64,000 nt of DNA. Source: Eledone cirrhosa (taxonomy: Eukaryota). The position numbers and the translations under genes were made by a program. Where the stretch lies: contig OZ024744.1 in the NCBI GenBank assembly GCA_964016885.1, forward strand, positions 132,060,001 through 132,124,000, in the 5' to 3' direction. Under the pieces are notes generated by a model. It saw nothing but the letters and a program-made list of their open reading frames with translations. It searched no databases and had not been told where the DNA came from. Shown piece by piece: positions 1 through 64,000 of the stretch; position 1 is the first letter of the stretch, and the number at the start of each line of letters is the position of its first letter.

Positions 1-735
1 ATTTAAATTGGGGTTAAGTTAACTTTGTGGTTAAGTTAAGTTGGGGTTAAGTTAAGTTGGGGTTAAATTAAGTTGGGGTTGAGTGAAGTTGGGGTTAAGT
101 TAAGTTGGGGTTAAGTTAAGTTGGGGTTAACTTAAGTTGGGTTTAAGTTAAGTTGCGGTTAAGTTAATTTGGGGTTAAGTTAAGTTGGGGTTAAGTTAAG
201 TCGGGGTTAATTTAAGTTGGGGTTGAGTTAAGTTGGGGTTAATTTAAGTTGAGGTTATGTTAAGTTGGGGTTAATTTAAGTTGGGGTTAAGTTAAGTTGG
301 GGTTAAGTTAAGTTGGGGTTAATTTAAGTTGGGATTAAGTTCAGTTGGGGTTAAATTAAGTTGGGGTTAAGTTAAGCTGGGGTTAAATTAAGTTGGGGTT
401 AAGTTAAGTTGGGGTTAATTTAAGTTGGGGTTAAGTTAAGTTAGGGTTAATTTAAGTTGGGGTTATGTTAAGTTGGGGTTAAGTTAAGTTGGGGTTAAGT
501 CGAGTTGGGGTTAAGTTAAGTTGGGGTTAGTTAAGTTGAGTTTAAGTCAAGTTGGGGTTAATTTAAGTTGGGGTTAAGTTAAGTTGGGGTTCAGTTAAGT
601 TGGGGTTAAGTTAAGTTGGGGTTGAGTTAAGTTGTGGTTAAGTTAAGGTGGGGTTAGGTTAAGTTGGGGTTAAGTTAAGCTGGGGTTAAATTAAGTTGGG
701 GTTAAGTTAAGTTGGGGTTAGGTTAAGTTGGGGTT

Positions 736-1000
736 AACCCCAACTTAACTTAACCCCAACTTCACTCAACCCCAACTTAACTTAACCCCAACTTCACTCA
801 ACCCCAACTTAACTCAACCCCAACTTAACTTAACCCCAACTTAAATTAACCCCGACTTAAACTTAACCCCGACTTAACTTAACCCCAACTTAACTTAACC
901 CCAACTTAACTTAACCCCAACTTAACTTAATCCCAACTTGACTTAACCCCAACTTAACTCACACCCAACTTAACTTACCCCCAACTTAACTTAACCCCAA
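736..1000 (-). repeat. Inverted 16-mer block, class B
   Basis: (AACCCCAACTTAACTT)n; starts GGGGTT|AACCCC, ends CCCCAAAGTCGGAGTTAAG. Confidence 0.95.
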
Positions 1001-3574
1001 AGTCGGAGTTAAGTTAAGTTGGGGTTAAGTTAAGTTAGGCTTAACTTAAGTTGGGGTTAAGTTAAGTTGGGGGTAAGTTAAGTTGGGGGTAAGTTAAGTT
1101 GGGGTTAAGTTAAGTTGGGGTTAAGATAAGTGGTGGTTATGTTAAGTTGAGGTTAAGTTAAGTTAGGGTTAAATTAAGTTGGGGTTAAGTTAAGTTGGGT
1201 GTAAGTTAAGTTGGGGTTGAGTGAAGTTGGGGTTAAGTTAAGTTGGGGTTAAGTAGAGTTGGGGTTAAGTTAAGTTGGGGTTAAGTTAAGTTGGTGTTAA
1301 GTTGGGGTTAAGTTAAGTTGGGGTTAAGTTGGGGTTAAGTTAAGTGGTGGTTATGTTAAGTTGGGGTTAACTTAAGTTGGGGTTAATTTAAGTTGGGGTT
1401 GAGTGAAGTTGGGGTTAAGTTAAGTTGGGGTTAAGTTAAGTTGGGGTTAACTTAAGTTGGGTTTAAGTTAAGTTGCGGTTAAGTTAATTTGGGGTTAAGT
1501 TAAGTTGGGGTTAAGTTAAGTCGGGGTTAATTTAAGTTGGGGTTGAGTTAAGTTGGGGTTAATTTAAGTTGAGGTTATGTTAAGTTGGGGTTAATTTAAG
1601 TTGGGGTTAAGTTAAGTTGGGGTTAAGTTAAGTTGGGGTTAATTTAAGTTGGGATTAAGTTCAGTTGGGGTTAAATTAAGTTGGGGTTAAGTTAAGCTGG
1701 GGTTAAATTAAGTTGGGGTTAAGTTAAGTTGGGGTTAAGTTAAGTTGGGGTTAAGTTAAGTTAGGGTTAATTTAAGTTGGGGTTATGTTAAGTTGGGGTT
1801 AAGTTAAGTTGGGGTTAAGTCGAGTTGGGGTTAAGTTAAGTTAGGGTTAGTTAAGTTGAGTTTAAGTTAAGTTGGGGTTAATTTAAGTTGGGGTTAAGTT
1901 AAGTTGGGGTTCAGTTAAGTTGGGGTTAAGTTAAGTTGGGGTTAAGTTAAGTTGGTTTAAGTTAAGTTGGGGTTAGGTTAAGTTGGGGATAAGTTAAGTT
2001 GGGGATAAGCTAAGTTGGGGTTAAGTTAAGTTGGGTTTAAGTTAAGTTGGGGTTAAGTTAAGTTAGGCTTAACTTAAGTTGGGGTTAAGTTAAGTTGGGG
2101 GTAAATTAAGTTGGGGGTAAGTTAAGTTGGGGTTAAGTTAAGTTGGGGTTAAGTTAAGTGGTGGTTATGTTAAGTTGGGGTTAAGTTAAGTTGGGGTTAA
2201 ATTAAGTTGGGGTTAAGTTAAGTTCGGTGTAAGTTAAGTTGGGGTTGAGTGAAGTTGGGGTTAAGTTAAGTTGGGGTTAAGTTAAGTTGGTGTTAAGTTG
2301 GGGTTAAGTTAAGTTGGGGTTAAGTTAAGTCGGGGTTAAGTTAAGTTGGGGTTGAGTTAAGTTGGGGTTAATTTAAGTTGAGGTTATGTTAAGTTGGGGT
2401 TAATTTAAGTTGGGGTTAATTTAAGTTGGGGTTAAGTTAAGTTGGGGTTAAGTTGAGGTTAAGTTAAGTTGTGGTTAAGTTAAGTTGGGGCTAAGTTAAG
2501 TTGGGGCTAAGTTAAGTTGGGGCTAAGTTAAGTTGGGGTTAAGTTAAGTTGGGGTTAAGTTAAGTTGGGTTTAATTTAAGTTGGGGTCAACTTAAGTTGG
2601 GGTTAAGTTGAGTTGGGGTTAAATTAAGTTGGGGTTAAGTTAAGTTGTGGTTCAGTTAAGTTGGGGTTAAGTTAAGTTTGGGTTAATTTGGGGTTAAATT
2701 AAGTTGGGGTTAAGTTAAGTTGGGGTTAAGTTAAGTTGGGGTTAAGTTAAGTTGGGGTTAATTTAAGTTGGGGTTAAGTTAAGTCGGGGTTAAGTTAAGT
2801 CGGTGTTAAGTTAAGTTAGGGTTAAGTTAAGTTGGGGTTAAGTTAAGTTGGCTTTAAGTTAAGCTGGGGTTAAGTTAAGTTGGGGTTAAATTAAGTTGGG
2901 GTTAAGTTAAGTTGGGGTTAGGTTAAGTTTGGGTTAGGTTAAGTTGGGGTTAAATTAAGTTGGGGTTAAGTTAAGTTGGGGTTAAGTTAAGTTGGGGTTA
3001 GGTTAAGTTGGGGATAAGTTAAGTTGGGGATAATTTAAGTTGGGGTTAAGTTAAGTTGGGTTTAAGTTAAGCTGGGGTTAAGTTAAGTTGGGGTTAAATT
3101 AAGTTGGGGTTAAGTTAAGTTGGGGTTAAGTTAAGTTAGGGTTAGGTTAAGTTGGGGATTAGTTAAGTTGGGGATAAGTTAAGTTGGGGTTAATTAAGTT
3201 GGGTTTAAGTTAAGTTGTGGTTAAGTTAAGTTGGGGTTAAGTTAAGTTGGGGGTTAAGTTAAGTTGGGGTTAGTTAAGTTTAGTTTAAGTTAAGTTGGGG
3301 TTAATTTAAGTTGGGGTTAAGTTAAGTTGGGGTTCAGTTAAGTTGGGGATAAGTCAAGTTGGGGTTAAGTTAAGTTGGGGTTAAGTTAAGTTGGGGTTAG
3401 GTTAAGTTGGGGATAAGTTAAGTTGGGGATAAGCTAAGTTGGGGTTAAGTTAAGTTGGGTTTAAGTTAAGTTGGGGTTAAGTTAAGTTGGGGTTAAATTA
3501 AGTTGGAGATAAGTTAAGCTGGGGTTAAATTAAGTTGGGGTTAAGTTAAGTTGGGGTTAGGTTAAGTTGGGGTT

Positions 3575-3870
3575 AACCCCAACTTAACTTAACCCCAACT
3601 TAACTTAGCCCCAACTTCACTCAACCCCAACTTAACTTAACCCCAACTTCACTCAACCCCAACTTAACTCAACCCCAACTTAAGTTAACCCCAACTTAAC
3701 TTAACCCTAACTTAACTTAACCCCGACTTAACTTAACCCCGACTTAACTTAACCCCAACTTAACTTAACCCCAACTTAACTTAACCCCAACTTAACTTAA
3801 TCCCAACTTGACTTAACCCCAACTTAACTCACACCCAACTTAACTTACCCCCAACTTAACTTAACCCCAA
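3575..3870 (-). repeat. Inverted 16-mer block, class C
   Basis: C-rich monomers; ends CCCCAAATTCGGAGTTACG. Confidence 0.95.
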
Positions 3871-5771
3871 ATTCGGAGTTACGTTAAGTTGGGGTTAAGT
3901 TAAGTTAGGCTTAACTTAAGTTGGGCTTAAGTTAAGTTGGGGGTAAGTTAAGTTGGGGGTAAGTTAAGTTGGGGTTAATTTAAGTTGGGGTTAAGTTAAG
4001 TGGTGGTTATGTTAAGTTGGGGTTAATTTAAGTTGGGGTTAAATTAAGTTGGGGTTAAGTTAAGTTGGGTGTAAGTTAAGTTGGGGTTGAGTGAAGTTGG
4101 GGTTAAGTTAAGTTGGGGTTAAGTAGAGTTGGGGTTAAGTTAAGTTGGGGTTAAGTTAAGTTGGTGTTAAGTTGGGGTTAAGTTAAGTTGGGGTTAAGTT
4201 GGGGTTAAGTTAAGTGGTGGTTATGTTAAGTTGGGGTTAACTTAAGTTGGGGTTAATTTAAATTGGGGTTAAGTTAACTTTGTGGTTAAGTTAAGTTGGG
4301 GTTAAGTTAAGTTGGGGTTAAGTTAAGTTGGGGTTGAGGGAAGTTGGGGTTAAGTTAAGTTGGGGTTAACTTAAGTTGGGTTTAAGTTAAGTTGCGGTTA
4401 AGTTAAGTTGGGGTTAAGTTAAGTTGGGGTTAAGTTAAGTCGGGGTTAAGTTAAGTTGGGGTTGAGTTAAGTTGGGGTTAATTTAAGTTGAGGTTATGTT
4501 AAGTTGGGGTTAATTTAAGTTGGGGTTAAGTTAAGTTGGGGTTAAGTTAAGTTGGGGTTAATTTAAGTTGGGGTTAAGTTCAGTTGGGGTTAATTTAAGT
4601 TGGGGTTAAGTTAAGTTGGGTTTAAGTTAAGTTGGGGTTAAATTAAGTTGGGGTTAAATTAAGTTGGTGTTAAGTTAAGTTGGGGTTAGGTTAAGTTGGG
4701 GATAAGTTAAGTTGGGGATAAGCTAAGTTGGGGTTAATTTAAGTTGGGTTTAAGTTAAGTTGGGGTTAAGTTAAGTCGGGGTTATGTTAAGTCGGTGTTA
4801 AGTTAAGTTAGGGTTAAGTTAAGTTGGGGTTAAGTTAAGTTGGGGTTGAGTTAAGTTGGGGTTGAGTTAAATTGGGGTTGAGTTAAGTTGGGGTTAAGTT
4901 AAGTTGGGGTTAAGTTAAGTTGGGGTTAAGTTAAGTTGGGGTTGAGTTAAGTTGGGTTTACTTCAAGTTGGGGCTAAGTTAAGTTGGGGCTGATTTAAGT
5001 TGGGTGTACGTTAAGTTGGGGTTGACTGAAGTTGGGGTTAAGTTAAGTTGGGGTTAAGTTAAGTTAGGGTTAATTTAAGTTGGGGTTATGTTAAGTTGGG
5101 GTTAAGTTAAGTTGGGGTTAAGTAGAGTTGGGGTTAATTTAAGTTGGGGTTAAGTTAAGTTGGTGTTAAGTTGGGGTTAATTTAAGTGGTGGTTATGTTA
5201 AGTTGGGGTTAAGTTAAGTTGGGGTTAATTTAAATTGGGGTTAAGTTAACTTTGTGGTTAAGTTAAGTTGGAGTTAAGTTAAGTTGGAGTTAAGTTAAGT
5301 TGGGGTTGAGTGAAGTTGGGGTTAAGTTAAGTTGGGGTTAACTTAAGTTGGGTTTGAGTTAAGTTGCGGTTAAGTTAAGTTGGGGTTAAGTTAAGTTGGG
5401 GTTAAGTTAAGTCGGGGTTAATTTAAGTTGGGGTTAAGTTAAGTTGGGGTTAATTTAAGTTGGGGTTAAGTTAAGTTTAGGTTAAGTTAAGTTGGGGTTA
5501 AATTAAGTTGGGGTTAAGTTAAGTTGGGGTTAAGTTAAGTTGGGGTTAGGTTAAGTTGGGGATAAGTTAAGTTGGGGATAAGTTAAGTTGGGGTTAAGTT
5601 AAGTTGGGTTTAAGTTAAGTTGGGGTTAAGTTAAGTTGGGGTTTAATTAAGTTGGGGTTGAGTTAAGTTGGGGTTGACTTAAGTTGGGCTTAAGTTAAGT
5701 TGGGGTTAAGTTAAGATGTGGTTAAGTTAAGTTGGGGTTAATTTAAGTTGGGGTTAAATTAAGTTGGGGTT

Positions 5772-6034
5772 AACCCCACTTAAACTAACCCCAACTTAAC
5801 TTAACCCCAACTTAACATAACCCCAACTTAATTTAACCCCAGCTTAACTTAACCCCAACTTAATTTAACCCCAACTTAACTTAACCCCGACTTAACTTAA
5901 CCCCGACTTAACTTAACCCCAACTTAACTTAACCCCAACTTAACTTAACCCCAACTTAACTTAATCCCAACTTGACTTAACCCCAACTTAACTCACACCC
6001 AACTTAACTTACCCCCAACTTAACTTAACCCCAA
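5772..6034 (-). repeat. Inverted 16-mer block, hybrid (flipped class A flank + class C end)
   Basis: Starts AACCCCACTTAAACTAACCCC; ends CCCCAAATTCGGAGTTACG. Confidence 0.93.
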
Positions 6035-9000
6035 ATTCGGAGTTACGTTAAGTTGGGGTTAAGTTAAGTTAGGCTTAACTTAAGTTGGGCTTAAGTTAAG
6101 TTGGGGGTAAGTTAAGTTGGGGGTAAGTTAAGTTGGAGTTAATTTAAGTTGGGGTTAAGTTAAGTGGTGGTTATTTTAAGTTGGGGTTAATTTAAGTTGG
6201 GGTTAAATTAAGTTGGGGTTAAGTTAAGTTGGGTGTAAGTTAAGTTGGCGTTGAGTGAAGTTGGGGTTAAGTTAAGTTGGGGTTAAGTAGAGTTGGGGTT
6301 AAGTTAAGTTGGGGTTAAGTTAAGTTGGTGTTAAGTTGGGGTTAAGTTAAGTTGGGGTTAAGTTGGGGTTAAGTTAAGTGGTGGTTATGTTAAGTTGGGG
6401 TTAACTTAAGTTGGGGTTAATTTAAATTGGGGTTAAGTTAACTTTGTGGTTAAGTTAAGTTGGGGTTAAGTTAAGTTGGGGTTAAGTTAAGTTGGGGTTG
6501 AGGGAAGTTGGGGTTAAGTTAAGTTGGGGTTAACTTAAGTTGGGTTTAAGTTAAGTTGCGGTTAAGTTAAGTTGGGGTTAAGTTAAGTTGGGGTTAAGTT
6601 AAGTCGGGGTTAAGTTAAGTTGGGGTTGAGTTAAGTTGGGGTTAATTTAAGTTGAGGTTATGTTAAGTTGGGGTTAATTTAAGTTGGGGTTAAGTTAAGT
6701 TGGGGTTAAGTTAAGTTGGGGTTAATTTAAGTTGGGGTTAAGTTCAGTTGGGGTTAATTTAAGTTGGGGTTAAGTTAAGTTGGGTTTAAGTTAAGTTGGG
6801 GTTAAATTAAGTTGGGGTTAAATTAAGTTGGGGTTAAGTTAAGTTGGGGTTGAGTTAAGTTGGGTTTACTTCAAGTTGGGGCTAAGTTAAGTTGGGGCTG
6901 AGTTAAGTTGGGTGTACGTTAAGTTGGGGTTGACTGAAGTTGGGGTTAAGTTAAGTTGGGGTTAATTTAAGTTAGGGTTAATTTAAGTTGGGGTTATGTT
7001 AAGTTGGGGTTAAGTTAAGTTGGGGTTAAGTAGAGTTGGGGTTAATTTAAGTTGGGGTTAAGTTAAGTTGGTGTTAAGTTGGGGTTAATTTAAGTGGTGG
7101 TTAAGTTAACTTTGTGGTTAAGTTAAGTTGGAGTTAAGTTAAGTTGGAGTTAAGTTAAGTTGGGGTTAATTTAAATTGGGGTTAAGTTAACTTTGTGGTT
7201 AAGTTAAGTTGGAGTTAAGTTAAGTTGGAGTTAAGTTAAGTTGGGGTTGAGTGAAGTTGGGGTTAAGTTAAGTTGGGGTTAACTTAAGTTGGGTTTGAGT
7301 TAAGTTGCGGTTAAGTTAAGTTGGGGTTAAGTTAAGTTGGGGTTAAGTTAAGTCGGGGTTAATTTAAGTTGGGGTTAAGTTAAGTTGGGGTTAATTTAAG
7401 TTGGGGTTAAGTTAAGTTTAGGTTAAGTTAAGTTGGGGTTAAATTAAGTTGGGGTTAAGTTAAGTTGGGGTTAAGTTAAGTTGGGGTTAGGTTAAGTTGG
7501 GGATAAGTTAAGTTGGGGATAAGTTAAGTTGGGGTTAAGTTAAGTTGGGTTTAAGTTAAGTTGGGGTTAAGTTAAGTTGGGGTTTAATTAAGTTGGGGTT
7601 GAGTTAAGTTGGGGTTGACTTAAGTTGGGCTTAAGTTAAGTTGGGGTTAAGTTAAGATGTGGTTAAGTTAAGTTGGGGTTAATTTAAGTTGGGGTTAAAT
7701 TAAGTTGGGGTTAAGTTAAGTTGGGGGTAAGGTAAGTTGGTGGTAAGTTAAGTTGGGGGTAAGTTAAGATGGGGCTAAGTTAAGTTGGGGTTAAGTTAAT
7801 TTGGGGTTAAGTTAAGTTAGGGTTAAGTTAAGTTGGGGTTGACTTAAGTTGGGGTTAAGTTAAGTTGGGGTTATGTTAAGTTGGGTTTAAGTTAAGTTGG
7901 GGTTAAGTTAAGTTGGGGTTAAGTTAAGTTGCGGTTAAGTTAAGTTGGGGTTAAGTTAAGTTGGGGTTAAGTTAAGTTGGGGTTAAGTTAAGTTGGGGTT
8001 AATTTAAGTTGGGGTTAAATTAAGTTGGGGTTAATTTAAGTTGGGGGTTAAGATAAGTTGGGGTTAAGTTAAGTTGGGGTTAAATTAAGTTGGGGTTAAG
8101 TTAAGTTGGGGTTAATTTAAGTTGGGGTTAAGTTAAGTTGGGGTTGAGTTAAGTTGGGGGTAAGTTAAGTTGGGGGTAAGTTAAGTTGGGTGTAAGTTAA
8201 GATGGGGTTAAGTTAAGTTGGGGTTAAGTTATTTTGGGGTTAAGTTAAGTTGGAGGTAAGTTAAGTTGGTGATAAGTTAAGTTGGGGGTAAGTTAAGTTG
8301 GGGTTAAGTTAAGTTGGGTTAAGTTGGGGTTAAGTTAAGTTAGGGTTAAGTTAAGTTGGGGTTGAGTTAAGTTGGGGTTAAGTTAAGAGGTGGTTATGTT
8401 CAGTTGGGGTTAAGTTAAGTTGGGGTTAAGTTAAGTTGGGGTTAAGTTAAGTTGGGGTTAAGATAAGTTGGGGTTAAGTTAAGTTGGGGTTGAGTTAAGT
8501 TGGGGTTGAGTTAATTTGGGGTTAAGTTAAGTTGGGGTTAACTTAATTTGGGTTTAATTTAAGTTGGGGTTAAGTTAAGTTGGGGTTAAATTAAGTTGGG
8601 ATTAAGTTAAGTTGGGTGTACGTTAAGTTGGGGTTGACTGAAGTTGGGGTTAAGTTAAGTTGGGGTTAAGTAGAGTTGGGGTTAATTTAAGTTGGGGTTA
8701 AGTTAAGTTGGTGTTAAGTTGGGGTTAAGTTAAGTTGGGGTTAAGTTGGGGTTAAGTTAAGTGGTGGTTATGTTAAGTTGGGGTTAAGTTAAGTTGGGGT
8801 TAATTTAAATTGGGGTTAAGTTAACTTTGTGGTTAAGTTAAGTTGGAGTTAAGTTAAGTTGGGGTTAAGTTAAGTTGGGGTTGAGTGAAGTTGGGGTTAA
8901 TTTAAGTTGGGGTTCAGTTAAGTTGGGGTTAAGTTAAGTTGGGGTTGAGTTAAGTTGGGGTTAATTTAAGTTGAGGTTATTTTAAGTTGGGGTTAAGTTA

Positions 9001-10860
9001 AGTTGGGGTTAAGTTAAGTTGGGGTTAAGTTAAGTTGGGGTTAAGTTAAGTTGGGTTTAAGTTAAGTTGGGGTTAAATTAAGTTGGGGTTAAATTAAAGT
9101 GGGGTTAAGTTAAGTTGGGGGTAAGTTAAGTTGGGGGCAAGTTAAGTTGGTGTTAAGTTAAGTTGGGGTTAAGTTAAGTTGGGGTTAAGTTAAGTTGGGT
9201 TTAAGTTAAGTTGGGACTAAGTTAAGTTAGGGCTAAGTTCAGTTGGGGTAAAGTTAAGTTGGGGCTAAGTTAAGTTGGGTATAAGTTGAGTTGGGGTTAA
9301 GTTAAGTTGGGGTTAAGTTAAGTTGGGGTTAAATTAAGTTGGGGTTAATTAAGTTGGGGTTAAGTTAAGTTGGGGTTAAGTTAAGTTGGGGTTAATTTAA
9401 GTTGGGGTTGTGTTAATTTGGGGTTAAGTTAAGTTGGGGTTATATTAAGTTGGGGTTAAGTTAAGTTGGGTTTAAGTTAAGTTGGGGTTAAGTTAAGTTG
9501 GGGTTAAGTTGAGTTAGGGTTAATTTAAGTTGGGGTTATGTTAAGTTGGGGTTAAGTTAAGTTGGGGTTAAGTAGAGTTGGGGTTAATTTAAGTTGGGGT
9601 TAAGTTAAGTTGGTGTTAAGTTGGGGTTAAGTTAAGTTGGGGTTAAGTTGGGGTTAAGTTGAGTGGTGGTTATGTTAAGTTGGGGTTAAGTTAAGTTGGG
9701 GTTAATTTAAATTGGGGTTAAGTTAACTTTGTGGTTAAGTTAAGTTGGAGTTAAGTTAAGTTGGGGTTAAGTTAAGTTGGGGTTGAGTTAAGTTGGGGTT
9801 AAATTAAGTTGGGGTTAAATTAAGGTGGGGTTAAGTTAAGTTGGGGGTAAGTTAAGTTGGGGGCAAGTTAAGTTGGTGTTAAGTTAAGTTGGGGTTAAGT
9901 TAAGTTGGGGTTAAGTTAAGTTGGGTTTAAGTTAAGTTGGGACTACGTTAAGTTAGGGCTAAGTTAAGTTGGGGTTAATTAAGTTGGGGCTAAGTTAAGT
10001 TGGGTCTAAGTTGAGTTGGGGTTAAGTTAAGTTGGGGTTAAGTTAAGTTGGGGTTAAATTAAGTTGGGGTTAATTAAGTTGGGGTTAAGTTAAGTTGGGG
10101 TTAAGTTAAGTTGGGGTTAATTTAAGTTGGGGGTAAGTTAAGTTGGTGGTAAGTTAAGTTGGGGTTAAGTTAAGTTGGGGTTAATTTAAATTGGGGTTAA
10201 TTTAACTTTGTGGTTAAGTTAAGTTGGGGTTTATTTAAGTTGGGTTTAAGTTAAGTTGGGGTTGAGTTAAGTTGGGGTTGAGTGAAGTTGGGGTTAAGTT
10301 AAGTCGGGGTTAATTTAAGTTGGGGTTGAGTTAAGTCGGGGTTAATTCAAGTTGGGGCTAAGTTAATTTGTGGTTAAGTTAAGTTGGGGTTAAGTTAAGT
10401 TGGGGTTAAGTTAAGTTGGGGGTAAGTTAAGTTGGGGGCAAGTTAAGTTGGGGTTAAGTTAAGTTGCGGTTAATTTAAGTTGGGGTTAAGTTAAGTTGGG
10501 TTTAAGTTAAGTTGGGGTTCAGTTAAGTTGGGGTTTAGTTAAGTTGGGGTTAAGTTAAGTGGGGGTTGAGTTAAGTTGGGGTTAAGCTAAGTTGGGGTTA
10601 AGTTAAATTGAGGTTAAGTTAACTTGGGTTTGAGTTAAGTTGGGGTTAAGTTAAGTTGGTGTTAAGTTCAGTTCAGGTTAAGTTAACTTGGGGTTAAGTT
10701 AAGTTGGGGTTGAGTTAAGTTGGGGTTGAGTTAAGTTGGGGTTAAGTTAAGTTGGGGTTAACTTAAGTTGGGGTTAAGTTAAGTTGGGGTTAATTTAAGT
10801 TGGGGTTCAGTTAAATTGAGGTTAAGATAACTTGGGTTTGCGTTAAGATGGGGTTAAGTT

Positions 10861-12480
10861 AGGTTTGTCGAAAACCTTATATAATCATTTTTATTTAGGT
10901 TCTTCGAAACACCTTATATAATCAATTTTTTTAGGTTTTTCGAAAAACCTTATATAATCAATTTTTTAATACTTTTAGAAATATTTATATCTGATTTCAA
11001 ATATTGATTTTATTAGGTTTTTGGAATAATCAATTTTTTTTACGTTTTTCGAAAAATGTTATATAATCAATTTTTTTTAGGTTTTTCGAATCAATTCAAT
11101 TTTTATAATCAAATATTTTTAGGTTTTTAGAAAAACCTTATATAATCAAATTTTTTTAGGTTTTTCGAAAAACCTTATATAATTAATTTTTTTATACTTT
11201 TAGAAATATTTATATCTGATTTCAAATATTGGATTTTTTAGGTTTTTCGATAATCAATTTTTTTTAGATTTTTCGAAAAATCTTATATAATCAATTTTTT
11301 TACGTTTTTAGAAAGACCTTATATAATCAATTTTTTTATACTTTTAGAAATATTTATATCTGATTTCAAATATTGATTTTTTTTTTAGGTTTTTCGAAAT
11401 ACCTTATATAATCAATTTTTTTTAGGTTTTTCAAATTACTTTATATAATCAATTTTTTTTATCTGATTTCAAATATTGATTTTTTTAGCTTTTTCGACAA
11501 AATCTTATATAATCAATTTTTTTTAGGTTTTTCGAAAAAGAATGAATTTGAGTTCATAGTCGAAATATATACTTCTGCATTAATCTTTTTACGTTTTTTT
11601 GATTTTTTTTAAAAAAACGTAAAAAATTAATGCTTTTACAAATCTTTTGAAATATTTACTTTCTAGTTTCAAATTTTGCAGATTAAATTTTTCTCGAAAA
11701 ACCTAAAAAATCAGTTGTCGAAATCAGAAGTTAATATTTCGAAAAACGCAATTTGAAAAACTCATATTAATTTTTTTTCGAAAACATTATATAATCAATT
11801 TTTTAGAAATATTTATATCTGATTTCAAATATTGATTTTTTTAGGTTTTTCGAAAACCCTATATAATCAATTTTTTTGTACTTTTAGAAATATCTATATC
11901 TGATTTCATGTATTGATTTTTTTATATTTTTCGAAAAAGCTTAGATAATCAATTTTTTTAGGTCTTTCGAAAACCTTATATAATCAATTTTTTTTTAGGT
12001 TTTTCGAAAAAACCTTATATAATCAATTTTTTTTAGGTTTTTCAAATATTGATTTTTTTAGCTTTTTCGACAAAATCTTATATAATCAATTTTTTTTAGG
12101 TTTTTCGAAAAAGAATGAATTTGAGTTCATAGTCGAAATATATACTTCTGCATTAATCTTTTTACGTTTTTTTGATTTTTTTTAAAAAAAACGTAAAAAA
12201 TTAATGCTTTTACAAATCTTTTGAAATATTTACTTTCTAGTTTCAAATTTTGCAGATTAAATTTTTCTCGAAAAACCTAAAAAATCAGTTGTCGAAATCA
12301 GAAGTTAATATTTCGTAAAACGCAATTTGAAAAAACTCATATTAATTTTTTTTCGAAAACTTATTATATAATCAATTTTTTTATACTTTTAGAAATTTTT
12401 ATATCTGATTTCAAATATTGATTTTTTTAGGTTTTTCGAAAACCCTATATGATCAATTTTTTTTAGGTTTTTCAAAAAAG
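10861..12480. repeat. AT-rich island 1: ~35-bp palindromic minisatellite plus two ~230-bp cores
   Basis: Repeats of TTTTTTTAGGTTTTTCGAAAAACCTTATATAATCAA and GAAATATTTATATCTGATTTCAAATATTGA; cores starting GAATGAATTTGAGTTC at 11540 and 12113. Confidence 0.95.
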
Positions 12481-13185
12481 TTACGTTGGGGTTAAGTTAA
12501 GTTGGGGTTAAGTTGAGGTTAAGTTAAGTTGTGGTTAAGTTAAGTTGGGGCTAAGTTAAGTTGGGGCTAAGTTAAGTTGGGGTTAAGTTAAGTTGGGGTT
12601 AATTTAAGTTGGGGTTAGGTTAAGTTGGGGATAAGTTAAGTTGGGGATAAGTTAAGTTGGGGTTAAGTTGGGTTTAAGTTAAGCTGGGGTTAAGTTAAGT
12701 TGGGGTTAAATTAAGTTGGGGTTAAGTTAAGTTTGGGTTAGGTTAAGTTGGGGATAAGTTAAGTTGGGGATAAGTTAAGTTGGGGTTAAGTTAAGTTGGG
12801 TTTAAGTTAAGTTGGGGTTAAGTTAAGTTGGGGTTAAGTTAAGTTGGGGTTAAGTTAAGTTGCGGTTAGTTAAGTTGAGTTTAAGTTAAGTTGGGGTTAA
12901 TTTAAGTTGGGGTTAAGTTAAGTTGGGGTTCAGTTAAGTTGGGGTTAAGTCAAGTTGGGGTTAAGTTAAGTTGGGGTTAAGTTAAGTTGGTGTTAGGTTA
13001 AGTTGGGGATAATTTAAGTTGGGGATAAGCTAAGTTGGGGTTAAGTTAAGTTGGGTTTAAGTTAAGTTGGGGTTAAGTTAAGTTGGGGTTAAATTAAGTT
13101 GGGGTTAAGTTAAGCTGGGGTTAAATTAAGTTGGGGTTATGTTAAGTTGGGGTTAAGTTAAGTTGGGGTTAGTTTAAGTGGGGTT

Positions 13186-13530
13186 AACCCCAACTTAACT
13201 TAACCCCAACTTAACTTAACCCCAACTTCACTCAACCCCAACTTAAATTAACCCCAACTTCACTCAACCCCAACTTAACTCAACCCCAACTTAAATTAAC
13301 CCCAACTTAACTTAACCCTGACTTAACTTAACCCCGACTTAACTTAACCCCGACTTAACTTAACCCCAACTTAACTTAAACCCCAACTTAACTTAACCCC
13401 AACTTAACTTAACCCCAACTTGACTTAACCCCAACTTAACTCACACCCAACTTAACTTACCCCCAACTTAACTTAACCACAACTTGACGTAAACCCAACT
13501 TAACTTAACCCCAACTTAACTTAACCCCAA
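13186..13530 (-). repeat. Inverted 16-mer block, class A
   Basis: Preceded by AGTTTAAGTGGGGTT; contains CTTGACGTAAACCC; ends AAAGTCGGAGTTCAG. Confidence 0.95.
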
Positions 13531-14189
13531 AGTCGGAGTTCAGTTAAGTTGGGGTTCAGTTAAGTTAGGCTTAACTTAAGTTGGGGTTAAGTTAAGTTGG
13601 GGGTAAGTTAAGTTGGGGGAAAGTTAAGTTGGGGTTAAGTTAAGTTGGGGTTAAGTTGGGGTTAAGTTAAGTTAGGGTTAAGTTAAGTTGGGGTTGAGTT
13701 AAGTTGGGGTTAAGTTAAGTGGTGGTTATGTTAAGTTGGGGTTAAGTTAAGTTGGGGTTAAATTAAGTGGGGTTAACTTAAGTTGGGTGTAAGTTAAGTT
13801 GGGGTTGAGTGAAGTTGGGGTTAAGTTAAGTTGGGGTTAAGTTAAGTTAGGGTTAATTTAAGTTGGGGTTATGTTAAGTTGGTGTTAAGTTAAGTTGGGG
13901 TTAAGTCGAGTTGGGGTTAAGTTAAGTTGGGGTTAAGTTAAATTGGTGTTAAGTTAAGTTGGGGTTAAGTTAAGTTGGGGTTAGTTAAGTTGAGTTTAAG
14001 TTAAGTTGGGGTTAATTTAAGTTGGGGTTAAGTTAAGTTGGGGTTCAGTTAAGTTGGGGTTAAGTTAAGTTGGGGTTGAGTTAAGTTGTGGTTAAGTTAA
14101 GTTGGGGTTAGGTTAAGTTGGGGTTAAGTTAAGCTGGGGTTAAATTAAGTTGGGGTTAAGTTAAGTTGGGGTTAGGTTAAGTTGGGGTT

Positions 14190-14502
14190 AACCCCAACTT
14201 AACTTAACCCCAACTTAACTTAACCCCAACTTCACTCAACCCCAACTTAACTTAACCCCAACTTCACTCAACCCCAACTTAACTTAACCCCAACTTCACT
14301 CAACCCCAACTTCACTCAACCCCAACTTAACTTAACCCTAACTTAACTTAACCCCGACTTAAACTTAACCCCGACTTAACTTAACCCCAACTTACCTTAA
14401 CCCCAACTTAACTTAACCCCAACTTAACTTAATCCCAACTTGACTTAACCCCAACTTAACTCACACCCAACTTAACTTACCCCCAACTTAACTTAACCCC
14501 AA
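14190..14502 (-). repeat. Inverted 16-mer block, class B
   Basis: Contains CCGACTTAAACTT; ends AAAGTCGGAGTTAAG. Confidence 0.95.
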
Positions 14503-17500
14503 AGTCGGAGTTAAGTTAAGTTGGGGTTAAGTTAAGTTAGGCTTAACTTAAGTTGGGGTTAAGTTAAGTTGGGGGTAAGTTAAGTTGGGGGTAAGTTAAG
14601 TTGGGGTTAAGTTAAGTTGGGGTTAAGATAAGTGGTGGTTATGTTAAGTTGAGGTTAAGTTAAGTTAGGGTCAAATTAAGTTGGGGTTAAGTTAAGTTGG
14701 GTGTAAGTTAAGTTGGGGTTGAGTGAAGTTGGGGTTAAGTTAAGTTGGGGTTAAGTAGAGTTGGGGTTAAGTTAAGTTGGGGTTAAGTTAAGTTGGTGTT
14801 AAGTTGGGGTTAAGTTAAGTTGGGGTTAAGTTGGGGTTAAGTTAAGTGGTGGTTATGTTAAGTTGGGGTTAACTTAAGTTGGGGTTAATTTAAATTGGGG
14901 TTAAGTTAACTTTGTGGTTAAGTTAAGTTGGGGTTAAGTTAAGTTGGGGTTAAATTAAGTTGGGGTTGAGTGAAGTTGGGGTTAAGTTAAGTTGGGGTTA
15001 AGTTAAGTTGGGGTTAACTTAAGTTGGGTTTAAGTTAAGTTGCGGTTAAGTTAAGTTCGGGTTAAGTTAAGTTGGGGTTAAGTTAAGTCGGGGTTAATTT
15101 AAGTTGGGGTTGAGTTAAGTTGGGGTTAATTTAAGTTGAGGTTATGTTAAGTTGGGGTTAATTTAAGTTGGGGTTAAGTTAAGTTGGGGTTAAGTTAAGT
15201 TGGGTTTAATTTAAGTTGGGATTAAGTTCAGTTGGGGTTAAATTAAGTTGGGGTTAAGTTAAGCTGGGGTTAAATTAAGTTGGGGTTAAGTTAAGTTGGG
15301 GTTAAGTTAAGTTGGGGTTAAGTTAAGTTAGGGTTAATTTAAGTTGGGGTTATGTTAAGTTGGGGTTAAGTTAAGTTGGGGTTAAGTCGAGTTGGGGTTA
15401 AGTTAAGTTGGGGTTAGTTAAGTTGAGTTTAAGTTAAGTTGGGGTTAATTTAAGTTGGGGTTAAGTTAAGTTGGGGTTCAGTTAAGTTGGGGTTAAGTTA
15501 AGTTGGGGTTAAGTTAAGTTGGTTTAAGTTAAGTTGGGGTTAGGTTAAGTTGGGGATAAGTTAAGTTGGGGATAAGCTAAGTTGGGGTTAAGTTAAGTTG
15601 GGTTTAAGTTAAGTTGGGGTTAAGTTAAGTTAGGCTTAACTTAAGTTGGGGTTAAGTTAAGTTGGGGGTAAATTAAGTTGGGGGTAAGTTAAGTTGGGGT
15701 TAAGTTAAGTTGGGGTTAAGTTAAGTGGTGGTTATGTTAAGTTGGGGTTAAGTTAAGTTGGGGTTAAATTAAGTTGGGGTTAAGTTAAGTTGGGTGTAAG
15801 TTAAGTTGGGGTTGAGTGAAGTTGGGGTTAAGTTAAGTTGGGGTTAAGTTAAGTTAGGGTTAATTTAAGTTGGGGTTATGTTAAGTTGGGGTTAAGTTAA
15901 GTTGGGGTTAAGTAGAGTTGGGGTTAAGTTAAGTTGGGGTTAAGTTAAGTTGGTGTTAAGTTGGGGTTAAGTTAAGTTGGGGTTAAATTAAGTTGGGGTT
16001 GAGTGAAGTTGGGGTTAAGTTAAGTTGGGGTTAAGTTAAGTTGGGGTTAACTTAAGTTGGGTTTAAGTTAAGTTGCGGTTAAGTTAAGTTCGGGTTAAGT
16101 TAAGTTGGGGTTGAGTTAAGTTGGGGTTAATTTAAGTTGAGGTTATGTTAAGTTGGGGTTAATTTAAGTTGGGGTTAATTTAAGTTGGGGTTAAGTTAAG
16201 TTTGGGTTAGGTTAAGTTGGGGATTAGTTAAGTTGGGGATAAGTTAAGTTGGGGTTAAGTTAAGTTGGGTTTAAGTTAAGTTGTGGTTAAGTTAAGTTGG
16301 GTTTAATTTGAGTTGGGGTCAACTTAAGTTGGGGTTAAGTTGAGTTGGGGTTAAATTAAGTTGGGGTTAATTTAAGTTGGGGCTAAGTTAAGTTGGGGCT
16401 GAGTTAAGTTGGGGTTAAGTTAAGTTGGGGTTAAGTTAAGTTGGGTTTAATTTGAGTTGGGGTCAACTTAAGTTGGGGTTAAGTTGAGGTTAAGTTAAGT
16501 TGTGGTTAAGTTAAGTTGGGGCTAAGTTAAGTTGGGGCTAAGTTAAGTTGGGGCTAAGTTAAGTTGGGGTTAAGTTAAGTTGGGGTTAAGTTAAGTTGGG
16601 TTTAATTTGAGTTGGGGTCAACTTAAGTTGGGGTTAAGTTGAGTTGGGGTTAAATTAAGTTGGGGTTAATTTAAGTTGGGGCTAAGTTAAGTTGAGGCTG
16701 AGTTAAGTTGGGGTTAAGTTAAGTTGGGGTTAAGTTAAGTTGGGGTTAAGTTAAGTCGGGGTTAAGTTAAGTTGGGGTTGAGTTAAGTTGGGGTTAATTT
16801 AAGTTGAGGTTATGTTAAGTTGGGGTTAATTTAAGTTGGGGTTAATTTAAGTTGGGGTTAAGTTAAGTTGGGGTTAAGTTGAGGTTAAGTTAAGTTGTGG
16901 TTAAGTTAAGTTGGGGCTAAGTTAAGTTGGGGCTAAGTTAAGTTGGGGCTAAGTTAAGTTGGGGTTAAGTTAAGTTGGGGTTAAGTTAAGTTGGGTTTAA
17001 TTTAAGTTGGGGTCAACTTAAGTTGGGGTTAATTTGAGTTGGGGTTAAATTAAGTTGGGGTTAATTTAAGTTGGGGCTAAGTTAAGTTGGGGCTGAGTTA
17101 AGTTGGGGTTAAGTTAAGTTGGGGTTAAGTTAAGTTGGGGTTAAGTTAATTTTGGGTTAAGTTAAGTTGTGGTTCAGTTAAGTTGGGGTTAAGTTAAGTT
17201 TGGGTTAATTTGGGGTTAAATTAAGTTGGGGTTAAGTTAAGTTGGGGTTAAGTTAAGTTGGGGTTAAGTTAAGTTGGGGTTAATTTAAGTTGGGGTTAAG
17301 TTAAGTCGGGGTTAAGTTAAGTCGGTGTTAAGTTAAGTTAGGGTTAAGTTAAGTTGGGGTTAAGTTAAGTTGGCTTTAAGTTAAGCTGGGGTTAAGTTAA
17401 GTTGGGGTTAAATTAAGTTTTGGTTAAGTTAAGTTGGGGTTAGGTTAAGTTTGGGTTAGGTTAAGTTGGGGTTAAATTAAGTTGGGGTTAAGTTAAGTTG

Positions 17501-18097
17501 GGGTTAAGTTAAGTTGGGGTTAGGTTAAGTTGGGGATAAGTTAAGTTGGGGATAATTTAAGTTGGGGTTAAGTTAAGTTGGGTTTAAGTTAAGCTGGGGT
17601 TAAGTTAAGTTGGGGTTAAATTAAGTTGGGGTTAAGTTAAGTTGGGGTTAAGTTAAGTTTGGGTTAGGTTAAGTTGGGGATTAGTTAAGTTGGGGATAAG
17701 TTAAGTTGGGGTTAAGTTAAGTTGGGTTTAAGTTAAGTTGTGGTTAAGTTAAGTTGGGGTTAAGTTAAGTTGGGGGTTAAGTTAAGTTGGGGTTAGTTAA
17801 GTTTAGTTTAAGTTAAGTTGGGGTTAATTTAAGTTGGGGTTAAGTTAAGTTGGGGTTCAGTTAAGTTGGGGATAAGTCAAGTTGGGGTTAAGTTAAGTTG
17901 GGGTTAAGTTAAGTTGGGGTTAGGTTAAGTTGGGGATAAGGTAAGTTGGGGATAAGCTAAGTTGGGGTTAAGTTAAGTTGGGTTTAAGTTAAGTTGGGGT
18001 TAAGTTAAGTTGGGGTTAAATTAAGTTGGAGATAAGTTAAGCTGGGGTTAAATTAAGTTGGGGTTAAGTTAAGTTGGGGTTAGGTTAAGTTGGGGTT

Positions 18098-18361
18098 AAC
18101 CCCAACTTAACTTAACCCCAACTTAACTTAGCCCCAACTTCACTCAACCCCAACTTAACTTAACCCCAACTTAAGTTAACCCCAACTTAACTTAACCCTA
18201 ACTTAACTTAACCCCGACTTAACTTAACCCCGACTTAACTTAACCCCAACTTGACTTAACCCCAACTTAACTTAACCCCAACTTAACTTAATCCCAACTT
18301 GACTTAACCCCAACTTAACTCACACCCAACTTAACTTACTCCCAACTTAACTTAACCCCAA
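18098..18361 (-). repeat. Inverted 16-mer block, class C
   Basis: Contains CTTAGCCCC; ends AAAATCGGAGTTACG. Confidence 0.95.
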
Positions 18362-21300
18362 AATCGGAGTTACGTTAAGTTGGGGTTAAGTTAAGTTAGG
18401 CTTAACTTAAGTTGGGCTTAAGTTAAGTTGGGGGTAAGTTAAGTTGGGGGTAAGTTAAGTTGGGGTTAATTTAAGTTGGGGTTAAGTTAAGTGGTGGTTA
18501 TGTTAAGTTGGGGTTAAGTTAAGTTGGGGTTAAATTAAGTTGGGGTTAAGTTAAGTTGGGTGTAAGTTAAGTTGGGGTTGAGTGAAGTTGGGGTTAAGTT
18601 AAGTTGGGGTTAAGTAGAGTTGGGGTTAAGTTAATTGGGGTTAAGTTAAGTTGGTGTTAAGTTGGGGTTAAGTTAAGTTGGGGTTAAGTTGGGGTTAAGT
18701 TAAGTGGTGGTTATGTTAAGTTGGGGTTAACTTAAGTTGGGGTTAATTTAAATTGGGGTTAAGTTAACTTTGTGGTTAAGTTAAGTTGGGGTTAAGTTAA
18801 GTTGGGGTTAAGTTAAGTTGGGGTTGAGGGAAGTTGGGGTTAAGTTAAGTTGGGGTTAACTTAAGTTGGGTTTAAGTTAAGTTGCGGTTAAGTTAAGTTG
18901 GGGTTAAGTTAAGTTGGGGTTAAGTTAAGTCGGGGTTAAGTTAAGTTGGGGTTGAGTTAAGTTGGGGTTAATTTAAGTTGAGGTTATGTTAAGTTGGGGT
19001 TAATTTAAGTTGGGGTTAAGTTAAGTTGGGGTTAAGTTAAGTTGGGGTTAATTTAAGTTGGGGTTAAGTTCAGTTGGGGTTAATTTAAGTTGGGGTTAAG
19101 TTAAGTTGGGTTTAAGTTAAGTTGGGGTTAAATTAAGTTGGGGTTAAATTAAGTTGGGGTTAAGTTAAGTTGGGGTTAGGTTAAGTTGGGGATAAGTTAA
19201 GTTGGGGATAAGCTAAGTTGGGGTTAAGTTAAGTTGGGTTTAAGTTAAGTTGGGGTTAAGTTAAGTCGGGGTTATGTTAAGTCGGTGTTAAGTTAAGTTA
19301 GGGTTAAGTTAAGTTGGGGTTAAGTTAAGTTGGGGTTGAGTTAAGTTGGGGTTGAGTTAAATTGGGGTTGAGTTAATTTGGGGTTAAGTTAAGTTGGGGT
19401 TAAGTTAAGTTGGGGTTGAGTTAAGTTGGGGTTACCTCAAGTTGGGGCTAAGTTAAGTTGGGGCTGAGTTAAGTTGGGTGTACGTTAAGTTGGGGTTGAC
19501 TGAAGTTGGGGTTAAGTTAAGTTGGGGTTAAGTTAAGTTAGGGTTAATTTAAGTTGGGGTTATGTTAAGTTGGGGTTAAGTTAAGTTGGGGTTAAGTAGA
19601 GTTGGGGTTAATTTAAGTTGGGGTTAAGTTAAGTTGGTGTTAAGTTGGGGTTAATTTAAGTGGTGGTTATGTTAAGTTGGGGTTAAGTTAAGTTGGGGTT
19701 AATTTAAATTGGGGTTAAGTTAACTTTGTGGTTAAGTTAAGTTGGAGTTAAGTTAAGTTGGAGTTAAGTTAAGTTGGGGTTGAGTGAAGTTGGGGTTAAG
19801 TTAAGTTGGGGTTAAGTTAAGTTGGGTTTGAGTTAAGTTGGGGTTAAGTTAAGTTGGGGTTTAATTAAGTTGGGGTTGAGTTAAGTTGGGGTTGACTTAA
19901 GTTGGGCTTAAGTTAAGTTGGGGTTAAGTTAAGATGTGGTTAAGTTAAGTTGGGGTTAAGTTAAATTGGGGTTAAATTAAGTTGGGGTTAAGTTAAGTTG
20001 GGGGTAAGGTAAGTTGGTGGTAAGTTAAGTTGGGGGTAAGTTAAGATGGGGCTAAGTTAAGTTGGGGTTAAGTTAATTTGGGGTTAAGTTAAGTTTGGGT
20101 TAAGTTAAGTTGGGGTTGACTTAAGTTGGGGTTAAGTTAAGTTGGGGTTATGTTAAGTTGGGTTTAAGTTAAGTTGGGGTTAAGTTAAGTTGGGGTTAAG
20201 TTAAGTTGCGGTTAAGTTAAGTTGGGGTTAAGTTAAGTTGGGGTTAAGTTAAGTTGGGGTTAAGTTAAGTTGGGGTTAAGTTAAGTTGGGGTTAATTTAA
20301 GTTGGGGTTAAATTAAGTTGGGGTTAATTTAAGTTGGGGGTTAAGATAAGTTGGGGTTAAGTTAAGTTGGGGTTAAATTAAGTTGGGGTTAAGTTAAGTT
20401 GGGGTTAATTTAAGTTGGGGTTAAGTTAAGTTGGGGTTGAGTTAAGTTGGGGGTAAGTTAAGTTAGGGGTAAGTTAAGTTGGGTGTAAGTTAAGATGGGG
20501 TTAAGTTAAGTTGGGGTTAAGTTATTTTGGGGTTAAGTTAAGTTGGGGGTAAGTTAAGTTGGTGATAAGTTAAGTTGGGGGTAAGTTAAGTTGGGGTTAA
20601 GTTAAGTTGGGTTAAGTTGGGGTTAAGTTAAGTTAGGGTTAAGTTAAGTTGGGGTTGAGTTAAGTTGGGGTTAAGTTAAGAGGTGGTTATGTTCAGTTGG
20701 GGTTAAGTTAAGTTGGGGTTAAGTTAAGTTGGGGTTAAGTTAAGTTGGGGTTAAGATAAGTTGGGGTTAAGTTAAGTTGGGGTTGAGTTAAGTTGGGGTC
20801 GAGTTAATTTGGGGTTAAGTTAAGTTGGGGTTAACTTAATTTGGGTTTAATTTAAGTTGGGGTTAAGTTAAGTTGGGGTTAAATTAAGTTGGGATTAAGT
20901 TAAGTTGGGTGTACGTTAAGTTGGGGTTGACTGAAGTTGGGGTTAAGTTAAGTTGGGGTTAAGTAGAGTTGGGGTTAATTTAAGTTGGGGTTAAGTTAAG
21001 TTGGTGTTAAGTTGGGGTTAAGTTAAGTTGGGGTTAAGTTGGGGTTAAGTTAAGTGGTGGTTATGTTAAGTTGGGGTTAAGTTAAGTTGGGGTTAATTTA
21101 AATTGGGGTTAAGTTAACTTTGTGGTTAAGTTAAGTTGGAGTTAAGTTAAGTTGGGGTTAAGTTAAGTTGGGGTTGAGTGAAGTTGGGGTTAATTTAAGT
21201 TGGGGTTCAGTTAAGTTGGGGTTAAGTTAAGTTGGGGTTGAGTTAAGTTGGGGTTAATTTAAGTTGAGGTTATTTTAAGTTGGGGTTAAGTTAAGTTGGG

Positions 21301-23234
21301 GTTAAGTTAAGTTGGGGTTAAGTTAAGTTGGGGTTAAGTTAAGTTGGGGTTAAGTTAAGTTGGGTTTAAGTTAAGTTGGGGTTAAATTAAGTTGGGGTTA
21401 AATTAAAGTGGGGTTAAGTTAAATTGGGGGTAAGTTAAGTTGGGGGCAAGTTAAGTTGGTGTTAAGTTAAGTTGGGGTTAAGTTAAGTTGGGGTTAAGTT
21501 AAGTTGGGTTTAAGTTAAGTTGGGACTAAGTTAAGTTAGGGCTAAGTTCAGTTGGGGTAAAGTTAAGTTGGGGCTAAGTTAAGTTGGGTATAAGTTGAGT
21601 TGGGGTTAAGTTAAGTTGGGGTTAAGTTAAGTTGGGGTTAAATTAAGTTGGGGTTAATTAAGTTGGGGTTAAGTTAAGTTGGGGTTAAGTTAAGTTGGGG
21701 TTAATTTAAGTTGGGGTTGTGTTAATTTGGGGTTAAGTTAAGTTGGGGTTATATTAAGTTGGGGTTAAGTTAAGTTGGGTTTAAGTTAAGTTGGGGTTAA
21801 GTTAAGTTGGGGTTAAGTTGAGTTAGGGTTAATTTAAGTTGGGGTTATGTTAAGTTGGGGTTAAGTTAAGTTGGGGTTAAGTAGAGTTGGGGTTAATTTA
21901 AGTTGGGGTTAAGTTAAGTTGGTGTTAAGTTGGGGTTAAGTTAAGTTGGGGTTAAGTTGGGGTTAAGTTGAGTGGTGGTTATGTTAAGTTGGGGTTAAGT
22001 TAAGTTGGGGTTAATTTAAATTGGGGTTAAGTTAACTTTGTGGTTAAGTTAAGTTGGAGTTAAGTTAAGTTGGGGTTAAGTTAAGTTGGGGTTGAGTTAA
22101 GTTGGGGTTAAATTAAGTTGGGGTTAAATTAAGGTGGGGTTAAGTTAAGTTGGGGGTAAGTTAAGTTGGGGGCAAGTTAAGTTGGTGTTAAGTTAAGTTG
22201 GGGTTAAGTTAAGTTGGGGTTAAGTTAAGTTGGGTTTAAGTTAAGTTGGGACTAAGTTAAGTTAGGGTTAAGTTAAGTTGGGGTTAAGTTAAGTTGGGGC
22301 TAAGTTAAGTTGGGTCTAAGTTGAGTTGGGGTTAAGTTAAGTTGGGGTTAAGTTAAGTTGGGGTTAAATTAAGTTGGGGTTAATTAAGTTGGGGTTAAGT
22401 TAAGTTGGGGTTAAGTTAAGTTGGGGTTAATTTAAGTTGGGGGTAAGTTAAGTTGGTGGTAAGTTAAGTTGGGGTTAAGTTAAGTTGGGGTTAATTTAAA
22501 TTGGGGTTAATTTAACTTTGTGGTTAAGTTAAGTTGGGGTTTATTTAAGTTGGGTTTAAGTTAAGTTGGGGTTGAGTTAAGTTGGGGTTGAGTGAAGTTG
22601 GGGTTAAGTTAAGTCGGGGTTAATTTAAGTTGGGGTTGAGTTAAGTCGGGGTTAATTCAAGTTGGGGCTAAGTTAATTTGTGGTTAAGTTAAGTTGGGGT
22701 TAAGTTAAGTTGGGGTTAAGTTAAGTTGGGGGTAAGTTAAGTTGGGGGCAAGTTAAGTTGGGGTTAAGTTAAGTTGCGGTTAATTTAAGTTGGGGTTAAG
22801 TTAAGTTGGGTTTAAGTTAAGTTGGGGTTCAGTTAAGTTGGGGTTTAGTTAAGTTGGGGTTAAGTTAAGTTGGGGTTGAGTTAAGTTGGGGTTTAATTAA
22901 GTTGGGGTTGAGTTAAGTTGGGGTTTAGTTAAGTGGGGGTTGAGTTAAGTTGGGGTTAAGCTAAGTTGGGGTTAAGTTAAATTGAGGTTAAGTTAACTTG
23001 GGTTTGAGTTAAGTTGGGGTTAAGTTAAGTTGGTGTTAAGTTCAGTTCAGGTTAAGTTAACTTGGGGTTAAGTTAAGTTGGGGTTGAGTTAAGTTGGGGT
23101 TGAGTTAAGTTGGGGTTAAGTTAAGTTGGGGTTAACTTAAGTTGGGGTTAAGTTAAGTTGGGGTTAATTTAAGTTGGGGTTCAGTTAAATTGAGGTTAAG
23201 ATAACTTGGGTTTGCGTTAAGATGGGGTTAAGTT

Positions 23235-24852
23235 AGGTTTGTCGAAAACCTTATATAATCATTTTTATTTAGGTTCTTCGAAACACCTTATATAATCAAT
23301 TTTTTTAGGTTTTTCGAAAAACCTTATATAATCAATTTTTTAATACTTTTAGAAATATTTATATCTGATTTCAAATATTGATTTTATTAGGTTTTTGGAA
23401 TAATCAATTTTTTTTACGTTTTTCGAAAAATGTTATATAATCAATTTTTTTTAGGTTTTTCGAATCAATTCAATTTTTATAATCAAATATTTTTAGGTTT
23501 TTAGAAAAACCTTATATAATCAAATTTTTTTAGGTTTTTCGAAAAACCTTATATAATTAATTTTTTTATACTTTTAGAAATATTTATATCTGATTTCAAA
23601 TATTGGATTTTTTAGGTTTTTCGATAATCAATTTTTTTTAGATTTTTCGAAAAATCTTATATAATCAATTTTTTTACGTTTTTAGAAAGACCTTATATAA
23701 TCAATTTTTTTATACTTTTAGAAATATTTATATCTGATTTCAAATATTGATTTTTTTTTTAGGTTTTTCGAAATACCTTATATAATCAATTTTTTTTAGG
23801 TTTTTCAAATTACTTTATATAATCAATTTTTTTTATCTGATTTCAAATATTGATTTTTTTAGCTTTTTCGACAAAATCTTATATAATCAATTTTTTTTAG
23901 GTTTTTCGAAAAAGAATGAATTTGAGTTCATAGTCGAAATATATACTTCTGCATTAATCTTTTTACGTTTTTTTGATTTTTTTTAAAAAAACGTAAAAAA
24001 TTAATGCTTTTACAAATCTTTTGAAATATTTACTTTCTAGTTTCAAATTTTGCAGATTAAATTTTTCTCGAAAAACCTAAAAAATCAGTTGTCGAAATCA
24101 GAAGTTAATATTTCGAAAAACGCAATTTGAAAAACTCATATTAATTTTTTTTCGAAAACATTATATAATCAATTTTTTAGAAATATTTATATCTGATTTC
24201 AAATATTGATTTTTTTAGGTTTTTCGAAAACCCTATATAATCAATTTTTTTGTTATTTTAGAAATATCTATATCTGATTTCATGTATTGATATTTTTATA
24301 TTTTTCGAAAAAGCTTAGATAATCAATTTTTTTAGGTCTTTCGAAAACATTATATAATCAATTTTTTTTTAGGTTTTTCGAAAAAACCTTATATAATCAA
24401 TTTTTTTTAGGTTTTTCAAATATTGATTTTTTTAGCTTTTTCGACAAAATCTTATATAATCAATTTTTTTTAGGTTTTTCGAAAAAGAATGAATTTGAGT
24501 TCATAGTCGAAATATATACTTCTGCATTAATCTTTTTACGTGTTTTGATTTTTTTTAAAAAAACGTAAAAAATTAATGCTTTTACAAATCTTTTGAAATA
24601 TTTACTTTCTAGTTTCAAATTTTGGAGATTAAATTTTTCTCGAAAAACCTAAAAAATCAGTTGTCGAAATCAGAAGTTAATATTTCGTAAAACGCAATTT
24701 GAAAAAACTCATATTAATTTTTTTTCGAAAACTTATTATATAATCAATTTTTTTATACTTTTAGAAATTTTTATATCTGATTTCAAATATTGATTTTTTT
24801 AGGTTTTTCGAAAACCCTATATGATCAATTTTTTTTAGGTTTTTCAAAAAAG
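23235..24852. repeat. AT-rich island 2
   Basis: Near-identical to island 1, same junctions; cores at 23914 and 24487. Confidence 0.95.
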
Positions 24853-25562
24853 TTACGTTGGGGTTAAGTTAAGTTGGGGTTAAGTTGAGGTTAAGTTAAG
24901 TTGTGGTTAAGTTAAGTTGGGGCTAAGTTAAGTTGGGGCTAAGTTAAGTTGGGGTTAAGTTAAGTTGGGGTTAATTTAAGTTGGGGTTAGGTTAAGTTGG
25001 GGATAAGTTAAGTTGGGGATAAGTTAAGTTGGGGTTAAGTTAAGTTGGGTTTAAGTTAAGCTGGGGTTAAGTTAAGTTGGGGTTAAATTAAGTTGGGGTT
25101 AAGTTAAGTTTGGGTTAGGTTAAGTTGGGGATAAGTTAAGTTGGGGATAAGTTAAGTTGGGGTTAAGTTAAGTTGGGTTTAAGTTAAGTTGGGGTTAAGT
25201 TAAGTTGGGGTTAAGTTAAGTTGGGGTTAAGTTAAGTTGCGGTTAGTTAAGTTGAGTTTAAGTTAAGTTGGGGTTAATTTAAGTTGGGGTTAAGTTAAGT
25301 TGGGGTTCAGTTAAGTTGGGGTTAAGTCAAGTTGGGGTTAAGTTAAGTTGGGGTTAAGTTAAGTTGGGGTTAGGTTAAGTTGGGGATAATTTAAGTTGGG
25401 GATAAGCTAAGTTGGGGTTAAGTTAAGTTGGGTTTAAGTTAAGTTGGGGTTAAGTTAAGTTGGGGTTAAATTAAGTTGGGGTTAAGTTAAGCTGGGGTTA
25501 AATTAAGTTGGGGTTATGTTAAGTTGGGGTTAAGTTAAGTTGGGGTTAGTTTAAGTGGGGTT

Positions 25563-25907
25563 AACCCCAACTTAACTTAACCCCAACTTAACTTAACCCC
25601 AACTTCACTCAACCCCAACTTAAATTAACCCCAACTTCACTCAACCCCAACTTAACTCAACCCCAACTTAAATTAACCCCAACTTAACTTAACCCTGACT
25701 TAACTTAACCCCGACTTAACTTAACCCCGACTTAACTTAACCCCAACTTAACTTAAACCCCAACTTAACTTAACCCCAACTTAACTTAACCCCAACTTGA
25801 CTTAACCCCAACTTAACTCACACCCAACTTAACTTACCCCCAACTTAACTTAACCACAACTTGACGTAAACCCAACTTAACTTAACCCCAACTTAACTTA
25901 ACCCCAA
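25563..25907 (-). repeat. Inverted 16-mer block, class A
   Basis: As 13186. Confidence 0.95.
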
Positions 25908-26566
25908 AGTCGGAGTTCAGTTAAGTTGGGGTTCAGTTAAGTTAGGCTTAACTTAAGTTGGGGTTAAGTTAAGTTGGGGGTAAGTTAAGTTGGGGGTAAG
26001 TTAAGTTGGGGTTAAGTTAAGTTGGGGTTAAGTTGGGGTTAAGTTAAGTTAGGGTTAAGTTAAGTTGGGGTTGAGTTAAGTTGGGGTTAAGTTAAGTGGT
26101 GGTTATGTTAAGTTGGGGTTAAGTTAAGTTGGGGTTAAATTAAGTGGGGTTAACTTAAGTTGGGTGTAAGTTAAGTTGGGGTTGAGTGAAGTTGGGGTTA
26201 AGTTCAGTTGGGGTTAAGTTAAGTTAGGGTTAATTTAAGTTGGGGTTATGTTAAGTTGGTGTTAAGTTAAGTTGGGGTTAAGTCGAGTTGGGGTTAAGTT
26301 AAGTTGGGGTTAAGTTAAATTGGTGTTAAGTTAAGTTGGGGTTAAGTTAAGTTGGGGTTAGTTAAGTTGAGTTTAAGTTAAGTTGGGGTTAATTTAAGTT
26401 GGGGTTAAGTTAAGTTGGGGTTCAGTTAAGTTGGGGTTAAGTTAAGTTGGGGTTGAGTTAAGTTGTGGTTAAGTTAAGTTGGGGTTAGGTTAAGTTGGGG
26501 TTAAGTTAAGCTGGGGTTAAATTAAGTTGGGGTTAAGTTAAGTTGGGGTTAGGTTAAGTTGGGGTT

Positions 26567-26895
26567 AACCCCAACTTAACTTAACCCCAACTTAACTTAA
26601 CCCCAACTTCACTCAACCCCAACTTAACTTAACCCCAACTTCACTCAACCCCAACTTAACTTAACCCCAACTTCACTCAACCCCAACTTAACTCAACCCC
26701 AACTTAACTTAACCCCAACTTAACTTAACCCTAACTTAACTTAACCCCGACTTAAACTTAACCCCGACTTAACTTAACCCCAACTTAACTTAACCCCAAC
26801 TTAACTTAACCCCAACTTAACTTAATCCCAACTTGACTTAACCCCAACTTAACTCACACCCAACTTAACTTACCCCCAACTTAACTTAACCCCAA
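26567..26895 (-). repeat. Inverted 16-mer block, class B
   Basis: As 14190. Confidence 0.95.
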
Positions 26896-29800
26896 AGTCG
26901 GAGTTAAGTTAAGTTGGGGTTAAGTTAAGTTAGGCTTAACTTAAGTTGGGGTTAAGTTAAGTTGGGGGTAAGTTAAGTTGGGGGTAAGTTAAGTTGGGGT
27001 TAAGTTAAGTTGGGGTTAAGATAAGTGGTGGTTATGTTAAGTTGAGGTTAAGTTAAGTTAGGGTGAAATTAAGTTGGGGTTAAGTTAAGTTGGGTGTAAG
27101 TTAAGTTGGGGTTGAGTGAAGTTGGGGTTAAGTTAAGTTGGGGTTAAGTAGAGTTGGGGTTAAGTTAAGTTGGGGTTAAGTTAAGTTGGTGTTAAGTTGG
27201 GGTTAAGTTAAGTTGGGGTTAAGTTGGGGTTAAGTAAAGTGGTGGTTATGTTAAGTTGGGGTTAACTTAAGTTGGGGTTAATTTAAATTGGGGTTAAGTT
27301 AACTTTGTGGTTAAGTTAAGTTGGGGTTAAGTTAAGTTGGGGTTAAATTAAGTTGGGGTTGAGTGAAGTTGGGGTTAAGTTAAGTTGGGGTTAAGTTAAG
27401 TTGGGGTTGAGTGAAGTTGGGGTTAAGTTAAGTTGGGGTTAAGTTAAGTTGGGGTTAACTTAAGTTGGGTTTAAGTTAAGTTGCGGTTAAGTTAAGTTCG
27501 GGTTAAGTTAAGTTGGGGTTAAGTTAAGTCGGGGTTAATTTAAGTTGGGGTTGAGTTAAGTTGGGGTTAATTTAAGTTGAGGTTATGTTAAGTTGGGGTT
27601 AATTTAAGTTGGGGTTAAGTTAAGTTGGGGTTAAGTTAAGTTGGGTTTAATTTAAGTTGGGATTAAGTTCAGTTGGGGTTAAATTAAGTTGGGGTTAAGT
27701 TAAGCTGGGGTTAAATTAAGTTGGGGTTAAGTTAAGTTGGGGTTAAGTTAAGTTGGGGTTAAGTTAAGTTAGGGTTAATTTAAGTTGGGGTTATGTTAAG
27801 TTGGGGTTAAGTTAAGTTGGGGTTAAGTCGAGTTGGGGTTAAGTTAAGTTGGGGTTAGTTAAGTTGAGTTTAAGTTAAGTTGGGGTTAATTTAAGTTGGG
27901 GTTAAGTTAAGTTGGGGTTCAGTTAAGTTGGGGTTAAGTTAAGTTGGGGTTAAGTTAAGTTGGTTTAAGTTAAGTTGGGGTTAGGTTAAGTTGGGGATAA
28001 GTTAAGTTGGGGATAAGCTAAGTTGGGGTTAAGTTAAGTTGGGTTTAAGTTAAGTTGGGGTTAAGTTAAGTTAGGCTTAACTTAAGTTGGGGTTAAGTTA
28101 AGTTGGGGGTAAATTAAGTTGTGGGTAAGTTAAGTTGGGGTTAAGTTAAGTTGGGGTTAAGTTAAGTGGTGGTTATGTTAAGTTGGGGTTAAGTTAAGTT
28201 GGGGTTAAATTAAGTTGGGGTTAAGTTAAGTTGGGTGTAAGTTAAGTTGGGGTTGAGTGAAGTTGGGGTTAAGTTAAGTTGGGGTTAAGTTAAGTTAGGG
28301 TTAATTTAAGTTGGGGTTATGTTAAGTTGGGGTTAAGTTAAGTTGGGGTTAAGTAGAGTTGGGGTTAAGTTAAGTTGGGGTTAAGTTAAGTTGGTGTTAA
28401 GTTGGGGTTAAGTTAAGTTGGGGTTAAATTAAGTTGGGGTTGAGTGAAGTTGGGGTTAAGTTAAGTTGGGGTTAAGTTAAGTTGGGGTTAACTTAAGTTG
28501 GGTTTAAGTTAAGTTGCGGTTAAGTTAAGTTCGGGTTAAGTTAAGTTGGGGTTGAGTTAAGTTGGGGTTAATTTAAGTTGAGGTTATGTTAAGTTGGGGT
28601 TAATTTAAGTTGGGGTTAATTTAAGTTGGGGTTAAGTTAAGTTTGGGTTAGGTTAAGTTGGGGATTAGTTAAGTTGGGGATAAGTTAAGTTGGGGTTAAG
28701 TTAAGTTGGGTTTAAGTTAAGTTGTGGTTAAGTTAAGTTGGGTTTAATTTGAGTTGGGGTCAACTTAAGTTGGGGTTAAGTTGAGTTGGGGTTAAATTAA
28801 GTTGGGGTTAATTTAAGTTGGGGCTAAGTTAAGTTGGGGCTGAGTTAAGTTGGGGTTAAGTTAAGTTGGGGTTAAGTTAAGTTGGGTTTAATTTGAGTTG
28901 GGGTCAACTTAAGTTGGGGTTAAGTTGAGGTTAAGTTAAGTTGTGGTTAAGTTAAGTTGGGGCTAAGTTAAGTTGGGGCTAAGTTAAGTTGGGGCTAAGT
29001 TAAGTTGGGGTTAAGTTAAGTTGGGGTTAAGTTAAGTTGGGTTTAATTTGAGTTGGGGTCAACTTAAGTTGGGGTTAAGTTGAGTTGGGGTTAAATTAAG
29101 TTGGGGTTAATTTAAGTTGGGGCTAAGTTAAGTTGGGGCTGAGTTAAGTTGGGGTTAAGTTAAGTTGGGGTTAAGTTAAGTTGGGGTTAAGTTAAGTCGG
29201 GGTTAAGTTAAGTTGGGGTTGAGTTAAGTTGGGGTTAATTTAAGTTGAGGTTATGTTAAGTTGGGGTTAATTTAAGTTGGGGTTAATTTAAGTTGGGGTT
29301 AAGTTAAGTTGGGGTTAAGTTGAGGTTAAGTTAAGTTGTGGTTAAGTTAAGTTGGGGCTAAGTTAAGTTGGGGCTAAGTTAAGTTGGGGCTAAGTTAAGT
29401 TGGGGTTAAGTTAAGTTGGGGTTAAGTTAAGTTGGGTTTAATTTAAGTTGGGGTCAACTTAAGTTGGGGTTAATTTGAGTTGGGGTTAAATTAAGTTGGG
29501 GTTAATTTAAGTTAGGGCTAAGTTAAGTTGGGGCTGAGTTAAGTTGGGGTTAAGTTAAGTTGGGGTTAAGTTAAGTTGGGGTTAAGTTAATTTTGGGTTA
29601 AGTTAAGTTGTGGTTCAGTTAAGTTGGGGTTAAGTTAAGTTTGGGTTAATTTGGGGTTAAATTAAGTTGGGGTTAAGTTAAGTTGGGGTTAAGTTAAGTT
29701 GGGGTTAAGTTAAGTTGGGGTTAATTTAAGTTGGGGTTAAGTTAAGTCGGGGTTAAGTTAAGTCGGTGTTAATTTAAGTTAGGGTTAAGTTAAGTTGGGG

Positions 29801-30538
29801 TTAAGTTAAGTTGGCTTTAAGTTAAGCTGGGGTTAAGTTAAGTTGGGGTTAAATTAAGTTTTGGTTAAGTTAAGTTGGGGTTAGGTTAAGTTTGGGTTAG
29901 GTTAAGTTGGGGTTAAATTAAGTTGGGGTTAAGTTAAGTTGGGGTTAAGTTAAGTTGGGGTTAGGTTAAGTTGGGGATAAGTTAAGTTGGGGATAATTTA
30001 AGTTGGGGTTAAGTTAAGTTGGGTTTAAGTTAAGCTGGGGTTAAGTTAAGTTGGGGTTAAATTAAGTTGGGGTTAAGTTAAGTTGGGGTTAAGTTAAGTT
30101 TGGGTTAGGTTAAGTTGGGGATTAGTTAAGTTGGGGATAAGTTAAGTTGGGGTTAAGTTAAGTTGGGTTTAAGTTAAGTTGTGGTTAAGTTAAGTTGGGG
30201 TTAAGTTAAGTTGGGGGTTAAGTTAAGTTGGGGTTAGTTAAGTTTAGTTTAAGTTAAGTTGGGGTTAATTTAAGTTGGGGTTAAGTTAAGTTGGGGTTCA
30301 GTTAAGTTGGGGATAAGTCAAGTTGGGGTTAAGTTAAGTTGGGGTTAAGTTAAGTTGGGGTTAGGTTAAGTTGGGGATAAGTTAAGTTGGGGATAAGCTA
30401 AGTTGGGGTTAAGTTAAGTTGGGTTTAAGTTAAGTTGGGGTTAAGTTAAGTTGGGGTTAAATTAAGTTGGAGATAAGTTAAGCTGGGGTTAAATTAAGTT
30501 GGGGTTAAGTTAAGTTGGGGTTAGGTTAAGTTGGGGTT

Positions 30539-30802
30539 AACCCCAACTTAACTTAACCCCAACTTAACTTAGCCCCAACTTCACTCAACCCCAACTTAAC
30601 TTAACCCCAACTTAAGTTAACCCCAACTTAACTTAACCCTAACTTAACTTAACCCCGACTTAACTTAACCCCGACTTAACTTAACCCCAACTTGACTTAA
30701 CCCCAACTTAACTTAACCCCAACTTAACTTAATCCCAACTTGACTTAACCCCAACTTAACTCACACCCAACTTAACTTACTCCCAACTTAACTTAACCCC
30801 AA
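30539..30802 (-). repeat. Inverted 16-mer block, class C
   Basis: As 18098. Confidence 0.95.
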
Positions 30803-33800
30803 AATCGGAGTTACGTTAAGTTGGGGTTAAGTTAAGTTAGGCTTAACTTAAGTTGGGCTTAAGTTAAGTTGGGGGTAAGTTAAGTTGGGGGTAAGTTAAG
30901 TTGGGGTTAATTTAAGTTGGGGTTAAGTTAAGTGGTGGTTATGTTAAGTTGGGGTTAAGTTAAGTTGGGGTTAAATTAAGTTGGGGTTAAGTTAAGTTGG
31001 GTGTAAGTTAAGTTGGGGTTGAGTGAAGTTGGGGTTAAGTTAAGTTGGGGTTAAGTAGAGTTGGGGTTAAGTTAATTGGGGTTAAGTTAAGTTGGTGTTA
31101 AGTTGGGGTTAAGTTAAGTTGGGGTTAAGTTGGGGTTAAGTTAAGTGGTGGTTATGTTAAGTTGGGGTTAACTTAAGTTGGGGTTAATTTAAATTGGGGT
31201 TAAGTTAACTTTGTGGTTAAGTTAAGTTGGGGTTAAGTTAAGTTGGGGTTAAGTTAAGTTGGGGTTGAGGGAAGTTGGGGTTAAGTTAAGTTGGGGTTAA
31301 CTTAAGTTGGGTTTAAGTTAAGTTGCGGTTAAGTTAAGTTGGGGTTAAGTTAAGTTGGGGTTAAGTTAAGTCGGGGTTAAGTTAAGTTGGGGTTGAGTTA
31401 AGTTGGGGTTAATTTAAGTTGAGGTTATGTTAAGTTGGGGTTAATTTAAGTTGGGGTTAAGTTAAGTTGGGGTTAAGTTAAGTTGGGGTTAATTTAAGTT
31501 GGGGTTAAGTTCAGTTGGGGTTAATTTAAGTTGGGGTTAAGTTAAGTTGGGTTTAAGTTAAGTTGGGGTTAAATTAAGTTGGGGTTAAATTAAGTTGGGG
31601 TTAAGTTAAGTTGGGGTTAGGTTAAGTTGGGGATAAGTTAAGTTGGGGATAAGCTAAGTTGGGGTTAAGTTAAGTTGGGTTTAAGTTAAGTTGGGGTTAA
31701 GTTAAGTCGGGGTTATGTTAAGTCGGTGTTAAGTTAAGTTAGGGTTAAGTTAAGTTGGGGTTAAGTTAAGTTGGGGTTGAGTTAAGTTGGGGTTGAGTTA
31801 AATTGGGGTTGAGTTAATTTGGGGTTAAGTTAAGTTGGGGTTAAGTTAAGTTGGGGTTGAGTTAAGTTGGGGTTACCTCAAGTTGGGGCTAAGTTAAGTT
31901 GGGGCTGAGTTAAGTTGGGTGTACGTTAAGTTGGGGTTGACTGAAGTTGGGGTTAAGTTAAGTTGGGGTTAAGTTAAGTTAGGGTTAATTTAAGTTGGGG
32001 TTATGTTAAGTTGGGGTTAAGTTAAGTTGGGGTTAAGTAGAGTTGGGGTTAATTTAAGTTGGGGTTAAGTTAAGTTGGTGTTAAGTTGGGGTTAATTTAA
32101 GTGGTGGTTATGTTAAGTTGGGGTTAAGTTAAGTTGGGGTTAATTTAAATTGGGGTTAAGTTAACTTTGTGGTTAAGTTAAGTTGGAGTTAAGTTAAGTT
32201 GGAGTTAAGTTAAGTTGGGGTTGAGTGAAGTTGGGGTTAAGTTAAGTTGGGGTTAACTTAAGTTGGGTTTGAGTTAAGTTGGGGTTAAGTTAAGTTGGGG
32301 TTTAATTAAGTTGGGGTTGAGTTAAGTTGGGGTTGACTTAAGTTGGGCTTAAGTTAAGTTGGGGTTAAGTTAAGATGTGGTTAAGTTAAGTTGGGGTTAA
32401 GTTAAATTGGGGTTAAATTAAGTTGGGGTTAAGTTAAGTTGGGGGTAAGGTAAGTTGGTGGTAAGTTAAGTTGGGGGTAAGTTAAGATGGGGCTAAGTTA
32501 AGTTGGGGTTAAGTTAATTTGGGGTTAAGTTAAGTTTGGGTTAAGTTAAGTTGGGGTTGACTTAAGTTGGGGTTAAGTTAAGTTGGGGTTATGTTAAGTT
32601 GGGTTTAAGTTAAGTTGGGGTTAAGTTAAGTTGGGGTTAAGTTAAGTTGCGGTTAAGTTAAGTTGGGGTTAAGTTAAGTTGGGGTTAAGTTAAGTTGGGG
32701 TTAAGTTAAGTTGGGGTTAAGTTAAGTTGGGGTTAATTTAAGTTGGGGTTAAATTAAGTTGGGGTTAATTTAAGTTGGGGGTTAAGATAAGTTGGGGTTA
32801 AGTTAAGTTGGGGTTAAATTAAGTTGGGGTTAAGTTAAGTTGGGGTTAATTTAAGTTGGGGTTAAGTTAAGTTGGGGTTGAGTTAAGTTGGGGGTAAGTT
32901 AAGTTAGGGGTAAGTTAAGTTGGGTGTAAGTTAAGATGGGGTTAAGTTAAGTTGGGGTTAAGTTATTTTGGGGTTAAGTTAAGTTGGGGGTAAGTTAAGT
33001 TGGTGATAAGTTAAGTTGGGGGTAAGTTAAGTTGGGGTTAAGTTAAGTTGGGTTAAGTTGGGGTTAAGTTAAGTTAGGGTTAAGTTAAGTTGGGGTTGAG
33101 TTAAGTTGGGGTTAAGTTAAGAGGTGGTTATGTTCAGTTGGGGTTAAGTTAAGTTGGGGTTAAGTTAAGTTGGGGTTAAGTTAAGTTGGGGTTAAGATAA
33201 GTTGGGGTTAAGTTAAGTTGGGGTTGAGTTAAGTTGGGGTTGAGTTAATTTGGGGTTAAGTTAAGTTGGGGTTAACTTAATTTGGGTTTAATTTAAGTTG
33301 GGGTTAAGTTAAGTTGGGGTTAAATTAAGTTGGGATTAAGTTAAGTTGGGTGTACGTTAAGTTGGGGTTGACTGAAGTTGGGGTTAAGTTAAGTTGGGGT
33401 TAAGTAGAGTTGGGGTTAATTTAAGTTGGGGTTAAGTTAAGTTGGTGTTAAGTTGGGGTTAAGTTAAGTTGGGGTTAAGTTGGGGTTAAGTTAAGTGGTG
33501 GTTATGTTAAGTTGGGGTTAAGTTAAGTTGGGGTTAATTTAAATTGGGGTTAAGTTAACTTTGTGGTTAAGTTAAGTTGGAGTTAAGTTAAGTTGGGGTT
33601 AAGTTAAGTTGGGGTTGAGTGAAGTTGGGGTTAATTTAAGTTGGGGTTCAGTTAAGTTGGGGTTAAGTTAAGTTGGGGTTGAGTTAAGTTGGGGTTAATT
33701 TAAGTTGAGGTTATTTTAAGTTGGGGTTAAGTTAAGTTGGGGCTAAGTTAAGTTGGGGTTAAGTTAAGTTGGGGTTAAGTTAAGTTGGGGTTAAGTTAAG

Positions 33801-35675
33801 TTGGGTTTAAGTTAAGTTGGGGTTAAATTAAGTTGGGGTTAAATTAAAGTGGGGTTAAGTTAAATTGGGGGTAAGTTAAGTTGGGGGCAAGTTAAGTTGG
33901 TGTTAAGTTAAGTTGGGGTTAAGTTAAGTTGGGGTTAAGTTAAGTTGGGTTTAAGTTAAGTTGGGACTAAGTTAAGTTAGGGCTAAGTTCAGTTGGGGTA
34001 AAGTTAAGTTGGGGCTAAGTTAAGTTGGGTATAAGTTGAGTTGGGGTTAAGTTAAGTTGGGGTTAAGTTAAGTTGGGGTTAAATTAAGTTGGGGTTAATT
34101 AAGTTGGGGTTAAGTTAAGTTGGGGTTAAGTTAAGTTGGGGTTAATTTAAGTTGGGGTTGTGTTAATTTGGGGTTAAGTTAAGTTGGGGTTATATTAAGT
34201 TGGGGTTAAGTTAAGTTGGGTTTAAGTTAAGTTGGGGTTAAGTTAAGTTGGGGTTAAGTTGAGTTAGGGTTAATTTAAGTTGGGGTTATGTTAAGTTGGG
34301 GTTAAGTTAAGTTGGGGTTAAGTAGAGTTGGGGTTAATTTAAGTTGGGGTTAAGTTAAGTTGGTGTTAAGTTGGGGTTAAGTTAAGTTGGGGTTAAGTTG
34401 GGGTTAAGTTGAGTGGTGGTTATGTTAAGTTGGGGTTAAGTTAAGTTGGGGTTAATTTAAATTGGGGTTAAGTTAACTTTGTGGTTAAGTTAAGTTGGAG
34501 TTAAGTTAAGTTGGGGTTAAGTTAAGTTGGGGTTGAGTTAAGTTGGGGTTAAATTAAGTTGGGGTTAAATTAAGGTGGGGTTAAGTTAAGTTGGGGGTAA
34601 GTTAAGTTGGGGGCAAGTTAAGTTGGTGTTAAGTTAAGTTGGGGTTAAGTTAAGTTGGGGTTAAGTTAAGTTGGGTTTAAGTTAAGTTGGGACTAAGTTA
34701 AGTTAGGGTTAAGTTAAGTTGGGGTTAAGTTAAGTTGGGGCTAAGTTAAGTTGGGTCTAAGTTGAGTTGGGGTTAAGTTAAGTTGGGGTTAAGTTAAGTT
34801 GGGGTTAAATTAAGTTGGGGTTAATTAAGTTGGGGTTAAGTTAAGTTGGGGTTAAGTTAAGTTGGGGTTAATTTAAGTTGGGGGTAAGTTAAGTTGGTGG
34901 TAAGTTAAGTTGGGGTTAAGTTAAGTTGGGGTTAATTTAAATTGGGGTTAATTTAACTTTGTGGTTAAGTTAAGTTGGGGTTTATTTAAGTTGGGTTTAA
35001 GTTAAGTTGGGGTTGAGTTAAGTTGGGGTTGAGTGAAGTTGGGGTTAAGTTAAGTCGGGGTTAATTTAAGTTGGGGTTGAGTTAAGTCGGGGTTAATTCA
35101 AGTTGGGGCTAAGTTAATTTGTGGTTAAGTTAAGTTGGGGTTAAGTTAAGTTGGGGTTAAGTTAAGTTGGGGGTAAGTTAAGTTGGGGGCAAGTTAAGTT
35201 GGGGTTAAGTTAAGTTGCGGTTAATTTAAGTTGGGGTTAAGTTAAGTTGGGTTTAAGTTAAGTTGGGGTTCAGTTAAGTTGGGGTTTAGTTAAGTTGGGG
35301 TTAAGTTAAGTTGGGGTTGAGTTAAGTTGGGGTTTAATTAAGTTGGGGTTGAGTTAAGTTGGGGTTTAGTTAAGTGGGGGTTGAGTTAAGTTGGGGTTAA
35401 GCTAAGTTGGGGTTAAGTTAAATTGAGGTTAAGTTAACTTGGGTTTGAGTTAAGTTGGGGTTAAGTTAAGTTGGTGTTAAGTTCAGTTCAGGTTAAGTTA
35501 ACTTGGGGTTAAGTTAAGTTGGGGTTGAGTTAAGTTGGGGTTGAGTTAAGTTGGGGTTAAGTTAAGTTGGGGTTAACTTAAGTTGGGGTTAAGTTAAGTT
35601 GGGGTTAATTTAAGTTGGGGTTCAGTTAAATTGAGGTTAAGATAACTTGGGTTTGCGTTAAGATGGGGTTAAGTT

Positions 35676-37294
35676 AGGTTTGTCGAAAACCTTATATAAT
35701 CATTTTTATTTAGGTTCTTCGAAACACCTTATATAATCAATTTTTTTAGGTTTTTCGAAAAACCTTATATAATCAATTTTTTAATACTTTTAGAAATATT
35801 TATATCTGATTTCAAATATTGATTTTATTAGGTTTTTGGAATAATCAATTTTTTTTACGTTTTTCGAAAAATGTTATATAATCAATTTTTTTTAGGTTTT
35901 TCGAATCAATTCAATTTTTATAATCAAATATTTTTAGGTTTTTAGAAAAACCTTATATAATCAAATTTTTTTAGGTTTTTCGAAAAACCTTATATAATTA
36001 ATTTTTTTATACTTTTAGAAATATTTATATCTGATTTCAAATATTGGATTTTTTAGGTTTTTCGATAATCAATTTTTTTTAGATTTTTCGAAAAATCTTA
36101 TATAATCAATTTTTTTACGTTTTTAGAAAGACCTTATATAATCAATTTTTTTATACTTTTAGAAATATTTATATCTGATTTCAAATATTGATTTTTTTTT
36201 TAGGTTTTTCGAAATACCTTATATAATCAATTTTTTTTAGGTTTTTCAAATTACTTTATATAATCAATTTTTTTTATCTGATTTCAAATATTGATTTTTT
36301 TAGCTTTTTCGACAAAATCTTATATAATCAATTTTTTTTAGGTTTTTCGAAAAAGAATGAATTTGAGTTCATAGTCGAAATATATACTTCTGCATTAATC
36401 TTTTTACGTTTTTTTGATTTTTTTTAAAAAAACGTAAAAAATTAATGCTTTTACAAATCTTTTGAAATATTTACTTTCTAGTTTCAAATTTTGCAGATTA
36501 AATTTTTCTCGAAAAACCTAAAAAATCAGTTGTCGAAATCAGAAGTTAATATTTCGAAAAACGCAATTTGAAAAACTCATATTAATTTTTTTTCGAAAAC
36601 ATTATATAATCAATTTTTTAGAAATATTTATATCTGATTTCAAATATTGATTTTTTTAGGTTTTTCGAAAACCCTATATAATCAATTTTTTTGTACTTTT
36701 AGAAATATCTATATCTGATTTCATGTATTGATATTTTTATATTTTTCGAAAAAGCTTAGATAATCAATTTTTTTAGGTCTTTCGAAAACATTATATAATC
36801 AATTTTTTTTTAGGTTTTTCGAAAAAACCTTATATAATCAATTTTTTTTAGGTTTTTCAAATATTGATTTTTTTAGCTTTTTCGACAAAATCTTATATAA
36901 TCAATTTTTTTTAGGTTTTTCGAAAAAGAATGAATTTGAGTTCATAGTCGAAATATATACTTCTGCATTAATCTTTTTACGTTTTTTTGATTTTTTTTAA
37001 AAAAACGTAAAAAATTAATGCTTTTACAAATCTTTTGAAATATTTACTTTCTAGTTTCAAATTTTGGAGATTAAATTTTTCTCGAAAAACCTAAAAAATC
37101 AGTTGTCGAAATCAGAAGTTAATATTTCGTAAAACGCAATTTGAAAAAACTCATATTAATTTTTTTTCGAAAACTTATTATATAATCAATTTTTTTATAC
37201 TTTTAGAAATTTTTATATCTGATTTCAAATATTGATTTTTTTAGGTTTTTCGAAAACCCTATATGATCAATTTTTTTTAGGTTTTTCAAAAAAG
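35676..37294. repeat. AT-rich island 3
   Basis: Near-identical to islands 1 and 2; cores at 36355 and 36928. Confidence 0.95.
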
Positions 37295-37956
37295 TTACGT
37301 TGGGGTTAAGTTAAGTTGGGGTTAAGTTGAGGTTAAGTTAAGTTGTGGTTAAGTTAAGTTGGGGCTAAGTTAAGTTGGGGCTAAGTTAATTTGGGGTTAA
37401 GTTAAGTTGGGGTTAATTTAAGTTGGGGTTAGGTTAAGTTGGGGATAAGTTAAGTTGGGGATAAGTTAAGTTGGGGTTAAGTTAAGTTGGGTTTAAGTTA
37501 AGCTGGGGTTAAGTTAAGTTGGGGTTAAATTAAGTTGGGGTTAAGTTAAGTTTGGGTTAGGTTAAGTTGGGGATAAGTTAAGTTGGGGATAAGTTAAGTT
37601 GGGGTTAAGTTAAGTTGGGTTTAAGTTAAGTTGGGGTTAAGTTAAGTTGGGGTTAAGTTAAGTTGGGGTTAAGTTAAGTTGCGGTTAGTTAAGTTGAGTT
37701 TAAGTTAAGTTGGGGTTAATTTAAGTTGGGGTTAAGTTAAGTTGGGGTTCAGTTAAGTTGGGGTTAAGTCAAGTTGGGGTTAAGTTAAGTTGGGGTTAAG
37801 TTAAGTTGGGGTTAGGTTAAGTTGGGGATAATTTAAGTTGGGGATAAGCTAAGTTGGGGTTAAGTTAAGTTGGGTTTAAGTTAAGTTGGGGTTAAGTTAA
37901 GTTGGGGTTAAATTAAGTTGGGGTTAAGTTAAGCTGGGGTTAGTTTAAGTGGGGTT

Positions 37957-38301
37957 AACCCCAACTTAACTTAACCCCAACTTAACTTAACCCCAACTTC
38001 ACTCAACCCCAACTTAAATTAACCCCAACTTCACTCAACCCCAACTTAACTCAACCCCAACTTAAATTAACCCCAACTTAACTTAACCCTGACTTAACTT
38101 AACCCCGACTTAACTTAACCCCGACTTAACTTAACCCCAACTTAACTTAAACCCCAACTTAACTTAACCCCAACTTAACTTAACCCCAACTTGACTTAAC
38201 CCCAACTTAACTCACACCCAACTTAACTTACCCCCAACTTAACTTAACCACAACTTGACGTAAACCCAACTTAACTTAACCCCAACTTAACTTAACCCCA
38301 A
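37957..38301 (-). repeat. Inverted 16-mer block, class A
   Basis: As 13186. Confidence 0.95.
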
Positions 38302-38960
38302 AGTCGGAGTTCAGTTAAGTTGGGGTTCAGTTAAGTTAGGCTTAACTTAAGTTGGGGTTAAGTTAAGTTGGGGGTAAGTTAAGTTGGGGGTAAGTTAAGT
38401 TGGGGTTAAGTTAAGTTGGGGTTAAGTTGGGGTTAATTTAAGTTAGGGTTAAGTTAAGTTGGGGTTGAGTTAAGTTGGGGTTAAGTTAAGTGGTGGTTAT
38501 GTTAAGTTGGGGTTAAGTTAAGTTGGGGTTAAATTAAGTGGGGTTAACTTAAGTTGGGTGTAAGTTAAGTTGGGGTTGAGTGAAGTTGGGGTTAAGTTCA
38601 GTTGGGGTTAAGTTAAGTTAGGGTTAATTTAAGTTGGGGTTATGTTAAGTTGGTGTTAAGTTAAGTTGGGGTTAAGTCGAGTTGGGGTTAAGTTAAGTTG
38701 GGGTTAAGTTAAATTGGTGTTAAGTTAAGTTGGGGTTAAGTTAAGTTGGGGTTAGTTAAGTTGAGTTTAAGTTAAGTTGGGGTTAATTTAAGTTGGGGTT
38801 AAGTTAAGTTGGGGTTCAGTTAAGTTGGGGTTAAGTTAAGTTGGGGTTGAGTTAAGTTGTGGTTAAGTTAAGTTGGGGTTAGGTTAAGTTGGGGTTAAGT
38901 TAAGCTGGGGTTAAATTAAGTTGGGGTTAAGTTAAGTTGGGGTTAGGTTAAGTTGGGGTT

Positions 38961-39289
38961 AACCCCAACTTAACTTAACCCCAACTTAACTTAACCCCAA
39001 CTTCACTCAACCCCAACTTAACTTAACCCCAACTTCACTCAACCCCAACTTAACTTAACCCCAACTTCACTCAACCCCAACTTAACTCAACCCCAACTTA
39101 ACTTAACCCCAACTTAACTTAACCCTAACTTAACTTAACCCCGACTTAAACTTAACCCCGACTTAACTTAACCCCAACTTAACTTAACCCCAACTTAACT
39201 TAACCCCAACTTAACTTAATCCCAACTTGACTTAACCCCAACTTAACTCACACCCAACTTAACTTACCCCCAACTTAACTTAACCCCAA
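38961..39289 (-). repeat. Inverted 16-mer block, class B
   Basis: As 14190. Confidence 0.95.
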
Positions 39290-42025
39290 AGTCGGAGTTA
39301 AGTTAAGTTGGGGTTAAGTTAAGTTAGGCTTAACTTAAGTTGGGGTTAAGTTAAGTTGGGGGTAAGTTAAGTTGGGGGTAAGTTAAGTTGGGGTTAAGTT
39401 AAGTTGGGGTTAAGATAAGTGGTGGTTATGTTAAGTTGAGGTTAAGTTAAGTTAGGGTTAAATTAAGTTGGGGTTAAGTTAAGTTGGGTGTAAGTTAAGT
39501 TGGGGTTGAGTGAAGTTGGGGTTAAGTTAAGTTGGGGTTAAGTAGAGTTGGGGTTAAGTTAAGTTGGGGTTAAGTTAAGTTGGTGTTAAGTTGGGGTTAA
39601 GTTAAGTTGGGGTTAAGTTGGGGTTAAGTTAAGTGGTGGTTATGTTAAGTTGGGGTTAACTTAAGTTGGGGTTAATTTAAATTGGGGTTAAGTTAACTTT
39701 GTGGTTAAGTTAAGTTGGGGTTAAGTTAAGTTGGGGTTAAATTAAGTTGGGGTTGAGTGAAGTTGGGGTTAAGTTAAGTTGGGGTTAAGTTAAGTTGGGG
39801 TTAACTTAAGTTGGGTTTAAGTTAAGTTGCGGTTAAGTTAAGTTCGGGTTAAGTTAAGTTGGGGTTAAGTTAAATCGGGGTTAATTTAAGTTGGGGTTGA
39901 GTTAAGTTGGGGTTAATTTAAGTTGAGGTTATGTTAAGTTGGGGTTAATTTAAGTTGGGGTTAAGTTAAGTTGGGGTTAAGTTAAGTTGGGGTTAATTTA
40001 AGTTGGGATTAAGTTCAGTTGGGGTTAAATTAAGTTGGGGTTAAGTTAAGCTGGGGTTAAATTAAGTTGGGGTTAAGTTAAGTTGGGGTTAAGTTAAGTT
40101 GGGGTTAAGTTAAGTTAGGGTTAATTTAAGTTGGGGTTATGTTAAGTTGGGGTTAAGTTAAGTTGGGGTTAAGTCGAGTTGGGGTTAAGTTAAGTTGGGG
40201 TTAGTTAAGTTGAGTTTAAGTTAAGTTGGGGTTAATTTAAGTTGGGGTTAAGTTAAGTTGGGGTTCAGTTAAGTTGGGGTTAAGTTAAGTTGGGGTTAAG
40301 TTAAGTTGGTTTAAGTTAAGTTGGGGTTAGGTTAAGTTGGGGATAAGTTAAGTTGGGGATAAGCTAAGTTGGGGTTAAGTTAAGTTGGGTTTAAGTTAAG
40401 TTGGGGTTAAGTTAAGTTAGGCTTAACTTAAGTTGGGGTTAAGTTAAGTTGGGGGTAAATTAAGTTGGGGGTAAGTTAAGTTGGGGTTAAGTTAAGTTGG
40501 GGTTAAGTTAAGTGGTGGTTATGTTAAGTTGGGTTTAAGTTAAGTTGGGGTTAAATTAAGTTGGGGTTAAGTTAAGTTGGGTGTAAGTTAAGTTGGGGTT
40601 GAGTGAAGTTGGGGTTAAGTTAAGTTGGGGTTAAGTTAAGTTAGGGTTAATTTAAGTTGGGGTTATGTTAAGTTGGGGTTAAGTTAAGTTGGGGTTAAGT
40701 AGAGTTGGGGTTAAGTTAAGTTGGGGTTAAGTTAAGTTGGTGTTAAGTTGGGGTTAAGTTAAGTTGGGGTTAAGTTAAGTCGGGGTTAAGTTAAGTTGGG
40801 GTTGAGTTAAGTTGGGGTTAATTTAAGTTGAGGTTATGTTAAGTTGGGGTTAATTTAAGTTGGGGTTAATTTAAGTTGGGGTTAAGTTAAGTTGGGGTTA
40901 AGTTGAGGTTAAGTTAAGTTGTGGTTAAGTTAAGTTGGGGCTAAGTTAAGTTGGGGCTAAGTTAAGTTGGGGCTAAGTTAAGTTGGGGTTAAGTTAAGTT
41001 GGGGTTAAGTTAAGTTGGGTTTAATTTAAGTTGGGGTCAACTTAAGTTGGGGTTAAGTTGAGTTGGGGTTAAATTAAGTTGGGGTTAATTTAAGTTGGGG
41101 CTAAGTTAAGTTGGGGCTGAGTTAAGTTGGGGTTAAGTTAAGTTGGGGTTAAGTTAAGTTGGGGTTAAGTTAATTTTGGGTTAACTTAAGTTGTGGTTCA
41201 GTTAAGTTGGGGTTAAGTTAAGTTTGGGTTAATTTGGGGTTAAATTAAGTTGGGGTTAAGTTAAGTTGGGGTTAAGTTAAGTTGGGGTTAAGTTAAGTTG
41301 GGGTTAATTTAAGTTGGGGTTAAGTTAAGTCGGGGTTAAGTTAAGTCGGTGTTAAGTTAAGTTAGGGTTAAGTTAAGTTGGGGTTAAGTTAAGTTGGCTT
41401 TAAGTTAAGCTGGGGTTAAGTTAAGTTGGGGTTAAATTAAGTTGGGGTTAAGTTAAGTTGGGGTTGGGTTAAGTTTGGGTTAGGTTAAGTTGGGGTTAAA
41501 TTAAGTTGGGGTTAAGTTAAGTTGGGGTTAAGTTAAGTTGGGCTTAGGTTAAGTTGGGGATAAGTTAAGTTGGGGATAATTTAAGTTGGGGTTAAGTTAA
41601 GTTGGGTTTAAGTTAAGCTGGGGTTAAGTTAAGTTGGGGTTAAATTAAGTTGGGGTTAAGTTAAGTTGGGGTTAAGTTAAGTTTGGGTTAGGTTAAGTTG
41701 GGGATTAGTTAAGTTGGGGATAAGTTAAGTTGGGGTTAAGTTAAGTTGGGTTTAAGTTAAGTTGTGGTTAAGTTAAGTTGGGGTTAAGTTAAGTTGGGGG
41801 TTAAGTTAAGTTGGGGTTAGTTAAGTTTAGTTTAAGTTAAGTTGGGGTTAATTTAAGTTGGGGTTAAGTTAAGTTGGGGTTCAGTTAAGTTGGGGATAAG
41901 TCAAGTTGGGGTTAAGTTAAGTTGGGGTTAAGTTAAGTTGGGGTTAAATTAAGTTGGAGATAAGTTAAGCTGGGGTTAAATTAAGTTGGGGTTAAGTTAA
42001 GTTGGGGTTTGGTTAAGTTGGGGTT

Positions 42026-42321
42026 AACCCCAACTTAACTTAACCCCAACTTAACTTAGCCCCAACTTCACTCAACCCCAACTTAACTTAACCCCAACTT
42101 CACTCAACCCCAACTTAACTCAACCCCAACTTAAGTTAACCCCAACTTAACTTAACCCTAACTTAACTTAACCCCGACTTAACTTAACCCCGACTTAACT
42201 TAACCCCAACTTAACTTAACCCCAACTTAACTTAACCCCAACTTAACTTAATCCCAACTTGACTTAACCCCAACTTACCTCACACCCAACTTAACTTACC
42301 CCCAACTTAACTTAACCCCAA
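42026..42321 (-). repeat. Inverted 16-mer block, class C
   Basis: Ends AAAATCGGAGTTACG; variant CTTACCTCACACCC. Confidence 0.95.
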
Positions 42322-45216
42322 AATCGGAGTTACGTTAAGTTGGGGTTAAGTTAAGTTAGGCTTAACTTAAGTTGGGCTTAAGTTAAGTTGGGGGTAAGTT
42401 AAGTTGGGGGTAAGTTAAGTTGGGGTTAATTTAAGTTGGGGTTAAGTTAAGTGGTGGTTATGTTAAGTTGGGGTTAATTTAAGTTGGGGTTAAATTAAGT
42501 TGCGGTTAAGTTAAGTTGGGTGTAAGTTAAGTTGGGGTTGAGTGAAGTTGGGGTTAAGTTAAGTTGGGGTTAAGTAGAGTTGGGGTTAAGTTAAGTTGGG
42601 GTTAAGTTAAGTTGGTGTTAAGTTGGGGTTAAGTTAAGTTGGGGTTAAGTTGGGGTTAAGTTAAGTGGTGGTTATGTTAAGTTGGGGTTAACTTAAGTTG
42701 GGGATAATTTAAATTGGGGTTAAGTTAACTTTGTGGTTAAGTTAAGTTGGGGTTAAGTTAAGTTGGGGTTAAGTTAAGTTGGGGTTGAGGGAAGTTGGGG
42801 TTAAGTTAAGTTGGGGTTAACTTAAGTTGGGTTTAAGTTAAGTTGCGGTTAAGTTAAGTTGGGGTTAAGTTAAGTTGGGGTTAAGTTAAGTCGGGGTTAA
42901 GTTAAGTTGGGGTTGAGTTAAGTTGGGGTTAATTTAAGTTGAGGTTATGTTAAGTTGGGGTTAATTTAAGTTGGGGTTAAGTTAAGTTGGGGTTAAGTTA
43001 AGTTGGGGTTAATTTAAGTTGGGGTTAAGTTCAGTTGGCGTTAATTTAAGTTGGGGTTAAGTTAAGTTGGGTTTAAGTTAAGTTGGGGTTAAATTAAGTT
43101 GGGGTTAAATTAAGTTGGGGTTAAGTTAAGTTGGGGTTAGGTTAAGTTGGGGATAAGTTAAGTTGGGGATAAGCTAAGTTGGGGTTAAGTTAAGTCGGGG
43201 TTATGTTAAGTCGGTGTTAAGTTAAGTTAGGGTTAAGTTAAGTTGGGGTTAAGTTAAGTTGGGGTTGAGTTAAGTTGGGGTTGAGTTAAATTGGGGTTGA
43301 GTTAAGTTGGGGTTAAGTTAAGTTGGGGTTAAGTTAAGTTGGGGTTAAGTTAAGTTGGGGTTGAGTTAAGTTGTGGTTACTTCAAGTTGGGGCTAAGTTA
43401 AGTTGGGGCTGAGTTAAGTTGGGTGTACGTTAAGTTGGGGTTAAGTTAAGTTGGTGTTAAGTTGGGGTTAATTTAAGTGGTGGTTATGTTAAGTTGGGGT
43501 TAAGTTAAGTTGGGGTTAATTTAAATTGGGGGTTAAGTTAAATTTGTGGTTAAGTTAAGTTGGAGTTAAGTTAAGTTGGAGTTAAGTTAAGTTGGGGTTG
43601 AGTGAAGTTGGGGTTAAGTTAAGTTGGGGTTAACTTAAGTTGGGTTTGAGTTAAGTTGCGGTTAAGTTAAGTTGGGGTTAAGTTAAGTTGGGGTTAAGTT
43701 AAGTCGGGGTTAATTTAAGTTGGGGTTAAGTTAAGTTGGGGTTAAATTAAGTTGGGGTTAAGTTAAGTTGGGTGTAAGTTAAGTTGGGGTTGAGTGAAGT
43801 TGGGGTTAAGTTAAGTTGGGGTTAAGTTAACTTAGGGTTAATTTAAGTTGGGGTTATGTTAAGTTGGGGTTAAGTTAAGTTGGGGTTAAGTAGAGTTGGG
43901 GTTAAGTTAAGTTGGGGTTAAGTTAAGTTGGTGTTAAGTTGGGGTTAAGTTAAGTTGGGGTTAAGTTAAGTCGGGGTTAAGTTAAGTTGGGGTTGAGTTA
44001 AGTTGGGGTTAATTTAAGTTGAGGTTATGTTAAGTTGGGGTTAATTTAAGTTGGGGTTAATTTAAGTTGGGGTTAAGTTAAGTTGGGGTTAAGTTGAGGT
44101 TAAGTTAAGTTGTGGTTAAGTTAAGTTGGGGCTAAGTTAAGTTGGGGCTAAGTTAAGTTGGGGCTAAGTTAAGTTGGGGTTAAGTTAAGTTGGGGTTAAG
44201 TTAAGTAGGGTTTAATTTAAGTTGGGGTCAACTTAAGTTGGGGTTAAGTTGAGTTGGGGTTAAATTAAGTTGGGGTTAATTTAAGTTGGGGCTAAGTTAA
44301 GTTGGAGCTGAGTTAAGTTGGGGTTAAGTTAAGTTGGGGTTAAGTTAAGTTGGGGTTAAGTTAATTTTGGGTTAACTTAAGTTGTGGTTCAGTTAAGTTG
44401 GGGTTAAGTTAAGTTTGGGTTAATTTGGGGTTAAATTAAGTTGGGGTTAAGTTAAGTTGGGGTTAAGTTAAGTTGGGGTTAAGTTAAGTTGGGGTTAATT
44501 TAAGTTGGGGTTAAGTTAAGTCGGGGTTAAGTTAAGTCGGTGTTACGTTAAGTTAGGGTTAAGTTAAGTTGGGGTTAAGTTAAGTTGGCTTTAAGTTAAG
44601 CTGGGGTTAAGTTAAGTTGGGGTTAAATTAAGTTGGGGTTAAGTTAAGTTGGGGTTGGGTTAAGTTTGGGTTAGGTTAAGTTGGGGTTAAATTAAGTTGG
44701 GGTTAAGTTAAGTTGGGGTTAAGTTAAGTTGGGCTTAGGTTAAGTTGGGGATAAGTTAAGTTGGGGATAATTTAAGTTGGGGTTAAGTTAAGTTGGGTTT
44801 AAGTTAAGCTGGGGTTAAGTTAAGTTGGGGTTAAATTAAGTTGGGGTTAAGTTAAGTTGGGGTTAAGTTAAGTTTGGGTTAGGTTAAGTTGGGGATTAGT
44901 TAAGTTGGGGATAAGTTAAGTTGGGGTTAAGTTAAGTTGGGTTTAAGTTAAGTTGTGGTTAAGTTAAGTTGGGGTTAAGTTAAGTTGGGGGTTAAGTTAA
45001 GTTGGGGTTAGTTAAGTTTAGTTTAAGTTAAGTTGGGGTTAATTTAAGTTGGGGTTAAGTTAAGTTGGGGTTCAGTTAAGTTGGGGATAAGTCAAGTTGG
45101 GGTTAAGTTAAGTTGGGGTTAAGTTAAGTTGGGGTTAAATTAAGTTGGAGATAAGTTAAGCTGGGGTTAAATTAAGTTGGGGTTAAGTTAAGTTGGGGTT
45201 AGGTTAAGTTGGGGTT

Positions 45217-45512
45217 AACCCCAACTTAACTTAACCCCAACTTAACTTACCCCCAACTTCACTCAACCCCAACTTAACTTAACCCCAACTTCACTCAACC
45301 CCAACTTAACTCAACCCCAACTTAAGTTAACCCCAACTTAACTTAACCCTAACTTAACTTAACCCCGACTTAACTTAACCCCGACTTAACTTAACCCCAA
45401 CTTAACTTAACCCCAACTTAACTTAACCCCAACTTAACTTAATCCCAACTTGACTTAACCCCAACTTACCTCACACCCAACTTAACTTACCCCCAACTTA
45501 ACTTAACCCCAA
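45217..45512 (-). repeat. Inverted 16-mer block, class C (duplicate of 42026)
   Basis: Same CTTACCTCACACCC variant, offset 3191. Confidence 0.95.
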
Positions 45513-47916
45513 AATCGGAGTTACGTTAAGTTGGGGTTAAGTTAAGTTAGGCTTAACTTAAGTTGGGCTTAAGTTAAGTTGGGGGTAAGTTAAGTTGGGG
45601 GTAAGTTAAGTTGGGGTTAATTTAAGTTGGGGTTAAGTTAAGTGGTGGTTATGTTAAGTTGGGGTTAATTTAAGTTGGGGTTAAATTAAGTTGGGGTTAA
45701 GTTAAGTTGGGTGTAAGTTAAGTTGGGGTTGAGTGAAGTTGGGGTTAAGTTAAGTTGGGGTTAAGTAGAGTTGGGGTTAAGTTAAGTTGGGGTTAAGTTA
45801 AGTTGGTGTTAAGTTGGGGTTAAGTTAAGTTGGGGTTAAGTTGGGGTTAAGTTAAGTGGTGGTTATGTTAAGTTGGGGTTAACTTAAGTTGGGGTTAATT
45901 TAAATTGGGGTTAAGTTAACTTTGTGGTTAAGTTAAGTTGGGGTTAAGTTAAGTTGGGGTTAAGTTAAGTTGGGGTTGAGGGAAGTTGGGGTTAAGTTAA
46001 GTTGGGGTTAACTTAAGTTGGGTTTAAGTTAAGTTGCGGTTAAGTTAAGTTGGGGTTAAGTTAAGTTGGGGTTAAGTTAAGTCGGGGTTAAGTTAAGTTG
46101 GGGTTGAGTTAAGTTGGGGTTAATTTAAGTTGAGGTTATGTTAAGTTGGGGTTAATTTAAGTTGGGGTTAAGTTAAGTTGGGGTTAAGTTAAGTTGGGGT
46201 TAATTTAAGTTGGGGTTAAGTTCAGTTGGCGTTAATTTAAGTTGGGGTTAAGTTAAGTTGGGTTTAAGTTAAGTTGGGGTTAAATTAAGTTGGGGTTAAG
46301 TTAAGTTGGGGTTAGGTTAAGTTGGGGATAAGTTAAGTTGGGGATAAGCTAAGTTGGGGTTAAGTTAAGTTGGGTTTAAGTTAAGTTGGGGTTAAGTTAA
46401 GTCGGGGTTATGTTAAGTCGGTGTTAAGTTAAGTTAGGGTTAAGTTAAGTTGGGGTTAAGTTAAGTTGGGGTTGAGTTAAGTTGGGGTTGAGTTAAATTG
46501 GGGTTGAGTTAAGTTGGGGTTAAGTTAAGTTGGGGTTAAGTTAAGTTGGGGTTAAGTTAAGTTGGGGTTGAGTTAAGTTGGGGTTACTTCAAGTTGGGGC
46601 TAAGTTAAGTTGGGGCTGAGTTAAGTTGGGTGTACGTTAAGTTGGGGTTGACTGAAGTTGGGGTTAAGTTAAGTTGGTGTTAAGTTGGGGTTAATTTAAG
46701 TGGTGGTTATGTTAAGTTGGGGTTAAGTTAAGTTGGGGTTAATTTAAATTGGGGTTAAGTTAACTTTGTGGTTAAGTTAAGTTGGAGTTAAGTTAAGTTG
46801 GAGTTAAGTTAAGTTGGGGTTGAGTGAAGTTGGGGTTAAGTTAAGTTGGGGTTAACTTAAGTTGGGTTTGAGTTAAGTTGCGGTTAAGTTAAGTTGGGGT
46901 TAAGTTAAGTTGGGGTTAAGTTAAGTCGGGGTTAATTTAAGTTGGGGTTAAGTTAAGTTGGGGTTAATTTAAGTTGGGGTTAAGTTAAGTTTAGGTTAAG
47001 TTAAGTTGGGGTTAAATTAAGTTGGGGTTAAGTTAAGTTGGGGTTAAGTTAAGTTGGGGTTAGGTTAAGTTGGGGGATAAGTTAAGTTGGGGATAAGTTA
47101 AGTTGGGGTTAAGTTAAGTTGGGTTTAAGTTAAGTTGGGGTTAAGTTAAGTTGGGGTTTAATTAAGTTGGGGTTGAGTTAAGTTGGGGTTGACTTAAGTT
47201 GGGCTTAAGTTAAGTTGGGGTTAAGTTAAGATGTGGTTAAGTTAAGTTGGGGTTAAGTTAAGTTGGGGTTAAATTAAGTTGGGGTTAAGTTAAGTTGGGG
47301 GTAAGGTAAGTTGGTGGTAAGTTAAGTTGGGGGTAAGTTAAGATGGGGCTAAGTTAAGTTGGGGTTAAGTTAATTTGGGGTTAAGTTAAGTTAGGGTTAA
47401 GTTAAGTTGGGGTTGACTTAAGTTGGGGTTAAGTTAAGTTGGGGTTATGTTAAGTTGGGTTTAAGTTAAGTTGGGGTTAAGTTAAGTTGGGGTTAAGTTA
47501 AGTTGCGGTTAAGTTAAGTTGGGGTTAAGTTAAGTTGGGGTTAAGTTAAGTTGGGGTTAAGTTAAGTTGGTGTTAATTTAAGTTGGGGTTAAATTAAGTT
47601 GGGGTTAATTTAAGTTGGGGGTTAAGATAAGTTGGGGTTAAGTTAAGTTGGGGTTAAATTAAGTTGGGGTTAAGTTAAGTTGGGGTTAATTTAAGTTGGG
47701 GTTAAGTTAAGTTGGGGTTGAGTTAAGTTGGGGGTAAGTTAAGTTGGGGGTAAGTTAAGTTGGGTGTAAGTTAAGATGGGGTTAAGTTAAGTTGGGGTTA
47801 AGTTATTTTGGGGTTAAGTTAAGTTGGGGGTAAGTTAAGTTGGGGTTAATTTAAGTTGGGGTTCAGTTAAATTGAGGTTAAGATAACTTGGGTTTGCGTT
47901 AAGATGGGGTTAAGTT

Positions 47917-50900
47917 AGGTTTGTCGAAAACCTTATATAATCATTTTTATTTAGGTTCTTCGAAACACCTTATATAATCAATTTTTTTAGGTTTTTCGAA
48001 AAACCTTATATAATCAATTTTTTAATACTTTTAGAAATATTTATATCTGATTTCAAATATTGATTTTATTAGGTTTTTGGAATAATCAATTTTTTTTACG
48101 TTTTTCGAAAAATGTTATATAATCAATTTTTTTTAGGTTTTTCGAATCAATTCAATTTTTATAATCAAATATTTTTAGGTTTTTAGAAAAACCTTATATA
48201 ATCAAATTTTTTTAGGTTTTTCGAAAAACCTAATATAATTAATTTTTTTATACTTTTAGAAATATTTATATCTGATTTCAAATATTGGATTTTTTAGGTT
48301 TTTCGATAATCAATTTTTTTTAGATTTTTCGAAAAATCTTATATAATCAATTTTTTTACGTTTTTAGAAAGACCTTATATAATCAATTTTTTTATACTTT
48401 TAGAAATATTTATATCTGATTTCAAATATTGATTTTTTTTTTAGGTTTTTCGAAATACCTTATATAATCAATTTTTTTTAGGTTTTTCAAATTACTTTAT
48501 ATAATCAATTTTTTTTATCTGATTTCAAATATTGATTTTTTTAGCTTTTTCGACAAAATCTTATATAATCAATTTTTTTTAGGTTTTTCGAAAAAGAATG
48601 AATTTGAGTTCATAGTCGAAATATATACTTCTGCATTAATCTTTTTACATTTTTTTGATTTTTTTTAAAAAAACGTAAAAAATTAATGCTTTTACAAATC
48701 TTTTGAAATATTTACTTTCTAGTTTCAAATTTTGCAGATTAAATTTTTCTCGAAAAACCTAAAAAATCAGTTGTCGAAATCAGAAGTTAATATTTCGTAA
48801 AACGCAATTTGAAAAACTCATTAATTTTTTTTCGAAAACTTATTATATAATCAATTTTTTTATACTTTTAGAAATATTTATATCTGATTTCAAATATTGA
48901 TTTTTTTAGGTTTTTCGAAAACCCTATATAATCAATTTTTTTGTACTTTTAGAAATATCTATATCTGATTTCATGTATTGATTTTTTTATATTTTTCGAA
49001 AAAGCTTAGATAATCAATTTTTTTAGGTCTTTCGAAAACATTATATAATCAATTTTTTTTTAGGTTTTTCGAAAAAACCTTATATAATCAATTTTTTTTA
49101 GGTTTTTCAAATATTGATTTTTTTAGCTTTTTCGACAAAATCTTATATAATCAATTTTTTTTAGGTTTTTCGAAAAAGAATGAATTTGAGTTCAAAGTCG
49201 AAATATATACTTCTGCATTAATCTTTTTACGTTTTTTTGATTTTTTTTAAAAAAACGTAAAAAATTAATGCTTTTACAAATCTTTTGAAATATTTACTTT
49301 CTAGTTTCAAATTTTGCAGATTAAATTTTTCTCGAAAAACCTAAAAAATCAGTTGTCGAAATCAGAAGTTAATATTTCGAAAAACGCAATTTGAAAAACT
49401 CATATTAATTTTTTTTCGAAAACATTATATAATCAATTTTTTTATACTTTTAGAAATATTTATATCTGATTTCAAATATTGATTTTTTTAGGTTTTTCGA
49501 AAACCCTATATAATCAATTTTTTTGTACTTTTAGAAATATCTATATCTGATTTCATGTATTGATTTTTTTATATTTTTCGAAAAATCTTATATAATCAAT
49601 TTTTTTACGTTTTTAGAAAAACCTTATATAATCAATTTTTTTTGTTTTTTCTAAAAATCTTATATAATCAATTTTTTTTAGGTTTTTCGAAAAACCTTAT
49701 ATAATCAATTTTTTTATGTTTTTTCGAAAAATCTTATATAATCAATTTTTTTACGTTTTTAGAAATATTTATATCTGATTTCAAATATTGATTTTTTTTA
49801 GATTTTTCGAAATACCTTATATAATCAATTTTTTTTAGGTTTTTCAAATTACCTTATATAATCAATTTTTTTTATCTGATTTCAAATATTGATTTTTTTA
49901 GCTTTTTCGACAAAATCTTATATAATCAATTTTTTTTAGGTTTTTCGAAAAAGAATGAATTTGAGTTCATAGTCGAAATATATACTTCTGCATTAATCTT
50001 TTTACGTTTTTTTGATTTTTTTTAAAAAAACGTAAAAAATTAATGCTTTTACAAATCTCTTGAAATATTCACTTTCTAGTTTCAAATTTTGCAGATTAAA
50101 TTTTTCTCGAAAAACCTAAAAAATCAGTTGTCGAAATCAGAAGTTAATATTTCGTAAAACGCAATTTGAAAAACTCATATTAATTTTTTTTCGAAAACTT
50201 ATTATATAATCAATTTTTTTATACTTTTAGAAATATTTATATCTGATTTCAAATATTGATTTTTTTAGGTTTTTCGAAAACCCTATATAATCAATTTTTT
50301 TGTACTTTTAGAAATATCTATATCTGATTTCATGTATTGATTTTTTTATATTTTTCGAAAAAGCTTAGATAATCAATTTTTTTAGGTCTTTCGAAAACAT
50401 TATATAATCAATTTTTTTTTAGGTTTTTCGAAAAAACCTTATATAATCAATTCTTTTTAGGTTTTTTCGAAAAATCTTATATAATCAATTTTTTTACGTT
50501 TTTAGAAAAACCTTATATAATCAATTTTTTTTAGATTTTTCAAAAAACCTTATATAATCAATTTTTTTTAGGTTTTTCGAAAAACCTTATATAATCAATT
50601 TTTTTTGTTTTTTTGAAAAATCTTATATAATCAATTTTTTTACGTTTTTAGAAATATTTATATCTGATTTCAAATATTGATTTTTTTTAGGTTTTTCGAA
50701 TTACCTTATATAATCAATTTTTTTTAGGTTTTTCAAATTACCATAAGGTAATTTGAAAAACCTAAAAAAAATTGATCTGATTTCAAACATTGATTTTTTT
50801 AGCTTTTTCGACAAAATCTTATATAATCAATTTTCTTTAGGTTTTTCGAAAAAGAATGAATTTGAGTTCATAGTCGAAATATATACTTCTGCATTAATCT

Positions 50901-51476
50901 TTTTACGTTTTTTTGAAAAAATTAATGCTTTTACAAATCTTTTGAAATATTTACTTTCTAGTTTCAAATTTTGCAGATTAAATTTTTCTCGAAAAACCTA
51001 AAAAATCAGTTGTCGAAATCAGAAGTTAATATTTCGTAAAACGCAATTTGAAAAACTCATATTAATTTTTTTTCGAAAACTTATTATATAATCAATTTTT
51101 TTATACTTTTAGAAATATTTATATCTGATTTCAAATATTGATTTTTTTAGGTTTTTCGAAAACCCTATATAATCAATTTTTTTGTACTTTTAGAAATATC
51201 TATATCTGATTTCATGTATTGATTTTTTTATATTTTTCGAAAAAGCTTAGATAATCAATTTTTTTAGGTCTTTCGAAAACCTTATATAATCAATTTTTTT
51301 TTAGGTTTTTCGAAAAAACCTTATATAATCAATTTTTTTTAGGTTTTTTCGAAAAATCTTATATAATCAATTTTTTTACGTTTTTAGAAATATTTATATC
51401 TGATTTCAAATATTGATTTTTTTTAGATTTTTCGAAATACCTTATATAATCAATTTTTTTTAGGTTTTTCAAATTA
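47917..51476. repeat. AT-rich island 4 (long form, ~3.56 kb, four cores)
   Basis: Same left junction; cores at 48596, 49178, 49953, 50854; different right junction. Confidence 0.95.
50713..50776. other. Perfect 30-bp inverted repeat with 4-nt loop (hairpin/cruciform-capable)
   Basis: ATCAATTTTTTTTAGGTTTTTCAAATTACC-ATAA-GGTAATTTGAAAAACCTAAAAAAAATTGAT. Confidence 0.92.
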
Positions 51477-51669
51477 CCCCGACTTAACCCCGACTTAACT
51501 TAACCCCAACTTAACTTAACCCCAACTTAACTTAACCCCAACTTAACTTAACCCCAACTTGACTTAACCCCAACATAACTCACACCCAACTTAACTTACC
51601 CCCAACTTAACTTAACCCCAACTTGACTTAACCCCAACTTAACTTAACTCCAACTTAACTTAACGCCAA
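51477..51669 (-). repeat. Inverted 16-mer block fused directly to AT island 4
   Basis: TTTTTCAAATTA|CCCCGACTTAACCCC...; ends GCCAAAGTCGGAGTTAAG; lacks the GGGGTTAACCCC start. Confidence 0.93.
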
Positions 51670-53673
51670 AGTCGGAGTTAAGTTAAGTTGGGGTTAAGCT
51701 AAGTTGGGGGTAAGTTAAGTTGGGGTTAAGTTAGGGTTAAGTTAAGTTGGGTATAAGTTAAGTTGGGGTTGAGTGAAGTTGGGGTTAAGTTAAGTTGGGG
51801 TTAAGTTAAGTTAGGGTTAATTTAAGTTGGGGTTAAGTTAAGTTGGGGTTAACTTAAGTTGGGGTTAAGTTAAGTTGGGGCTAATTTAGGTTGGGGTTAA
51901 GTTAAGTTGGGGTTAAGATAAGTTGGGGTTAAGTTAAATTGAGATTAAGTTAACTTGGGTTTGAGTTAAGTTGGGGATAAGTTAAGTGGTGGTTATGTTA
52001 AGTTGGGGTTAAGTTAAGTTGGGGTTAAATTAAGTTGGGGTTAAGTTAAGTTGGGTGTAAGTTAAGTTTGGGTTGAGTGAAGTTGGGGTTAAGTTAAGTT
52101 GGGGTTAAGTAGAGTTGGGGTTAAGTTAAGTTGGGGTTAAGTTAAGTTGGTGTTAAGTTGGGGTTAAGTTAAGTTGGGGTTAAGTTAAGTTTGGGTTGAG
52201 TGAAGTTGGGGTTAAGTTAAGTTGGGGTTAAATTAAGTTGGGGTTAACTTAAGTTGGGTTTAAGTTAAGTTGCGGTTAAGTTAAGTTGGGGTTAAGTTAA
52301 GTTGGGGTTAAGTTAAGTTGGGGTTAAGTTAAGTTGGGGTTGAGTTAAGTTGGGGTTATTTTAAGTTGAGGTTATGTTAAGTTGGGGTTAATTTAAGTTG
52401 GGGTTAAGTTAAGTTGGGGTTAATTTAAGTTGGGGTTAAGTTCAGTTGGGGTTAATTTAAGTTGGGGTTAAGTTAAGTTGGGGTTAATTTAAGTTGGGTT
52501 TAAGTTAAGTTGGGGCTAAGTTAAGTTGGGTCTAATTTGAGTTGGGGTTAAGTTAAGTTGGGGTTAAGTTAAGTTGAGGTTAAATTAAGTTGGGGTTAAT
52601 TAAGTTGGGGTTAAGTTAAGTTGGGGTTAAGTTAAGTTGAGGTTAAGTTAACTTGGGGTTAAGTTAAGTTGGGGTTAAGTTAAGTTGGGGTTGAGTTAAG
52701 TTGGGGTTGAGTTAAGTTGGGGTTAAGTTAAGTTGGGGTTAAGTTAAGTTGGGGTTAAGTTAAGTTGGGGTTAATTTAAGTTCGGCTTAAGTTAAGTTCG
52801 GGGTAAGCTAAGTTGGGGTTAAGTTAAATCGGGTCTAAGTTAAGTGGGAGGTTAAGTTAAGTTGGGGTTGAGTTAAGTTGTGGTTAAGTTAACTTGGGGT
52901 TAAGTTAAGTTAAGTTTGAGTTAAGTTGGGGTTAAGTTGGGGTTAAGTTAAGTTGGGGTTAAGTTACGTTGGGGTTAAGTTAAGTTGGGGTTAAGTTGAG
53001 GTTAAGTTAAGTTGTGGTTAAGTTAAGTTGGGGCTAAGTTAAGTTGGGGATAAGTTAAGTTGGGGTTAAGTTAAGTTGGGGTTAATTTAAGTTGGGGTTA
53101 GGTTAAGTTGGGGATAAGTTAAGTTGGGGATAAGTTAAGTTGGGGTTAAGTTAAGTTGGGTTTAAGTTAAGCTGGGGTTAAGTTAAGTTGGGGTTAAATT
53201 AAGTTGGGGTTAAGTTAAGTTTGGGTTAGGTTAAGTTGGGGATAAGTTAAGTTGGGGATAAGTTAAGTTGGGGTTAAGTTAAGTTGGGTTTAATTTAAGT
53301 TGGGGTTAAGTTAAGTTGGGGTTAAGTTAAGTTGGGGTTAAGTTAAGTTGCGGTTAGTTAAGTTGAGTTTAAGTTAAGTTGGGGTTAATTTAAGTTGGGG
53401 TTAAGTTAAGTTGGGGTTCAGTTAAGTTGGGGTTAAGTCAAGTTGGGGTTAAGTTAAGTTGGGGTTAAGTTAAGTTGGGGTTAGGTTAAGTTGGGGATAA
53501 TTTAAGTTGGGGATAAGCTAAGTTGGGGTTAAGTTAAGTTGGGTTTAAGTTAAGTTGGGGTTAAGTTAAGTTGGGGTTAAATTAAGTTGGGGTTAAGTTA
53601 AGCTGGGGTTAAATTAAGTTGGGGTTATGTTAAGTTGGGGTTAAGTTAAGTTGGGGTTAGTTTAAGTGGGGTT

Positions 53674-54018
53674 AACCCCAACTTAACTTAACCCCAACTT
53701 AACTTAACCCCAACTTCACTCAACCCCAACTTAAATTAACCCCAACTTCACTCAACCCCAACTTAACTCAACCCCAACTTAAATTAACCCCAACTTAACT
53801 TAACCCTGACTTAACTTAACCCCGACTTAACTTAACCCCGACTTAACTTAACCCCAACTTAACTTAAACCCCAACTTAACTTAACCCCAACTTAACTTAA
53901 CCCCAACTTGACTTAACCCCAACTTAACTCACACCCAACTTAACTTACCCCCAACTTAACTTAACCACAACTTGACGTAAACCCAACTTAACTTAACCCC
54001 AACTTAACTTAACCCCAA
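53674..54018 (-). repeat. Inverted 16-mer block, class A
   Basis: As 13186. Confidence 0.95.
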
Positions 54019-54645
54019 AGTCGGAGTTCAGTTAAGTTGGGGTTCAGTTAAGTTAGGCTTAACTTAAGTTGGGGTTAAGTTAAGTTGGGGGTAAGTTAAG
54101 TTGGGGGTAAGTTAAGTTGGGGTTAAGTTAAGTTGGGGTTAAGTTGGGGTTAAGTTAAGTTAGGGTTAAGTTAAGTTGGGGTTGAGTTAAGTTGGGGTTA
54201 AGTTAAGTGGTGGTTATGTTAAGTTGGGGTTAAGTTAAGTTGGGGTTAAATTAAGTGGGGTTAACTTAAGTTGGGTGTAAGTTAAGTTGGGGTTGAGTGA
54301 AGTTGGGGTTAAGTTAAGTTGGGGTTAAGTTAAGTTAGGGTTAATTTAAGTTGGGGTTATGTTAAGTTGGTGTTAAGTTAAGTTGGGGTTAAGTCGAGTT
54401 GGGGTTAAGTTAAGTTGGGGTTAAGTTAAATTGGTGTTAAGTTAAGTTGGGGTTAAGTTAAGTTGGGGTTAGTTAAGTTGAGTTTAAGTTAAGTTGGGGT
54501 TAATTTAAGTTGGGGTTAAGTTAAGTTGGGGTTGAGTTAAGTTGTGGTTAAGTTAAGTTGGGGTTAGGTTAAGTTGGGGTTAAGTTAAGCTGGGGTTAAA
54601 TTAAGTTGGGGTTAAGTTAAGTTGGGGTTAGGTTAAGTTGGGGTT

Positions 54646-54915
54646 AACCCCAACTTCACTCAACCCCAACTTAACTTAACCCCAACTTCACTCAACCCCA
54701 ACTTAACTCAACCCCAACTTAACTTAACCCCAACTTAACTTAACCCTAACTTAACTTAACCCCGACTTAAACTTAACCCCGACTTAACTTAACCCCAACT
54801 AAACTTAACCCCAACTTAATTTAACCCCAACTTAACTTAATCCCAACTTGACTTAACCCCAACTTAACTCACACCCAACTTAACTTACCCCCAACTTAAC
54901 TTAACTTAACCCCAA
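54646..54915 (-). repeat. Inverted 16-mer block, class B
   Basis: As 14190, shorter. Confidence 0.95.
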
Positions 54916-57683
54916 AGTCGGAGTTAAGTTAAGTTGGGGTTAAGTTAAGTTAGGCTTAACTTAAGTTGGGGTTAAGTTAAGTTGGGGGTAAGTTAAGTTG
55001 GGGGTAAGTTAAGTTGGGGTTAAGTTAAGTTGGGGTTAAGATAAGTGGTGGTTATGTTAAGTTGAGGTTAAGTTAAGTTAGGGTTAAATTAAGTTGGGGT
55101 TAAGTTAAGTTGGGTGTAAGTTAAGTTGGGGTTGAGTGAAGTTGGGGTTAAGTTAAGTTGGGGTTAAGTAGAGTTGGGGTTAAGTTAAGTTGGGGTTAAG
55201 TTAAGTTGGTGTTAAGTTGGGGTTAAGTTAAGTTGGGGTTAAGTTGGGGTTAAGTTAAGTGGTGGTTATGTTAAGTTGGGGTTAACTTAAGTTGGGGTTA
55301 ATTTAAATTGGGGTTAAGTTAACTTTGTGGTTAAGTTAAGTTGGGGTTAAGTTAAGTTGGGGTTAAATTAAGTTGGGGTTGAGTGAAGTTGGGGTTAAGT
55401 TAAGTTGGGGTTAAGTTAAGTTGGGGTTAACTTAAGTTGGGTTTAAGTTAAGTTGCGGTTAAGTTAAGTTGGGGTTAAGTTAAGTTGGGGTTAATTTAAG
55501 TCGGGGTTAATTTAAGTTGGGGTTGAGTTAAGTTGGGGTTAATTTAAGTTGTGGTTATGTTAAGTTGGGGTTAATTTAAGTTGGGGTTAAGTTAAGTTGG
55601 GGTTAAGTTAAGTTGGGGTTAATTTAAGTTGGGATTAAGTTCAGTTGGGGTTAAATTAAGTTGGGGTTAAGTTAAGCTGGGGTTAAATTAAGTTGGGGTT
55701 AAGTTAAGTTGGGGTTAAGTTAAGTTGGGGTTAAGTTAAGTTAGGGTTAATTTAAGTTGGGGTTATGTTAAGTTGGGGTTAAGTTAAGTTGGGGTTAAGT
55801 CGAGTTGGGGTTAAGTTAAGTTGGGGTTAGTTAAGTTGAGTTTAAGTTAAGTTGGGGTTAATTTAAGTTGGGGTTAAGTTAAGTTGGGGTTCAGTTAAGT
55901 TGGGGTTAAGTTAAGTTGGGGTTAAGTTAAGTTGGTTTAAGTTAAGTTGGGGTTAGGTTAAGTTGGGGATAAGTTAAGTTGGGGATAAGGTAAGTTGGGG
56001 TTAAGTTAAGTTGGGTTTAAGTTAAGTTGGGGTTAAGTTAAGTTAGGCTTAACTTAAGTTGGGGTTAAGTTAAGTTGGGGGTAAATTAAGTTGGGGGTTA
56101 GTTAAGTTGGGGTTAAGTTAAGTTGGGGTTAAGTTAAGTGGTGGTTATGTTAAGTTGGGGTTAAGTTAAGTTGGGGTTAAATTAAGTTGGGGTTAAGTTA
56201 TGTTGGGTGTGAGTTAAGTTGGGGTTGAGTGAAGTTGGGGTTAAGTTAAGTTGGGGTTAAGTTAAGTTAGGGTTAATTTAAGTTGGGGTTATGTTAAGTT
56301 GGGGTTAAGTTAAGTTGGGGTTAAGTAGAGTTGGGGTTAAGTTAAGTTGGGGTTAAGTTAAGTTGGTGTTAAGTTGGGGTTAAGTTAAGTTGGGGTTAAG
56401 TTAAGTCGGAGTTAAGTTAAGTTGGGGTTGAGTTAAGTTGGGGTTAATTTAAGTTGAGGTTATGTTAAGTTGGGGTTAATTTAAGTTGGGGTTAATTTAA
56501 GTTGGGGTTAAGTTAAGTTGGGGTTAAGTTGAGGTTAAGTTAAGTTGTGGTTAAGTTAAGTTGGGGCTAAGTTAAGTTGGGGCTAAGTTAAGTTGGGGCT
56601 AAGTTAAGTTGGGGTTAAGTTAAGTTGGGGTTAAGTTAAGTTGGGTTTAATTTAAGTTGGGGTCAACTTAAGTTGGGGTTAAGTTGAGTTGGGGTTAAAT
56701 TAAGTTGGGGTTAATTTAAGTTGGGGCTAAGTTAAGTTGGGGCTGAGTTAAGTTGGGGTTAAGTTAAGTTGGGGTTAAGTTAAGTTGGGGTTAAGTTAAT
56801 TTTGGGTTAAGTTAAGTTGTGGTTCAGTTAAGTTGGGGTTAAGTTAAGTTTGGGTTATTTTGGGGTTAAATTAAGTTGGGGTTAAGTTAAGTTGGGGTTA
56901 AGTTAAGTTGGGGTTAAGTTAAGTTGGGGTTAATTTAAGTTGGGGTTAATTTAAGTCGGGGTTAAGTTAAGTCGGTGTTAAGTTAAGTTAGGGTTAAGTT
57001 AAGTTGGGGTTAAGTTAAGTTGGCTTTAAGTTAAGCTGGGGTTAAGTTAAGTTGGGGTTAAATTAAGTTGGGGTTAAGTTAAGTTGGGGTTAGGTTAAGT
57101 TTGGGTTAGGTTAAGTTGGGGTTAAATTAAGTTGGGGTTAAGTTAAGTTGGGGTTAAGTTAAGTTGGGGTTAGGTTAAGTTGGGGATAAGTTAAGTTGGG
57201 GATAATTTAAGTTGGGGTTAAGTTAAGTTGGGTTTAAGTTAAGCTGGGGTTAAGTTAAGTTGGGGTTAAATTAAGTTGGGGTTAAGTTAAGTTGGGGTTA
57301 AGTTAAGTTTGGGTTAGGTTAAGTTGGGGATTAGTTAAGTTGGGGATAAGTTAAGTTGGGGTTAAGTTAAGTTGGGTTTAAGTTAAGTTGTGGTTAAGTT
57401 AAGTTGGGGTTAAGTTAAGTTGGGGGTTAAGTTAAGTTGGGGTTAGTTAAGTTTAGTTTAAGTTAAGTTGGGGTTAATTTAAGTTGGGGTTAAGTTAAGT
57501 TGGGGTTAAGTTAAGTTGGGGTTAGGTTAAGTTGGGGATAAGCTAAGTTGGGGTTAAGTTAAGTTGGGTTTAAGTTAAGTTGGGGTTAAGTTAAGTTGGG
57601 GTTAAATTAAGTTGGAGATAAGTTAAGCTGGGGTTAAATTAAGTTGGGGTTAAGTTAAGTTGGGGTTAGGTTAAGTTGGGGTT

Positions 57684-57979
57684 AACCCCAACTTAACTTA
57701 ACCCCAACTTAACTTAGCCCCAACTTCACTCAACCCCAACTTAACTTAACCCCAACTTCACTCAACCCCAACTTAACTCAACCCCAACTTAAGTTAACCC
57801 CAACTTAACTTAACCCTAACTTAACTTAACCCCGACTTAACTTAACCCCGACTTAACTTAACCCCAACTTAACTTAACCCCAACTTAACTTAACCCCAAC
57901 TTAACTTAATCCCAACTTGACTTAACCCCAACTTAACTCACACCCAACTTAACTTACCCCCAACTTAACTTCACCCCAA
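57684..57979 (-). repeat. Inverted 16-mer block, class C
   Basis: Ends AAAATCGGAGTTACG. Confidence 0.95.
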
Positions 57980-60573
57980 AATCGGAGTTACGTTAAGTTG
58001 GGGTTAAGTTAAGTTAGGCTTAACTTAAGTTGGGCTTAAGTTAAGTTGGGGGTAAGTTAAGTTGGGGGTAAGTTAAGTTGGGGTTAATTTAAGTTGGGGT
58101 TAAGTTAAGTGGTGGTTATGTTAAGTTGGGGTTAATTTAAGTTGGGGTTAAATTAAGTTGGGGTTAAGTTAAGTTGGGTGTAAGTTAAGTTGGGGTTGAG
58201 TGAAGTTGGGGTTAAGTTAAGTTGGGGTTAAGTAGAGTTGGGGTTAAGTTAAGTTGGGGTTAAGTTAAGTTGGTGTTAAGTTGGGGTTAAGTTGGGGTTA
58301 AGTTAAGTGGTGGTTATGTTAAGTTGGGGTTAACTTAAGTTGGGGTTAATTTAAATTGGGGTTAAGTTAACTTTGTGGTTAAGTTAAGTTGGGGTTAAGT
58401 TAAGTTGGGGTTAAGTTAAGTTGGGGTTGAGGGAAGTTGGGGTTAAGTTAAGTTGGGGTTAACTTAAGTTGGGTTTAAGTTAAGTTGCGGTTAAGTTAAG
58501 TTGGGGTTAAGTTAAGTTGGGGTTAAGTTAAGTCGGGGTTAAGTTAAGTTGGGGTTGAGTTAAGTTGGGGTTAATTTAAGTTGAGGTTATGTTAAGTTGG
58601 GGTTAATTTAAGTTGGGGTTAAGTTAAGTTGGGGTTAAGTTAAGTTGGGGTTAATTTATGTTGGGGTTAAGTTCAGTTGGGGTTAATTTAAGTTGGGGTT
58701 AAGTTAAGTTGGGTTTAAGTTAAGTTGGGGTTAAATTAAGTTGGGGTTAAATTAAGTTGGGGTTAAGTTAAGTTGGGGTTAGGTTAAGTTGGGGATAAGT
58801 TAAGTTGGGGATAAGCTAAGTTGGGGTTAAGTTAAGTTGGGTTTAAGTTAAGTTGGGGTTAAGTTAAGTCGGGGTTATGTTAAGTCGGTGTTAAGTTAAG
58901 TTAGGGTTAAGTTAAGTTGGGGTTAAGTTAAGTTGGGGTTGAGTTAAGTTGGGGTTGAGTTAAATTGGGGTTGAGTTAAGTTGGGGTTAAGTTAAGTTGG
59001 GGTTAAGTTAAGTGGTGGTTATGTTAAGTTGGGGTTAAGTTAAGTTGGGGTTAAATTAAGTTGGGGTTAAGTTATGTTGGGTGTAAGTTAAGTTGGGGTT
59101 GAGTGAAGTTGGGGTTAAGTTAAGTTGGGGTTAAGTTAAGTTAGGGTTAATTTAAGTTGGGGTTATGTTAAGTTGGGGTTAAGTTAAGTTGGGGTTAAGT
59201 AGAGTTGGGGTTAAGTTAAGTTGGGGTTAAGTTAAGTTGGTGTTAAGTTGGGGTTAAGTTAAGTTGGGGTTAAGTTAAGTCGGAGTTAAGTTAAGTTGGG
59301 GTTGAGTTAAGTTGGGGTTAATTTAAGTTGAGGTTATGTTAAGTTGGGGTTAATTTAAGTTGGGGTTAATTTAAGTTGGGGTTAAGTTAAGTTGGGGTTA
59401 AGTTGAGGTTAAGTTAAGTTGTGGTTAAGTTAAGTTGGGGCTAAGTTAAGTTGGGGCTAAGTTAAGTTGGGGCTAAGTTAAGTTGGGGTTAAGTTAAGTT
59501 GGGGTTAAGTTAAGTTGGGTTTAATTTAAGTTGGGGTCAACTTAAGTTGGGGTTAAGTTGAGTTGGGGTTAAATTAAGTTGGGGTTAATTTAAGTTGGGG
59601 CTGAGTTAAGTTGGGGCTGAGTTAAGTTGGGGTTAAGTTAAGTTGGGGTTAAGTTAAGTTGGGGTTAAGTTAATTTTGGGTTAAGTTAAGTTGTGGTTCA
59701 GTTAAGTTGGGGTTAAGTTAAGTTTGGGTTATTTTGGGGTTAAATTAAGTTGGGGTTAAGTTAAGTTGGGGTTAAGTTAAGTTGGGGTTAAGTTAAGTTG
59801 GGGTTAATTTAAGTTGGGGTTAATTTAAGTCGGGGTTAAGTTAAGTCGGTGTTAAGTTAAGTTAGGGTTAAGTTAAGTTGGGGTTAAGTTAAGTTGGCTT
59901 TAAGTTAAGCTGGGGTTAAGTTAAGTTGGGGTTAAATTAAGTTGGGGTTAAGTTAAGTTGGGGTTAGGTTAAGTTTGGGTTAGGTTAAGTTGGGGTTAAA
60001 TTAAGTTGGGGTTAAGTTAAGTTGGGGTTAAGTTAAGTTGGGGTTAGGTTAAGTTGGGGATAAGTTAAGTTGGGGATAATTTAAGTTGGGGTTAAGTTAA
60101 GTTGGGTTTAAGTTAAGCTGGGGTTAAGTTAAGTTGGGGTTAAATTAAGTTGGGGTTAAGTTAAGTTGGGGTTAAGTTAAGTTTGGGTTAGGTTAAGTTG
60201 GGGATTAGTTAAGTTGGGGATAAGTTAAGTTGGGGTTAAGTTAAGTTGGGTTTAAGTTAAGTTGTGGTTAAGTTAAGTTGGGGTTAAGTTAAGTTGGGGG
60301 TTAAGTTAAGTTGGGGTTAGTTAAGTTTAGTTTAAGTTAAGTTGGGGTTAATTTAAGTTGGGGTTAAGTTAAGTTGGGGTTAAGTTAAGTTGGGGTTAGG
60401 TTAAGTTGGGGATAAGTTAAGTTGGGGATAAGCTAAGTTGGGGTTAAGTTAAGTTGGGTTTAAGTTAAGTTGGGGTTAAGTTAAGTTGGGGTTAAATTAA
60501 GTTGGAGATAAGTTAAGCTGGGGTTAAATTAAGTTGGGGTTAAGTTAAGTTGGGGTTAGGTTAAGTTGGGGTT

Positions 60574-60869
60574 AACCCCAACTTAACTTAACCCCAACTT
60601 AACTTAGCCCCAACTTCACTCAACCCCAACTTAACTTAACCCCAACTTCACTCAACCCCAACTTAACTCAACCCCAACTTAAGTTAACCCCAACTTAACT
60701 TAACCCTAACTTAACTTAACCCCGACTTAACTTAACCCCGACTTAACTTAACCCCAACTTAACTTAACCCCAACTTAACTTAACCCCAACTTAACTTAAT
60801 CCCAACTTGACTTAACCCCAACTTAACTCACACCCAACTTAACTTACCCCCAACTTAACTTAACCCCAA
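60574..60869 (-). repeat. Inverted 16-mer block, class C (duplicate of 57684)
   Basis: Offset 2890 from 57684. Confidence 0.95.
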
Positions 60870-63400
60870 AATCGGAGTTACGTTAAGTTGGGGTTAAGTT
60901 AAGTTAGGCTTAACTTAAGTTGGGCTTAAGTTAAGTTGGGGGTAAGTTAAGTTGGGGGTAAGTTAAGTTGGGGTTAATTTAAGTTGGGGTTAAGTTAAGT
61001 GGTGGTTATGTTAAGTTGGGGTTAATTTAAGTTGGGGTTAAATTAAGTTGGGGTTAAGTTAAGTTGGGTGTAAGTTAAGTTGGGGTTGAGTGAAGTTGGG
61101 GTTAAGTTAAGTTGGGGTTAAGTAGAGTTGGGGTTAAGTTAAGTTGGGGTTAAGTTAAGTTGGTGTTAAGTTGGGGTTAAGTTAAGTTGGGGTTAAGTTG
61201 GGGTTAAGTTAAGTGGTGGTTATGTTAAGTTGGGGTTAACTTAAGTTGGGGTTAATTTAAATTGGGGTTAAGTTAACTTTGTGGTTAAGTTAAGTTGGGG
61301 TTAAGTTAAGTTGGGGTTAAGTTAAGTTGGGGTTGAGGGAAGTTGGGGTTAAGTTAAGTTGGGTTTAACTTAAGTTGGGTTTAAGTTAAGTTGCGGTTAA
61401 GTTAAGTTGGGGTTAAGTTAAGTTGGGGTTAAGTTAAGTCGGGGTTAAGTTAAGTTGGGGTTGAGTTAAGTTGGGGTTAATTTAAGTTGAGGTTATGTTA
61501 AGTTGGGGTTAATTTAAGTTGGGGTTAAGTTAAGTTGGGGTTAAGTTAAGTTGGGGTTAATTTATGTTGGGGTTAAGTTCAGTTGGGGTTAATTTAAGTT
61601 GGGGTTAAGTTAAGTTGGGTTTAAGTTAAGTTGGGGTTAAATTAAGTTGGGGTTAAATTAAGTTGGGGTTAAGTTAAGTTGGGGTTAGGTTAAGTTGGGG
61701 ATAAGTTAAGTTGGGGATAAGCTAAGTTGGGGTTAAGTTAAGTTGGGTTTAAGTTAAGTTGGGGTTAAGTTAAGTCGGGGTTATGTTAAGTCGGTGTTAA
61801 GTTAAGTTAGGGTTAAGTTAAGTTGGGGTTAAGTTAAGTTGGGGTTGAGTTAAGTTGGGGTTGAGTTAAATTGGGGTTGAGTTAAGTTGGGGTTAAGTTA
61901 AGTTGGGGTTAAGTTAAGTTGGGGTTAAGTTAAGTTGGGGTTGAGTTAAGTTGGGGTTACTTCAAGTTGGGGCTAAGTTAAGTTGGGGCTGAGTTAAGTT
62001 GGGTGTACGTTAAGTTGGGGTTGACTGAAGTTGGGGTTAAGTTAAGTTGGGGTTAAGTTAAGTTAGGGTTAATTTAAGTTGGGGTTATGTTAAGTTGGGG
62101 TTAAGTTAAGTTGGGGTTAAGTAGAGTTGGGGTTAATTTAAGTTGGGGTTAAGTTAAGTTGGTGTTAAGTTGGGGTTAATTTAAGTGGTGGTTATGTTAA
62201 GTTGGGGTTAAGTTAAGTTGGGGTTAATTTAAATTGGGGTTAAGTTAACTTTGTGGTTAAGTTAAGTTGGAGTTAAGTTAAGTTGGAGTTAAGTTAAGTT
62301 GGGGTTGAGTGAAGTTGGGGTTAAGTTAAGTTGGGGTTAACTTAAGTTGGGTTTGAGTTAAGTTGCGGTTAAGTTAAGTTGGGGTTAAGTTAAGTTGGGG
62401 TTAAGTTAAGTCGGGGTTAATTTAAGTTGGGGTTAAGTTAAGTTGGGGTTAATTTAAGTTGGGGTTAAGTTAAGTTTAGGTTAAGTTAAGTTGGGGTTAA
62501 ATTAAGTTGGGGTTAAGTTAAGTTGGGGTTAAGTTAAGTTGGGGTTAGGTTAAGTTGGGGATAAGTTAAGTTGGGGATAAGTTAAGTTGGGGTTAAGTTA
62601 AGTTGGGTTTAAGTTAAGTTGGGGTTAAGTTAAGTTGGGGTTTAATTAAGTTGGGGTTGAGTTAAGTTGGGGTTGACTTAAGTTGGGCTTAAGTTAAGTT
62701 GGGGTTAAGTTAAGATGTGGTTAAGTTAAGTTGGGGTTAAGTTAAGTTGGGGTTAAATTAAGTTGGGGTTAAGTTAAGTTGGGGGTAAGGTAAGTTGGTG
62801 GTAAGTTAAGTTGGGCGTAAGTTAAGATGGGGCTAAGTTAAGTTGGGGTTAAGTTAATTTGGGGTTAAGTTAAGTTAGGGTTAAGTTAAGTTGGGGTTGA
62901 CTTAAGTTGGGGTTAAGTTAAGTTGGGGTTATGTTAAGTTGGGTTTAAGTTAAGTTGGGGTTAAGTTAAGTTGGGGTTAAGTTAAGTTGCGGTTAAGTTA
63001 AGTTGGGGTTAAGTTAAGTTGGGGTTAAGTTAAGTTGGGGTTAAGTTAAGTTGGGGTTAATTTAAGTTGGGGTTAAATTAAGTTGGGGTTAATTTAAGTT
63101 GGGGGTTAAGATAAGTTGGGGTTAAGTTAAGTTGGGGTTAAATTAAGTTGGGGTTAAGTTAAGTTGGGGTTAATTTAAGTTGGGGTTAAGTTAAGTTGGG
63201 GTTGAGTTAAGTTGGGGGTAAGTTAAGTTGGGGGTAAGTTAAGTTGGGTGTAAGTTAAGATGGGGTTAAGTTAAGTTGGGGTTAAGTTATTTTGGGGTTA
63301 AGTTAAGTTGGGGGTAAGTTAAGTTGGGGTTAATTTAAGTTGGGGATCAGTTAAATTGAGGTTAAGATAACTTGGGTTTGCGTTAAGATGGGGTTAAGTT

Positions 63401-64000
63401 AGGTTTGTCGAAAACCTTATATAATCATTTTTATTTAGGTTCTTCGAAACACCTTATATAATCAATTTTTTTAGGTTTTTCGAAAAACCTTATATAATCA
63501 ATTTTTTAATACTTTTAGAAATATTTATATCTGATTTCAAATATTGATTTTATTAGGTTTTTGGAATAATCAATTTTTTTTACGTTTTTCGAAAAATGTT
63601 ATATAATCAATTTTTTTTAGGTTTTTCGAATCAATTCAATTTTTATAATCAAATATTTTTAGGTTTTTAGAAAAACCTTATATAATCAAATTTTTTTAGG
63701 TTTTTCGAAAAACCTTATATAATTAATTTTTTTATACTTTTAGAAATATTTATATCTGATTTCAAATATTGGATTTTTTAGGTTTTTCGATAATCAATTT
63801 TTTTTAGATTTTTCGAAAAATCTTATATAATCAATTTTTTTACGTTTTTAGAAAGACCTTATATAATCAATTTTTTTATACTTTTAGAAATATTTATATC
63901 TGATTTCAAATATTGATTTTTTTTTTAGGTTTTTCGAAATACCTTATATAATCAATTTTTTTTAGGTTTTTCAAATTACTTTATATAATCAATTTTTTTT
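63401..64000. repeat. AT-rich island 5 (truncated by window end)
   Basis: Same left junction ...GCGTTAAGATGGGGTTAAGTT|AGGTTTGTCGAAAACC and same first 600 bp as island 1. Confidence 0.95.

What the first reader, a model, noticed from the sequence alone, without database searches (positions are those of the whole stretch)
1..64000. Composite three-tier satellite: telomere-like 16-mer + fold-back inversions + palindromic AT islands in a ~12 kb higher-order repeat
Seen: two unrelated tandem repeats and a recurring inversion cassette are co-amplified in a fixed order (island, then A ~0.7 kb later, B ~1.0 kb after A, C 3-4 kb after B, then a long G tract). Island starts are 12374, 12441, 12241 and 15484 bp apart. 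Established: higher-order repeats typify centromeric satellites such as primate alpha satellite, but these are normally head-to-tail arrays of one family. Inference: this is a recombination-maintained chromosomal domain (centromeric, subtelomeric or a telomerase-independent end) with dyad symmetry at every scale. I do not recognise it as a described family but cannot search for it.
Basis: partly seen in the sequence, partly recalled or inferred. Interest (0 to 1): 0.75.

Follow-up and report, generated by a model that had tools for sequence, protein, structure and literature searches.

The report
Patchwork satellite, candidate octopus centromere region
This is a piece of a giant block of short repeats near one end of an octopus chromosome, where one flipped piece and one AT-rich insert were likely copied over and over by ordinary duplication, and the block may mark the region around the centromere, which is still untested.

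Summary
The layout is real: five AT-rich islands (spacings 12374, 12441, 12241, 15484) and 18 inverted 16-mer cassettes. But the '12-kb higher-order repeat' is one two-copy duplication (99.6%); over 224 kb, island spacing runs from 2.1 to 23.9 kb. The cassettes are not fold-backs of their neighbours (87-91% to either arm, 94-100% to each other), so they likely descend from one founder junction. A likely founder survives at the array's distal edge. The window lies in an ~8.4-Mb 16-bp array, 4.4 Mb from the end of a 136.5-Mb scaffold of an octopod whose telomere is TTAGGG, so it is not a telomerase-independent end. The 16-mer or a 32-bp relative also sits at the midpoints of C2, C3 and C8, which suggests (peri)centromeric heterochromatin. 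A subtelomeric or fusion-scar block remains possible, and no CENP-A data exist. The architecture matches published Tribolium intermingled satellites with conserved inversion and transition junctions. The scan noted a similar founder-junction satellite (another repeat) elsewhere in this genome. Verdict: new member of a known kind; its value is as a candidate cephalopod centromere marker.

The parts
1..63400 (+). 16-bp satellite TTAAGTTAAGTTGGGG, G-rich on +; part of an array spanning G000:C28 about 126.97-135.35 Mb
   Evidence: array ends; interior sampled
10861..12479 (+). AT island 1 (37/81-bp subrepeats plus two ~245-bp hairpin blocks at 11540 and 12113)
23235..24851 (+). AT island 2
35676..37293 (+). 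AT island 3
47917..51477 (+). AT island 4, internally expanded to 3.6 kb and joined directly to a truncated inverted cassette
63401..64000 (+). AT island 5 (runs on beyond the window)
10861..35675 (+). the one true ~12.4-kb tandem duplication (units 10861-23234 and 23235-35675, 99.6% over aligned columns)
736..1000 (-). inverted 16-mer cassette (B type)
3575..3870 (-). inverted cassette (C type)
5772..6034 (-). inverted cassette (C-type tail, variant head)
13186..13530 (-). inverted cassette A
14190..14502 (-). inverted cassette B
18098..18361 (-). inverted cassette C
25563..25907 (-). inverted cassette A
26567..26895 (-). inverted cassette B
30539..30802 (-). inverted cassette C
37957..38301 (-). 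inverted cassette A
38961..39289 (-). inverted cassette B
42026..42321 (-). inverted cassette C
45217..45512 (-). inverted cassette C (second copy in unit 3)
51478..51669 (-). headless inverted cassette fused to island 4 (likely deletion junction)
53674..54018 (-). inverted cassette A
54646..54915 (-). inverted cassette B
57684..57979 (-). inverted cassette C
60574..60869 (-). inverted cassette C (second copy in unit 4)

Best explanation
The window is a mosaic zone inside an ~8.4-Mb 16-bp satellite array of an octopod, likely (peri)centromeric heterochromatin of scaffold C28, in which one inverted stub and one AT-rich insert were likely captured once each and then multiplied by nested tandem duplications. 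Shown: one head and one tail junction type for the inversion, one main junction type on each side of the islands, unequal block lengths, and one 99.6% 12.4-kb duplication. Inferred step 1: the 16-mer arose by deletion from an older 32-bp satellite that still flanks the array. Step 2: a head-to-head joint at the palindromic TTAA beside that older satellite, plus a second switch back into the G strand, cut out a ~300-bp inverted cassette. Step 3: an AT satellite block entered through TTAAGTT/TTAGGTT microhomology. Step 4: unequal exchange or break-induced replication copied blocks of 2-24 kb. Inferred role: heterochromatin at or beside the centromere; the layout itself needs no function.
For: Single founders: 59 of 62 marker-bearing cassettes share one tail-junction type. 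All 23 16-mer-to-AT junctions detected are one type (two variants), and 20 of 24 AT-to-16-mer junctions are identical. Cassettes match each other better than their flanks. At the array's distal edge (L165) and at the edge of the 124.6-Mb block (L160), the same head junction and marker run continue into the 32-bp satellite instead of the tail junction. The head junction has 587 + 552 matches; the 100 listed are all on C28, from 124.6 and 130.25 Mb on, so the cassette is far more widespread than the islands' module. Location: the family lies at 50.3% of C2, 48.8% of C3 and 51.1% of C8, and near the end of C28. Octopod C-bands are mostly centromeric (PMC6160780 passages), and telocentric chromosomes are common in octopods (PMC5646656 passages).
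Against: No CENP-A, Hi-C or methylation data. Long perfect 16-mer runs were listed only on C3, C18 and C28. Sampled densities put about 26,000 of 31,940 perfect 48-mers on C28 (my extrapolation), so this is not a pan-centromeric satellite in the assembly. C18 has two separate arrays (10.9% and 23.2% of its length) among zinc-finger genes, and its 4.80-Mb junction is the same as the C28 left edge, so it may be a duplication or a misplaced piece. The C3 array abuts at least 230 kb of degenerate CCCTAA, which fits a fusion scar equally well. The C1 test was mixed: no hit of the window's repeats at 208.7 Mb, and the companion 20-bp repeat also lies at 290.5 Mb. The direction founder-to-cassette is inferred, not shown.
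Confidence: 0.6

Rival explanations
1. A non-centromeric subtelomeric or interstitial heterochromatin block; the mid-chromosome copies on C2, C3 and C8 are scars of end-to-end fusions. The founder-and-duplication mechanism is the same.
For: The C28 array lies 1.15-9.5 Mb from the scaffold end. On C3 it abuts a long degenerate telomeric tract oriented like a chromosome start. The family is absent from most scaffolds in the listings. Octopods also show terminal C-bands.
Against: Three separate fusions would each have to join near-equal chromosomes, including the 60.6-Mb C8. Centric fusion of telocentrics would make the same sites centromeres anyway.
Confidence: 0.27
2. The dyads and the ~12-kb spacing are selected structural elements (cruciforms, hairpins, G4 or i-motifs) that position centromeric chromatin, as proposed for Tribolium.
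For: The junction hairpins fold strongly (z -8.0 and -6.1) and the 245-bp block folds (z -5.0). 9 of 23 intervals lie at 11-14.2 kb. Conserved junctions were read as functional in T. madens.
Against: Any inversion in a repeat folds by construction. Junction conservation equals the 97-100% identity of the surrounding young duplications. Spacing spans 2.1-23.9 kb. Sampled stretches at 127.1-130.0 Mb (outside the 128.56-Mb island zone) and 133.45-135.3 Mb carry no cassettes. G4 potential is modest (score 0.99, against 1.5 for TTAGGG; no motif with loops of 7 or fewer).
Confidence: 0.08
3. The mosaic is an assembly artefact (chimeric or fold-back reads, collapsed repeats).
For: The large C-strand block from 132.79 Mb and the 124.6-Mb block abut 200-N scaffold gaps, so their orientation or place may be artefactual. 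No laid record bridges a junction by the tool's 31-letter rule.
Against: The window has no N. Cassettes carry private shared variants and diverge like a family, which read chimeras would not do. Both repeats are seen in public runs (X1 30 of 30 bins, X6 29 of 30). Two X1 contigs run 24-26 letters either side of the tail junction, though X1 may be the assembled sample.
Confidence: 0.04
4. A telomerase-independent chromosome end built from a telomere-like 16-mer.
For: G-rich strand points towards the nearer scaffold end in most samples; the last 10 kb of C28 lack TTAGGG.
Against: 5 of 28 scaffold starts are pure CCCTAA arrays and none is the 16-mer. Over 1 Mb of other sequence follows the array.
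Confidence: 0.01

Closest known systems
Tribolium madens TmSat1/TmSat2 (PMC13081366; abstract and all of section 7 read)
   Same: [quoted passage not shown]
   Different: There the two satellites are related, 225 and 704 bp long, on all chromosomes, and the inverted subarrays are kilobases long and roughly symmetric. Here a 16-bp and an unrelated 37/81-bp satellite mix mainly on one scaffold, and the inverted piece is a fixed ~300-bp stub outside the islands.
Tribolium freemani TfSat01/TfSat03 (PMC12581902; passages)
   Same: Alternating major and minor arrays, a recurring ~4-kb cassette with a conserved inversion point.
   Different: The dyad centre lies inside the minor-satellite cassette; here the islands keep one orientation. 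No sequence relation is claimed.
Heterogeneous higher-order repeats and intermixed ditypic centromere satellites (bioRxiv 10.64898/2026.09.17.752431; section 6 and a term search)
   Same: Irregularly spaced duplicated blocks rather than regimented periods; two families intermixed; sub-100-bp monomers occur.
   Different: No octopus, cephalopod or mollusc mention in the main text; its supplementary family table could not be seen.
Primate alpha-satellite regimented HOR (as summarised)
   Same: Near-identical multi-monomer blocks in tandem.
   Different: Alpha HORs repeat one period over long stretches; here only two 12.4-kb units are collinear.

Membership tests
Telomeric repeat or telomerase-independent terminal array | forms the chromosome terminus in place of the usual repeat | tested here: not met
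   CCCTAA arrays at 5 of 28 scaffold starts, 16-mer at none; array ends 1.15 Mb inside
Regimented higher-order repeat (alpha-satellite type) | one multi-monomer unit repeated many times at fixed period | tested here: not met
   2 collinear units only; intervals 2.1-23.9 kb
Fold-back (snap-back) inversion | inverted arm is a copy of the adjacent arm | tested here: not met
   87-91% to flanks, 92-95% to consensus, perfect arm 7-14 bp
Tribolium-type intermingled satellite | major satellite interrupted by short minor-satellite arrays over megabases | tested here: met
   islands at 128.56-128.87+ and 132.03-132.79 Mb in an 8.4-Mb array
Tribolium-type intermingled satellite | [quoted passage not shown] | tested here: met
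   59 of 62, 23 of 23 and 20 of 24 junctions of one type
Tribolium-type intermingled satellite | kilobase-scale, roughly symmetric macro-dyads | tested here: not met
   inverted parts are 0.26-0.35 kb against 0.66-4.9 kb direct tracts; the 32-bp relative on C8 does switch strand every 35-90 kb
Centromeric satellite | present at one locus on all or most chromosomes | tested here: inconclusive
   family seen on C2, C3, C8, C18 and C28 only; listings stop at 100 rows and the assembly has gaps
Centromeric satellite | binds CENP-A or lies at the primary constriction | not testable with these tools
   no chromatin or FISH data
rDNA-spacer-derived satellite | subrepeat found in the rDNA intergenic spacer | tested here: not met
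   three rDNA intervals (C25, C12, C4) hold no 16-mer and only a 48-bp weak AT match in non-rDNA sequence
Transposon-derived satellite | monomer present inside an intact mobile element | not tested

The most novel reading that the evidence does not exclude
The 8.4-Mb array is the working centromere of C28, with the near-pure AT satellite at about 132.40-132.50 Mb as the CENP-A core and the window as its mixing border. The 16-bp, 32-bp, AT and GGCCGGCC-box satellites together mark chromosome-specific centromeres on C2, C3 and C8. These would be the first cephalopod centromere sequences and, with the telomeric tract on C3, a record of centric fusions.
Probability: 0.3. Interest if true: 0.68.

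Novelty: new member of a known kind. Interest (0 to 1): 0.42.

Why it matters
My searches (and passages) found no described cephalopod centromeric satellite, so these repeats give concrete FISH and CENP-A targets and would locate centromeres and fusion points in an octopod karyotype. The locus also bears on the Tribolium proposal that conserved inversion junctions are functional: here the likely founder of the junction is still visible at the array edge, which shows that such conservation can come from copying alone.

Tried and rejected
rDNA-spacer origin: rejected on three rDNA intervals. Structured RNA: Rfam on four flanking or related loci gave three sub-threshold miRNA-type hits only. Fold-back copying of either arm: rejected; no plus-strand source better than 94.3% among the 41 sequences then held. 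Public runs: no RNA holder listed. Organism B run X4 had a small share (0.17) and short pieces only, so nothing is drawn from it. RAD reads X6 and X7 mostly fit only partly and give depth 0-2.6 across the tail junction. A paper search for the 11-mer gave 9 unrelated papers. The C1 midpoint test found other satellites but none of the window's. Earlier-finding look-ups near the window and by sequence gave nothing relevant. Whether C28 is a sex chromosome was not tested.

Full report
1. What is in the window. The window is a 16-bp satellite, G-rich on the + strand. Of 2525 monomers parsed from 13 G tracts, 31% are perfect, with about one change per monomer. There are 17 inverted cassettes of 263-345 bp and one headless cassette fused to island 4.

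2. The 12-kb period is local. Units 1 and 2 are collinear (12068 matches, 53 mismatches). Unit 3 shares only about the first 5 kb, and unit 4 is rearranged further. In 224 kb of contiguous sequence (132.03-132.25 Mb) there are 24 islands after merging two split ones. Their 23 intervals run from 2.1 to 23.9 kb, and 9 fall at 11-14.2 kb. The recurring unit is shorter: after 11 of 20 standard island ends cassette A follows at 0.67-0.72 kb, and in 9 of 20 B follows 1.0 kb later. This is a heterogeneous, not a regimented, higher-order structure.

3. The inversions are not fold-backs. Perfect arms at the head junction are 7-14 bp. Reversed cassettes are 87-91% identical to the upstream arm (17 tested) and 89-90% to the downstream arm (6 tested), but 92-95% to the consensus. 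Copies match each other at 94-100% and carry words absent from the G strand. Among all loci then held, 59 of 62 marker-bearing cassettes share one tail-junction type; two were cut short by a locus end or my length rule, and one is the edge copy below. The head junction has 587 forward and 552 reverse matches (partly double-counted, as it is near-palindromic); the 100 listed are all on C28.

4. A likely founder. At the distal edge of the array (L165, about 135.348 Mb) the head junction and the marker run continue into an older, more degenerate 32-bp satellite. The edge of the 124.6-Mb block shows the same (L160). The 16-mer can be read from the 32-bp unit by deletions alone (seen directly in the two consensus units). 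I infer that the cassette was cut out of such an edge by one further strand switch and then copied. The reverse history is not excluded. The islands also look single-origin: 23 of 23 left junctions are one type, joined through TTAAGTT/TTAGGTT, and 20 of 24 right junctions are identical.

5. Where it lies. The window is G000:C28:132,060,001-132,124,000 of a 136,499,333-bp scaffold in a 3.0-Gb genome. The genome has molluscan hemocyanin genes. The best single-unit PDB match is 1js8 (814 bits, against 708 for 4yd9_C); that these are octopus and squid proteins is recalled. The array runs from about 126.97 to 135.35 Mb in samples. Islands occur at 128.56-128.87+ and 132.03-132.79 Mb, with nearly pure AT satellite in samples at 132.40-132.50 Mb. 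Two large opposite-strand blocks abut scaffold gaps, so their orientation is uncertain. Five of 28 scaffold starts are CCCTAA arrays and none is the 16-mer, which agrees with TTAGGG reported for an octopus (PMC6160780 passages).

6. Relatives elsewhere in the genome. C2, 209.2-209.9 Mb (50.3%): the 16-mer alternates with a ~270-bp GGCCGGCC-box unit, flanked by AT satellite and a little 32-bp satellite. C3, 184.77-185.37 Mb (48.8%): pure 16-mer beside at least 230 kb of degenerate telomeric repeat. C8, 30.88-31.1 Mb (51.1%): the 32-bp relative with strand switches. C18: arrays at 4.80 and 9.9-10.4 Mb, sharing a zinc-finger-gene junction with the C28 left edge. Three of these five scaffolds carry the family within 1.3% of the midpoint (about 2 in 10,000 under uniform placement, my arithmetic), as metacentric centromeres would. 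Fusion scars could do the same. Against a general centromeric role, long perfect runs were listed on only three scaffolds, most copies are on C28, and the C1 test was mixed. Listings stop at 100 rows, so later scaffolds are not cleared for the 32-bp repeat.

7. Structure and artefact checks. Junction hairpins fold well, as any inversion must. The ~245-bp island block folds beyond shuffles (z -5.0) but the 37-bp monomers do not (z -1.26). G4 potential is modest. Both repeats occur in public runs of the same species label. Two X1 contigs cross the tail junction by 24-26 letters, below the tool's 31-letter bar, and X1 may be the assembled sample. A local artefact is unlikely mainly because the cassettes diverge like a family.

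8. Comparison with what is known. T. madens (PMC13081366, abstract and section 7) and T. freemani (PMC12581902, passages) have multi-megabase putative (peri)centromeric regions where a minor satellite sits as a cassette in a major one, with conserved inversion and transition sites. This locus works like those but lacks symmetric kilobase dyads and shares no claimed ancestry. The centromere atlas preprint describes heterogeneous higher-order repeats and intermixed families and does not mention cephalopods in its main text; its supplements were not available and may list these monomers. Telomere-like sequence in centromeres is an old idea (PMC4620154 passages). Searches and passages of PMC13218726 and PMC12682272 showed no cephalopod centromeric satellite; Dfam and Repbase were not searchable.

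9. Verdict. The pattern is real but is the residue of a few founder events and nested duplications, not a new three-tier design. I put the copying mechanism at about 0.85 and a (peri)centromeric setting at about 0.55-0.6. It is a new member of a known kind, worth following up as a candidate cephalopod centromere marker. Interest 0.42.

Noticed in passing
G000:C2:209.17-209.88 Mb (L039, L087, L088, L090, L183): A ~680-kb array of 424-520-bp units, each 9-17 16-mers plus a ~270-bp GGCCGGCC-box unit, bracketed by two AT satellites, at the exact scaffold midpoint; a strong centromere candidate in its own right.
   Followed up: partly
G000:C18:6.73-6.85 Mb (L126, L127) and C28:125.57-126.19 Mb (L155, L156): A ~1.78-kb tandem unit with an internal ~560-bp inverted repeat and GGCCGGCC boxes, related to the C2 partner unit.
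   Followed up: partly
G000:C3:184.54-184.77 Mb (L095, L163, L164, L184): At least 230 kb of degenerate interstitial telomeric repeat directly joined to the 16-mer array at the scaffold midpoint; likely fusion site.
   Followed up: partly
G000:C8:30.88-31.10 Mb (L169-L178): A ~220-kb array of the 32-bp relative that switches strand several times (true macro-dyads), at 51% of the scaffold.
   Followed up: partly
L146:6870 (C18:4.80 Mb) and L203:2500 (C28:126.97 Mb): The same junction between the 16-mer array and a C2H2 zinc-finger gene fragment on two scaffolds: segmental duplication or misplaced contig.
   Followed up: partly
G000:C1:208.73-208.82 Mb and 290.5 Mb (L187-L196): A 20-bp GGGTGCCCC repeat and another TTTAG/CTTAG satellite with inversions and a scaffold gap near the C1 midpoint; the 20-bp repeat also flanks the C2 and C8 clusters.
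   Followed up: partly
G000:C28 as a whole: At 136.5 Mb it is listed after 22-Mb scaffolds, out of size order, as sex chromosomes often are (recalled convention); the largest satellite block found lies on it.
   Followed up: no
window 11575-11635 and copies: A long imperfect hairpin in the ~245-bp island block (z -5.0); the origin of this block is unexplained.
   Followed up: partly
L201:543-2300 (C28:132.794 Mb): A 200-N gap followed by low-quality-looking C-rich sequence where the array changes strand.
   Followed up: yes

What the first reader, a model, noticed from the sequence alone, without database searches (positions are those of the whole stretch)
736..60869. Eighteen ~0.3 kb inversion cassettes with the same two hairpin junctions
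Seen: 17 of 18 begin at a spacer-free palindrome centre GGGGTT|AACCCC, using the self-complementary TTAA of the monomer. All 18 end at CC-AAA(G/T/A)TC-GGAGTT, itself a stem with a ~6-nt loop. Each cassette can therefore pair with both flanks, giving imperfect palindromes with arms of ~200-345 bp every 1-7 kb. The shared right junction implies one ancestral inversion that was amplified and diverged into classes A/B/C. Established: long spacer-free palindromes are usually unstable (cruciform cleavage, fork stalling). Inference: their retention suggests either a structural role for cruciforms or that they drive the array's amplification.
Basis: partly seen in the sequence, partly recalled or inferred. 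Interest (0 to 1): 0.7.

Follow-up and report, generated by a model that had tools for sequence, protein, structure and literature searches.

The report
Inversion cassettes multiplied inside satellite array
A multi-megabase satellite DNA array carries hundreds of copies of one short back-to-front segment that likely arose once by a replication strand switch and was then likely copied as a passenger, while occasionally swapping sequence with its mirror-image neighbours.

Summary
The window is part of an ~8.3-Mb array of a 16-bp satellite. All 18 inverted cassettes are there (17 with the palindromic left junction, 18 with the shared right junction). They belong to one family of at least 741 copies over ~5 Mb, and both junction types are bridged in public-run contigs. 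The arms are only 88-90% alike, no more than random array pieces, with perfect stems of 7-14 bp in the window. Signs of function or drive are missing: centres mutate at the background rate, ~1.5 Mb of the array has no inversion in 11 of 11 samples, and units lacking the cassette or its centre were amplified too. The cassettes are not inert: 2 of 274 copied 103-118 bp into their own flank as an exact mirror, and about six further inverted rearrangements touch a cassette. A second, independent family (29 copies) still mirrors its flank at a 64-bp offset, the geometry of ODIRA-type template switching. Best reading: one TTAA-primed strand switch, amplified as a passenger. Closest known: Tribolium macro-dyad satellites. 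The scan noted a similar layout in another satellite of this genome (e1-9568473).

The parts
1..63394 (+). 16-bp satellite (monomer GGGGTTAAGTTAAGTT, ~5% divergent monomers), part of an array at G000:C28:~127.0-135.33 Mb; local higher-order unit of ~12.3-12.4 kb (AT block + cassettes C, A, B)
736..1000 (-). inverted cassette, class A
3575..3870 (-). inverted cassette, class B (rare ATT right-junction allele)
5772..6034 (-). chimeric cassette: first 110 bp are an exact mirror of the class-C left flank, the rest is class B; it marks the joint of a ~2.2-kb tandem duplication and is a newly formed palindromic junction
13186..13530 (-). inverted cassette, class C (7-bp perfect stem)
14190..14502 (-). 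inverted cassette, class A
18098..18361 (-). inverted cassette, class B
25563..25907 (-). inverted cassette, class C
26567..26895 (-). inverted cassette, class A
30539..30802 (-). inverted cassette, class B
37957..38301 (-). inverted cassette, class C
38961..39289 (-). inverted cassette, class A
42026..42321 (-). inverted cassette, class B
45217..45512 (-). inverted cassette, class B
51474..51669 (-). truncated cassette without palindrome centre, abutting the AT-rich block (32 such in the contig)
53674..54018 (-). inverted cassette, class C
54646..54915 (-). inverted cassette, class A variant (11-bp perfect stem)
57684..57979 (-). inverted cassette, class B
60574..60869 (-). inverted cassette, class B
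2033..2073 (+). cassette-less unit: left-flank monomers joined directly to right-flank monomers, likely a clean deletion of the cassette (also at 15600, 28041, 40387, 56013)
10855..12474 (+). block of a second, AT-rich (19% GC) 36-38/81-bp satellite with fixed boundaries (also 23229-24846, 35670-37288, 47911-51471, 63395-64000); serves as non-palindromic control junction

Best explanation
The cassettes are descendants of one short inversion in a 16-bp satellite that likely formed by a polymerase template switch at the monomer's self-complementary TTAA and was then likely multiplied as a passenger of ordinary tandem duplication of kilobase-sized units. Step 1 (inferred; geometry seen directly only in the second family): a nascent strand ending in TTAA anneals to a TTAA on the other parental strand, copies 0.2-0.4 kb backwards and switches back. 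Because the array is periodic, a switch a few monomers away still prints a junction that looks spacer-free. Step 2 (shared descent shown, mechanism inferred): unequal exchange or replication-based duplication copies cassette, flanks and AT blocks together into higher-order units, while whole monomers are gained and lost. Step 3 (inferred): the cassettes persist because the arms are ~11% divergent with mismatches 7-30 bp from most centres, which would keep breakage low. Step 4 (products shown): at a low rate a cassette recombines with the opposite-strand array, giving mirror conversions, new junctions, 2-kb inverted duplications, domain switches and clean losses.
For: One right-junction family in 239 of 239 switches (the 6 odd ones are the same junction read backwards) and shared cassette and flank variant strings from 124.6 to 134.9 Mb. 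5 of 7 independent junction types overlap a TTAA against 7.8% expected, P about 5e-5. Second family, 29 copies at 128.57-129.60 Mb, mirrors its left flank for 99 bp exactly at a 64-bp offset in 1 of 3 copies read, with 1-2 changes in the others; ODIRA prefers 40-80 bp (PMC10766183, passages). Centre substitution rate 6/1284 against 50/8430, P=0.70. Repeated 64-mers 0.69 in 22 inversion-free and 0.67 in 14 cassette-rich 10-kb samples, P=1.0. 60 of 219 right-flank markers lack an adjacent cassette; 32 of 204 cassettes lack the centre. Mirror conversions of 103 and 118 bp against a median of 47 and 99th percentile of 66 among 274 cassettes, with siblings keeping the old flank. In yeast, 94% and 86% arm identity lower rearrangement 15- and 58-fold (PMC10164571, passages).
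Against: The main family no longer mirrors either flank and no forward source for it was found in the fetched DNA, so its birth by fold-back is inferred from the second family; its right junction has only a 1-bp microhomology, which also fits end-joining after a duplication across an older inversion boundary. 283 of 299 centres are intact across 5 Mb, and the rate test has low power (6-15 events); a cruder Hamming test showed a 2.5-fold deficit near the centre that vanished once monomer slips were aligned. The family reached at least 741 copies, far more than the second family's 29. All this is one assembly.
Confidence: 0.7

Rival explanations
1. The cassettes are kept by selection because their hairpins or cruciforms organise (peri)centromeric chromatin, as proposed for Tribolium macro-dyads.
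For: Multi-megabase satellite array near the end of a 136.5-Mb scaffold. 283 of 299 centres intact. 100-nt centre windows fold at -38 to -46 kcal/mol against -10.8 for plain array. The same idea is put forward, untested, in PMC13081366 and PMC12581902 (passages).
Against: No slowed substitution at centre or right junction; arms not homogenised; centre-less and cassette-less units amplified; 127.05-128.5 Mb without any inversion in 11 of 11 samples; every fully listed junction search lies on one scaffold (with 25, 7, 70), unlike Tribolium where the sites are on all or many chromosomes.
Confidence: 0.12
2. The cassettes drive the amplification: fork stalling or cruciform cleavage at them triggers the duplications that expand the array, so they raise their own copy number.
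For: One duplication in the window is jointed at a new palindrome with an inverted templated insert; a duplication across a centre made a new 54-bp cassette; 2-kb inverted duplication and a domain switch start inside cassettes. Cassette-bearing DNA makes up about 5 of 8.3 Mb.
Against: Such events number about 8 among roughly 330 right junctions read; inversion-free samples are as locally duplicated as cassette-rich ones; about 1.5 Mb expanded with none.
Confidence: 0.12
3. The cassettes are fold-back chimeras of library preparation or mis-assembly.
For: Contig ends next to scaffold gaps show error-like decayed sequence; long reads were not available for checking.
Against: Junctions are fixed to the base and carry heritable subfamily variants across hundreds of copies; arms are not self-mirrors as a fold-back read would be; contigs of run X3 bridge the right junction with 0 differences (34 and 33 letters a side, depth 950) and a centre (52 and 53 letters, 10 differences, depth 164).
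Confidence: 0.02
4. The cassettes are a mobile fold-back element or MITE inserted independently many times.
For: Many similar short inverted units dispersed through the array.
Against: Copies share both flanking variant strings, so they moved with their flanks; they consist only of satellite monomers; no terminal repeats or target duplications were seen; none outside the array in the fully listed searches.
Confidence: 0.02

Closest known systems
Tribolium madens / T. freemani satellite macro-dyad symmetries with conserved inversion sites (PMC13081366, PMC12581902; passages read)
   Same: Thousands of near-identical orientation switches inside multi-megabase satellite regions, no foreign DNA at the switch, a second satellite interleaved in blocks with fixed transition zones, hairpin role proposed but untested.
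   Different: There, two kilobase-long subarrays of similar size, monomers of 110 bp or more, loops of 9-27 bp in T. freemani, on many chromosomes. Here, a 0.13-0.5-kb inverted insert bounded by two junctions in a one-directional 16-bp array, a zero-spacer centre, and apparently one locus. Those authors state that macro-dyads were documented only in Tribolium.
ODIRA / inverted triplication by leading-to-lagging template switch (PMC10766183, passages; Aspergillus centromeric TRP/INV, 10.1101/2025.01.14.632981, abstract)
   Same: Inverted middle segment between directly oriented flanks, junctions at short inverted repeats; the second family shows a 64-bp offset within the preferred 40-80 bp.
   Different: Those are single, recent or transient events; here one event was fixed and multiplied hundreds of times. 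The main family has lost, or never had, mirror identity with its flanks. No replication origin is known here.
Quasi-palindrome template switching with arm homogenisation (PMC8604942, abstract)
   Same: One arm rewritten as an exact mirror of the other (103 and 118 bp).
   Different: Described for short inverted repeats in unique DNA; here tracts of about 100 bp between satellite arms of 200-300 bp.
Inverted Alu quasi-palindromes in yeast (PMC10164571, passages); palindromic AT-rich repeats of human chromosome 22 (recalled)
   Same: Arm length of about 300 bp, little or no spacer, imperfect identity.
   Different: Arms here are 88-90% alike and 37% GC with a G/C clamp at the centre, and occur by the hundred in tandem.
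Cichlid centroids (PMC13652916, passages)
   Same: Satellite blocks of alternating orientation in putative centromeres.
   Different: Two ~15-kb non-satellite elements per centromere, not hundreds of small satellite-only inversions.

Membership tests
Tribolium-type satellite macro-dyad | Orientation switches with highly conserved junction sequence in many copies | tested here: met
   239 of 239 right junctions one family; 283 of 299 centres intact
Tribolium-type satellite macro-dyad | Two kilobase-long subarrays of roughly equal length | tested here: not met
   Reverse segments 133-524 bp (median 297), 56 kb against 517 kb forward in the contig
Tribolium-type satellite macro-dyad | Second satellite interleaved with fixed transition zones | tested here: met
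   AT-rich blocks, left boundary shared in 51 of 51
Tribolium-type satellite macro-dyad | Present on many chromosomes | tested here: inconclusive
   Fully listed or fully counted searches are all on C28 (with 25, 7, 70); 1192 of 1292 matches and 12 of 112 were not listed
ODIRA-type inverted triplication | Inverted segment is a mirror copy of the adjoining flank | tested here: not met
   Main family: arm identity equals background. Met only by the second family outside the window
ODIRA-type inverted triplication | Junctions at short inverted repeats / self-complementary microhomology | tested here: met
   Left junction at TTAA; 5 of 7 independent junction types at TTAA; the main right junction has only 1 bp
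ODIRA-type inverted triplication | Repeat spacing of 40-80 bp at the switch | tested here: inconclusive
   64 bp (48 in one copy) in the second family; unreadable in the main family
ODIRA-type inverted triplication | Replication origin inside the amplified segment; switch without a double-strand break | not testable with these tools
   No origin or intermediate data
Functional centromeric satellite | CENP-A occupancy / methylation dip | not testable with these tools
   No chromatin data
Functional centromeric satellite | Multi-megabase satellite array with higher-order repeats | tested here: met
   ~127.0-135.33 Mb by sampling; 12.4-kb unit in the window
Fold-back transposon / MITE | Independent insertions with different flanks, terminal inverted repeats and target-site duplication | tested here: not met
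   Shared flanks, satellite-only content
Sequence under purifying selection | Fewer substitutions at the junction cores than in neighbouring monomers | tested here: not met
   Centre 6/1284 vs 50/8430, P=0.70; wider windows P=0.14-0.63; right junction 12 observed vs 11.4 expected; low power

The most novel reading that the evidence does not exclude
The cassettes are self-seeding inversion nuclei that a centromeric satellite keeps: they extrude hairpins often enough to mark chromatin or to trigger the duplications that build the array, so that dense palindromic punctuation is a convergent centromere design shared by this animal and flour beetles despite unrelated sequence.
Probability: 0.15. 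Interest if true: 0.78.

Novelty: new variant of a known kind. Interest (0 to 1): 0.47.

Why it matters
Whether conserved inversion points in satellite arrays are functional or hitch-hiking is open; the Tribolium papers read the conservation as a hint of function. This array holds its own controls: sub-arrays with and without cassettes, units that lost the centre or the whole cassette, non-palindromic junctions copied alongside, and a second family that still shows how such an inversion is born. On sequence alone conservation is explained by shared descent. The 16-bp monomer variants also record rare arm-to-flank template switches base by base, which gives a direct handle on how often diverged palindromes pair in a germ line. 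One CENP-A and one S1 map would separate function from passenger.

Tried and rejected
Arms as fold-back copies of their present flanks: rejected for the main family. Conservation of the centre: an ungapped test suggested it (12 observed vs 30.7 expected within 14 bp) but it disappeared with monomer-aware alignment, so I treat it as a slip artefact. Forward source of the main cassette: not found in fetched DNA; the two clear non-cassette hits were the mirror conversion at 132.002 Mb and a fused cassette. Domain boundaries at 131.987 and 132.794 Mb: scaffold gaps, so the orientation of that contig against its neighbours means nothing. Rfam on 10800-14700: 0 matches. No RNA holder listed. Run X4 (organism B) holds monomer words and AT-block pieces but has zero depth over the right junction and no listed piece across a centre; contigs cannot show absence. 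In one search the pieces over the window's own junctions (X2 record 12, 0 differences, 40 and 25 letters a side; X1/X2 records over 14473-14538) fall short of 31 letters on one side and are not counted as bridges. RAD runs X5-X7 were not used as support, because many reads end at TTAA and ligation could mimic the junction. X1-X3 are one sample and may be the source of the assembly. Paper searches: monomer words, 18 unrelated hits by listing; 'inverted monomers' with four other terms, 0; some searches gave the papers cited and no report of this array; supplements were not read. Telomere-motif searches: (TTAGG)10 0 matches, (TTAGGG)7 47,044 matches, so an animal outside the TTAGG insects is likely; no finer identification was tried.
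Full report
Observation. The window is a tandem array of the 16-bp monomer GGGGTTAAGTTAAGTT interrupted by five blocks of an unrelated AT-rich repeat. The palindrome GGGGTTAACCCC occurs 17 times and the right-junction motif 18 times, at the places given. An orientation map that does not use these motifs finds exactly 18 reverse segments of 191-348 bp, 897-7546 bp apart. Classes A, B and C are recovered; 51474 lacks the centre and 5772 is a chimera. Three to four copies of a ~12.4-kb unit account for much of the window.

Extent. The window is G000:C28:132,060,001-132,124,000 on a 136.5-Mb scaffold of a 3.0-Gb genome. Sampling places the array from about 127.0 to 135.33 Mb, with an island at 124.60-124.69 Mb. 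In 1.04 Mb read continuously there are 206 forward-to-reverse and 239 reverse-to-forward switches. All 239 belong to one junction family; the six that look different are the same junction read backwards, with the same flank variants. A genome-wide pattern for the centre gives 648 forward and 644 reverse matches, which with the strand split means at least 741 distinct centres. Cassettes from 130.25 to 134.9 Mb share variant monomers inside and on both sides, so both junctions descend from one event.

Not an artefact. Contigs of run X3 bridge the right junction of locus L104 with no difference (34 and 33 letters a side, depth 950) and bridge a centre (52 and 53 letters, 10 differences, depth 164). 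Pieces over the window's own junctions exist but are a few letters short of the bridging rule. X1-X3 are one sample, possibly the assembly's, so they test the technology, not the population.

How palindromic. Arm identity to either flank is 0.865-0.902, the same as to random in-phase forward pieces. The symmetry comes from the monomer, not from copying of the present flank. Perfect stems are 7-14 bp in the window and mostly 7, 11, 14 or 27 bp over 299 centres. Predicted hairpins are stable (-228 to -302 kcal/mol for cassette plus flank against -41 for plain array), which shows capacity, not occurrence. In yeast, 94% and 86% identity lower rearrangement 15- and 58-fold, and a mismatch near the centre lowers recombination (PMC10164571, passages).

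Function or drive. With monomer-aware alignment along a minimum spanning tree of 153 distinct centre contexts, the central 12 bp change at 6/1284 against 50/8430 for the same positions in other monomers (P=0.70; 107 of 152 edges used; P=0.45 with all). A cruder test had suggested conservation. The right junction shows no deficit. The non-palindromic AT-block boundary is shared in 51 of 51 copies. In the gap-free contig 32 of 204 cassettes have lost the centre, and 60 of 219 right-flank markers have no adjacent cassette, 40 of them one exact joined form, likely a clean deletion, five in the window. Eleven of 11 ten-kilobase samples from 127.05-128.51 Mb hold no inversion, and local duplication is equal in 22 inversion-free and 14 cassette-rich samples. 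Power is limited and no chromatin data exist, so a role is not excluded.

The cassettes are active at a low rate. At C28:132,001,585 the right flank has become an exact mirror of its own cassette for 103 bp, nearly in register, while sibling copies keep the old flank. At 131,156,609 the left flank mirrors the cassette for 118 bp, two monomers off register. Among 274 cassettes the longest mirror tract has a median of 47 bp. At window 5772 an ordinary forward string, found four more times without a junction, is joined to a 110-bp mirror of the class-C left flank and then to the right half of a class-B cassette, at the joint of a ~2.2-kb duplication whose copies have since diverged. Further cases are an inverted capture at 132,608,445, a 54-bp cassette made by duplication across a centre at 130,418,251, a 2-kb inverted duplication at 132,857-132,861 kb, a domain switch at 133,355,377 and a second-TTAA junction 3 kb from a cassette at 131,964,579: about eight events among roughly 330 right junctions.

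How it was born. A second, unrelated cassette family has 29 exact-junction copies at 128.57-129.60 Mb. Both of its junctions lie on TTAA, and it still mirrors its left flank at a 64-bp offset (99 bp exact in L173; one or two changes in L175 and L178). This is the geometry of a leading-to-lagging template switch, for which 40-80 bp is preferred in yeast (PMC10766183, passages). Of seven independent junction types, five overlap a TTAA against 7.8% expected (P about 5e-5). A switch a whole number of monomers away prints a junction that looks spacer-free, so the missing spacer needs no special explanation. For the main family the mirror is gone and no source was found; its origin by the same route is inference, and a duplication across an older inversion boundary, as seen in miniature at 130,418,251, is an alternative first step.

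Known relatives. Tribolium macro-dyads have thousands of conserved inversion sites and an interleaved second satellite, with function proposed but untested (PMC13081366, PMC12581902; passages). This array works like them but fails the test of long symmetric subarrays. It works like ODIRA products and quasi-palindrome correction (PMC8604942, abstract) without being shown a member. Nine paper searches found no report of this array. An unreviewed note of this scan describes amplified fold-back cassettes in another satellite of the same genome; I did not check it.

Verdict. Real, larger than reported, single origin; most likely a template-switch inversion amplified as a passenger (0.7), with low-rate recombination against its flanks shown in the sequence. 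New variant of a known kind; interest 0.47.

Noticed in passing
G000:C28:128.57-129.60 Mb (L173, L175, L178): Second, independent inversion-cassette family, 29 exact-junction copies, both junctions at TTAA, still mirroring its left flank at a 64-bp offset.
   Followed up: yes
window 10855-12474 and like blocks; C28:132.306-132.347 Mb: AT-rich (18-19% GC) 36-38/81-bp satellite interleaved in blocks of 0.7-41 kb with fixed boundaries; each standard block holds an imperfect ~180-bp inverted repeat (74%). Pieces also occur in organism B.
   Followed up: partly
C28:131,985,500-131,987,343 and 132,793,743-132,795,100: Contig ends beside 200-N gaps carry decayed, error-like sequence, including a 16-bp repeat that looks like the monomer with G read as A; likely base-calling decay.
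   Followed up: no
C28:124.60-124.69 Mb (L002-L012): Island of the same array with main-family cassettes in opposite orientation, 2.3 Mb from the main array and ending at a gap; may be mis-scaffolded or an old translocated piece.
   Followed up: partly
L001, L158: A related-looking, longer-period G-rich satellite flanks the island and the right end of the array.
   Followed up: no
runs X5-X7 laid on window 12300-14700 and L104: 69-93% of laid RAD reads run on into unlike AT-rich DNA: dispersed short runs of the monomer, or ligation chimeras at TTAA.
   Followed up: no
C28:124,693,064-124,720,000: A stop-free stretch of 957 codons in non-satellite DNA next to the island, possibly a transposable element.
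   Followed up: no
whole array: The monomer has a GGGG run every 16 bp on one strand (G4Hunter-like score 1.125), so quadruplex or i-motif formation is possible, and each cassette swaps the G-rich strand.
   Followed up: no
C28:132,059,094; 132,352,971 class: A 524-bp fused cassette (C joined to A) and a 137-bp shortened class show that cassettes change length by whole monomers.
   Followed up: partly
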